Assembly: GCF_006345805.1 (NCBI RefSeq)
Contig: NC_042997.1
Coordinates: 124,496,001-124,560,000, forward strand
Source of the DNA: Octopus sinensis
Lineage: Eukaryota
Direction: 5' to 3'
Length of the DNA stretch: 64,000 nucleotides
Shown piece after piece: positions 1 through 64,000 of the stretch. The translations under genes and the position numbers were made by a program. A model generated the notes under the pieces. That model was not told where the DNA came from, made no database searches, and saw only the letters and a program-made list of their open reading frames with translations. Position 1 is the stretch's first letter, and every line of letters begins with the position of its first letter.

Positions 1-1138
1 GGGGCAGACAGATAGACTGATGCACAGACGACCAATAGAGATTTGATAGACTTCGAAAGGTAGGAAGATATTTACATAATATATGCATACGCATATACAT
101 AAATTCACATGTGCATTCATACATACATTCAATAATTCAAAGCTACACATATTCTAACATATAGAAAGATATTCAGACAGACAGGTGCATATACGCACAA
201 ACACACATACAACCAAATATGCACACATAAATATATATGTATACACATTTACAGGCATATATATGTATATAACGAAGTGGTTAAGACATGAAGATGACAG
301 AGAACACGAAGAGAAAAAGAAAGAGAAAGTTGGAAAGAAATTTTGATTTTGGTTCTATATGAAAGAAAGTAAATCACGGGTATTAAAGCTAAAAACAGTT
401 CTGGACCACTGTTTTAACCTCTTTGATCATAATAACAGAAACCCCTGGGGACATAATATCAATGAATGTAGACATTAGATGGACAATTGAAAGCTAAATC
501 ATCAAGAAAAATTGCAAATGAAGAACCTTCATCTAGTTAAATTTCTTTTGTCATCAGATTTGAATACTACCGTGCCATCCATCGTGATTAGGCCAAATTT
601 CAGACAAATTTAAGTAATGAATGTCTGCAGTGAACGTCTGCAGAAGCAGAAATCAAAATAACCGAAAGCAATATCCATTATAAATTAGGTGAGTCGAACT
701 TATAAAAACTTTATTGATCAGAGACTGAAACTAAATGTCTGATAACCTTTTATTTTATTCAAAGATCAATATACAATTGAATATGAGGTAAAAGTGTGTG
801 CCCCTCATAGAATCAAGTAGAGTGGCTTCTTTGCCATTTCAACTCTATGTGCTTAAATTCATATATATTTACTTATCACGCGCTGATCTGATAAATAAGG
901 TTTAATATTTTTATTTGTCTTTTTCGTTTGCCTCAAGCGAAAGTTACAGGTGTTGAACTTTAGTTGAACTAAGAGAGTGGCTTTTATCCCTAAAGATATG
1001 GTAAGATCATAGTAATATGGTATACTCTTTGGAGGATTGAATAGATTACCTTGCACTATTCCTTCCGGCTCTCTCCACTCTGTATTCAAATATTCTCTGA
1101 GTCTAATTTGCGACAAACCTTCCATAGCCGATAGAATA

Positions 1139-1398
1139 ATAAAATATATAAATGCACCCTTTTAAAGCCTAGCCAAGCACATGGGCTCTGTTTCCCGGTT
1201 TCTATGGCGCATGTGTTCCCCAGCTGGATGGGACGACAGTCCATCGCAGCGTTACTCATTTTTGACAGCTGAGTGGACTGGAGCAACGTGAAATTAAGTG
1301 TTTTGTTCAAGAACACAACGCGTCGCCCGGTCCAGGAATCGAAACCACAATCTTACGATCGTGATGCTGACACCCTAACCGCTAAGTCACGCCCTCCT
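1139..1398 (-). mobile_element. tRNA-derived SINE (family C) with 16-bp target-site duplication (TSD)
   Basis: Head with pol III A/B boxes on minus strand (ttagcggttaggg..ggtttcgattcc). TSD catag(c/t)cgatagaata at 1123 and 1399. Confidence 0.75.
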
Positions 1399-1857
1399 CA
1401 TAGTCGATAGAATACAGTACGAAAACATAAAGTAGGAGACATAAAGAAGCTTACACCAAAATCTTTCAAATACATGTCCCAAGTAAAGGAACCCAAGCAC
1501 CATGTGGTTGTGTTTAATGGAGAGATGATTTGTAATTAGCTACACTTCAACCTAAATTTAGAAGCTTGGTAGTTTAGTATGAGAGATAAGCCAAGCATTA
1601 GCGCTTGTCTTGTTCATAGTTATTTCGTAGCACAAGAGAGAGGATATTTTTTTTGTAAAGGTTCTAGTTAGTAGGTGAACCTATTAGGAAACAATACAGT
1701 GGATGACAAAACATTTGTAATTTAGAATTTAAAGATTATAGCTAAACCAGTAAAAAATCGTTATTTTCATCAGTAAATAGAAGATAGTTTGTTAGCAAAA
1801 GTCGAAACAATACAGAGTTCCTATGTTAGTGAATTCAGGGTACAATGGCATACTTAC

Positions 1858-1965
1858 ATTTTGTAACGGTTTTCCATAACTTAACTGCAACACGTCTAGC
1901 TTAACATTCTTTCGTTGAAGGTTGTCGTCAAAGGATACCGTGCCAGTGAGTCCAGTGAAATTTAC
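1858..1965 (-). CDS. GRIA: AMPA-like glutamate receptor ATD exon F
   Basis: Acceptor aattttacag|GTA, donor AAT|gtaagt; 108 nt. Translates VNFTGLTGTVSFDDNLQRKNVKLDVLQLSYGKPLQN ('V...GLTG.I.FD...R.N' motif at the end of the ATD). Confidence 0.92.
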
Positions 1966-2122
1966 CTGTAAAATTCAATAGAAGATCAAAAAACTGAAAC
2001 ATCATATTGCAGAATATGTATCTAAATATGGAATAATATCTTTAGTAACACGAGAAAATCCTACATTAATAATATATGATTAATTCGACTATTATATACG
2101 TATATACACATGTATGTATATA

Positions 2123-2161
<39 letters not shown>

Positions 2162-2231
2162 TATACTTATATGCATATATAAATGAGCAATAATAAATCT
2201 CTGAACGAGGCATAAACAGTACCTGTACGAC

Positions 2232-2727
2232 AATGTGAAGTATATTTGCCACTTAAATGTGGCTAACCACTAAGGGTGGATGCTACTGTAGCTTGTAGCC
2301 CCAGAAGAATATCTTCTCCAGCTGGCTATTTACACACTTTCTGTGCTCTATCCGTATTTGCAAAGTGAAGCCATCCTTCCCATCGTCGACCTGACGTGAT
2401 ATGCAGGGACCCGTCGTCAGCGCACGACAATCACCGGTCTTCGAAGGAGTCCCAATGCAAATACATATATCCCATATATGTATTGGGATCCATTTGCATC
2501 GAATACCAGTGATTGTCATGCGCTGATGACGGGTAAATACTCAGAAACCAGGGTCCGTGCGTATCAGGTCAGGTCGACGATGGGAAAGATGGCTTCCCTT
2601 TGCAAATACTGATAGGGCACAGAAAGTGTGTCAGTAGCCAGCTGGAGATATTCTCCTGGGCCTACAAGCTACAGTAGCATCCACCCATAGTGGTTACCCA
2701 CATTTAAGTGGAAAATATACTTCACAT
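2232..2727. mobile_element. Fold-back element with diverged arms carrying a hammerhead
   Basis: atgtgaagtatattt...gggacc pairs with ggtcc...aaatatacttcacat, and complementarity continues towards a centre near 2470. A one-armed relative lies at ~51497-51755. Confidence 0.8.
2519..2559 (+). ncRNA. Type I hammerhead ribozyme motif (weak stem I)
   Basis: tgcg CTGATGA c-gggt-aaat-actc-a GAAAC cagg GTC cgtg. Same family as the motif at 51707-51753. Confidence 0.6.
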
Positions 2728-3368
2728 ATATAAATGTAGGTACACATATCTATGTATGTAGACACATACATAGACAACCATGTCTAAAAATAGACAACTA
2801 TATGTAAAAAATAGACATTCATATGTAAAAACATTTGAACTAGAAACAAAAGATAAAAAAAACAAAAAGCATCCTTAAACAACATGCTAGTATTCAATTC
2901 TGTGTCAGCTGAGTCTATTACAAAAGTACAGCCGTCTTAGTTTAAATGCGTAGCAACAAGCATTGATATATTTGATATATATGTAAAATTGTAACACACA
3001 TGATTAATTATAATATTCTTTCTAAATAATTCTTGAAAGCATTACAGATCTGTTTTCAGCCAATAAGAATACTATCAATTATAGTTGTTAGTCATTTTAG
3101 AAATATAAAGAGACGTAACAGCTGTAGATAGTCAAACCGATGATTTAATGAAGTGCTAACAAAGCTATAATTGGGAAATTATTTTAAAATTATACGTATT
3201 GTACTTTAAAGTGTGAATGTTAATTCTCTCCAATAGATTACACTAAAAGTTTTCAACTATCAGATAATAAGAAAAGTTGTTTCAAAATAACACATCGACA
3301 GGAGAAGGGAAGTATAGCCAAGTCTATATAATTTAAATTATTATATAAGCAAGCAAATGAAACACGTG

Positions 3369-3603
3369 GAGGCACATGGCTAAATGGTCAGAGTAGCGGA
3401 CTCGTGATCAAGGGAGCGCGGGTTCAAATCTCAGACTGCGCGATGTGTTTCTTTATGAGCGAAACACCTAATCTGCACGCGGCTCCGACAGAACGTGGTA
3501 CCTTGGGCAAGTGTTTTCTATAGCCACAGGCCAATCAAAGCTTTGAGAGTGGATCTGGTAGACGTAAAGTGACAGAAGCCCGCCGTATGTGTGTGTGTGT
3601 GTG

Positions 3604-3634
<31 letters not shown>

Positions 3635-3838
3635 CTGTCTGTCTGCTTGACTCCCCGCCCAAACATTGCTTGACAGCAGATGATGATGTATTTACATAGC
3701 CGTAACTTAGCTGTTCAGCAAAAGAGACCGATATAATAAATACTAAGCTCACAAAGAGCAAATCCTCGGGTCGATTTGCTCGACTAAAAGCCGTACTCCA
3801 GCATGGCCACAATCAAATAACTGAAACAAATAAAAGAA
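3369..3838 (+). mobile_element. SINE chimera (family C head plus family A body)
   Basis: tggctaaatgg..ggttcaaatc head followed by the family A body ccttgggcaagtg..ccagcatggcc..ctgaaacaaataaaaga. Confidence 0.65.
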
Positions 3839-4704
3839 TATATATATATGTATATGTATATATATACATATATATATATATATATTATATATATAGTCAC
3901 TGTTTCGCATGCGTAAAGTCTTCAAGAATGTATTTGTATGTTGAGTACTGTGATATGATTTATACTTATGATGTTTAATCTGACGGAAGTAACAATATAT
4001 ATTTGTCTGTTTTAGTCGATTTTGAACCTAATACCATATAACCGATTCACAAATATCCTTTCCTTTGAACCTTTCTGTTTACGATAATTCGGCATTACTT
4101 CAGTGAGAACTGAAACAAATTCAAAAAACAATTTTTGAATCTACATCTAGAATCACAATTCAACGACAAAATGACAGCCTAATCTGTAAGATATAGACAG
4201 ACAAGGCTGTATCGTATCATAACCTACCACATTAGAAATTGAAAGTCATATAGGTTACTGTATTCCTAGACAGTTATAAAACGAAAAAAAAAACAGAAAA
4301 AAAATCCTTGATCACAGCTTGATTTCCTTTGATCTTCGTTCTGCTGATTCAGTGTTGTTCTAACCTAAACAGCAACCGTGACATCAAGGGACAGTATAAC
4401 TGCCCATAACCATAGTGTTTTATATATAAACTTAGGGAGGAATATAGTAAGGACCCACAAAACAATTTTCCATGAAATTTCATATAAGATAAGAGAGATA
4501 TGAATGTTTACGCTAGCATTTCTTTCTAATTTGGTCTCAGTGGAATATAATCCCTGCTGGGTGGATTATATTTTAATGTCTATCATTTCATAATTATTAT
4601 TTATCTATTACATTTTCTTTCCGACTAAAACAAACATAGAATTACAAACATACACATATACATACTGATGCCTAAACACACACACAACACACGCACGCAC
4701 ACGC

Positions 4705-4737
<33 letters not shown>

Positions 4738-4806
4738 TGTAGGTCCCGGGTTGATTCGGGGTAACCACAGTAAATAAGGTACTCAATACATAGCAGAGTA
4801 AAATTA

Positions 4807-4934
4807 ATTTATTATATAGAAGGAGCTTCTACAGGACTAGAACTGTTTCATTCAAGAGAAATCTTCAGGAAGCTGAAGATTTCTCTTGAATGAAACAGTT
4901 CTAGTCCTGTAGAAGCTCCTTCTATATAATAAAT
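4807..4934. repeat. Perfect 62-bp-arm palindrome with 4-nt loop (repeated at 5165-5292 and 6668-6795)
   Basis: Arms 4807-4868 and 4873-4934 are exact reverse complements. The element is bounded by (TA)n, with a one-sided ~70-bp tail (4739-4806). Confidence 0.92.
4824..4874 (-). ncRNA. Type I hammerhead ribozyme motif, copy 1
   Basis: Minus strand agcttc CTGAAGA t-ttc-tctt-gaa-t GAAAC ag-ttctagtc-ct GTA gaagct: 6-bp stem I, stem III acag/ctgt, GUA site. Confidence 0.72.
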
Positions 4935-4938
4935 ATAT

Positions 4939-4987
<49 letters not shown>

Positions 4988-5181
4988 TATATATACATAA
5001 ACATAGATACACGTGCGTGAGTTTGTGTCCGTATATATCTGTATATATATATTTACATATATATATACACATATATATATATATATATATATATATGTAG
5101 GTCCCGGGTTGATTCGGGGTAACCACAGTAAATAAGGTACTCAATACATAGCAGAGTAAAATTAATTTATTATATAGAAGG

Positions 5182-5232
5182 AGCTTCTACAGGACTAGAA
5201 CTGTTTCATTCAAGAGAAATCTTCAGGAAGCT
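5182..5232 (-). ncRNA. Type I hammerhead ribozyme motif, copy 2
   Basis: Identical to 4824-4874. Confidence 0.7.
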
Positions 5233-5286
5233 GAAGATTTCTCTTGAATGAAACAGTTCTAGTCCTGTAGAAGCTCCTTCTATATA

Positions 5287-5353
<67 letters not shown>

Positions 5354-5464
5354 AACATAGATACACGTGCGTGAGTTTGTGTCCGTATATATCTGTATAT
5401 ATATATTACATATATATATACACATATATATATATTACACTATATTCATATATGTATGTGTGTG

Positions 5465-5503
<39 letters not shown>

Positions 5504-6564
5504 CTGTCTGTCTGCTTGACTCCCCGCCCAAACATTGCTTGACAGCAGATGATGATGTATTTACATAGCCGTAACTTAGCTGTTCAGCAAAAGAGACCGA
5601 TATAATAAATACTAAGCTCACAAAGAGCAAATCCTCGGGTCGATTTGCTCGACTAAAAGCCGTACTCCAGCATGGCCACAATCAAATAACTGAAACAAAT
5701 AAAAGAATATATATATATGTATATGTATATATATATACATATATATTATATATATAGTCACTGTTTCGCATGCGTAAAGTCTTCAAGAATGTATTTGTAT
5801 GTTGAGTACTGTGATATGATTTATACTTATGATGTTTAATCTGACGGAAGTAACAATATATATTTGTCTGTTTTAGTCGATTTTGAACCTAATACCATAT
5901 AACCGATTCACAAATATCCTTTCCTTTGAACCTTTCTGTTTACGATAATTCGGCATTACTTCAGTGAGAACTGAAACAAATTCAAAAAACAATTTTTGAA
6001 TCTACATCTAGAATCACAATTCAACGACAAAATGACAGCCTAATCTGTAAGATATAGACAGACAAGGCTGTATCGTATCATAACCTACCACATTAGAAAT
6101 TGAAAGTCATATAGGTTACTGTATTCCTAGACAGTTATAAAACGAAAAAAAAAACAGAAAAAAAATCCTTGATCACAGCTTGATTTCCTTTGATCTTCGT
6201 TCTGCTGATTCAGTGTTGTTCTAACCTAACAGCAACCGTGACATCAAGGGACAGTATAACTGCCCATAACCATAGTGTTTTATATATAAACTTAGGGAGG
6301 AATATAGTAAGGACCCACAAAACAATTTTCCATGAAATTTCATATAAGATAAGAGAGATATGAATGTTTACGCTAGCATTTCTTTCTAATTTGGTCTCAG
6401 TGGAATATAATCCCTGCTGGGTGGATTATATTTTAATGTCTATCATTTCATAATTATTATTTATCTATTACATTTTCTTTCCGACTAAAAAAAACATAGA
6501 ATTACAAACATACACATATACATACTGATGCCTAAACACACACACAACACACGCACGCACACGC

Positions 6565-6597
<33 letters not shown>

Positions 6598-6684
6598 TGT
6601 AGGTCCCGGGTTGATTCGGGGTTAACCACAGTAAATAAGGTACTCAATACATAGCAGAGTAAAATTAATTTATTATATAGAAGG

Positions 6685-6735
6685 AGCTTCTACAGGACTA
6701 GAACTGTTTCATTCAAGAGAAATCTTCAGGAAGCT
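6685..6735 (-). ncRNA. Type I hammerhead ribozyme motif, copy 3
   Basis: Identical to 4824-4874. Confidence 0.7.
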
Positions 6736-6805
6736 GAAGATTTCTCTTGAATGAAACAGTTCTAGTCCTGTAGAAGCTCCTTCTATATAATAAATATATA
6801 TATAT

Positions 6806-6849
<44 letters not shown>

Positions 6850-6970
6850 ATATACATAAACATAGATACACGTGCGTGAGTTTGTGTCCGTATATATCTG
6901 TATATATATATTTACATATATATATACACATATATATATATTACACTATATTCATATATGTATGTGTGTG

Positions 6971-7003
<33 letters not shown>

Positions 7004-7066
7004 TTGTGTATACAAATGTATATATATAGATATACACATATCTATCTATCTATCTATTATATATAT

Positions 7067-7128
<62 letters not shown>

Positions 7129-7426
7129 TGATACGGCTTGTTTCTGTGGGAGTGGATGTTTATAATTTCCGCTTAGAGCCTAAATACTGATGAATGGATG
7201 CTGTTTACTTCAACAGGAGGTGCAACATCAAAGCTGTGCCCACGTTTGATGCGAATGACTTGCTATGGAGTAATACAACTTAACGACAATATATCTCATT
7301 TTATCCTGAACTGAGTAGCATGAGGGTGAACGTCCTTCACCGGTGTTTGCCTGAGTGAAGTTGAATTGTTGTGATAATATCGAACTCTAGACTTGATATT
7401 GATTGTGGTACATTTTGACGATATAT

Positions 7427-7485
<59 letters not shown>

Positions 7486-7504
7486 TATATATATTTATTT
7501 ATTC

Positions 7505-7940
7505 TATCCAGCGCCAATATGGAGAATATACCATCGAGATTGCCTAAACGAACTCAACATTAGTTCAGAATTCATCCAAGGCTAGGACCACGGGCTATAC
7601 GTCCCCTACCCAATTCAGAACCACAACACAAATACACTGCAATAAAAATGTTTTTCTTCAGCAGTCTCTGCCCTATTTAACATTGTCCCGAAACAGATCA
7701 GAGAGGAAAAGGATCCCTAACAGTTAAACGGAATCTGGACAAATTTCTTCAAAGAATACCAGATAAGCAGCCTATAACCTGGATATAACGCATTCAACAG
7801 GAACTCCCTACACGAATGGACCAGAGTACCTCAAAACTTGACTTAAAAAGGATTTAGCTAGACCTATCAGGTGGTGATTTTAAGGTAGACATTGCCTGGA
7901 CCAATTTCTGGTCGAAATATATCTAAGTTATTTATCTAAG
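7505..7940 (+). mobile_element. CR1/L2-group LINE 3' remnant
   Basis: Degenerate peptide LFNIVPKQIREE...KRNLDKFLQRIPDK, resembling CR1-group ORF2 C-termini; repeated atctaagtta tail. Confidence 0.5.
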
Positions 7941-8046
7941 TTATATATATAAAATTAAATAAGGGTAGAAATTGATATTAATCAATTAAAACCACTGGCT
8001 TAGCATATTTAAAAAAAATCCGAAGATTAAAAATTGTGTTACTTAC

Positions 8047-8201
8047 AAAATTTAGAGGACTGACGACTAAAAAAATGGACAGCCTATATGCTAAACATAG
8101 ACGTCAAATCTGAGAACAGATTCTTCGTGGTAATGGCGATTTGACGTCTATGTTTAGCATATAGGCTGTCCACTATTTTAGTGGTCAGTCCTCTAAATTT
8201 T
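8047..8201. repeat. Fold-back with ~64-bp arms next to (TA)n
   Basis: aaaatttagaggactgac...gacgtcaaatc pairs with gatttgacgtc...gtcctctaaatttt; 27-nt loop. Confidence 0.85.
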
Positions 8202-8310
8202 ATATATATATATATATATATAATAATAAATATTAGGGAATAAATCCAAATTTACAGGGAAAAAAAATCAGATTTAGGATTAAATCCAATTTTATAGTAA
8301 AATATTATAA

Positions 8311-8603
8311 AATATTATTAGAGACAAAACCACTATTTTGCAAAACAAACAAGGAAAGACTTAATCAATACATAAAATTTTAATAAATAGTCAAAAAACC
8401 GCCACTACAATCGTTTCTTGTCTTGATCGACAATCTTCAGGTGGACTTCCAGAAACTGACTTATTGGAAGTCCACCTGAAGATTGTCGATCAAGACAAGA
8501 AACGATTGTAGTGGCGGTTTTTTTGACTATTTATTAAAATTTTATGTATTGATTAAGTCTTTCCTTGTTTGTTTTGCAAAATAGTGGTTTTGTCTCTAAT
8601 AAT

Positions 8604-8606
<3 letters not shown>
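8311..8606. mobile_element. Near-perfect fold-back (~141-bp arms, 13-nt loop) with a hammerhead in each arm
   Basis: Arms 8311-8451 and 8465-8606 differ only in a homopolymer length. The element is flanked by (TA)n, with a one-sided tail at ~8222-8310. Confidence 0.9.
8472..8514 (+). ncRNA. Minimal type I hammerhead ribozyme motif (mirror copy on minus strand at 8402-8444)
   Basis: ccac CTGAAGA ttgtc-gatcaa-gacaa GAAAC gatt GTA gtgg: canonical core, 5-bp stem II, minimal stem III. Confidence 0.78.
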
Positions 8607-8672
<66 letters not shown>

Positions 8673-8689
8673 GTATGCATGCATGTATG

Positions 8690-8773
<84 letters not shown>

Positions 8774-8781
8774 TGTATATA

Positions 8782-8837
<56 letters not shown>

Positions 8838-9668
8838 TATATATAAACATGTAAATGTGTGTAAGTTTTTTTGTGAGTGTGCACGTATGTACGTATTTAT
8901 GTATGTAGATGTGTACGTATACGTAGAAAGTTACGGATATGGTATATGAGAATACATATTGTATGACTTATCTCTGTTTTGCTGAAACAGTTCACCGCTA
9001 TTTGACAAATTCTGAAATATGTATGACCCTCGTTTATTGCAAACTAGAATGAAAGACCGTCTAAAATTAGCTCTTAAATATTGTCAAATTCTTCAAATTC
9101 TTAAGCTTGCTAGAAATAGCAACAAATTCTCAGAAATTCTTTCTCTTCAAACTTTTAAGTGAAAGCTCCACGGGCTACTGCAGTTCCGGTTGAATAAAAG
9201 CGACATGATGGTCATGGGCTGTCATTAATAAATCTGATCCTAAACAACGGACTTATTCTTATCGAAATACATCCTATAACATTTCATGACACACGGACAA
9301 ATCGTATTTTAGAAGTTAAAAAATAACAAAAATTATTCTGATCAATAGAACCAACCATTCCCAAATAGACAAAAAATATTGTCTGTTGCCAAACAGTCAA
9401 TACAAACTTCCTGTTGAAAACAAAATCATTTCCCTCAGTTATTTCTTGTAAAGATATTATATGTATTTCAATACCTCAAAATAGACATTTTAAGAACTCC
9501 ATTCACCCTCCTCACTTGTTCGCTATTTCCACTATTTATTCCTCCCCATCTGTGTTTAATCTGTCACGCGCCCACTGATAAAGCTGCATGTAGTAGTGTA
9601 ATAGTAATAGAATAAAGAAGTTTGATTTCCAGTCATATGTTTACGGGTTCAAATATCTTACGCACAAA

Positions 9669-9740
<72 letters not shown>

Positions 9741-10896
9741 ATAGGAATGTATGTAGGCATGTACATATAATTAATCTGGAGAGACATTTCATAAATTGTT
9801 TAATTACGTCACACATTACACCTGTTCCATTGAAAATAATGTCCGAATTATGTTATCTGTACCAGTTCAATTTTGCAGGTTTTTATGCCGTCAGAAATTC
9901 GAAGTACAAACTAGAAATCTGAACTCACATGGATTGTTGGAATCCAGCCATAGTTGTAATTAAAACAAGTGAAAGTTGACGTAATAAACCAATTCATTAA
10001 TCAACCTTCCAGTTTAGTTGCTTTTTGTTTCCACATGTGCTGTGATTTTTAATCTGTGGAGCCACTGAAAGGTAACTTGAACTATAATACAAGAGTTTTC
10101 TTCGCAATTTTCTGAGACTGTTCCCTCTTTTTATAACAAATCTTTCCAATCAAGTTCCATTTATGCTTGAACAACTACTTCAATAATTTTCGTTTTCTTT
10201 TCCAAGAATATATATATACTGATGCAGACAAGCTATTTTCATTCGTTTATAAAAAGCTTGTTCTTACTGTATACTGTGCGTTGATTTCTTCTCAGAACTA
10301 TTGCTCCATTTTAAACCCTGGTTTCAAATGTAGATACAATGCCAGAAATTAGCTTACATTGACCACAGAATTCAACTGTTACTTATTTCGTTTATCCAGA
10401 AACAATTAAAGGTGAAGTCGACACCAGCGACATTTGAACCCAGAACGTAAATTTGGAAGAGATGTGGCTAAATATTTTTTCCGGCGCAGTAACGATTCTA
10501 CCAGCTCTTCGCCTTTGCTCTATCTTAAATATTACTGTCTACATTATCACACGCCACAGTAAAACATATATTTTCCTCTCTTCCTTTTTATTATTAAAAA
10601 GTAATTCCTGTTTAGAACTATACCAGTCAATCAGTATTTGCCAATATGCAATATCAGATAATAACTTTTCTCCGGACTTCAATTTCCATGGGAAAATTTC
10701 ATCTATAAATGCCCTATCTTAATTAGGAATCTTCGTTGGTAGACTTTCAAAACTTTGCAATAACTACTCTAACTTAAATAACTTAAATAACTATTCTAAC
10801 TTAGATACATATACAGGAATAGAAAATCAAACTCCATCACCAATTTTTTATTTCATTAAAATACTTTGTTTTTATTGATTCAGTATTCCAACAAGA

Positions 10897-11056
10897 CATG
10901 GCTATGTGGTAAAAAGCTTGCTTCCCAACCATGTGATTCCGGGTTCAGTCTCACAACGTGGCAACTTGGGCAAGTGTCTTCAACTATAGCCTCGGGCCGA
11001 CCAAAACCTTGTGAATGTATTTGGTAGACGGAAACCGAAAGAAGCCCGTCACGTAT

Positions 11057-11110
<54 letters not shown>

Positions 11111-11311
11111 GAGAGAGAGAGAGAGAGAGATCGCTAGCCACTACACATTCTTTATTTTCTCTCCTTGTTTCTTTCTGTGTTCCTTTCCGTAGAAGAGCGT
11201 AGGCTCGAAACCTTAAAGACATTTTCACTTCCCGAGCGTTAAACTAATACATCTGTTTGTTGTCTACACCACCAGTCTTCGTCTTGAGATTTTTTTTGTG
11301 AATTCTCCCCC

Positions 11312-11344
<33 letters not shown>

Positions 11345-11530
11345 CTTTGTGTCTGTGCTTGTTCCCCACCATCGCTTAACAACCGATGTTAGTGTGTTTG
11401 CGTCCCCGTAACTTAGCGGTTCGACAAAAGCGATCGATTGCATAAGTACCAGGCTTAAATAAATAAGTCCTGGGATCGATTTCTTAGACCAGCATGGCCG
11501 CAGTTAACCGACTAAAACATAAAGAAAAAA
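10897..11530 (+). mobile_element. SINE family A, interrupted by microsatellites and a Penelope-like fragment (~11130-11310)
   Basis: tggctatgtggt..gggttcagtc head and shared family A body. The insert has a gagcgtaggctcGAAAC hairpin, with a relative at ~55800-55950 on the minus strand. Confidence 0.75.
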
Positions 11531-11577
11531 AGTATTTATTGCTAGAAATGTTTCATAATATTAGGAAAAAGACTTAC

Positions 11578-11775
11578 CTGTTTGATGGCTTTCACAATTT
11601 TGTCCCCCAGCACCCACGACACCAAAGGGTAGGGTGTGCAGTGGACACTATTGGTATTATTCCACAGCCTACCCCTTCCACTAGCGCCTGAAAATACGTT
11701 CGAATCGTCGCGGTACATTATCTCCAAAGCGCTTAAAAGAGTACTAATGCTGTCGAATATCGCTACTTCATCATA
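11578..11775 (-). CDS. GRIA: AMPA-like glutamate receptor ATD exon E
   Basis: Acceptor tttttcttcag|TAT, donor CAG|gtaagt; 198 nt. Translates YDEVAIFDSISTLLSALEIMYRDD...VHCTPYPLVSWVLGDKIVKAIKQ, matching the AMPA 'C...P..PW..G..I..ALKQ' segment. Confidence 0.92.
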
Positions 11776-12964
11776 CTGAAGAAAAACAACAAAGCAAAAT
11801 GTTATTACATCAATGTACATATACATAGGCATCACACACACGTACGCACACACACACTCATACACTCACAAACACACAACACACATACACTGACACACAC
11901 GCACACACACTCACGAAGACACGCACATACGTTCACACACACTCACAAATACACGCACACAAATACACGCGCACACACTCACAAAAACATACCTACACAC
12001 ACATACACTTACACTCACATACACAAACACGCATACTCACACACACGCACACTCACACACAATTAACTCACACACACATCAAGAAAGAATTATTAAACTA
12101 AAATCCATTATATTTAGAAATCTTTACAAAGTAGTAAACGCTACTACGCGTTTTTGAAAAGCTGTACACAGCGAAAGCGCTTACGCACAATTAGAAAATG
12201 TCCATGCAATAGGTTCGCCTCACTTCTTAAACATTTCTTTGATATAATTACCAATTCTTAATTTACGAAAGTTTTTGTTTTACGAATGCTGAAATTGTAT
12301 CAAGCATTCTTTGGAATATCTTTTTTAATATGTGTACATTTACGTGTGTATTATATACACACATATATGTACATGCATACACATACGCATAAAAATGTTG
12401 GTTAGGACAGAACGCATTGGATAACAGATGAATGTACATTAATTACAACAGAAAAGAACTCTATGATTGGATTATATCATGGTTAAATGTGACTTATTTG
12501 TATATTTATTTTGCAGTATTTTCCCAGGGATGTTTCACAGATATATATAACATTAGTATAAACTGATGTGGTCGTTTGAGGCTTGGAATATACGTTTTCC
12601 CTCTCTCTCCCTCAATCCTTTCCTCACCCCTCTCACATCCACACCACAACATTCACCATCTCTATATTATATAGATTCTAACCCAGCTGTCCCAGTTTTT
12701 CGGTAACTGACACAGCTAAAGGATTCCATGACGGCTGGTTTATTGCCCTATCGCCACGACTGATCATCCTGGACAATTCACTGGATTATCATTATATTGC
12801 TTCACTTTTTAGGTCTTGGATATTTTCCCATCTTTTGATAATACTTAGACAATGTTTTAAAACGACTTATATGTAACAAGCAAAACAGCTGGTTGTAAAA
12901 TCTCAAGAAGAGATCAGAGTAGTAACTATACTTGTTAAGTAGAGTCAATCGCCACATCAGAGTA

Positions 12965-13433
12965 ACTGTTCCATAGTACTACTAGTTAACCTCAAGCAGA
13001 TCTTACGCCAGCTGGTTATCGGTGCGAGGCTGCACCCTTTATATACAATATATATTGCTAACAGTGGGGAACGAACACCTACCATCCTCTAGCAGACAAC
13101 AGGATCGCGCGACTGACTGAGTTTCGAGCAGGTTTGCTCATTCCCAACTAGCTATTTTCCTTATTGCAAATCAGTGACCGATGGTCCCCTTGTTTACAAT
13201 ATATTGCTAGCTGGAGCAGACCTTGACTCTGGCGACTGAAGTGTTCGCGACTGAAGATGAGCCAACCAGGTCGAAACTGAGTCTGTCTCGCGATCCAGTT
13301 GTCTGCTAGAGGATGCTAGGGGTTCACTCCTCCTGCTACCAATATATATTGTATATAAAGGGTACAGCGCCGCACCTATAACCAGCTGGCGGAATATCTG
13401 CCTAGGGTTAAACTAGTAGTAACACGGAACAGT
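12965..13433. mobile_element. Diverged fold-back element (~170-bp arms) with a hammerhead
   Basis: actgttcc..tactactagtt..gccagctggttat..cctctagcagacaac is mirrored by gttgtctgctagagg..ataaccagctggc..aactagtagta..ggaacagt. Confidence 0.8.
13246..13292 (+). ncRNA. Type I hammerhead ribozyme motif
   Basis: cgcga CTGAAGA tgagccaaccaggtc GAAAC tgagtct GTC tcgcg: 5-bp stem I, imperfect stem II. Confidence 0.62.
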
Positions 13434-13578
13434 CAATTTAACTTATATATATAAATACAGATATTTAAAACAACGTAGCAAAGACTGAATTCTAAATGTA
13501 CAAAAATAGAATTGTTAAAATATTACCAGACCAATCAATCAAGTACTGAAATGGATTCAATCAACTACAATAGGAATT

Positions 13579-13641
13579 TGTGGTCTCTATGGATTCTGTG
13601 GTCTCTATGGATTCTGTGGTCTCTATGGATTCTGTGGTCTC
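13579..13641. repeat. 18-bp tandem repeat (tgtggtctctatggattc), about 3.5 units
   Basis: Read directly. Confidence 0.9.
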
Positions 13642-13693
13642 TTATATAGTCAACATTTCACAATCTCTGAATTGATATTTGCATTAAGAAATA

Positions 13694-13931
13694 CCTATTT
13701 CTTTACTACCCACAAGGTGCTAAACACAGAGACGACAAACAAGCGCAGACAAACGGATTATGTCGATTATATCGACCCCAGTGCGTAATTGGTACTTATT
13801 CAATCGTCCCCGAAAGGATGAAAGACAAAGTCGACCTCGGAGGAATTTGATCTCAGAACGTAACGGCATACGAAATACAGCTACGCATTTCACACGGCGT
13901 GCTAACGTTTCTGCCAGCTCGCCATTTTTCA
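13694..13931 (-). mobile_element. SINE family B with 15-bp TSD
   Basis: ggcgagctggcagaaacgttagc..gagatcaaattcc head on minus strand. TSD ttgcattaagaaata at 13679 and 13932. Confidence 0.8.
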
Positions 13932-14784
13932 TTGCATTAAGAAATATGGGCTTGTGGTTAAGTCTTCGAGACACATCCCTAAGTGAGTGAGGGAAAATCT
14001 GCTACCTGAACAACTGCTTGTCGTCTATTCAATATTATCTTAGTCTATACCTTGATAGAACATTCCAGTGTTGTCTCACCATGTACAACCAAAATACCCT
14101 GAATCAAGACCGCTACTCTTTGCCCCACCCATCCATCCAGCTGCAAGCTAACTCCTGCATGACAGAGGTGATCCCAAAAGATCGTCATTCTGAAAATAAG
14201 AAACCAGAATTATGAAGATGAATGATTGGGAAAAAGAATATAGAATGAGGCCTGGATGTGAACAATATAGGGAAGAGAGAGGAAGAGACGAGTGAAGTAG
14301 AAGGGTTTGAGTGGATGTGGTATGAGACCAGCCAGCCTCGAAGAGCAATGTATCGGTAGCAGTAAGAAAGGCAATGTGGAGAAACTAGTCTTCCGAGGTA
14401 CCAAAACATTCAATTTCCTACTGCACTAAAGTTTACATAGTTTTATTTTACTGTGGAATTATACAACTGACAGCTAACATTACTTACACTTGAAGGGCAA
14501 AAGCGAAACAGGTTCTGGTTTATCATATATCTGAAATATACTGTGGTATATACATCATAATAATGTCTATAGCGGTATTGAAACAGTGGTTTACTGCACA
14601 AGGAAGACACTTAGTGGGGTTTAGCACGCTTTAGAACAAACACACGACTTTCCACACACGTGAGACATAAAGTGGTTTACTGCGCTATTGAAACATCCAA
14701 TCGGTTACCACACTACTAAATATCACAAAATGTTTTATCGTGCATCATAATTTGATTTTTAAAAGAAATAAACATTTTACTTAC

Positions 14785-14943
14785 TGACAGTTTTTGTCCT
14801 GCGCCAGACCAAAGGTCTGTACTTAACTGATTCCAATTGTGTTGTAACTGTTTTAATGATGGACTATTTCGATTTACAATTTGGAATCCAGTAATGGTCA
14901 CTCCTCCGTAGGTGAAGTTTCTCAAATCAAGTTCTGCAATGCT
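14785..14943 (-). CDS. GRIA: AMPA-like glutamate receptor ATD exon D
   Basis: Acceptor ctatttaaacag|AGC, donor TCA|gtaagt; 159 nt. Translates SIAELDLRNFTYGGVTITGFQIVNRNSPSLKQLQHNWNQLSTDLWSGAGQKLS ('GG.N.TGFQ.V'-type motif). Confidence 0.93.
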
Positions 14944-15884
14944 CTGTTTAAATAGAATGAAAGGTTTAGTTTAGCTTTGTAATCTTTACAATTAAAGTTG
15001 TTTTTTGTAATTCAGATGTTTCGAGAATTGATGATCAAAGTCAATAAATCACTGATCAAATTTTCAGTTCACATATTCTGTTTCTGATATTGAATCTGAC
15101 ATTTTGATACTACGGTCAACTTCATCAACTGTACAGTTACCCAAATAAACATGATATCTATCTTGTTGAAAGTAAACAGAAATTTTTTGATCTATGATCT
15201 GTGATTGGTTTCATGATGGATACGTTTTCACTAATTATGGGTAAAGTTTGATTATTTCAGTTCTTTTAAATCCAAGTTAATTAATATTTTCCACTTTTGG
15301 CCTTGGGGAAAGGCAGGAAATGAATACTCTCCATATATCATTACTAATGCTTTTGGGTTCGTGGGCCTTGTCAAAACGGTATGATGTTTCATTTGAACTT
15401 ATCAAGGCAATATTGAGTTCTGCCTTCATAATTCACTCTGCTTTCAAAATAAATCATATATTAGGGCAAGTCTAACGTTTTGTGAGCAATCATTACAATG
15501 ATTTCACTGTATTTTATTCAGTTGTATATGATATTCATCAAGTAATGCTATCCTTGGTTGTGATTTAAATCGGAACTAGGCATAACAATATCAATCACAT
15601 TTTATTATACATATGCCCAAAATACATACATATTTTTATTCCTTTTCCTGGTTCCAGCCAGAGGCTGAGACCATGTTAGAGAATCGCCAAGTCTAATAAC
15701 ATTCTGACCGCCGACCATAACCAACGACCACATAATATATATATATATAGGCGTACATGCTAATACAACTAGATAACTGTTAGAGATATGTTGTACGTCA
15801 TTAACGCTTGAAGTTGCAAGGGTGGTAAAATATCATTTGTACTATTTCAGAGTGTTTGAGTGTCAATCTTAGTGTTTTCCGTGT

Positions 15885-16078
15885 GCCCAAAGTATGTACC
15901 GAGAGTGATAAAAATCAAGCATCCAGTCAACATCATGGCGTTTGGAGTGATCACTAGAGATAGTGATGTTATGCCTCCTTTCTTCTTCCCATACGAACTT
16001 AGGCTCAAAATGGTGGCCTACATCAAGGGCTTCGAGGAAGCAGTGTTTGCCTGGATCAAGAGGGTCGCTGCTGGAAGA
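15885..16078 (+). mobile_element. Tc1/mariner-superfamily (DD37D/maT-like) transposase fragment
   Basis: KHPVNIMAFGVITRDSDVMPPFFFPYELRLKMVAYIKGFEEAVFAWIKRVAAGR resembles the region between the first and second catalytic Asp. Confidence 0.7.
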
Positions 16079-16310
16079 CTCCAATTTATTCTAAAGCGTA
16101 AAGTTATTCAATAAAATCACGATTTGCTTGAACCATGGCCTCCAGACGACTTCGGAATCTCTTGTAGTTATTTGCTTTTTGTTTTTCTTTTCCTTTTTGT
16201 TCACCTAACTTCGAGTTGTTCGTACAATGCTAGACAGACATGGTGCCTCGAATTAAGTATCTAATTAAACTGAATCTTAATTACTTTATATATATATTTA
16301 TATATGTATA

Positions 16311-16393
<83 letters not shown>

Positions 16394-16437
16394 GTGTGTA
16401 TATATATATATATTATATATATATATATATATTATAT

Positions 16438-16490
<53 letters not shown>

Positions 16491-17438
16491 ATGTATATAT
16501 ATATATATATATATATAGTTTTAAAATATTTTTAGAAAGGTTCTTTTTCTACATGAAAAATTTCCCCTTGAACTTTAGATAATAGTTTAAATATGAAGTA
16601 TCCCGATACAGTAATAGACGGTTTTTATTAACTGAAGAGATAAAGCTTCGATTTTCATTTCCCGGGAGTTTTGGGGACATTAGATTAGTTTTGAGATTGT
16701 CTAATTCATTTTAAAATCTTGATAGAAAATTGTGTTAAATTGGATTAGGGAAACTGTGTGGACATCAGAAAAAAGATTTTAATTTAGATTTCATTTCTAG
16801 TAAGTACAAATTTGAAATATTTTTAAAGGAATAAATAATTTAACGTGAAAAAGGCAATTTTTAATATAATAGAGAAACTTTTGAATGTAACAAAAAATGT
16901 TAAATAAATTCCATAAGTGTAAAATCAATGTTGAATGCCGGCTGCAGCTGGTCGAATTAGTAGTACGATACACTATTGGCTAAACATAGACTATCCACCA
17001 CTGCATACCACCACTGTTGGTATCTTCTCAAAAACTGATCACCGAATTTTCTTTTCAGCGAGACGTAATTATATGCCAAGGGCAATGATACGCCACCTAG
17101 ACCATTCAAAAGTGCCAAATATTGTGGCAACACTCATACAAGTGTAGCTAACACTATGTTCTCTACTTAAAATACATTAATTCTGTGTTCTATGGTATGT
17201 GTATTGTATTCCATGTAAAGTTTATAATGTGGTATGTATAGCTGAAGCAAGATCTGAAATGAGTAATAATTTTCATTAACACCTTCACGTGTTAATATAC
17301 AACGGACAAAAAAATTGCATGGTGGTCGTAAATAAAGTCACAAATATCGTAAAGTCACAAGAAAGAAGCCACGGTCTGTCTGTAGCACTTAGCGTTACTT
17401 GCCACTTTCTGGGCCTTCTAGATACCAATACTTCTCTC

Positions 17439-17469
<31 letters not shown>

Positions 17470-17778
17470 GCGTTGAGCTTACGACCGTGACGTTGTGAGT
17501 TCGAATCGCGGATCACGCTGCGTATTGTTTTCTTGAGCAAGACATTTTATTTCACGTTACTCCACCTCACGCACATGTAGAAATGAGTTGCGACGTCACA
17601 GGTGCCAAGCTGAATCGGCCTTTGCCTTTCCCTTGAATAACACCGGTGGTGTGGAGAGGGTGACCGGTATGCATGGGCGACTGCTGGTCTTCCATAAACA
17701 ACCTTGCCCTGACTAGTGCATGGGAGGGTAACTTTGTAGGTGCATTCCCACGGTCAGTCATGATCGAAGGGGGTCTCA
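17470..17778 (+). mobile_element. tRNA-derived SINE-like element
   Basis: B box gagttcgaatcg followed by ttcttgagcaagacattttatttcacg, related to the family C heads. Confidence 0.55.
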
Positions 17779-17793
17779 GTAGTATATATGTAT

Positions 17794-17826
<33 letters not shown>

Positions 17827-17828
17827 CA

Positions 17829-17868
<40 letters not shown>

Positions 17869-17877
17869 CACACACAT

Positions 17878-17913
<36 letters not shown>

Positions 17914-18001
17914 TAGGGTAAAATCGTTAATTTAATTATCGATCTTCTCAAGTGGCCAGCATGGGAATAAAAACCTTCAAAGATAATGATTATTATTAAA
18001 G

Positions 18002-18290
18002 TTATAATTTAGGGTAACTAAGAGATACCACCACGCTGGAAATAGCAGCCAAAACTTGACTCTAAAACCGCATTAACTGTTCATAGAACACTAGGAGAGA
18101 AGACAAAACGACAAAATGAACAAGCAAAAAATTACTGGATAGTTCCATGTAATTCGGTAACTTTTTGCTCGTTCTTCTTGCCCTTTTGTCTTCTCTCCTA
18201 GTACTGTATGAACATTTAATGTGGTTTTAGAGTCAAGTTTTGGCTGCTATTTCCAGCGTGGAAGTATCTCTTAGATACCCTAAATTATAA
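18002..18290. mobile_element. Fold-back element (~110-bp arms); related copy at 58199-58380
   Basis: ttataatttagggt..cacgctggaaatagcagccaaaacttgactctaaaacc is mirrored at 18178-18290. Confidence 0.82.
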
Positions 18291-18810
18291 TTTGATATAT
18301 ATCTATATATATATGTGTGTGTGTGTGTATATCTGGGTGTAACAATGGGCATATGTAGGTATATGTGTCTGATTACACGCGTGCATTCCAAAATAAGGAA
18401 CTTTACGACCGTTACCACGGCTTTTACATTTCTGATCCGTGAACGGTAACAAATATTAGAGCCAGTATGACCAGGATAGAAAGATTCAACCGTAAAAATT
18501 GCGAAATTCTTTCATTATACAATTAGGTCTTAATTTGATTCGGTAGGGGGACGGGCATATTCTTGTGTTTATTAAATGATCGGCTTCACATTGTACTTCA
18601 AGCATCATTAATGACAAAAATGTATTCAAATCTATGCAATGGAAATGTTAATGATTCATAAACGTATAAATCTATAATGTATATATGAAATATATCGAAT
18701 ATAAACAAATTCGATTATTTGATGATAAAATTATGCTCATTCTTCATATTTTAACTTTTTGTTGTTTACACCCGTCTATCTGTCTATCTATCTATCAATC
18801 TACCTATTTA

Positions 18811-18868
<58 letters not shown>

Positions 18869-18933
18869 AAATTTTGTCATACGTATGTATGCATATATGT
18901 ATGAGTATATTTGTGTGTGTATGTGTGTGTATG

Positions 18934-18968
<35 letters not shown>

Positions 18969-19424
18969 ATACATACATACATAGATACACACACATACAC
19001 ACAGATATACTCATACATATATGCATACATACGTATGACGAAGCTCATATAGACGCATGAACACCTACATATTTGTCATATTTTCACATACATTTTTCTT
19101 CAGAAATATTTTTGTGTGGCTTCTATACTTATCATATATCTAGGTGTTTTTCTTATCTATATAGCCCAATCATATTCGTCAGTTAATTCCATTTATTTCT
19201 ATTCATCGTTCATCCAGTTGCATCGAAATAAGTAAGATAAATTTTTTTCCATGTTTTATAGTATACATTAGAACAGGTTTTAATTATTCATTGAACGCGC
19301 ATCCTTGTAAATGAATATATGTGTATGGATGCTTGCGTGTGGAAGAGTGTGTATGTGTGCGCGGGAAGGAGTGAGTGTGTGCTTACATATGTGTAAATAG
19401 ATAAGATTCAAAACGTGACTGTGA

Positions 19425-19773
19425 AGGAGGAGGAGGAGGAGGAGGAGGAGGAGGAGGGTAAGGGAAGAAGAAGAAGAAGAAGAAGAAGAAGAAGAAAAAG
19501 AAGGAGGGGGAGGAGAAGAAGAAGAAGAAGAAGAAGAAGAAGAAGAAGAAGAAGGGGGAGAGAAGAAGAAGAAGAGAGAAGAAGAAGAAGAAGAAGGAGA
19601 AGAAGAAGAAGAGGAAGAAGAAGAAGTGGAAGAAGAAGAAGAAGAAGAAGAAGAAGGAGAAGAAGAAGAAGTAGAAGGAGAGAAGAAGAAGGAGAAGAAG
19701 AAGAGAAGAAGAAGAAGAGGAAGAAGAAGAAGTGGAAGAAGAAGAAGAAGAAGAAGAAGAAGAAGAAGAAGAA
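19425..19773. repeat. (GAG)n/(GAA)n microsatellite
   Basis: Read directly; similar tracts at 37262-37490 (TTC) and 44678-45050. Confidence 0.95.
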
Positions 19774-20032
19774 GATTACATATTTTCAATATTTTTTTAT
19801 GTTTCCAGGAATTTTCAGCAACTTTTTTTTTTGTAAATTCATCGCTTTCATCATTTTTTAATGTATATTTTAGTTAATATTGATGTGAAAAGTGGAAGAT
19901 GCACATTTTAAGATGAAATACTCAATATCATTGAGTGGGAATATCTATTTAATCGCTGATGGCACAACACTCGTTAACAATCTTCTGTTTGTTTTCGTGA
20001 TACCGTGGAGGACAGGTTCGAAATTTCCCCAA

Positions 20033-20083
20033 GACATCTGATGAAGGCTGGGGGGGGGGGTATATCAGCCGAAACGTTGTATT
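20033..20083 (+). ncRNA. Degenerate minimal hammerhead motif in a short retroelement fragment (~19960-20140)
   Basis: gacat CTGATGA a-ggctg...cagcc GAAAC GTT gtatt; stem I is mismatched. Confidence 0.5.
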
Positions 20084-20146
20084 AACAACAAACAAGACGA
20101 GGACAAATATCCGTCGAATGTAAATAACGTAAATGATGTAAATAAG

Positions 20147-20537
20147 AATCTTCAGAAGATTATCATTTATGTATATGGTGAGTTCTTCCATATCATAGGA
20201 AGTTTCCCTCATTATTTCAGTGGACATACTGTTACGATCTCCTCTTTATAGTTAGTGGGAGACCTAAATGTTTGTATAGGTTCATCTCTCATCGAAATAA
20301 TTTTATCTCCTATTTCAATCAACGCCACGTTGTATATAGCATCAGTGAAACCAATATCTCGGACAGGATTACTCAACTGAACTTGGAGTTTGAAATCTTC
20401 AGCTAGATCATTTCCGAGATTATTCCACAGTTCAACAGGATTACGTACTTCGCAAATTTTTGAGAATGATAGCAAAAAGACCTCTGAAACTCTTTGGTGA
20501 TTTTATATTAAAGCTTCTTTCAGTGTTGCTTCCCTTG
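20147..20537 (-). mobile_element. Helitron Rep/Hel pseudogene fragment
   Basis: Frameshifted peptides ICEVRNPVELWNNLGNDLAEDF...IYNVALIEIGDKII...RETSYDMEEL resemble the Helitron region upstream of the PIF1 helicase. Confidence 0.7.
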
Positions 20538-20731
20538 AAACAGAATAAGACTTCTACAGATTTGCTGTCTATACTTTCATTTTGCCGGACAAAAAGAAAA
20601 GAGAATTTCAATTTTATATATATAGATAGATAAATATAATATGCATATATTATGCTATAGCAAAATTGCCTGTCAAAGATGTATCTCCATTTAGTATGAT
20701 ATATATATAATAAAGGTAAAATTAGATTAGG

Positions 20732-21549
20732 CCGGCTTATGGGATTACCCTGGCTTTCACGTCCATAAGGCGATTAGCTTTACAAGATTATCGTCAGACC
20801 TCAAACCTTTTGGCCTATGGCCTCTCTACAAAATGGATGAGGAAAAGACGTCGTTACTTTGTTAACGATGAGAGATTGTTTCCCTTTGGCTGCCAATCGT
20901 AAACGACCCTGTTATCGTGTGGATCCCAGTAAGCCAGCAGGAATTTCCTGAAGTGCAAGCATGGTCCAAAGACATCCATTCTGGAGATATAGATTTTTCC
21001 CGGATACGGGGAATCCATTAGTATCCTCACCCGTTCAGCTATGCAGTCTATAACACATGGTTCTGTTTGTGTAGGCGCTTGGATTTTCTAGGTTTCCTCA
21101 TTATATTACGTGTGGAATTCTATCGTCCTTCAGTTGCCATACATTCCTGGAAGGACGACAGAATTTCACACGTAATATCATGGAGAATCCTAGAAAAACT
21201 AGGTCCCTACATACATGGGACCAAGCGTTATAAATTGAGCATAGCTGAACAGGCGAGGATACTAACGGACTCCCTGTATCCGGGGAACATCCATATCTCC
21301 AGAACAGAGGTCTTCGGACCATGATTGCACTTCAGGAAATTCCTGCTGGCCTCCTGGGATCCACACGATAACAGGGTCATTTACGATTGTCAGCCAAAGG
21401 GAAACGACGTCTTTCCCCCATCCATTTTCTTGAGAGGTCACTTGCTAGAGCGACCATAGGCTAACAGGATTGAGATCTGCCGATACGCCGTAACGCTAAG
21501 CGCCTTATGGACATGAAAGCCAAGGTAATAGGGTAATCCCACAAACCGG
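20732..21549. mobile_element. Large diverged palindromic element (~400-bp arms)
   Basis: Complementarity runs from the ends (ccgg..gggattacc / ggtaatccc..ccgg) to a loop near 21133-21147. The mirrored ORF peptides share 'KDDRI.HVI'. Confidence 0.85.
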
Positions 21550-22552
21550 ACCATTATAATATACTGGTCTATTATTCAGAGTGTGCTTCTATTTCGGATT
21601 TATGTTTTACCGACGGTATATATATATATATATCGCTTTTAATACTGAAAAATACATATTGCTTAGCACCTAAATCTCTTCTCTGCAAACTAGCCTACCA
21701 TGAAGTCTCATCTTCCATTTTGCAACAAATGACAGTCCATGAGAAACAAAAGTTCGATCGGTCGATTTTATGAGCCTCACCTATTTGTTTCTAACTGTTA
21801 ACTGTAAAGTAATTTGCACTTTCGCCACTCAGGTATTTAGCTCGTAAATTAGTGAAATTTAATTGACAATCTCGGCAAACTTTACAAGAGTCCGCAAGAG
21901 TCATTTTCTTTCATTAAAAATCAAATCATTAACAATGAAGTAAAACAATAGATAAATGAATAAAACAAAACGAAAAAAAGAAAATAAATATAAAAATCCA
22001 TTATGTTTTAAAACGAACAATAACTAATATTATTCATGCATTTTATAAAATCATTTACTAAAGGTTTCTTCAAGCTTGTAAATCTTTAAAATTCGATAAA
22101 GTAGCCCTCAACTTTTGACAGCTCACATCAGAGCAATTTACAGCAAGTGAAAATTATCGCTGATGCTCTCATGAAATGCTAAATTGTTTTTGCATTATTA
22201 CACCAATTTACTTTATTTAAATGAAGTTGTATTTCAGGCGAACGTTGAAGCTAACTTTTAGTAGTAGTAGAAGCAGTAATTTTTGCTGTTGATGTTGTTA
22301 CTGCTGATGGTGTTGTTAATTCATTTTAATTTTAATTTTTTTCGTTTTATTTATTTCTTTCACTATGGCAGATTCGACAACCTGTCTAATGCAGCTTCTT
22401 TCGCCAGCCAAGTGGGTTGTGGATGTCAAAATATGATTCGAATAGACGGGATTTGAAGAAAGAGCGAAATTAAGACGAAAATGTAATGCTTGTTATAGAG
22501 CTAACTATAATACACAACCGTGTAGAATGTATATGAAAGTCTTTCTACTCAC

Positions 22553-22606
22553 CAACCCACCGAGAATATAATGGTAATGGTCTTTGTTCATTCCGACATC
22601 CATAAT
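22553..22606 (-). CDS. GRIA: AMPA-like glutamate receptor ATD exon C (54-nt exon)
   Basis: Acceptor ttttcttttgcag|ATT, donor TTG|gtgagt. Translates IMDVGMNKDHYHYILGGL, matching the iGluR 'G....YHYI' motif; phase 0 to 0. Confidence 0.92.
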
Positions 22607-22866
22607 CTGCAAAAGAAAATAAATAAATTACCAAATTTAAATAAAGCTGACGTCTGTCAATTCTATTTCTTTTTTTTTTTCTTTTTTAACATTTCAGGAA
22701 TTTCAATTAAGTATTTAAATAGTTTCCAATTCTGCTAATCTTTTAAAATTTAAAATCTTAACAACACTGAAATTGCAACTGTTTTAATAAGAAATGCTTT
22801 ACAAATGCTATGTTTACATGCATTTATATATATATGTGTATATATAATATATATATGTATATATAT

Positions 22867-22909
<43 letters not shown>

Positions 22910-23053
22910 ATATATGTATATATATATATATATGTATGTATATATATATGTATGTATATATATATGTATATATATATATATATATATATGCGTGTATTAT
23001 ATATATATATATATGTATGTATATGTATATATATATATATATGTATATGTATG

Positions 23054-23108
<55 letters not shown>

Positions 23109-23112
<4 letters not shown>

Positions 23113-23562
23113 AAGTAACGTTGGTAGCCACTTTAATATGGCTGTCCATTCGAGCGGAATCTGCTGCAACTTTTTAACCCCAAGAGGACATCTCCTCTAG
23201 CTGATTAACAATGCTCAGCTGCATCTCTTAGAGATATTTTAGAATTAACATTTTTGCTTGTTGCAGAATAGGCGACTCTGTGTTAGTTTGAAATATATAA
23301 ATTGGGAGCAGACGCGAGCTGCTACCATCTCTAGAAGGTGAGGTGTCCAATACTTAGGAGTGGCAGAAATAGCCCGAAAACAGGACTGGCCTACTGGTCC
23401 CCTCGCTAGCAGGTGGTAGGGGTACACTCCCCTGCTCCCAATTATATCGGGTGCAGTTGTGCATCGTTAACCAGCTAGAGGAGATGACCTCTTGGGGTTA
23501 AAAAATCGTAGTGGAGTCAGCTGGAACGGGCAGCCACTTTAAAGTGGCTACTACCATTGTTT
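23109..23562. mobile_element. Fold-back or MITE-like element (~105-bp diverged arms) after (TA)n
   Basis: tttttaaccccaagaggacatctcctctagctg pairs with cagctagaggagatgacctcttggggttaaaaa; gtagccacttta pairs with taaagtggctac. Confidence 0.75.
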
Positions 23563-23660
23563 GTCAGTACAACTACTGCGTTGATCTCTTAGAGAGATTT
23601 TGGAATAGAACTAGCATTTTTCTTTGTGCGTGTGTGTGTGTGTGTGTTTACATACATACA

Positions 23661-23716
<56 letters not shown>

Positions 23717-23718
<2 letters not shown>

Positions 23719-23750
23719 CTAGCAGAGATACCCGGCGTTGCCCGTGTTAC
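23717..23750 (+). mobile_element. Helentron/HINE-like terminus
   Basis: tactagcagagatacccggcgttgcccg is a typical non-autonomous Helentron end motif. Confidence 0.5.
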
Positions 23751-24279
23751 ATACAATTGAGGAATCAGACTTTTCTGTTATATTTTCTCTAATGAACTGG
23801 AATATCTACGTTTCGAATTTTATCAAAATTGCATATGAGGGATATTTCCCTCTTTACACACCCCAAACAAATTGTAATCGTGCCACATATATCCCATACT
23901 ACTGATTTTTATGCGCATATTCCAAAATTCCAGTCTTACTGAACCTGTTAACAAGATTTTGCTCCTAAAAAATGAAGGTCATGGAGCTCTAAAATGTTAG
24001 AGCTAAGGCCCCTGTTGGGGGTGGGCATCTTAATGTCAACCAGAGAAGTTGAATTGTTGAGAATCTTTTTAACTTGTGTCTTATATATATTGTTTGAATT
24101 TCTTTGAAATAGGAAATATATGTTCACTGGGTTTGTAAAAGAGAGAAAAGCTACAGGAAACCAAAAGACGAATGATCACGATAAGCAGTCAGTTACCCTA
24201 CCGTAATCGTTACCACTCCCAATGTAGGATTTCTCACCATCCAGGTGACAGGCACAGTCGTAAGATGCATTACGAATCT

Positions 24280-25240
24280 ATAGCAATTGCCTGGCTGGTT
24301 GTAATGTCATACTTTCTTGTTGACGTATTTTCTTGTCTTTCCATTTCTCCTCTCTCTCTATGTCACTCTTTGTATTTCCTCTTTTATGGAACGTCGCCAA
24401 TCTCCACGGTTGCTGGCAACTGCTTCCCAGTTGGTAATATTGATGTTTCAGGCATTCATGTCCCTTTTGCAAACATCCTTGTATCGTAAGAACTGTTTCC
24501 CCCAGATCTAGTGCCCCTAGCAAGCTCTCCGTAGAGTATGTCCTTGGGGATTCTGCCATCTTCCATACGGCTAACATGTCCAAGCCATCTCATACGTCTT
24601 TGTGTGAGGAGTGCAAACATGCTTGGTATTCCTGCTTGCTTGAGGACATCTTTGTTGGGGACATGATTCTGCCATTTGATGCGAAGTATTTTCCGGAGGC
24701 AGCGCAGGTGAAAGATATTTAGGCGATGCTCTTGGCGTGTGTATGGCGTCCAAGTCTCACTTCCATACAGTAGAGTGCTAAGTACACATGCCTAGTAAAT
24801 CTTCATTTTTGTGGTCTTCGTCAGCTTATTGTTGTCCCATGCCCGTTTGGATATTTGGGCCATCACAGCAGCTGCCTTGCCAATGTGTATATTGAGCTCA
24901 GCATCAAGGGATAGGGTGTAGGTGAAGGTAGAGCTAAGATAGGTAAACGTCTCCCCCTCCTGTAGTCTGTGGTCTCCAATATGTATGTTTGGGATGTCCG
25001 ATGTAGCCTGACCCATGATGTTGGTCTTCTTGAGGCTGATAACTAAGCCAAAGTCGCTACATGCTTGCTCAAAACAGTTGATGAGCCTTTGTAGGGCTTC
25101 TTCTGTGTGTGATACCAGAGCGGCATCATTAGCAAATAGCACCTCCTTGATCAGGACGCTTCTGATTTTGGTCTTGACATGCAGACGCGAGAGATTGAAC
25201 AGTTTCCCGTCACTTCTACTATGCAGAAACACTCTATTAT
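24280..25240 (-). mobile_element. RTE-clade LINE, 5'-truncated and inactivated RT/C-terminal fragment
   Basis: ORF 25232-24792 gives RSDGKLFNLSRL..EVLFANDAALVSHTEEALQRLINCF..FGLVISLKKT (FADD motif mutated to FAND); degenerate sequence continues downstream. Confidence 0.88.
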
Positions 25241-25254
25241 CTGATATCTGAAAC

Positions 25255-25591
25255 TAGACTATATATTATTCATATAGAAATACACTAAGAGGCTTCCAAA
25301 TAGGAAAGCGTTGCGCTAGAAAGAGTAGTAGAAATCTCAAGACCACAAAAAAGGATAAATTCACGAAATGAATGAAAATTAAAAACGTTTACCATCTCAA
25401 CTATTTCCCAGACCGCGGTTTCTAACTATTTCCAGCAAAAAATATTCGCTAAAGGCCAGTTTTCTTCAGTGGGACAGCCTTTAGATTTCAGACATACAGA
25501 CCGCCAGAAATACACTACGAGGCTTCCAAATCGGAAAGCGTTGTGCTAGAAAGAGCAATTATGTATTTCTATATGAATAATATATAGTCTA
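25255..25591 (-). mobile_element. Hammerhead-bearing element with ~30-bp inverted ends and a ~50-bp internal direct repeat
   Basis: tagactatatattattcatatagaaataca pairs with tgtatttctatatgaataatatatagtcta. The direct repeat agaaatacacta.gaggcttccaaat.ggaaagcg occurs at ~25276 and ~25506. Confidence 0.75.
25405..25474 (-). ncRNA. Minimal type I hammerhead ribozyme motif with palindromic stem III
   Basis: Minus strand tccca CTGAAGA a-aact...agtt-a GAAAC cgcg GTC tggga: perfect 5-bp stem I, ACCGCGGT palindrome, GUC site. Confidence 0.8.
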
Positions 25592-26370
25592 ATGACTAAT
25601 TCGTTTTTTGTGCTAGGCCTCTGGTAATAATAATTTATCATTACCCTATTTTATTATGTTTAAATATTGTTTGATAAATTTGTTCGAAATTTTTACCGGC
25701 ATCCTCTCTATCGCCGGGTATAATCTGCGTCTGCGCAGTGGTTTGAAAAGTTAGGATTTACAAACCGTTAGTTCTACATGTGGATCCACCGGTGTTTGTA
25801 ATCGATGGTAACATGTGCGATGAATTTGCGATTATCTTCTATTTTACGGAGAAATTGGAAGCCCCGAATGTAAGCCAACACTTTATGCATAATTCAATAT
25901 TTATAGTTCTCTATTTCTAACTGAAATTCTGTCCTCAATAATTATAGATATCTATTTCAAAATGTAATTCTTGTTCTTCTCGTTCAGCTTATAACTATAA
26001 CACGCATTTTTGTCTAGCTTTTTTTCTCCAGCGTTCACCACTCCACCTCGTTAGGGTTAAACAGCCCTTACCGAATCTTTTCACTGTTTTTGTTAGCAGC
26101 TTTGACGTTCCACGTATCTCAAATTTTATTTAATTTGCTTTGGGAGAGCAATTACTTTGACGAAGACGCATCTCGTTGCAATGCTCGCAATGCGGAGTAG
26201 GTAAAACTGCCAACAATTGAGAAAGGTTTGTTTTTTTTATACTGCCTTCGCGCTATAGTTGTCTATATATAATTGAAATTCTCTTTCTTTCAAGCCAAGC
26301 CAAGCCAAGCCAAGCCAAGTCAAGCCAAGTCAAGCCAAGCCCTTTGTTACAGTGATACCAATGCCATAGC

Positions 26371-26790
26371 GGGCTCTGGTCGCCATAGCGTCGACTGTGG
26401 GCCGGTGGCTATGTACAGTCGCCTCGATATCGCCCAGAGCGAGCTCTGGTTGCCATAGCGTCGACTGTGGGCCGGTGGCTGTGTACAGTCACCTCGATGT
26501 CACCCAGAGCGAGCTCTGGTCGCCATAGCGTCGACTGTGGGCCGGTGGCTGTGTACAGTCGCCTCGATGTCGCCTAGAGCGAGCTCTGGTCGCCATAGCG
26601 TCGACTGTGGGCCGTGGCTGTGTACAGTCGCCTCGAGGTCGCCTAGAGCGAGCTCTGGTCGCCATAGCGTCGACTGTGGGCCGATGGCTGTGTACAGTCG
26701 CCTCGATGTCGCCTAGAGCGAGCTCTGGTCGCCATAGCGTCGACTATGGACCGGTGGCTGTGTACAGTCGCCTCGATGCCGCCCAGAGCG
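26371..26790. repeat. GC-rich 70-bp minisatellite, six units, preceded by (CAAGC)n
   Basis: g(a/g)gctctggt starts at 26371, 26441, 26511, 26581, ~26650 and ~26720. Confidence 0.92.
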
Positions 26791-27593
26791 AAGTTTGAAT
26801 GAAATTGGTTGTGTAGGTCTCAAGTTTTGGGGATTCACACAGACAAACACATTCTCAGTGTTATATATATAGATATATGTGTATGTATATACATATACAT
26901 ATACGTACTTATAAAAACACACACATGCATTGAATTGAATAGAATGAATTGTGAAGAGCACTCAATGCATATAGTAGGGTAATGTTTTATTGAAATTTAC
27001 ATTGTATCTCATTGATTTGAGTTTTATACCAGGGAGATCTTCAAGCGAGAACTCTTTCGGTTGTTTATACATTTTTGTCAACGTTGATGTGATCTCCTGC
27101 TTATGACTTTTCGGTTGTGTGCATTTTGTGTTTATGCCTGTTTGTTATTTTTCTGTGATTCAATTGTAATTTTTTTCTTCTAACGAGACATATTTTTAAC
27201 TTACTTATACATTCTACATTAATTATTGTATTGATGACCGTTTTTGTTAGAGCTTTTTGTTAGTTTTTCAATTGTTAGGGTATTTTCACAATGTTTCTGA
27301 GTTAGCTTCCCCAAAACAAATTATGTGTTCCGTTAGGAAATATTCTGTTGTGGTTCTCATTGCTTGTGTATATTTCAAAGGGAGCATGCTTTGGCAAGTT
27401 TCATTTTTGTGTGTATGTGTACAAGTGTACAGGTGGTTATGCACGAGTGATTGTTTTCTGACGTAAATACTGTTCATGTGTGTATCAAGTTGATTGGTTA
27501 TGGCTAGTATAGTAAGTCATGAACCTGTATGAAAATATATGCATGTATGAGTGTGTGTGTGCGCGCGTGTGTATGTATATATGTACTTACACA

Positions 27594-27787
27594 TACGAGT
27601 TCCTAAGCCTGGGTAGAAGAAAATGCAGGAAAATCAATTAATTTTTATTTTATTCAACATATTCACAAACTTATTTTAGCGGCCCTTTATTTTTTTTTAA
27701 GCCCTGTAAAAGAACTCGGGAAGTTGAACTGCCAATTAGGCCTTTCACGATAGCCTTCAACTTGGAATTTTACAGCACACCCTTGTA
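27594..27787. mobile_element. Degenerate mariner-like MITE
   Basis: tacgag.. left end and ggaattttacagcacacccttgta right end, both with TA. Confidence 0.35.
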
Positions 27788-28432
27788 TATGTATGTGTGT
27801 ACGAATATTATTATTTGTAAACAACGTGGAAAGGACGTGCACAACAAATGGCGTACGACATATTGTTTATTACTCTGAGCTTTCGCTACTTGACTCTCAC
27901 GCTTCATGAGCTTCAGGTGTCGATTTTTTTTAGACCTTTCAAACTAGATTTGGTATACAATAACTATTTTTGTGTGTAGCTATACTTTTTTTTTAGTGAG
28001 AATATTTCTTTTGTTTTTTTAGTCTTTTATTTATATTTTCATTTGTGTAATTAAGTATTTCATGCGAGAGAGATATAAAATGATAGTGGGGAGAATGAGT
28101 TTGTGTTTGCGTGAATCTGTATTTAATTTGTTTAATTTGAAAGGTAGAGTGTGAATGTTTCTAATTTACCGTTTCATTTTCCATATATTTCGACTCTTGT
28201 GTATATGTACGAATCATGTACAGCATACAACTGATGCATTAAAATGTTGCCGGCCTTTAACAATCAGACACTCCAGAAAAAAAAAACTATCTTATTCACT
28301 ATATAGGATTACTTATATAGGAATCATCCCTCGAACCAACACCAGCGGAATTGAACCCACACTTTACAAGGAACAACTGAGATGTTTAAGAAATATCATG
28401 CGCCCGTCTGACTCATGCAGAAACTCACAATC

Positions 28433-28463
<31 letters not shown>

Positions 28464-29176
28464 CACACACGTACATGTAACCAGATTACAATTTTAAAAA
28501 ATACACTACAAATTTGAGAGATTTATCTAATATGAAGATTCTTGTCAGCATCACAGACAATGACAGCAAGTTACTTGAACATCAATGACTACAACTTAAG
28601 GTCTGCTAGTGATATTCAAAATAAAATAAATTATTCACAAACCTTAATTACTTTCTCCTTAATTACTGAATGTATAACACGATCGTTTTATTAATGCTGG
28701 TAACTATCCAGCTTTATACATATTTCCTTTCACGTTTCTTAATTTCCAATCGACCTACGTTCCACTGCATGAAATTAATGTCCACAATCTCTTCTACTGT
28801 CCTCATAATTTCTGGTTGTAATTATTATTTCTGGTTTAATTATCATTACTTTAACATTAAAATTAATAAAATCATTGTCACTATTACAATTATTATCATT
28901 ATTATTATTATCATTATACTTTTATAACCATGATCAGATGTAGAATGATTTAGAATAGTATAAATCTAACTCAGTGTTTGGTTTAGCAAGTGCTTTTATC
29001 AATCCCATGAATATAGACGGAAGGTGGAACGCAGATCCATAGCTTTCGAACTCTGACCGTAAAAAACGGAACTAAATAATGCCAGGCCTTTTTTATTTTC
29101 TTCGATGCTCTCCCGATTCTCTCTAGTCATTGTTATGCAGTGTAAGAATGTTTTGCTCGTTTTCCCATTAATATAT

Positions 29177-29398
29177 ATTTCTTTATTGCCCACAAGGGGC
29201 TAAACATAGAGCGGACAAACAAAGACAGACAAAGGGATTACATCGACCCCAGTGCGTAATTGGTACTTTATTTATCGACTCCTAAAGGATGAAAGGCAAA
29301 GTAGTCCTCGGCGGAATTTGAACTCAGAACGTAACGGCAAATGAAATACTGCTAAGCATTTCGCCCAGCGCGCCAACGTTTCTGCCAGCTCGCCGCCA
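29177..29398 (-). mobile_element. SINE family B
   Basis: Homologous to 13694-13931; approximate TSD ttttcc..ttaatatat. Confidence 0.78.
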
Positions 29399-30528
29399 TT
29401 TTCCGTTAATATATTAGCCCAAGGAAGAAGGTATGCAATATATATCTTCTTCCTCAGCCATTCCAGATGAAAGTGTAGTAACCAATACACATCCTGAATA
29501 TTTACTGATCATTATATGTTCGAAAATATATGAGGTCATACCCCAAAGCGCATGCTTGCTACAGGGTGAACTAGTCTTAAGGCAACCACGGCTGAACGTC
29601 ACAAGATATTTGTCATCCGTTTTAATAGTTCTAGTAAACTACAATCATCCTTAAGCTCTGTAACATATTAATCATTGAATTGCCTTTTTTTTTGTTTTTG
29701 TTTTTTTGTTTTTTTTTTAGGTTTTTCTTTTGTTGGTGGTGGTTTTGGAAGGCAAAAAAAGAAAACGTAATAAATTCAAGCTCAGAATGTAAAGTGACTA
29801 AAGTGATGTAACTAAATGGCACAATTCATTTAGGCAAGCCGTCTACTGTATCTATTTGGGGACACAGCGAGTTTTGAAGTTATGGAAGCAGAAGCAAAAC
29901 GAAGATGAAACATGTATGCATACTGAACACTAATTCTCCAAGCCAGCACATGCAGAATCACTAATTCTCATTTCCAGCACATGCAGAATCGGTGCAAGAA
30001 TACCAGTGCAAGAAAACTGTAAAAGGTTGCATGTGCCGCCGCTTAATCATAACCAATGATAAAACGGTTATACACTACAACGGAAAAGAAGCGAACACAC
30101 AAAGAATAGTCCACGCTGTATGAAAAATCTCCGGGAACAACCAAACGCAACTATGAATGCACCAATGCCCCATGTCGGCATGTAGAAGCCGAATCAGTTT
30201 GCACGCACACACACAGCCACAATTTCTGTCTCAGGGTTCATAATCACAGTCCACATCATGGCCACATAATACCCTCAGCGATCTGTATATACTTGGGGCC
30301 GCGATTCGAATTTGTTTAGTAATCGAATGGAGTTTACGGCAACAGAAATAACAGCGAAGTATCGATATCTGTTGTTCTCGTTTACTTCCAGGGCGACCCG
30401 TTTCAGCTGGCTTTGAAGTATACTGTTTCTTTAACTTAAAGGGACCCCGTTCCTGGATGAAACAATATAACCTAAAAGCGTTTAACAACAGACATATTTT
30501 TCACGTGACATTGATATATATATATATA

Positions 30529-31031
30529 TAGCAACGAATTGCCTCACCAACACACCGAATTTAGAAATATAGCTATATCCCAGTAGATGACCGCAGCATT
30601 TTGTCTTGGCTACACGCGGGTGGAAGGGGGCTGGTGACACAAACTTTCATTCACACTTTGAATTTCGTGGTACTGGTCATGCTTTGGCTCGCTCTGACAC
30701 TGAGTTGAGATAATGCCTTCTAGTATCTCAAAATTTAATATACAATTATTCATAATTGTAGTATCCTGCGCCGATGAGAAAAGAAGTTTGGGTAAGGTAG
30801 AATTTTCTAATTCTTATGCTTTCCTAAAACTTGATTTCGAAACGTACGTCCGTAGGTAACTTAAAATTGTATGATAGATTGCCGTCATTTCATTCTTTCT
30901 TTCTTACCTGTCTGTGTTTGCCTTTCAAGTGCTGTGTTTTTACTGAGATCCCCCTTTTAGTAGAAGGAATAGCTATATCTCTTTGACTGCTATTTCTAAA
31001 TTCGGTGTGTTGGTGAGGCAATTCGTTGCTA
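30529..31031 (+). mobile_element. Hammerhead-bearing element with ~40-bp inverted ends between (TA)n tracts
   Basis: tagcaacgaattgcctcaccaacacaccgaatttagaaata is an exact mirror of the right end. Confidence 0.8.
30765..30856 (+). ncRNA. Minimal type I hammerhead ribozyme motif (CCGAUGA core variant, long stem II)
   Basis: cctgcg CCGATGA gaaa..aagttt..agaatt-ttct-aattct..aaactt..tttc GAAAC gtac GTC cgtagg: 6-bp stem I, ACGTACGT palindrome. Confidence 0.78.
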
Positions 31032-34000
31032 AACCCTTAATTACTTAGTATTACTTATATATATATATATATATATTGGGAGAAGAGGACAACACCTCTG
31101 TTTCCAAGATTTGACGATACCTTGCTATTCAAAAATAATATATATTGTGTATCACAAAATATTACTATATTATCAAAGGAACCAATAGGTTTGGCAATTA
31201 ATTATTCTCACCATTCTGAAGAAAAATGTATAACAACTAAATAATAAGATATCATATGAATTCAAAGACAAAGGGAGAGGCAATTATGCGTACGATTTTA
31301 TAAATATCGCTAATAAGCAAAAACTGTCACTTGAGTTTCTTTCACATCATGGTTAAGAATTTGAATGAAAGACAAAATGTTTATAATGAAATGATATTTG
31401 ATTTCTTGAAGAAAAAAAATATATAATCATCTCATTTGTATGTAGAGAGAAGCGAAATGTATTTCTAGTCAAATAGAACGGAAGTAAACTGTACAAGAAC
31501 TGTCAGTTTTTAAAGTACAGGGAATTATATTTTCTTGTAATGAAATTAGTTAATGGTGTCACATAACAAGTTCCTCTAAGAAACTCCCTAAAAGGTGATA
31601 GAGTAGTCCATTAATTATGGCGGCCATTTTAAGCAAATTTCTTTACAGTCGGAGAATTTTCTCAAAGTATTATCTTATTTTATTTTAGTTTTGTTTTTAT
31701 CTATGCCTAAACCTTTGTGCCTTCGGACTTTTCGTTCAAAAATTCATCAGAGAATTTTAAGTATGACAAATGAAATCGTATATTTAAAGTGAAAGAAGAC
31801 ACGAAGGTTTGAATTTGCAAATTCGAATTTCGATACAGAAGAAAATGTTTTTAAATTTTTAAAACCCAGAGCGTATAAGGTGAAAATAAATAGTTAATCA
31901 TAATTTCCAAAATTTAATTTCTTAGAAATCCCCAAAGTTCTTGAATCGCCTATAGAGAAGACGAAGCTTTCCAAAATGTGTAATATGAACTGAAGACAAA
32001 AATAAACGTTGCGATCATTGCAACATAAATTAGATCAAATATCGAATGTGACTCTCATATGTTGTCTGAAATGAACCTTTCTGAAGACTGCTTTAATGTT
32101 TTAATATTTTAGACTATTAACCTTTCAGAAAGCCATCTGTTAGATTTGTTTCATCCTGTGCTTCTATCTTACAGCGTGTCTGTTAATTACAGACATAAGC
32201 CATATATTCTGATGGTACCTATTCATGACTTTGATCTATGGAAGCAGCATCAGATCAAAGCCACAATTATTGACATTTCGGTGAACAGACTGATATTATC
32301 GTAATGCCACAATCAGTTACAAGAATCTAAGGTGCTAAGAAGTATATATTCGCTTGATGTAGCCTTTATGTGGTCATTCGATTAGATAGAAATAGTAGCC
32401 AAACCCCCTGTGTCATATATTTCTGATATTAATGATGGACAAATTTAAACAAATTTACAAATTAATAGGTATGTCATCTTTGGAACACTCTCTCTCCATT
32501 ATTAGTTTTTGTTATTGGTTCCCAGCGCTTTGTGCGATCGAAGTGTGTACTGTTATGACATTTGGTGTGGCTTGAGCATGCTAAAAAGTTAGAGTACATC
32601 TCTCTTTAGATCTGACCACAAGTGATTTCTTCAGGAAAGCCAGCAAGAGAAAGAAGCGATAGACGGGAGAAGAATCGACAACAGGCTGGACTATATTTCA
32701 ATTACGTTCCCGAAAGAGATGGAATACAAAGTTAACCTCAGGGTACAGAGAACTGGAATGAATACTGCAAGACACTCTAACAAACATTCCATCGCCTCTG
32801 CCAATTCGCTTCTTAAAAGTTACTTCTCTGTAGTACGATGTAACTTCTAAGGCCGTTTACATAAATTTCTTCAGTCAAGATCCACCTAGAGCTAAACCAT
32901 AACGGCGTATTTCCTGGAGAGCTGAATTCTTAGTCCGATAAGTAAACGGTTGAATTTCGATAAGGTAAAGGAAGTTGTGTCAGAGATGAAATAAATCGAC
33001 TTAGCTTTACCTACTTGATGATGGTTATTTCTAATACTAACAAAATGGGGAGGGGCTACTCTCAATTAATCAAACAGAGTACTCGACTATTGTTTATTTT
33101 AAGTATTCCTGAAGCATGAACGGAGGGAAAAAAAGACTTATCGACTCCGTTGGGATTTGAGTTCTGAACATGAAGAGACGCATCCACGTACGAAAAAGCA
33201 ATAACTCTGTCACTGCCGATTCTGTCGCACCACTAGTCATTAATAATATCATTATTTTTAATTGTTTGGAACCTTTACAACTTCATTTTATGAAGTAGTA
33301 GACTGAGATTGAGAAATTGGGTTGGCGTTGGACATAGAAAAACAAATTAAATAAGTGGTTTACGATATCTAGTCCACTATATCACTTTATCTAAATTTAG
33401 AATAGGTTAGGCTACATGCTCTTTCAGAAATTAAATGAGAAGAATCAGCGTCATACATTGAGAGACTTGTCTCCGTGTTTCAGTACATGGGTTGTAAGTG
33501 AACGATGTTCTTAACAAATCCCTGTGGAACATGAAAATAAATAAATCAACTTTTTGCTTCAAATAATGTTCATATCATAGCCTGTTTAACTGCGAAATTT
33601 CATTGTATTAAGTGATCTCTCATCTTCGCTTCCCTTTTAGCTTTACTGAATTTTACATTGTTTTGTAGCTTTTTTTGTTTTTGCCTTTTTATATTTGATC
33701 TGAACTTCGCCACATTTTATAAGACTGCTCTTATGGATACATTCTCTACATATATATTATACTAGCTTTAAATAAATATTAAATATATAGATGGACATTA
33801 AAAAAATATTCCAGACAAAATGAGTTCCTTTTTTAAAAGAAACGAAAATATATCTAGATCGATTCTTCTACGAGTAATTCAGTGCCAAAATTGGTGCCAA
33901 AATGATATTAATGTGTCTGCAATGCGAAGAAATAGAAAAATAAATTCCGTATTTTTTCTACCTTTTTGTAGTAAGTTTTTATTACCTCTAGACAATTTTG

Positions 34001-36046
34001 TTTCGCAGTGATGTTTACTTTATTACTACATAGTAACAACAACAACAACTATAATAATAATAATAATGTTTTCTTTGATAATAATGATAATAATTTCATT
34101 TATTTGCCACCAGGGCCCATTCATTCGTATAAAACTGTGTTACAAGATGGTTACAGAAAGCGTGGAGATGTACGCAATTATATAGAAGCCAGGTGGGGAC
34201 ATCAGACAATGTATACAGACGTATTAAAAGACCGATTCAAATAATTACAGATCAGATACCAAGAATAGACATATGTGCGTGTGTCTATGTGTGTATATAT
34301 GCATATATCTGCCTGAATATATATATACATTATATGTATATATCTAATGGAGTTGTACATATACCCATATAATATGTAACCGGAACATTACAACTCTATT
34401 CTCTCTCACTATCATACATTCTCTCTTTCTTCCCTCCTCTCTCCCTCCCTCTCTCCCCTCTCTCTCTCTCTGAAGTAGAAAAAGAGAACTTATATCACAC
34501 ACTACACCTCATACCAGACATTCTTTAACATATTGAAATAGATAGTAACTCATACCTCTTGTTGCCGCTTACAAAAAACACCGCGCAAAAGAAAAGAAAA
34601 AAGTTTGAGCGAGAGAAGGAGAGAACGTTTCGTTTCTCTGATGCAAGTGTATCGTCTGGGCTTTCTGTATCAGTGTCTAACAATATTTCTCATATGGAAG
34701 GCAAAATGATACTCTACCTTCCCAGCCGAATGCCACAGCGGGCCATCGACGTAGACACTGAAGTTTTACTGCGGCAGTAGTTCTTTCGCTCACCCCTAAA
34801 ATATTGAACAAAGTATCGCTTCAATGTTGCATACATCTACTTGCAATAGAGTTGTACTATTTTCTTTCCGACAAAGATGGAGCTTGGACTATATTCCTGC
34901 TGTACACCCCTTCCATTCAAGCTTTCGATTCAACGTGACTTCGAACATATACTGACTTCGAGCACATACTCTCATTCTGATGATGCAAACTTTAAATTTT
35001 TTATTGTAGAAATTGCTGAAAGCCAATTTCGTTGTTAGCTCGTTGGTAGTCAAGCATTTTCTAAACACTTCTTCTAATTTGTTCACTAGCGCCTTCTCCA
35101 AACTATTTTTTCTATTGTTACGTCTTTGCTAAATCCTATCGATTTTTCTCTAATCATTCTTGTTGCTTGCTCCGCCACTTGTTGATTGCTCCGCCAACTT
35201 CCGCGTTACTATTTCGTAACCCGGATACAGTAGTCATTTTACACCCATTTCGATGCGTTCTTCATCCAGTAACCTAGCCCTATCTGGGTTGACCGTGCAG
35301 AAAGCAAACTAGTGATCTGTGTAACCGACTGATTCGTCAATAAATGTGCAGTTAACATACTAGATCAATGACCCAATCTGGCTTATCTTTGTTCATACTG
35401 GAACATATGGCAAACTCAGTTGGTACATGTCATACAGTTGGAAGAGTTTAATCAGTAAATTCAACGCAATTCCAGTTTGCATCACAAATCCCAATCCAAT
35501 CTCAAGCTAGTACAAAAATCGGGGCTGTTCCCATGTAGGCTTTTAATCGCATAAAGAACTAATGCTACCTTTCCAACAATCGGAGCTTACATGACCATAT
35601 CTGCAGACAGCACATTTCTTGTCGTTCATATTTAGCACTACTGACTTATCGTCCAGATTCATAATACTCACATGACTTGGGAACAACTATGAAGTGAATC
35701 ATTGAGCAAAGATTTCAGGTCTCTATAAAAGAAGGGTATCCATCAGCATTATTAGATGACAGCAAATTATGCATATAGCTGTGGAGGTTGGGTGAGAGTA
35801 TCGTGTGGAAAATATCATGAGCTCCGATACAGACGGGCGTCTTAAGGTTACGGTGATTGCATTTAAAGCAGTCTTATTTTTAATCAGAAGAACTCGGCGT
35901 TTCTTCGTGATATACATGTACATGCATATGTATATATATATATGTATATGTTTTGACATATGAGTGTGTGTGTGTGCATATGTATGTTTATATGTATGTG
36001 TGTATTCACATGTATACATATATATGTATATGTATGTGTGTGTGTA

Positions 36047-36290
<244 letters not shown>

Positions 36291-36828
36291 AGTACTCCGT
36301 TAGAAATAGTAATTTTCAATCGCTTGTACTCTTCAAAGTGCATTTTCGCCATTAATATAGTTGTACAGCATTATAGCATGAAGATGCTCTCACACACGTA
36401 TACACGTGTAAATATGTGTGTGTGTGCGTATGTGCACGCGTGAGTGTGTGTGTGTATGTGAAGTCACTTTATAGCAATATGTAATTGTGATTTCCTTCTA
36501 ATTCCCATGATGATAATAATAGCCAGAGCAGTATCATGTTTTGTGTTCTAAGTGTGATTTTTTTACTTCCTGAAAAGAGATGTTTTCGTCAGTGGGGATT
36601 TAGTGGTTTTGACTAATAACATCAAAGATGTTATTTTGTTTCAACCCTCATTCATATATCCCAAGAGTCTGTTGAATTTTTCATTTACTATCACTTTTTT
36701 TTTTCGGCATTAGTTAGTGTTTTATTTCTTTGCTAGAAATTATATGGTTTACAACATGTTACAAGTTAGTAAGCATTTTCATATCGGTTTAGTTTAGAAT
36801 GATCACAGAATAGTTATAGTGAAATCAT

Positions 36829-37113
36829 TTTTTGTTCTTTTTTTGTGCGCTTTCCCGGTTTCTGTGGCGTATGTGTTCTCCCCAGCTGGACGGGACGCCA
36901 GTCCATCGCAGCGTTACTCAAGAAACAGGGAGAAAGAGTGAGAGAAAGTTGGGGCGGAAGAGTACAACAGGGGGCGCCACCATCCCCTGCCGGAGCTTTG
37001 TGGAGCTTTAGGTGTTTTCGCTCAAGAACATACACAACGCCCGGTCTGGGAATCGAAACAGCGATCCTCCGGCCGTGAGTCCGTTGCTCTAATCACTGGG
37101 CCATTGCGCCTCC
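36829..37113 (-). mobile_element. SINE family C with 13-bp TSD
   Basis: ggaggcgcaatggcccagtg head on minus strand. TSD atagtgaaatcat at 36816 and 37114. Confidence 0.8.
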
Positions 37114-38174
37114 ATAGTGAAATCATACTTAATAGTTATAACAAATTGGCAGAGTCAATAGAGTGGCAGAATGACTTATTTCCTCCTGTTCTGAGATAAA
37201 ATCCCGCCAAGACTGATATTATTCGACATCATTTCCAGAACGATAAATAAAGCAACACTGAGTTGTTGTTGTTGTTGTTGTTCTTCTTCTTCTTCTTCTT
37301 TTTCTTCTTCTTCTTCTTCTTCTTCTTCTTCTTCTTCTTCTTCTTCTTCTTCTTCTTCTTCTTCTTCTTCTTCTTCTTTTCTTCTTCTTTTCTTCTTCTT
37401 CTTCTTCTTCTTCTTCTTCTTCTCTTCTTCTTCTTCTTCTTCTTCTTCTCTTCTCTTCTTCTTCTTCTTCTTCTTCTCTTCTTCTTCTTTCGATCTCTTG
37501 CTCTGGTGTACGATCGACGAAATTCCTTGTGATGAGACCACTAAAGTATTCAGCTCCATCAGTTTTAATATATCCAAAGTATGACATCTTTCACGACTGA
37601 CAGAGAGAGGCCTTAGAAATCAAACCAGGAGTTGTAGGACCAAGAAAAGATGGAACAGGGGAGCATGCTTTAAAACATATAGCTGCAAAATAATAATTCT
37701 ATTGGGGTGACGACTTCCAAATATTTTTGGAAATTTACATCCAGTTGCAAGAGCTAATTATCTTGGACAGCGGAAAAAAGTTATATCCTTCGCATGGCTT
37801 TTTGAGTGTAATACAAAACTAATGATAAAAATAAAGGCAATACATTCTTCTGATGTTAGCATTGATCGACCAAAAGATAAGGGCCATAAATCTGTGAATA
37901 AGTTCAAGGGTTGATTCGTGACAAGTAAAATGTACAGAAAATTAAACTTCTGATGCAGGAAAAGATTTGGAGAATGTTGACAAATAGTCTTATGATATTT
38001 ATATGATGGACTTTCTGAAATTATTTCGCATTATAATTCAAATGTTATTCAATTACAATAATAATAAATATGTAAACTCAATAAATACGTAATAAACTAT
38101 TAAATAATATTTTCACGTGGTGAACTCGATTGATCTTCGATAAAAAAGATTTTTGTTATGTATCTTTGCATCAA

Positions 38175-38214
<40 letters not shown>

Positions 38215-38315
38215 TATTGTTGGTGTTCTTGTGGTTCTTATTTCTGGCGGCGTTGTAGCGTTCGTACTCGTTGCATATTATTGTATTAGCAATAGGAATA
38301 TGATTAAGTATGAAG

Positions 38316-38377
<62 letters not shown>

Positions 38378-38653
38378 AGGTACTCTTGTTGAGAATACAG
38401 CTTTAAAATAGCGCAAATATGTCATTGCATTCTGCACATCAACCTGATGGGATTAGCTTCAACAAATGTCACAAGCCTTCACCGTCAGCATTGACATGAC
38501 TATTGACAATGGAGATTTCAGCCACAAAAAGCAGCAGCAGCAGCAGTAGTAGTAGTAGCAGCAGTAGTAGTAGTAGTAGTAGTAGTAGTAGGTGTTGCTG
38601 CTGTGGTTGTGGTTGCTGCTGCTACTGTTGCTCTTGTACCTACAGCACAGTGT

Positions 38654-39015
38654 GGAGGTGCAATGGCCCAGTGGTTAGAGCAGCGGATTCGCGGTCGTAG
38701 GATCGCGGATTCGATTCCCAGACCGAGCGTTGTGAGTGTTTATTGAGCGAAAACACATAAAGCCCCACGAAGTTCCGGCGGGGGTTGGTGGCGAACCCTG
38801 CTGTACTCTTTCGCCACAACTTTCTCTCTGTCTTCCTGCTTCTGTTGTACCTGTATTTCAAAAGGCCAGCCTTGTCACACTGAATCTACCCGAGAACTAA
38901 GTTAAGGATACACGTGTCTGTGGAGTGTTCAACCTCTCGCACGTTAATTTCACGAGCAGGCTGTTCTGTTGATCTGATCAACTGGAACTCTCGTCGTTAC
39001 AACTGACGGAGTGTC
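38654..39015 (+). mobile_element. SINE family C
   Basis: ggaggtgcaatggcccagtggttagagcagcgg..ggattcgattcc with A and B boxes. Confidence 0.78.
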
Positions 39016-39265
39016 ACAGTACTAATATCATTACTTAAGCTTATACATTACCGGTCTTAGTCACTGAATTGTGACCATCCTGGGGCACCGCTTTCATAGA
39101 AAACTAGACAAACAGCAAGAATCTACTATTTGCAGACATCTCACCTTACTCAAATCTATTCAAAAGTCAGTTATTCTTTTCTACTCTAGGCACAGGGCTC
39201 GAAATTTTTGAGGAGGAGGTCAGTCGATTAGATCTACCTCAGTACGCAACTGGTATTTAATTTAT

Positions 39266-39497
39266 CGGCGAGCTGGCAGATACGTTAGCGCGCCGGGCGA
39301 AATGCTTAGCAGTATTTCGTCTGCCGCTACGTTCTGAGTTCAAATTTCGCCGAGGTCGACTTTGCCTTTCATCCTTTCGGGGTCGATTAAATAAGTACCA
39401 GTTACGCACTGGGGTCGATATAATCGACTTAATCCGTTTGTCTGTCCTTGTTTCTCCCCTCTGTGTGTAGCCCCTTGTGGGTAGTAAAGAAATTGGT
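39266..39497 (+). mobile_element. SINE family B nested in an older related copy
   Basis: Full ggcgagctggcaga.. body flanked by the duplicated tggtatttaatttatcg. Confidence 0.8.
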
Positions 39498-39589
39498 ATT
39501 TAATTTATCGACTTCGAAGATATCACCAACATCATAAGTAGTTGACCGAAAATGTCATCACAGTATAATCTGCCGATGAGGCACGATGT

Positions 39590-40310
39590 TGTAGCTTAGG
39601 ATACTGAATAACGAGATACGTCGGAAAGATAACCTGAGGGACAAAAAAATAAGAACCCACTGTAGGGTGGAAGCCATAGCCACTCACAATAAAAAGGAGT
39701 ACTGATGGAATGTCCCAGTGATAACCTCAATAAAATGTAAACACAATAGAACTAACATAATGATTTGGGATAAAGAAGCGAAACTGTGTATAGTTGTGGA
39801 AATCAGCTGCCAGCGGCTGTTGACATAATTCTAAAGATCTGTGTAAAAGAGAATACCTACGCTGAACTTTTGAGAAATTTGCAGCTACCTTATCCAGATT
39901 ATAAGTTCAGGCTTGTACCTGTAATTACCGTGGCAGTGGAATACGTAACACACTACCTAAATACCAATCATGAGAAATTAGGCTTCTCAAACTAAAAAGG
40001 AGAAAGCTGATTCGAAGACTACAGATCCAATCCATCACTGGAACTGTAAATATCTGTAAAACTTACCAGAAGTTTATCATTTAAGTATATATGAGCATGT
40101 TTAGATACGTAATTGTATACATGAGAATACGTTTATAAAACATACAAATTTGCACATAGATACATACATACATACATACATACATACATACATACATACA
40201 TACATACATACATACATACATACATGCAAACATACTCAGTCGATGTTGAAATTCCAATGAAGGAGCCTTGGATCTAGCTTAGAAACTCGTTCTTTCTCTA
40301 TTGACAAGAA
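39590..40310 (+). mobile_element. RLE-type (R4/Dong/NeSL-like) non-LTR retrotransposon 3' remnant
   Basis: Degenerate HNRTNIMIWDKEAKLCIVVEISC..KENTYAELLRNLQL.YPDYKF..VPVI, matching the 'PD-(D/E)..K..KY' restriction-like endonuclease domain. Confidence 0.7.
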
Positions 40311-41391
40311 ATCTTCAGTATTCAGTAGAAAGCATTCCTTCAGCTATCACACCGTAGAATGGATTCGAACCCTAAACCACATGACTACGAAGTAAATTTA
40401 ACTATTCCTGCATAATGTCTTTTTTATGTATTTATTTCTATCGGTCAAAAGTGATTCCGTTTTAAAAAAAATATGTTCGATATTTTCCAACACTTTTTGT
40501 CAATCAATTGAAATCTATAGCCCAAGGAAGCCATAATTGTACATCAAAGGGCACCATCGCCTTTCTCTCTGTCCATTCCTAAATGTTGCTCAACCATTTG
40601 CTTTTATGATCTTCCTATGCCTCTCCAACCGGGGATTTTCCATGCATGACTATATTCAATAGAGATCGGATGTCATGGTGTCAAATCACATGACTAAACT
40701 ACTTCATTTTACGCCTTTTAACAAATCACTGAAGAGTTTCGTGCTTAGCAGCTTTCCCAACATTTTTTCCTTAATACTCTCATCATTTCGCTGTTCTGTA
40801 CATAGAATCTCAGTATCTTTCATTTCAAAAGCATTTTCTATACAATCAATTAATTTCATTTTATTTTTTTTATTATTATTTCTTTAATTCATTTTTACGT
40901 TTGAAGATTAATCTACACGTATCAGTGTATAAGTTAATGTGTGCATGTGTCATATGTGAGAGGCTCATAGAATGCATACATAATTAAATATCTTTTTTTT
41001 TTCTTTACTTGACAGTTGAAATGAATCAACGGAGATGCTACTACGTGGTATTTGACGTCCAAATGATAGCAACAATTTTCGCTCAAATCTCACTTTACCA
41101 TTTAAAAGAAGTTACAGATGCAGCGTTTCTGAAAATAAGATGGAATAGTCAAGGCTGGAACAACTTTTGGTTATACATCTCTGCTCAATCAAATGTGATA
41201 AAAGCCAAAAATGGATTCTTCACCTCTATTGAATATAATTATAAATTAAATATTAACCAAAATATGTATTGTAATGATGTTGTCTGAAAATATAGGACAG
41301 ACCAGCACAGGATTGTTCTTTTTCTGACAGGATTGTTCTCCTTCTACGCATATTCTGCATTATAAATATTACTAAAAAAATACATATTTAC

Positions 41392-41585
41392 CTTGTGAAG
41401 AAGGCGCCGGTAAGCTGACGTTGATGACATCACGACGACTATATTACGAGTGGCTCCCTCTAGTTGATCGAGCTGTCGTAACATTTTATGTGTGTTTTCT
41501 ATGTCATCAACACGACGTACCACAACCTCAAGTGGGTCTGACGAATTATTGAAAGAGTCGTAGATATGTTGAAGATGAATTAAAC
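41392..41585 (-). CDS. GRIA: AMPA-like glutamate receptor ATD exon B
   Basis: Acceptor ctattctcag|GT, donor AAG|gtaaat; 194 nt, phase 1 to 0. Translates (G)LIHLQHIYDSFNNSSDPLEVVVRRVDDIENTHKMLRQLDQLEGATRNIVVVMSSTSAYRRLLHK, in frame with exon A. Absent from the ORF track. Confidence 0.9.
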
Positions 41586-41649
41586 CTGAGAATAGATAAC
41601 AACAGAAAAATTATATTTAAAATATTACCAGCAGTAACAAAAGAGATAA

Positions 41650-42380
41650 TGAAATATTTAAAAGTATTCCAAATTCAAGAAATCCCAAAATTAGATGAAT
41701 TAAGAACAAATGCAGAAAAGAACTAAATACATGAAAATCCTAACTAAAAATGCACTCTTAAATAATCTTACCATCAAATGGCAGGAAAATTACTTCATGG
41801 TAAATATCCAGAGAGATTTAACAATTCTGAAGTTGATAAAACTGTTACCCATCAGTGGTTAGCATCCTCTGGCTTAAAATTACAGATATATGTTTAAAAA
41901 AACACATCCTCAATCCATCGAGCATACCGTCTGTAGTTAAGGCTTTATACCCTCAGAATATTTCAAAAGGCATGATAAAGCTGCGCAATATATCGACTGG
42001 TTTAATTTACAAGTACCGGAACGTGCCCCTTCATAGATGATTACCTCAATTACCAGGAAATCCAAAAGTGGAAGAAACTCAGAAGATAGTACTTTTGGAC
42101 TCCACTTAAATCTTACGAAAAATAATACTATTTATATAACTTCAAAACAATCTTTTTACACATATCAAAAGCGCAATTTCTAAAACAATACCTCTTACGA
42201 ACCCAAAGTGGACAATTATAGCACAAATCCTGCCCAACTACATTCTTCACCCACAACATGACCGTTATCAACTATCATAGTCATAATGACAACTGGAAAT
42301 TATAACATGGTGTCTCTTGAGGTTTCTGGGTGAGACATGGATTCACTCATACAAACACGAAGTCAAGTCCAACATCACAA
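41650..42380 (+). mobile_element. Second R4/Dong-like LINE remnant
   Basis: Fragments LHGKYPE..VDKTVTHQWLASSGLK, EYFKRHDK and GNPKVEETQKIVLL..ILRK. Confidence 0.6.
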
Positions 42381-43420
42381 TACTAATTCTTTCTACTATA
42401 CGCACAAGGCCTGAAAGTTTGTGGAGAGGATGTTAGTCGGTTACAGCGGCGATCCCATTGTTTAAAAGGTATTTATTCCTTCGACCTTGAAAGTATGAAA
42501 GTCAAAGGTGACCTCGGCGGAAATAGTAATTCTTTATTTTTTTCCCCTAAATCTCATTCATTCACAGAAAAAGAATGTTAGGATTTTACAAATCCGTTGG
42601 AGTAAACAAAATGGATAAGATAAAAATGAAATGGAAAGCAAAGACGTTATAAAATATACAGACATTAACAAAATTATTCAAAATTAATAAGTGATTATAT
42701 GAGAATATGGATGTAATTTAAAGAAACAAGAAAACAATGGGATAGCCGAGCATCACACGGGTGAGAAACCAGGAACTAGTGTTGGTCAGATTATCCCATA
42801 TCCTTATTCTCCTGTCACTGCAAAATGCGCATGAGCATTTCCAATGTAGAGCAGGACTAAAAGCATTCAACGGCATTTCTGATATGACAGACCGTTGATG
42901 TCAATTATATGGCAGACCGTTGATGTAATCTTCAACTACATTTTATCATTTGACTATCTCACTCCTCCTTCCCACACATCACATCATCAACATTACTCTA
43001 CAAAACACACGCCCTTTGGTGCCAATACCACGTTACTTCCTTTCAAAACTTAAAAAAAACTTCCATTTTGTGAAGAGCGTTCTTCATATCATTTACACGT
43101 CTTTTGCTTTGATTCATTGGTTTGCTTTTGACTTGGTTATATGTTTAATGTCGCCGAAATATTTTCAAACCTGTCTATCCTCTACACGCCTCTCATCGTC
43201 ATCAAATGACAGGGTAATATTTCTGGAAGAGAGGAACACTCTGTTCTTCTCTGGTTGTTTGTAGCGGAGTCAGCTTCCTGATAAGATTACATGTTGTCGT
43301 TTCTTGGGAACTGTGGCGGGCCGAGTCTTTTTGCTATCTCCACAGTTGCGGCCGGTAGTGTTTTCTAAATAATGGATTCTACGTTTGATGCTTATTGATT
43401 ATTCACCTTGCTTCCTCTCT

Positions 43421-43530
<110 letters not shown>

Positions 43531-44975
43531 CACGGACGCACACAAACACACACAAACACTCTTTCACTCTCGCTCTTCTCCCTTTCATTCCCAGCTCCTG
43601 AGAACAGAATACCCACAAGTGTCTCTTCTTTCCCTTATATAACAGATGGATCTATTGATTTAAGGATCATAATGGACTGCCAGATCAGTGCCACAATAGT
43701 TAAGGCGAGCCAAGGGTCAATGCTTAACCCGATGTGCTACATTTTAACGCTTTATTGCTTTTTACCCATATATCGCGGCACGATCCTGTGGGCAGGTGTG
43801 TAGAAACATTAACTAAGCTTGTCAACTCACCACATCTTCAGTTTCGAAGACCAGGCAATCAATCTTGTATATCCTACCTTTGTATATGAAAATTACATCA
43901 TCCAACACAAGATCTACGTCTACCCTTCATTGCATTTTGACGGTACTCTATAAAGTCATTTGCTTTCCAAGTGACGGATGTACACCGTCTTTCGAAATGC
44001 ATACCACTTTTCTTTTTTAACTTGCTTCGATAAAATCGGTAGCGCAAGAGAGCAGAATTTCTTGTGATATAAATCTGTTTCAGTCTTTCTTTGTCAGAAA
44101 AACGCCCCTTATTCATAATTTCTTTTTAGCTTGTTGACATTAACAAAGCTGTTTTCGTCATTGTCTGCGATGCGAAAATTATTCGACTGCTACTAACGTC
44201 AGTCTCTATATTACACATTTGTTTCCTTGTGTTTGTCTGTAATTTCTGAGATGGCAATGTCTGCGCTGTGTTTGTAATTGCACCTGTTCGTTTAAATGTT
44301 ACAATTCGTTTCTTTGTTTGTCACTTTTTAAAACAGACTCTGTTTATAGCTTCATAATTTTCATCAATGTTTTTCTCTCGGAAAACTTCGGAGGCGCGAT
44401 CGTTGTTACCTCTTTTCTTGGTATCAACGCTCATCGTTATTTCAAACGGAGAAGCGATATTTTTTTTTTAATCCATATAAATAAATATTTTGTACAGCAA
44501 ATAAATGTTTGAAAGAGAAATAGTTTTGTCTACAGTGAATCAACAGCACAGACATTTGAAAGTTCCAGAAGCTCGCTGTTTCTATAAAAACCCGGAAAAG
44601 AAAAGCTTTCTTTCTCCCACTAAATAAAATTTGGACTCATTCGCTAAGAGTGAAGTAGGTTCGATATCATCTAAAGCGAAAAAGAAGAAGAAGAAGAAGA
44701 AGAAGAAGAAGAAGAAGAAGAAGAAGGGGAGGAGGAGGAGGGGAAGGAGGAAGAGCATGGGAAGGAGCAGGAGGAGGGGAGGGGAGGGGCAGGAGGAGGA
44801 AATGAGGAGGACGAGGAGGAGGACGATGAGAAGGAGGAGTAGGGGAAGAGGCAAAGAAGAAGAAGACGAAGAAGGAGAAGGAGAAGAAGAAGGAGAAGGA
44901 GAAGAAGAAGAAGAAGAAGAAGGAGAAGAAGGAGAAGGAGAAGAAGGAGAAGAAGAAGAAGAAGAAGAATAAGAA

Positions 44976-45006
<31 letters not shown>

Positions 45007-46004
45007 AAGAAGAAGAAGAAGAAGAAGAAGAAGAAAAGAAGAAGAAGAAGATTTACGCCGTTGTCGTTCACCCTTTCAAAAATACAGCTAAAATTTTGCT
45101 CAATTCATATTCAAACGTCAGCAAATAAAATGAAGCATTACAAAATTTCGTACTAAATTCACCGAAGAACCGGAGACATGGCTAGAATGTTGTCGATAAT
45201 ATATCTTGGTGATAAGGGCTGTCTTTGTACTAAAATGACAGCATAAACAACAGTAATTTGAACACTGAACTGGAAAGACAACTAATATCAAAGCAACGTT
45301 TGTTAAAACAACCAGTACAAACTGTAATTAATGAACTAGAGAGATTGTTGAAACTTAAGAAGATAAGGAACTAATTCAAAAATAATTGGAACACCTTACT
45401 AATAAGACAAGAGCCTTACGTTACAATCAAAGTTATCTGTCTGCAGTAAATAAAAGAATCTAGTGTCAATAATTCCAAGTGAAGAACGAATTATCAAAGC
45501 AAGTATTGTGTATGGATTTATCTTGTGTCTCTTATCTTGTACCATAAGCTATTGTTTGTTTCTGAGGTTGCCGACGCTGTCATCATTGTTGCTTTTTGGT
45601 GTCGTTGTTTAACTGCAGATCAGTTTCTCTTGGTCAGAAATGGGATCGCCGGCATTTCACCTTTATGAACCTGTCTTTTGTTCTGGGCATTGTAGTGTAC
45701 ACTAGATAACATTAACTAATCTATCCTCATTTAAGAAGTCGATGGAAACGCCGCCGCTATATACGTCAGTTTAACAAAGACAATGGCTTGAAGTTCCTCT
45801 TTTTAACTTATATTTCTAGAACTAAAGTTATCTTTACACACACACGCACATATACACACATACACAATTTTGTCTTCTGGTAACTGATGTAATATGTATA
45901 TATATATGCATAAATGTGAGTGAGTGTGTGTGTGCGTGGTACATATAATTATAGATATATGCAGGTATGTACATATGTATACGTTTTAGTGTGTGAGTGG
46001 CTGT

Positions 46005-46392
46005 GTGGCTGTGTGGTAAGTAGCTTGCTTTCTAACCATATGGTTCCGGGTTCAGTTCCACTGCGTGGCACTTTGGGCAAGTGTCTTCTACTATAGCTTC
46101 GGGCCGACCAAAGCCTTGTGAGTGGATTTGGTAGACGGAAACTGAAAGAAACCCTCGTATATATGTATATGTATATATATGTTTGTGTGTGTTTGCATGT
46201 CTGAGTTTGTCCCCCCAATATCGCTAGACAACCGATGCTAGTGTGTTTACGTCCCCGTAACTTAGCAGTTCGGCAAAAGAGACCGATAGAATAAGTACTA
46301 GGCTTACAAAGTCCTTTGGCGATTTGCTCGACTAAAGGCCGTGCTCCAGCAAGATCGCAGTCAAATGACTGAAGCAAGTAAAATAGTAAAAG
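46005..46392 (+). mobile_element. SINE family A
   Basis: tggctgtgtggtaag..gggttcagttcc head, central microsatellite and conserved 3' body. Confidence 0.82.
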
Positions 46393-47229
46393 ACTTTATG
46401 TATGTGTTTTTGAGCGAGTATGCGTAATAGATATATACATGTGTGTTTGTGTGTGTGTCTGTGTGTGTTTTCAAAACTATCAGCGCCAAGCATTGATTAG
46501 GAATACGCGAAATTTAAGTTAGAGAAAATATATTTGTGGCATATTTCAACTTTTAAAGGCAAATTCACTGCAGCTGCTATGGAGAAATATATTCTCTCTT
46601 ATGATAAAAGGTGTAAAAACATTAAATGTGCCCAGTGTTGGCCTCTATTGGATTCTAGGACGCAGCGTTTCTGTCACTTTAAGCATTCCTCAGTTGAAAA
46701 TAACGAACAGTGGTGACTCTAAGAAGATGTAAAACCGTAGCTTTAACTAAAACACAGTCCACACACACACACACATCGGCGACTAGACATCAATATCACA
46801 ATGAATTAGACTCCGTAAAAACTACCTACGAATTACGCGGGGATTGTTAAGTAGGGTAACAGATTAAGTCGCTTATTAGCAACAGTTCACACTCTTACAG
46901 GCTTGCAATAGCTTCCTTTAATTATACTGGAAAAACGTTGGTCGACAGAAAACTGAAGATAACCTCCATGATATTGTATGGATAAATTATATCTGAATGA
47001 TCTACCTAACTGTCAAGCGAACATCTTAACTATATATTAATATTTGTGAACTTTCCTTACCTACTCAACAATTCCTACACCGTGTTCTTAACCACGTGAC
47101 CATACAGTATATTCTTGGTCTTGTGTTGCATTTGTTTGCTTCACAGTAGATTGTTTTGGAAGTAATTTAATCTTTACACATATCAGAGTTCTTTAAATTT
47201 AATATTCTCCCACTTTTCATAAAGTAAAT

Positions 47230-47820
47230 AGAATTAGTTCGTTAGATTTTACTTTTGACTCAAATAAATTCTGTTATTTTCCACTAGAAAAAGTAACCCT
47301 TATTTTTATCTCAACGGCTTTCACTTACCTTTGACTTGACTAATCTTTCTTTTGCTCAGGAATTCACAACTTAACTTTATCTTTGATTCAGCAATCTTCC
47401 CTATCTTTCACTCAACAACCTTTCCTTAAGTTTCATTAAGCCAATACCCGTTAAATTTCACTCAACAAATTCCCCTTAAAGTTATCATAACAATCTTCAC
47501 TTGACTTTGATTCAACAACTTTCTGTTATCTTCGATTCGGTAATCCTCCACTGCTCCTTATCTCATACTGAACAACCTTTCCTTCATCTTTACTAAACAA
47601 ATAGCCATTTACTTTTCCATCAACACACTCCCCTTTTATTTGACTCAATAAATTCAATTCTTATCTCTAATTCAAATACCCCTTATCTCCGATTCAATAT
47701 CTTCGCCTTACCTTTGACCTAACATTCAGACCCTTTTGGCTTAACAGCTTTCAGTTCTCTTTGACAGAGCAAACTGCCGTTAGCATTGACACAATAACCT
47801 TCTCTTAACGTTAACTTAAC
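47230..47820. repeat. Highly degenerate ~25-bp tandem repeat
   Basis: Recurring tta(t/c)cttt(g/c)a(c/t)tcaacaa...ttcc-like units. Confidence 0.5.
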
Positions 47821-48754
47821 AACAAACAAAATCAATCAATGTATCTCAATCGTCTTGTGATCATGAAATTGTCGATATTTCACATTTCTTTAAAAAGAAA
47901 TTAAAATCGGTACATATTTAACTAAGAGAGATTGTAAATAAGAGAAAAAGGCAAAACAAAGTAAAAACGAATCCTTTAATCTCCAAAAGATTATTTTATG
48001 GCGCTTAATGAAACAGAAAACTAAAAGACGAACTTTATGCAAAGGAATTAACACATTAATTATTCACCACAGATGTAGAGTTAAATGATCTTATAATTAT
48101 ACATAAACATATGTATACATGTATACATATATCCATGTATACATATATCCATGTATACATATATACAAACATACATAGTAATGCATACATGCATACATAT
48201 ATATATATATATACATACATGCATACGTGCATGCAGACATACATACAAAACTACATGCATACACACATACATACATATATATATACATATATACATGCAT
48301 ACATACATACATACATACATTCATGCATACAAACATATATACATACATGCAGACATATAAGCATACATACATAATACATACATACATGCATTCATATATA
48401 CATACCCACATATACATACATGCATACATTCATGTATACATACATACATACATACATACATACATACATACATACATACATACATACATACATACATTGG
48501 CTACAACCCAATTTCGATTAGTACCATGGTTTGATTGTTCGCTTAAATATGACCAGAATGGACGTGGTTTTTCAATTCTGCTAGGGATTTACACTGTTTT
48601 GTACTGATATAGCTATGTTGGGTGCATCTTGCAATAAGTCTTAACAAATTGTTTTCCTGACGTTCACCTCTACATTACATTCGCTCTACTTTTTAAAACA
48701 TATTCTTTTCTATAACCACTGCAATTAGAGATGCAGTACAACACATAGTTAACA

Positions 48755-49055
48755 GGCGTGGCTGTGTGGTAAGAAGTTTGCATTCACATGGTCCGGGTTC
48801 AGTCCTACTAGGTAGCACCTTGGGCTAGTGTCATCAACTATAGCCTCGGAGGACCAAATCCTCGTGAATGGATTTGGCAGACGGAAACTGAACGAAATTT
48901 GTCATGTGTCACCTCTTGACACCGGTGTGGATGTGTTTATGTTCCTGTAATTTAGTGGTTCCTCAATGGAGTACGATAGAATAAAAAGAAGTGAGTCAGT
49001 TCATTTATTCGACTCAAATTTTTTCAAGGCGGTCAAATGACTGAAAAAGTGAAAG
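48755..49055 (+). mobile_element. SINE family A, diverged
   Basis: ggcgtggctgtgtggtaagaag head and a partial body. Confidence 0.7.
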
Positions 49056-49284
49056 CTAAATAAATACTCTGTCTGCGTGGCTCCTCAGATGACTTCTAAG
49101 GTCTGCCTTACCTAGACAGACACCTAGACACACACGTAAAACGTTAAAATAGATCGTGCCCCTAAAAACACAAGGAAGTTCACTTACTTACATATATACA
49201 TGCGAGTAGTGTAAATAACTGAGCGTGTGTATATGTGTACTGTAGTTAGGTGTGTAGTAAAGAATATATAACGTGAAGTGTGTT

Positions 49285-49437
49285 TGTGTGATAAGAAACT
49301 CGCTTCCAAATCACATCGTCCTGAGTTCAGTCCCATTGCGTGGCACTTTGGGCAAGTGTCTTCTACTATAGCCTCAGGTTGACCAAAGCCCTGTGAGTGG
49401 ATTTAGTAAACAGAAACTGAAAGAAGCCCGTCGTATA

Positions 49438-49500
<63 letters not shown>

Positions 49501-49748
49501 TATATATACGTATATGTGTGTGTATATGTTTGTGTGCCTGCGTTTGCCCCCCCCCCCCCTCAACATCGCTTGACAACCGATGCTGGTGTGTTTACGTCCC
49601 CGTAACTTATCGGTTCGGCAAAAGAGACCGATAGAATAAGTACTAAGCTTACAAAGAATAAGTCCTGGGGTCGTGTTGCTCGACCAAAGGCGGTGCTCCA
49701 GCATGGCCACAGTCAAATGACGGAAACAAGAAAAAGAGTAAAAGAGTA
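49285..49748 (+). mobile_element. SINE family A abutting the exon A splice donor
   Basis: The family A body ends aaaagagtaaaagagta immediately before acttac (the donor read on the minus strand). Confidence 0.82.
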
Positions 49749-49754
49749 ACTTAC

Positions 49755-50003
49755 CATCATCTGAATCGAAAATGTAGAAAATTCGCCTCCACCGATAGAA
49801 GTTGATCAGCTCTGTGATGGCTGGCATATAGGACGGGCTCATATGTATCTCAAATGGATAACTTGGCAGTTGATGTCTTGTAGCTACATTCAGAACGAAT
49901 ACGGGTAGATGCAAAGCATTACTATATGCTTGAACAACATGATGGGAAATTGGGTTGTTTAGTATAAAAAGTGCGAAAATACCCATAGCCGACTGAGAGC
50001 AAA
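49755..50003 (-). CDS. GRIA: AMPA-like ionotropic glutamate receptor, ATD exon A (first exon seen in window)
   Basis: Acceptor ctctttccag|TT, donor GATG|gtaagt; 249 nt, phase 1 to 1. Translates xCSQSAMGIFALFILNNPISHHVVQAYSNALHLPVF...INFYRWRRIFYIFDSDD(G), resembling the AMPA ATD 'CSQ.S.GV.AIF' and 'Y.W..F.Y.YD.D.G' segments. Confidence 0.92.
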
Positions 50004-50164
50004 CTGGAAAGAGAATTAAAATAGAGAAATTAGATTAATACAGGGAAATAATTTATATTATGAATGTATACATCAATAAACATTTCAAATTTCTCTGCAA
50101 TATAAAAATGTGCTGTAATGTAAAGATAAATACATATATACATACATATATATATATCCTTATG

Positions 50165-50539
50165 GTCCACAAGGTCTACACATAGAGGGGACAAACAAGG
50201 ACCAGCAACTGCGTAAGTGGTGCTTATTTAAACGACCCCGAAAGAATGAAAGGCAAAGTCAACCTCGGTGGAATTTGAACTCAGAACGTAACGGCAGAAG
50301 AAATATCTATTTCTTTACTGCCCACAAGGGGCTACACACAGAGGGGACAAACAAGGACAGACAAACGAATTAAGTCGATTATATCGAACCCAATGCGTAG
50401 CTGGTATTTATTTAATCGACCCCGAAAATATGAAAGGCAAAGTCGACCATGGCAGAATTTGAACTCAGAACGTAGCGGCAGACGAAATACCGCTAAGCAT
50501 TTCGCCCAGCCTGCTAACTATTCTGACAGCTCGCCGCCC
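50165..50539 (-). mobile_element. Two adjacent or nested SINE family B copies
   Basis: Homology to 13694-13931. Confidence 0.75.
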
Positions 50540-51346
50540 TTAAAGAAGAATGTAAATAGGCACGAGTATTACTGAGTGAGTAAAAAGCTTCGAGATCGGT
50601 TCTGCTGAGCGGTACCGTGGGCAAGTGTTTGTTATTATAACCTCTGGCCGACAAACGTCTTACATTCTAATTTGATAGACGGAAACTGTGTAGAAATCCG
50701 TATATAAATAAATATATGTTTTATTTGTGTTTTCCCCCACCGAGAGGTGTTGGTTTGTTTACATGTCTGTAACTTTGGGATTCGGCAAAAGAAACTAGTA
50801 ACTTAAATGCCAGATTTTAGAAAAAGCACAAATTGCTTAAATCTCCGTTTGTGCCAAAATAATGTAATTCATTAGTAAAGCTAGTGACACATCTACTGAC
50901 CAACTAACATTTTCACCAATCTATTTTGTTTCGTAAACCCTTAAAAAAAATACAAGCCTAAGACCTGCAGCTGACACACCAAAACGAACACACCTGATTA
51001 GAAATTCTACTTGTATGACTGAATTCTGAACATTAAAATAATTCCAAATTTAATCAATAAAATCTTCCATCACCACCAACCCTAAAACTTAATTAACAAT
51101 GAACAGTGCTCCACTTACCCCAGAAAATTTTAATTTAGCAGAAACTATATAAAGCCAAGATGAACTCGAACGTAACGGTAACTGCTTATGGTTCAGCGAG
51201 CCGAAACTTCGAAGTTACAATCGATAATATTCTTGCTAAAGAATAATAAATAAGTACCAAAAGTACTGAGTAATCTTTCAGTTTAAGGTATAATATTCTA
51301 TCATAACTTGACATAAAAAAAAATCGTTAATGTCTGTTTGAATGTA

Positions 51347-51845
51347 CAGTAATCCCTCGACATATCGCGGTTCATTTATCGCGGTTCACCTATCGCGGTT
51401 TATTAATTAAGGTTACGTCGATTCCTCCGTGGTGTTGTTTTGCATTTATAATAAAATGAATATACACAAATTATAAAAATAAAATAAATATAAGCAATAA
51501 TAAATCTCTGAGCGAGGTATAAACCGCAGCTGCACAACATTGTGAAGTATATTTGCCACATAAATGTGGCTAACCACTAAGGTTGGATGCTACTGTAGCT
51601 TGTATATCCAGGAGGACACCTCATCCAGCTGGCTATTGACACACTTTCTGTGCCCTATCAGTATTTTCAAAGGGAACCCATCTTTCCCATGGTCAACCTG
51701 TATGATACACACGGACTCGAGTTTCTGGGCATTGACCCGTCATCAGCGTATATATATACAGTACAGTGCTGTTTCTACTTCGCGGACTTTCTCCTCTTGC
51801 GGGTTTTTTGGGAAAGTCGCACCAGCGATAGTCAAGGGATTACTC
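51347..51845. mobile_element. Tigger/pogo-like MITE with a nested hammerhead element
   Basis: Terminal inverted repeats (TIRs) cagtaatccctcgacatatcgc / gcgatagtcaagggattactc, flanked by TA. Confidence 0.7.
51707..51753 (-). ncRNA. Minimal type I hammerhead ribozyme motif with palindromic stem III
   Basis: Minus strand atatacg CTGATGA c-gggt-caat-gccc-a GAAAC tcga GTC cgtgtgt: 7-bp stem I with G-U pairs, ACTCGAGT palindrome. Confidence 0.8.
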
Positions 51846-53059
51846 TATACTTATAATATAAACACGATCAAACTTGAATTTCTTGAGTGGCCTTCGTCAG
51901 AGACTCTGACAAAGCCTACTAAGCCAAAGTCATGGTCGAACATTATCAATAATTTTGTAAATATGTGTGTGTGTTTGTGTGTTTGTGTGTATATGTTTTC
52001 GGGTGAAAATTTATTTTGAAATAAAGATTTACTCAGTTTATGATGTTCTTTAGTCACAGGATCTCAAATTCCAGTAAATCTATAAACAAAACTCTATAAT
52101 CAAAGCCGTAACTAATTCAGTAAAATATAGTTAGGTATGTATTAGTTTTACTTCTTGAATATATAAACTGATTGGAGGAGAGCTTTATCTGCTCTTTGTA
52201 GCATATCAGGCAAGTCCGCAGCAGCTCACTTATCGGTTGCATCTCTCAATTATTAGCTGAGTCATAGAAAAGGTTACAAAAGCAGAGAAAACTTTACACG
52301 AAAATTAGATTGGGTCGACGAGAACTAACGAACGCCGCATAATGGCGCCCGTCTCACAATTTTATTAAGATATCGTTAATGAATTTGGTCTTGATCATTT
52401 TGATGTTCCTCAGTACAAGAGCCAAAATATGCATCAGCCAGCAATGTGGAAGTTTGGTTGGGTTGCGGTAGAATGGATTGCTAATGGCTTATGTGATAAC
52501 AGGCAGCAACAATGTTGATGAAAACTAAATGAAAATAATCATGATAAATTAATTCGATATTTTTTCTGGTTTTTTTTTTAACGAAAACTAGGTCTCCCTC
52601 AACACCCGCTATCTTGAATTAAAATGGAAATATGGAATAGTCAGAGAGGCGCCCATAAATTAGTTGGCAGAATTTAGTACTACACATGCTCGCACGCGCC
52701 AACACATACGCACCTGCGCACAAGGATACATGCATACACATATAAATGTGTGCGTGTATGTATGTGTGCATGTGTGTGCGTCTGCATACATGCTTCCAAT
52801 CATTATTACATAAGGGTATGTATTAATATGCTCTCTCTCTCTATATATATATAGAGAGAGAGAGAGTGAGAGAGAGAGTATTATTATTATCATTAATATT
52901 ATCATTTATATATATATGTATATCTATATATACATAAACATAGATATCTATACATATATATATATATATATTATATATATATATTATATATATATATATA
53001 TCTGTGTGTGTGTATGTGTGTGTGTGTGTGTATACATAGAAATAGAGAGAAGGGGATAT

Positions 53060-53114
<55 letters not shown>

Positions 53115-54639
53115 TAGAGAAAGTGGTATATAGAGAGAGAAAGTGAGAATATATGTGTGTTTGTGTGGTGTGCATATGGAAGTATATATGATTATGTACA
53201 TGTGTGTATTTTTATGCATTTATCACAAGTGCATTTATATGTGCATGTACAGATATACATACGTACAAACACGTATACTTATTTGCATACGAATAAACAC
53301 ACATATACTTAAGTGCATACGGATGTTACACTCACAGAGTTAATAACGCAGCTTTGTAGCCACAGTAACGTGTTCACACGTAGCATACTTACAGCGTTTG
53401 CATAAAAAGAAACACGCACACATATACACACACGAGCACAAAATTATATGTATAAAAAAATTATGCACGAGGACATCGTTATAACATACACAGTTAAACG
53501 TAAGATATTGTGTATTTAAAAGCAAGAGGACAGTTTCAAATAACTTGAGTATAAACCAACTATCATTCATACATACATAAATAAACGCGCGTACGCCCAC
53601 ACGCACGCACGCTCATACAAACACACACACACATGTATAATCTCTACGTGTTTTCCCCAATTGCAAGTGCATTTAATTAGAGCCAATTCATGCATGACTT
53701 TTAATGGAATATTTTTCAATGTCAGATTTTAAGATGGCTTTAATCTTAACAGTTTACCGAAAGAATATATTTTGAGTTGGGAAATCTCTACGTGATTAGA
53801 GCCAAGGATTTCGATCATAAAAATGCGTTTGCATTTCACATGTATTTTAATAGAATAATTAACAGGCTTAACAAGCTCAATAAATCTAGAAAAGCTGCGC
53901 GGAGGACGTCCAAAATGGTAGACAATCATGTTAGCATAGCCACAAAATATTCCCGAAGAGATTTCTATTTGCTCGCTCTGCTCGATAGGCATAATAGCTA
54001 AATCTCCATTTAGGCAATAAACAGAATATATATACAGGATAATCTTGGCAAGAACACCTTTAATTTAAGTATAAACTGTCTAGTCGAGAACAACAAGAGT
54101 ATACATACAACAATAACGGCAGACACAATATACACTGAATTTTTAATACGCGATATATTAACTGGAGGCCAACTGACATCTCTGAAGCGTCATGTTAATG
54201 GTGAGTGTTATATTATATTCCAGTGTTGAGTTTCAGTAACTGTCAAGAGTATACCCTTCAAAACATTGTCCCCTGTCATGTCTATTTAAATTGAATATAT
54301 TGCAAGAAGATAATATATTTAGCGACTGCATGTGATCCAATAGGATTTGTTCTAAAATCTCATTTAGATAATACAATATTATTGCGTCAAGTAATAGACA
54401 GCATTTATGAACGGTTTCTTACAAGATACAATATTTGTGAGCAGTTTGTTTGATATTGGATTCTAGTTTCATTCTAGACCTTCGAATATATGCATTGTGT
54501 TGTGGGGTATGCATGTATATATATAAATATATATGTATATTATATATAATATATTATATATTATATATAAATATAATGTATTATATATATATATATATTA
54601 TATATTAATATATATATATATATATATATATATAATACT

Positions 54640-54778
54640 TTTTTAAAAGCAGCAGAAATATAACAAACTCTGAGTAACAGCTTTTGTTATATTACTGCTG
54701 CTTTTAAATAAAGCATATTACTCTACCTCTTGTAATTGAGTACTCTTTTTTCCACCTTGTTTACATTTATGTGCTTAC

Positions 54779-54829
<51 letters not shown>

Positions 54830-54972
54830 CTTTATTTAAAAGCAGCAGATATCTAACAAACTCTGAGTACAGCTTTGTTATATTTCTGCTGCTTTTAAAT
54901 AAAGCATATTACTCTACCTCTAGTAATTGAGTACTCTTTTTTCCACCTTGTTTCACATTTATGTGCTTACTC

Positions 54973-54975
<3 letters not shown>
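54640..54975. mobile_element. Two tandem truncated fold-back copies of the 58535 family within (TA)n
   Basis: ttaaaagcagcagaaatataacaaa..tttgttatat..ctgctgcttttaa plus the shared tail gcatattactctacctc occurs twice. Only AAACtctgaGTA of the ribozyme is retained. Confidence 0.75.
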
Positions 54976-55050
<75 letters not shown>

Positions 55051-55216
55051 ATATATAACATATATATATATTACAATTTTACCATTAATAAACAAAAAAT
55101 ATAGTTACAACTACTTGGTATATATGTAAATAAATGTATTTTGAACATTTACGAGTTTTTGAAATTTAAGTGCATTTCAGCAAAATCCCACATCCCAAAA
55201 TACATTTCCTATATAT

Positions 55217-55268
<52 letters not shown>

Positions 55269-57883
55269 TATATATATATATATATATATATAATAACAAT
55301 TTAATAAATAAAACAAATGCATACATACATACATATATTTTATTTAATTCATTTTGCAGGAAGGATTGCTTCGGCCGGATCGTGTTCTGCCCTTACCTTC
55401 GAAACACGCATGGAGTCGAAACAGAAGCAGCTGAAGAAGGGGAATATTCTTTGTATCGCTTGTCTTATACTGTTTTTTCGTTGTTAAAAAAAAGTCCGTT
55501 TCCTTGTTTTGTTTTTATGTTTTCATTTCTCGTTGTGTTCTACGTTTATTTGTGGGGTCCTGCACCCATATATGCATGTATATATACATATAGATGTAGG
55601 TATGTATATATATCTACGTATGTATGCATATGTTTTATTTATTAAATTGTTATTATATGATTGAATGCTCGCGTCGTTTTCTTTTTCTACTTCTCCAAGT
55701 AAGTTTTATTTATATATATATATATATATATATTTACATAAATATATTTTGATACACACACACACACACACACACACATCTATATATATATATATATCAA
55801 ACAATTTCCCAGTTGTTTTGTGATTAATGTTGTTCCTAATTAGCGCCAGACGAAGACAAGTGCATAAACAACAAGCAGGTGTATTAGTTTGACGCTCGGG
55901 GAAATGAAAGTCTTTTATGTTTCGGGCCTACGCTCTTCAACACAAAAGAGTAAGATATGTGTGTATGTGTCTGTATCCATGCATACATACATATGTACGT
56001 CTGTGTGTATGTATGTGTATGTCTGTGTTTTATGTCTGTGTATGTCAGTCTCTGTGTCTCTGCGCATCGGTGTCTATGTCTAGTATAGTATAAAATAATT
56101 TGAAGACTGAAGGGCTAAAGAAAGGGTAGAGTAATAAATTCATTTCATCTTTGAAGAACTTTGTATAAATTTGTTCTTATAAAAATATTGATATAAGACA
56201 GTGATTTTCTTCTATGCTTAAAACTCAGATAGGCTTTCACAGATTTTGTGAAAGTCTCTCCAACACCGTCTAACATCAAAAAGTCTACCGTTGATTAGAA
56301 CTTCTTATCTTCTTTGGAGAGTTATTAAAAACGAATTCCTTCACATCTCTCTTTAAGTTTGAAACTTAAGTTGATGTTTGATAAAAGCTGTCTAAAGTGT
56401 GATTGAGATTCCATATAACGATATTTTATAATGCTGGCCTATTATTATGAATGTATAATGTGTCAGTTCCTTTACTTGCTATTCTGAACAAAGAAATATC
56501 AAAGAAATCACATGATTTGATTGTTTAAAAGATGAATTGTTCTCTAAGACATTCTCTCATGAAAACTCAACAATTCACCTTTATGACAATATGAATATAT
56601 ATATATTTTATTAACGTATATTGCATTGGCTCGACCATTCCTTCAGAACTCAGTGTCATATTTGTAATATAATACATAAATCGTAAAAGTCTACCTAGAA
56701 TGTTCCAGTTTTGCGAGGAAGTCTTTATTAATATTTATTGCTGCAAACGACTTGCAATACAAAGGTCGTTATTATGAGGAAAGTTTTACAATAGTCGCAT
56801 GGCAATAAGAATATCGATAGTTTAGAAGCGATCGATTGAAAAGTCAAAATATTTTTATAAGATTACAGAATAGAAATTAACGGTAACTACGATATGATTT
56901 ACGAAATGTCATTAAGAGGATTATGTGTTAGATTTTACAGCATGTTTTGAAGATTTCTAGTGCACAACAAACTGCATGAAAACGGATTAAAGTAAAGATC
57001 GGAAAGAAGGATCAAATGGGGGCGGGTGGTTGAAAGAGATGTGAAATAATGTTGAGGGTCTTGCAACGTTGAATTCAACGATGTGAGATCCAATGAGTAA
57101 GCGTGTAGGCAGACTCTTGGTCTTGTAGAAATTGCAAATCAAAATTTAGCGACGTATGAATGGAAACGGCGCATCAGATAATGTACTCATAATTTTCTTC
57201 TAAGTGAAATAGAATATAGTCAAGGTTAGGACACCGTGAAACGTGGATATGCTCAAGAAAACAAAACAACAGTAAATTAACGAAGAACTGAGCAAAAGTA
57301 CTGATTCTAGAATTATGTAAAATCTGCAAGAATGCACTAAAAGAGATGTTACCTGCTGTTTGGAATAAAGTTAAATTAATTTGATTAATCAGTGGGTAAT
57401 ATAATTAATTTTCAACAGTGTCTTGTTGAAAAGTTGGTGGAAACACTACAAAATGTCAGTAAGTTAAATAAGATATAATTGAATATTTAACAGACGCAAT
57501 GCAGTATTATTTTCTAAATGAAAAAATAATAATAATAATAATGAAGTCAACTCAACTCAAGCTATCGCAGTGCAGAGGAATCGACTAAAGAAATCACAGA
57601 AATATTTATAAAATTTTATTATGTTTTTTCTCCTTTTATTCAACATATCGAAGTTTTAATGTACTCAGTCGCTGATAGTGGAAATAGCACACACACACCA
57701 CACACACACACACGTATGCACATATATGTACTTACCTATAAACTAACACATACATACGGTTATGAATAAATACATGTATTTATAAACAGACGCACTTACA
57801 TACTTATATATATATATATATATACAAACATTATAAATAGAAAGATAGATAGATAGATAGACAGATACATACATACATACATA

Positions 57884-57914
<31 letters not shown>

Positions 57915-58339
57915 CATACATACATACATACATACATACATAGAAATCATCTATACGCATTGAACAAAATCACAGATGTGATGAAAAGAAGATTTGTTGG
58001 AAGAAAGAAGGGAAAAAATAGAGGCAAGCAATTACTGCTGAGTTTACAGGCTTTAGTAATAAGTTTCTTTGAAAATACAAATCATAGCAGGGTTGCGTGC
58101 GTGAGTGAGTGTATGTTTATTTATTTGTGACAGAGGTATGCATGTATATGCATATACATACATACACAAATGTACATACATACTTATATATATATATGTT
58201 ATAATTTACGTTATCTAAGAGATACCACTACGCTGGAAATAGCAGTCAAAACTTGACTCTAAAACCACATTAAATGCTCATACAGTACCAGGAGAGAAGA
58301 CAAAGAGACAAAATAAACTAGTAAAAAAATTACTGGATA

Positions 58340-58378
58340 ATTCCAGATCCCGGATTTCTGACTCTGCATCAGTGGAAT
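58340..58378 (-). ncRNA. Degenerate hammerhead motif (stem II damaged)
   Basis: Minus strand attcca CTGATG cagagtca GAAA tccggga TC tggaat: perfect 6-bp stem I. It lies at the end of a copy (58199-58380) of the 18002-18290 family. Confidence 0.45.
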
Positions 58379-58400
58379 ACACTAAGATAGTGCATAAATG

Positions 58401-58435
<35 letters not shown>

Positions 58436-58534
58436 ATATATATATATATATATACATATATACCGGAGTAAACACATAAATGTGAAACAAGTTAGAAAAA
58501 AGATTACTCAAATACCAGGGGTAGAGTAATATGG

Positions 58535-58697
58535 TTTATTTAAAAGCAGCAGAAATTCAACAAAACCTGTTACTCGGAGTTTCACGTTCCCGTTCGTCGG
58601 ACTGTTTTGCGCGCTTTTTTAACAAAACTGTCCGACGAACGGGAACGTGAAACTCCGAGTAACAGGTTTTGTTGAATTTCTGCTGCTTTTAAATAAA
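58535..58697. mobile_element. Fold-back (~68-bp perfect arms) with hammerheads; tail at ~58463-58534
   Basis: tttatttaaaagcagcagaaattcaac...gttcgtcggac is mirrored exactly; flanked by (TA)n. Confidence 0.88.
58624..58670 (+). ncRNA. Type I hammerhead ribozyme motif (CCGACGA core variant)
   Basis: aaaactgt CCGACGA acg-ggaa-cgt GAAAC tccga GTA acaggtttt. A mirror copy lies on the minus strand in the left arm. Confidence 0.72.
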
Positions 58698-59404
58698 AGT
58701 ATATATATATATAGATATATATAATATACAAAATACGATATATTTACATATACGAACGTATCCATAAATATGATGTATGTATCTATACACACACACAGAC
58801 ACACACATGCACGTGTGCGATACCGAACAGAAAGAAGCATTTTTCGAATATAGAGCATAAGCAGTTTATGTAATTCTCTCCACAGGAACCGATATTGGTT
58901 GAAAACTTAATGCTTCATCAAACGTAACTGTTTGTAGCATGCTTTAACTTCGAATCTGCCGTTTAAATTTGAGGTATTTGACAACAGGCAAAAAGCGCGC
59001 TATGCGTGGTATTTCGGTTCGTCAGCACAAATTTCGCCGTGGGGAAGAGTCGTTATTACAATGAAGTTACTGCTATAAGATGATGCTTGATAGCAAATCA
59101 CAAAATGTGGTCCAGTCTGTGAGGTTGTTATAGAGAGCAATAATGAGGATAAGGTCGCAGATCTCATTGAATCATTTAAACCGGACAAGAAGAAAAGCAC
59201 AAATTCCTGGTAATCTGAATTATCATGAATGTTCAGGCAATGGATAGATATATGATCTTAATAAAAAGTCTTCAAAAATTTTGCTTTAGACATAATGCTT
59301 ATCACGTTTCTAATCATAGTCAACTTCTTGATTTTTGCCTTATAACCCGAGTTAGGCATCTCTGCGCTACTCAATGAGTAAATCGTATATCTTCTTGCTT
59401 ACGA

Positions 59405-59766
59405 ACTACATAGTTCCGGGTTCAGTCCCACTGCGTGGCACCTTGGGCATGTGTTTTCTACTATAGCCTCCGGCAGACCAAAGCCATGTGAGTTGATTTG
59501 GTAGACCGAAACTGAAAGAAGCCCGTCGTATATATGTATATATACATATGTATGTGCATGTATATGTTTGTGTGTCTGTGGTTGTCATCCCAACATCGTT
59601 TGACAACCGATGCTGGTATGTTTACGTTCGGCAAAAGAGACCGATAGAATAAGTACTAGGTTTACAAAGAATATGTCCTGGGGTCGATGTGCTCGACTAA
59701 AGGCGGTGCTCCAGCATGACCACAGTCAAATGACTGAAACAAGTAAACGTGTAAAAGAGTAAAAGA
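59405..59766 (+). mobile_element. SINE family A (5' worn)
   Basis: gttccgggttcagtcccactgcgtggcacc..aaatgactgaaacaagtaa. Confidence 0.8.
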
Positions 59767-60887
59767 GCCTTACCCCTAATGGAAACCTAAACCAGAATTT
59801 TGTTCCCAAATAAAGATATTGTGGTCGGAGCTGCAGCCCAAAACAGAATTTAGAGAAATTTGTTTTTACTGATTATGTAGTGCATGCGGAGTGTGTGTGT
59901 GTGTGTGTGTTTGTGTGTTTGCGCGCGTGTGTGTGTGCATGCATCTGTGTATGTATGTGAGTGTGTCTGTGTGAATGAGGGTGCGCGTGCGTAAATGAGA
60001 TGTTTATCTGCTTTTTGGTATAACTTGCCACCATGCTAGAGCACCACCTCGAACGTTTTTAGTCGCATAATTCGACCGCAGTACTTATTGTAACCGTCTC
60101 TTTTGCCGAAATGCTAAGTTACGGTGACGTAAATAACCTATCATCGGTTATCAAGTGGTGGTGGTGTTGGTGATGTTGGGGGATGCGGTAGTGACAAAAA
60201 CATACACAAAGACACACAACATTAGTAGAATGGGGGTCAAATCCGTATTACAGTTTAGGAAAGGGTCTGTTCCTTTCTATATCAATATAACAATATCCTA
60301 TTTCTTGGATCAGAGTTGAGAGGAATCCAGAATTGTCTGATTGGTGAAAGCATTGATTAATGGAAAACTGTCACGCGTAAGGATGAAGATGGGGGTGAGG
60401 GAAATGCTAAGCAATCATAGGAGAGCGTCAAATCTGAATTCAGAAAGTTACATTTTATTGTTTATTTATGATTCGAAGCTGATATTTTCGAATTTATGAT
60501 TCGAAACTAATCATACCGTATGCTAATTACATACAGAGATATCGGAAACAAATATGAGCAGTGTGTGTGTATGTGTGTGTGTGTGTGTGTGTGTGAAGGC
60601 GCATTGTGATCTAGGATATAAGAAGTTCGATTGTCAATCACTAGCCTGGGCTCCTTCTCAATGAGCTGACCTTAGGCTCATATTCAGGTTTAGAAACCCA
60701 CCAGATAGATTCAAAAGGCGCAGTCCTTGCCACACCTAATGATGTGCTGATTCTGCTGGGAATTGGATTAAAGTGATATGCATCAGTATAACGCTTAGCC
60801 AATCGCATGCTAATTTAGTGAGAATGTATATACACACACTTACGCACACGCGCACACACACACACACAAGTATGTTCAATATATGTA

Positions 60888-61458
60888 TTGGGTTGTCCGG
60901 AAAGTTCATGCCGATTTTTAAAGGAAAGAAAAAGGTCAATAAATACTTGCTATTACATTTTTAATCAACCAAACATGAACCATTTTGTTCCACAATGCGT
61001 CTCCATCTTTCCTTTAACTTGAAAATACCCTCTTCCCAGAATTGAGGTGGTTTCTTGGCAAAGAATTTATCAAGGTATCTTTTTACGTCATCCAAGGAAT
61101 TGAAATTCTTACCATTAAGACTATTCTGCAGAGACCTGAGTAAGTGGAAATCCGAAGGAGCAATATTTGGTGAATATGGAGGGTGGAGTACCACATTCCA
61201 GCCGAGCTGCAGCAATTTTTATCTGGTTCCCAAAGCATCAAGTGCCGAAAATGAACTTTCTCATCTTCCATTTTAAAATGGTTACAGAATTAATACAGGT
61301 TATAGGAACATAAACCTTCTTCCACGAAAAGATAGCTTAAACCCTGTTCTAAATGGAGGTGTAGTCAAATCCTATTTTATGGACTCAACCATGTTCTAAA
61401 ATAAGTCGAAAGGTAAGCTATTATATATAAATTGGCACGAACTTTCCGGACAACCCAA
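60888..61458 (-). mobile_element. Internally deleted mariner element
   Basis: TIRs ttgggttgtccggaaagttcatgcc / ggcacgaactttccggacaacccaa with TA TSD. N-terminal MEDEKVHFRHLML is joined to the C-terminal HPPYSPNIAPSDFHL (YSPDLAPSD motif). Confidence 0.92.
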
Positions 61459-61506
61459 TATATATATATTAAAAGTTCATAAATCTCCATACACATACAA
61501 GCATAC

Positions 61507-61579
<73 letters not shown>

Positions 61580-62023
61580 GTGTATAGTTAACTGTGCGAG
61601 AATTTATAATGTTACGAGAATAAAAGTATATACCAAATGCTGACTATATTAAAAACTCTAGCAAATGCATGTAGTTACATAATTTTTCTATTTATGTTCG
61701 GTCTGTACATATGCGCTTGCAAGTTCGCCTATGGGTATGCGTGTCTATGTTTCTGTGTGTGTTTCAAATGATACGGCCAATTATTTCATAGTTCAACAAT
61801 TTTGTATTTTCTAAAAATCTAAATCAGAAAATCGATAGGAATGAATAATAAAAACATTCGCAAATGAGAACAGGAATCAGTGTAAAACTAACAGGAAATG
61901 TTCATTGGGCTTTTGTTATGTTCTTGGGGCATAGGAAATAGGAATCATGTAGGGATATATTCTCAACGTGGGTTGTGAATATTAATACTCTGACTAACAT
62001 CCATATATATATATTTATATATT

Positions 62024-62071
<48 letters not shown>

Positions 62072-62146
62072 TATATATATATATATATATATACTATATA
62101 ATATAACACATGTACACATACATACATGCATGTATGCATACACGCG

Positions 62147-62198
<52 letters not shown>

Positions 62199-62352
62199 TA
62201 TTATATATACATACATACATATATATATACATATATATATATTATATATACATATTATATATAATTTTATATATACATACATATATATTTAATATATTTA
62301 TATAACATATATATAATATATATTATATATATAAGTATATAATATATGTATG

Positions 62353-62412
<60 letters not shown>

Positions 62413-62413
62413 G

Positions 62414-62476
<63 letters not shown>

Positions 62477-63037
62477 GTACGTGCCTACACGTACGCTTAT
62501 ATGTTTATGTATGTATCGTGTAGCGTACGAGAGGGTAACAGGTTATGGAGAATATATTCATCTATAATGTAACCGGAGATTAGTATTCAATAGTGTGGTT
62601 TGAATAGTGAAATTTTCAATTTAAGTTCACTGCCAATAAAGTGCCGTGCTTCTCGCGAAACGTATTGTAGGCACAACCTATTGTGTGTGTGTGAGTTTGT
62701 TTATGAATGAGTGTGTCTTTGTGTGTGTGTATGTATATGTGTTAGGTGAATAACTTGCAAGTTGGTGTGATTTAATCGTGACTGATAATTAAAAAGGCAT
62801 ATATCTTAATAACTATTTTTGCATAAATTAATATAAGTTGATACATGCCTATAACAAACACACATATTTCTTCAACCTGTGTTTTATGTGTACACATGAT
62901 TTTGGGTGTGTGTGTTTGTGTGTGTGTGCATGTATGTGGGTATTTAATATATAAACATATAAAGGAATTTGTTGTGTTCAAGGCAAATTTGGCCAGATAT
63001 CAATTTAAATATACATTCTTTATTAAATTGCTTTAAA

Positions 63038-63860
63038 AAGGCGGTTTGCAAGCAGAAACGTTAGTGCACCAAGGCGGCGAGCTGGCGGAAACGTTAGTAC
63101 GCCGGGCGAAATGCGTAGCCGTATTGCGTCTACCGTTACGTTTTGAGTTCTGAGTTCAAATTCCGCCGAGGTCAACTTTGCCTTTCATCCTTTCTGGTCG
63201 ATTAATTAAGAACCAGTTACGCACTGGGGTCGATATAATCGACTGAATCCCTTTGTCTGTCCTTGTTTGTCCTCTCTGTGTTTAGCCCCTTGTGGGTAGT
63301 AAAGAAATTGGTATTTCATCAAATTGGTATTTCATTTCGGGGTCGATAAATTAAGTACCGGTTACGCACTGGGGTCGATGTAATCTACTTAATCCGTTTG
63401 TCTGTCCTTGTTTGTCCCCTCTATGTTTAGCCCCTTGTACGCAATAAAGAAATAAGAAACGTTAGCACGCCGGGCGAAATGCTTAGCAGTATTTCGTCTG
63501 TTGTTACGTTCTGAGTTCAAATTCTGCCGAAGTCGACTTTGCCTTTCGGGGTCGATAAATTAAGTACTAGTTACATACTGGGGTCGATCTAAACGACTGG
63601 CCCCCTCCCTCAAAATTTCATGCCTTGTGCCTAGAGTAGAAAAGAATAATGGTTTCAAATTTTGGCAGAAAGTCCACAATTTAGGGGTGGTGTAAATTGA
63701 TTACATATACCCCAGTGTTTGACTGGTACATACTTTAGCGACTCCGAAAGTACGAAATGCAAAGTGGAACTCAGCGGAATTTGGACTCAAAACATAAAGA
63801 CGGACGAAATGCCGCTAAGCATTTTGTTCGGCGCGGCAAGTGTTCTGCTAGCTCGTTACC
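63038..63860 (+). mobile_element. Cluster of nested SINE family B copies (last copy inverted, ~63650-63855)
   Basis: Repeated ggcgagctggc.gaaacgttag and ggggtcgat..ttaagtac blocks. Confidence 0.78.
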
Positions 63861-64000
63861 TTATGCAGGATAAAATATCCTAATCGCATTTATTTAGGTA
63901 GCAATGATGCAAGATATTATTGCCCGTGTAGTGGCACAAAGAAAAACAGACACCATGTATTTAATACTCCACTGCAGAAGACAGAGCTGTGACGAATATT

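Follow-up and report, generated by a model that had tools for sequence, protein, structure and literature searches.

Type I hammerhead motifs with self-complementary helix III in several unrelated repeat families of an Octopus sinensis genomic window

Hammerhead motifs in the window

The window, a 64-kb stretch of Octopus sinensis DNA analysed here as a whole, carries on its minus strand a host gene exon that matches Pfam ANF_receptor (approximate ends 49750-50003) and a second exon of the same gene near 1858-1966 (-), so that motifs lying between the two are intronic. RVT_1 has one match in the window (24795-25253), which looks like part of a LINE.

Scanning for a hammerhead core together with its stems, we found 10 type I motifs, whereas 200 local dinucleotide shuffles gave a mean of 0.06 and a maximum of 1, and never a motif whose helix III has 8 nt. 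Six of the motifs have a helix III of this length: it is a perfect Watson-Crick palindrome in three (families F, G and H), self-complementary via G-U pairs in both arms of family C, and without self-complementarity at its centre in the last, a member of family H at 2519-2559. The core elements CUGANGA, GAAA and UH occur in order and exactly in F, H, the 2519 copy of H (H'), C and B; G and I carry the U4C change (CCGA), a natural variant already known. Helix I has 4-9 bp and forms the open end, helix II has 3-5 bp or more, and helix III consists of 2 bp and a loop. An earlier note on this DNA had placed five words between GAA and the cleavage base, and all five do lie there in type I hammerheads; its coordinates fall near the starts of the motifs and are not the positions of the words.

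No motif in the window reaches the gathering score of Rfam RF00163 Hammerhead_1 (34 bits), G scoring 18.1 and H 15.6 bits and F giving no hammerhead match, and this, like the presence of 20 perfect AC-NNNN-GT palindromes in the window, would speak for chance matches in repeat-rich DNA. Since the Rfam model fixes the size of helix II, a low score reduces membership in the Rfam family and not likeness to a hammerhead. Ten motifs against 0.06 per shuffle, their location in discrete insertions, and a core region of H that is quieter than the remainder of its unit all argue against chance, which we consider exceedingly improbable. An Rfam scan of the whole window to E 1 returned 148 matches and no hammerhead; those matches are artefacts, nearly all microsatellites or hairpins fitting microRNA models. 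The scan motif was absent from the inverted repeats at 8044-8204, 17994-18297, 20721-21560, 60879-61467 and 63100-63833, and the ACGATTGT at 21383 lies outside any hammerhead. Cores, stems and self-complementary helix III are present as such in the DNA, and self-cleavage is predicted from them.

Three families with perfect palindromes

Family F occupies an insertion at 25255-25591 (-) that contains a 50-nt direct repeat (25276-25325 and 25506-25555, 94%, period 230) and a perfect 30-nt inverted copy of its tail (25255-25284 and 25562-25591). Its hammerhead (25406-25474, minus strand), identified by the scan for stems and core, has a helix I of 5 bp, the core CTGAAGA and a helix II of 40 nt with one extra A on either side of its base. 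The helix III word, ACCGCGGT, is a perfect 8-nt palindrome at 25412-25419 (-). F is present as a single copy in the window, and no RNA run was among those listed when 24200-26200 was used in a sequencing-run search.

Family G, also single in the window, is an insertion at 30529-31031 (+) placed after a TA run and bounded by a perfect 41-nt terminal inverted repeat. The scan located its hammerhead at 30765-30856 (+), with a helix I of 6 bp, the core CCGATGA (U4C), the pair G10.1-C11.1 and a helix II of 61 nt; the word, ACGTACGT at 30842-30849 (+), is again a perfect 8-nt palindrome. An 11-nt direct repeat with a period of 400 is weak evidence of a unit, because it is nearly palindromic itself and continues the terminal inverted repeat.

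Family H is represented by a hammerhead found by the scan at 51705-51755 (-), whose word, ACTCGAGT, is a perfect 8-nt palindrome at 51715-51722 (-). The core reads CTGATGA, with an extra C after A9 and an extra A before G12, and helix II has 4 bp and a tetraloop. This copy of the element (51484-51749, minus strand) is cut just upstream of the core and sits inside a MITE-like element. Both arms of a fold-back at 2177-2727 are also family H copies: the plus arm keeps the hammerhead H' (2519-2559), with ACCAGGGT as its helix III, and the minus arm has lost helix II-III through deletion. In the 2519 copy, both partners of helix III pair 3 differ, C-G standing in place of U-A, and beyond a helix I of about 6 bp come an internal loop and another stem, with which the loose ends of H agree. 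Sequence similarity between F, G and H does not exceed that of shuffles, so the earlier description of three unrelated families with distinct perfect 8-bp palindromes is borne out; the words, all in helix III, start at 25412, 30842 and 51715.

Family H is a very high-copy element, with 6203, 5317, 3283 and 2565 contigs in four sequencing runs of DNA type or without a label; its pattern had 0 matches when searched in metagenome contigs. Its variants number 66 rows, and of the 40 listed, 36 lie within 51492-51702 and none in 51703-51749. The H word looks like the majority form across the four runs, judged on these 40 of the 66 rows, the kinds of variant able to alter the palindrome belonging to the other 26. 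Retention of the palindrome in the family consensus, as the earlier note supposed, seems likely for H; F and G are single in the window.

The H contigs contain many strand-switch joints. A head-to-tail class of joint, which goes back 258, occurs in three of the four runs (1-2 contigs each), and by eye the sequence past the 3' end apparently re-enters, after no more than about 32 nt, the region upstream of the core. H is probably a head-to-tail unit of about 290 nt, a closure read from loose-end consensuses with 0.6-0.7 agreement, compared by eye, and from joints in 1-2 contigs per run.

Related motifs in fold-backs

The two near-palindromes reported earlier are present. Family C forms a fold-back (8302-8616) whose two arms hold mirror hammerheads at 8402-8444 (-) and 8472-8514 (+); its helix III, ACGATTGT, is self-complementary with two G-U pairs, the plus-strand word lying at 8502-8509. 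In the family I fold-back (58535-58697, both arms), the hammerhead at 58628-58665 (+) has the core CCGACGA (U4C) and a 9-nt helix III, ACTCCGAGT, at 58652-58660, and the mirror arm has the identical word at 58572.

Two further families were absent from the earlier list. Family B is a 128-nt fold-back in three minus-strand copies (4807-4934, 5165-5292 and 6668-6795), with hammerheads found by the scan at 4824-4874, 5182-5232 and 6685-6735 (-); its 16-nt, near-palindromic helix III is stable as a monomer (4 bp, -2.1 kcal/mol). Family D, a fold-back with two arms at 12965-13433, has a decayed hammerhead near 13232-13291 (+) with an extra U after A9, a broken helix I and a 7-nt helix III, ACT(G/C)AGT, whose centre is unlike between the arms. 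An extra nucleotide after A9 is found in H, F, D and B and is lacking in G and I; C is readable either way. In the fold-backs H', C, I and B, the hammerhead cores lie in paired sequence, their mean unpaired probability being at most 0.01.

Partners for dimer formation are scarce in the window. F and G are single, H has no intact same-strand partner of its family nearby, H and H' being 49 kb apart on opposite strands, and same-strand copies occur only in B, each locked in a hairpin. The window copies, solitary or locked in fold-backs, are probably inactive relics.

Pairing between helix III words

Because AC...GT is fixed or nearly so by the core, information resides only in the central 4 nt of a word. 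The chance of a palindrome is then 1/16 per word and 2.4e-4 for three out of three. As had been proposed, the helices III of two identical copies can form an 8-bp duplex: the calculated energy is -11 to -15.5 kcal/mol for the homodimer and +1.2 to +2.2 kcal/mol for the 2-bp monomer hairpin. Cross duplexes of F, G and H in register come to about 0 kcal/mol. H with I gives -8.3 kcal/mol and I with itself -9.2 kcal/mol, H and I being unrelated, and the helix III of the 2519 copy gives -7.2 kcal/mol with F and -4.1 kcal/mol with H. Among F, G, H, C, I and B, a helix I of at least 4 bp can form in just 3 of the 30 ordered pairs between families. G with H has 4 bp in both directions, and since helix I is compatible there, helix III alone discriminates, as the earlier note proposed.

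Discussion

We think it quite probable that the words are the helix III of ordinary type I hammerheads on several unrelated short, high-copy retroelements, with selection acting on the palindrome and family specificity following as a side effect. In published work, two copies carried by the same transcript can exchange strands and so form a double hammerhead whose helix III is long. Both strands would come from identical copies, so helix III would extend only if it is self-complementary, and selection would consequently maintain a palindrome rather than one particular word. Lineages could then drift among the 16 AC-NNNN-GT words through paired changes, with family specificity arising as a by-product held in common with helix I, which also pairs across copies.

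The earlier note had gone further, proposing a self-recognition code in which each family is selected for an unshared word and cleavage takes place only between homologous copies. In register, the words of F, G and H do not fit one another (about 0 kcal/mol, the own-word duplexes reaching -11 to -15.5 kcal/mol), which agrees with such a code, as do the apparent conservation of the H word over thousands of contigs in four runs, the separation of G from H by helix III only, and the paired change at pair 3 in the 2519 copy. Distinct words, however, are the neutral expectation, with probabilities of 0.82 for three and 0.67 for four words drawn at random from 16, and a selected code for each family finds poor support in them. 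Other observations also speak against a code: H with I pairs nearly as well as I with itself, ACT...AGT is common to D, H and I, and in metagenomes the H word is found again at 24 of 121 pattern loci with valid stems (mean of 0.8 in shuffles), these loci forming 4 clusters unrelated to H in other genomes (the stems being weak and G-U-rich in one cluster of 3). By our own count from Fig. S3 of Cervera 2014 (PMC4209133), 29 of 56 published families use ACGU and the word is shared internally in 8 of 11 multi-family species. Helix I must pair across copies as well, and cross-family copies would rarely lie near each other on one transcript, which would leave no clear selective pressure. We hold a selected code to be very unlikely, and just as unlikely that H is a very abundant circular-RNA element of about 290 nt gated by mutually exclusive family palindromes as a means of kin recognition. 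Titles and abstracts in an incomplete literature collection gave nothing specific on a self-recognition code for hammerheads or Penelope, and the supplements of PMC4209133 and PMC8557442, in the parts searched, contain none of the three words.

With a helix III of 2 bp and a tetraloop, the motifs would be capable of acting as dimers and not necessarily restricted to doing so; cleavage in dimers only appears doubtful, since invertebrate hammerheads with a helix III of similar length often act as monomers, although published results for this length are mixed. A possible account, to which we give somewhat less than even weight, is that monomers do most of the cleaving, as in the retrozyme hammerheads of corals and mussels, and that the palindromic loop just adds a faster dimer route in tandems. 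The canonical dimensions of H (helix II of 4 bp; helix I of about 6 bp, continued in the 2519 copy by an internal loop and another stem) fit this account, as does the stability of the B helix III on its own. Coral and mussel retrozyme copies cleave co-transcriptionally at about 0.8 and 0.1 per min, a helix III of 2 bp and a tetraloop has been termed "similar to invertebrate HHRs", and a review describes efficient monomer cleavage for most invertebrate type I motifs. On the other hand, the pair probability of the monomer helix III is at most 0.03 in nearest-neighbour models, which ignore the core and tertiary contacts, and an axolotl motif with 2 bp and a tetraloop cleaves only 22% in an hour as a monomer, its dimer doing much better. 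The long helix II of F and G and the U4C change of G and I, which reduces activity in vitro, also speak against efficient monomers. Cleavage mainly by monomers overlaps with our preferred reading of ordinary, palindrome-bearing hammerheads, the difference being the weight given to the dimer.

As to the elements themselves, we give a little better than even weight to H (about 290 nt) and F (230 nt) being retrozyme-like, non-autonomous units moved by Penelope-type machinery, and rank this above their being full Penelope element ends. The repeats could instead derive from autonomous Penelope-like elements, as pseudo-LTR pieces from their 3' ends, a reading that we find quite plausible but somewhat short of even. 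Inverted, 5'-truncated copies and (TA)n targets have been described for Penelope-like elements, and the window copies, 5'-cut, inverted or in partial tandem and adjacent to TA, fit that description; resemblance to Penelope variants extends to the additional nucleotide that follows A9 in H, F, D and B, and to the long helix II of F and G. Weighing against Penelope ends are the 3' flank of H, which by eye seems to lead back within some 32 nt to sequence upstream of the core, and, in our reading of Fig. S3 (PMC4209133), an 8-nt helix III in 0 of 56 Penelope-type motifs. A Penelope protein match is also absent from the window: a Pfam scan of its 439 reading frames of at least 45 aa gave no Penelope RT or GIY-YIG, an absence that says little on the source elements when it concerns frames beside cut copies. 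The F and H units fold no better than shuffles (z -0.4 and +0.4), unlike typical retrozyme circles, and the 400-nt interior of G adopts a rod fold (z -3.3), all three values coming from individual decayed copies folded as linear RNA. Any connection with an autonomous element is suggested by architecture only.

These repeats add several hammerhead families, one of them very abundant, to a known class, and they offer naturally occurring helix III words, matched and mismatched, with which monomers, homodimers and heterodimers could be compared. A selected code, if true, would give selfish RNAs a new means of distinguishing kin from competitors and would offer a ready set of orthogonal dimer-gated ribozymes; present evidence favours a by-product.

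Comparison with known systems

Neither the dimer mechanism nor the use of differing palindromes is new here, both having been published. The Rfam Hammerhead_1 consensus draws helix III as an 8-nt palindrome. In Cervera 2014 (PMC4209133) the canonical helix III is a palindromic loop closed by 1-2 bp, with the consensus "GAAAN Palind NUH", and different or shared palindromes are reported among families of one genome. The window motifs depart from RF00163 in the extra nucleotides that flank helix II in H and F, the long helix II of F and G, and the U4C of G and I.

With Penelope-like element hammerheads (PMC4209133) they have in common a palindromic helix III that differs among families, the dimer model, the extra nucleotide after A9 (in H, F, D and B), inverted 5'-truncated copies and mostly solitary motifs; in the window, no RT or GIY-YIG ORF is attached. 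The label "minimal" used in the earlier note is wrong for them: published Penelope min-HHRs mostly lack a helix III or have one of about 4 nt (mostly 4 nt in Fig. S3, PMC4209133), whereas the window motifs have a longer one of canonical size, 8-9 nt in F, G, H, C and I, 7 in D and 16 in B. Lunse, Weinberg and Breaker 2017 is cited in a review as a further source on Penelope-like hammerhead variants.

Also close are the metazoan type I hammerheads and non-LTR retrozymes (Cervera and de la Pena 2020, PMC7229834), which agree with the window motifs in their type I topology, in a palindromic helix III of 8 nt and in short, low-GC units with one hammerhead. The periods of F (230 nt) and H (about 290 nt) fall inside the published retrozyme range of 150-450 bp, and a helix II of 4 bp and a helix I of about 6 bp in H match as well; unlike those retrozymes, the window copies are dispersed, cut and inverted, without long tandem arrays. 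Amphibian motifs are described with a weaker helix III than invertebrate ones, and dimer dependence in the window is a prediction. The likeness to the double hammerhead of newt satellite DNA and avocado sunblotch viroid (Forster et al. 1988, as described in reviews) is that two tandem copies would lengthen a weak helix III via its self-complementary loop.

Hammerhead motifs and their helix III words

Scanning the window for the hammerhead core with helices I and II, with 200 local dinucleotide shuffles as control, we found 10 motifs against a shuffle mean of 0.06. They fall into short repeat families named F, G, H (two copies), C (two mirror arms), I and B (three copies); a further family, D, is a decayed hammerhead recovered with one mismatch allowed. 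The five helix III words that an earlier note had described, in F (25406-25474, minus strand), G (30765-30856, plus), H (51705-51755, minus), C (8402-8444, minus, and 8472-8514, plus) and I (58628-58665, plus), are all present, each in a type I hammerhead, where it separates the GAA from the cleavage base, and the positions quoted in that note are roughly motif starts. Three of the six motifs with an 8-nt helix III are perfect palindromes, two are self-complementary through G-U pairs and one is not self-complementary. With AC...GT taken as set by the core, the chance of perfect palindromic centres in three out of three is 2.4e-4. The observation of palindromic words is real. F, G and H are indeed unrelated: among 28 element pairs aligned locally, only H and its copy at 2519 show clear kinship (score 275), C against G scores 30, where the shuffles reach at most 29; every remaining pair, those among F, G and H included, lies inside the shuffle range. 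To call these hammerheads minimal is a misnomer, as their 8-nt palindromic helix III is that of the Rfam Hammerhead_1 consensus; G (18.1 bits) and H (15.6 bits) score below the cut-off of 34, and no match came up for F. The core change U4C, perhaps a family trait and perhaps decay, occurs in two unrelated families, G and I (both I arms). In the D fold-back, an insertion with two inverted arms (12965-13433), the only difference between the arms is the central base of the 7-nt helix III word, G versus C; the two words are reverse complements, pairing with each other at -9.4 versus -5.6 and -3.0 with themselves.

Genomic setting and carrier elements

The window is eukaryotic (about 35% GC, many microsatellites), has a repeat content resembling that of an octopus genome, and holds a GC-rich satellite at 26364-26791 (unit 70 bp, 6.1 copies, 94% matches). 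Exons near 49750-50003 and 1858-1966, both on the minus strand, match the Pfam domain ANF_receptor, which places the motifs between them in introns. F, B and one C arm are in sense orientation relative to this gene's pre-mRNA, and an active copy could therefore cut it.

Every motif lies within a short insertion. In the F insertion there is a direct repeat of 50 nt, with period 230, and a 30-nt inverted tail. The G insertion is bounded, by repeat comparison, by a terminal inverted repeat of 41 nt and has an interior of 400 nt that folding predicts to be rod-like. Adjoining the F insertion is a broken reverse transcriptase piece (24459-25253, minus strand; Pfam RVT_1, E 2.4e-5, below cut-off), presumably LINE-like. 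The H copy is nested in a MITE-like element (51345-51850) with ends that are inverted repeats beginning with TA, which we take to be Tc1/mariner-like; its right part (51754-51800) is very high-copy in all four public runs used below. A derivative of family I is present as two tandem 193-bp copies at 54590-55024; the core has been lost from both, and what remains is the helix III region with its flank, as a small hairpin. The B hairpin is triplicated within 4600-6859 by recent local duplications (~99% identical, spacings 358 and 1860 bp), or the triplication could be an assembly artefact instead. No hammerhead was detectable in the inverted-repeat insertions at 8044-8204, 17994-18297, 20721-21560, 60879-61467 and 63100-63833.

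Family H in public sequence runs

Contigs from the four runs were aligned to 51480-51830 at 80% likeness, with 6203, 5317, 3283 and 2565 matching. Family H is plainly very large; in one run (X1) the depth summed over its core is ~2-3e5, a sum that is not a copy number, and single listed contigs there have 33-68. Among the best 40 of 66 variant rows, each reaching at least 14.5% in some run, 36 fall in 51492-51702, the neighbouring element accounts for 4, and 51703-51786 holds none; the kinds among the other 26, which from the table probably lie below 14.5%, include changes of a sort that would touch the palindrome. Under an even spread, the chance that 0 of the 36 fall in 47 of 258 nt is near 7e-4 (hand calculation). 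This suggests that the H ribozyme was retained as the family expanded, and alignment bias could contribute. For H, the one family compared in this way, the word appears to be the majority form: the listed rows leave the core untouched. The copy at 2519 carries ACCAGGGT, in which one pair has changed and the centre no longer pairs.

In three of the four runs, 1-2 contigs each show a joint that returns 258 nt. Compared by eye, the loose ends past the 3' end look like the stretch preceding the core in the other H arms of the window, a likeness by which the H unit would close at ~290 nt. The F and H unit sizes match those of non-LTR retrozymes, for which PMC7229834 proposes movement by Penelope machinery. 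Alternatively, these repeats may be ends of Penelope-like elements themselves, since many of the insertions are 5'-cut, inverted or adjoin TA runs, the pattern described in PMC8557442; against this, none of the 439 reading frames of the window matches a Penelope protein in Pfam. Because the F and H units fold no better than shuffled sequence, we lean only slightly towards retrozyme-like units, and hold Penelope ends to be a somewhat doubtful reading.

Pairing between copies

In a monomer, the 2-bp helix III hairpin is computed at +1.2 to +2.2 kcal/mol, and the word paired with an identical copy at -15.5 (F), -11.2 (G) and -12.1 (H) kcal/mol. Such pairing is the arrangement of the double hammerhead, in which, according to reviews (PMC6765202), helix III forms between two copies. 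As both strands would come from identical copies, helix III should be extendable only by a self-complementary word, which would account for the palindrome without any code. The capacity of these motifs to form dimers is, as a prediction, well founded. Whether dimers are needed differs among published cases: PMC7761336 describes efficient monomer cleavage for most invertebrate type I hammerheads, and PMC7229834 gives ~0.8 per min for coral and ~0.1 per min for mussel copies, and for an axolotl motif of 2 bp and a tetraloop 22% cleaved in an hour alone and far better cleavage as a dimer. The window copies themselves are probably relics, because no intact partner on the same strand exists in the window for F, G or H, the core bases of the fold-back copies are paired in computed folds, and the U4C change of G and I is reported to reduce in vitro activity (PMC3088659).

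The earlier note had read the palindromes as a self-recognition code, each family being selected to keep its own word. Helix I of a double hammerhead would, by topology, likewise form across copies, and cross-family helices I of at least 4 bp arise in only 3 of 30 ordered pairs (F, G, H, C, I and B), so helix I by itself would shut out most mixed dimers. The exception in favour of a code is G with H, compatible in helix I, where exclusion falls to helix III. However, three different words out of 16 are expected with probability 0.82, and the code leaks: H pairs with I at -8.3, versus -9.2 for I with itself, and for the 2519 copy F (-7.2) is a stronger partner than H (-4.1). Words are also reused. 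A metagenome scan for the core with the H word gave at least 121 loci; 24 of the 121 listed have valid stems (shuffled mean 0.8), and these form, among the matches listed, four clusters (18, 3, 2 and 1) unrelated to H, though in other genomes, so that this is reuse and not coexistence. By our own count of Fig. S3 of Cervera 2014 (PMC4209133), ACGU occurs in 29 of 56 families, and in 8 of the 11 species with more than one family, families have a word in common. We accordingly consider it very improbable that the words form a selected recognition code. The largest metagenome cluster (18 loci among the matches listed) consists of members of one dispersed repeat family, in the DNA of other organisms, and two identical hammerhead stretches on one 1275-bp contig form a tandem unit.

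Comparison with known hammerheads

In the titles and abstracts covered, an incomplete sample of the literature, we did not find the self-recognition idea stated. Palindromic stem III character across ribozymes appears in a supplementary figure legend of PMC3088659, and in the figure of Cervera 2014 two Aedes families have one word in common, a third family using a different one. PMC4209133 describes helix III as palindromic and as varying from family to family, and also covers cleavage as dimers; the kind of motif is already known, and the window supplies further members.
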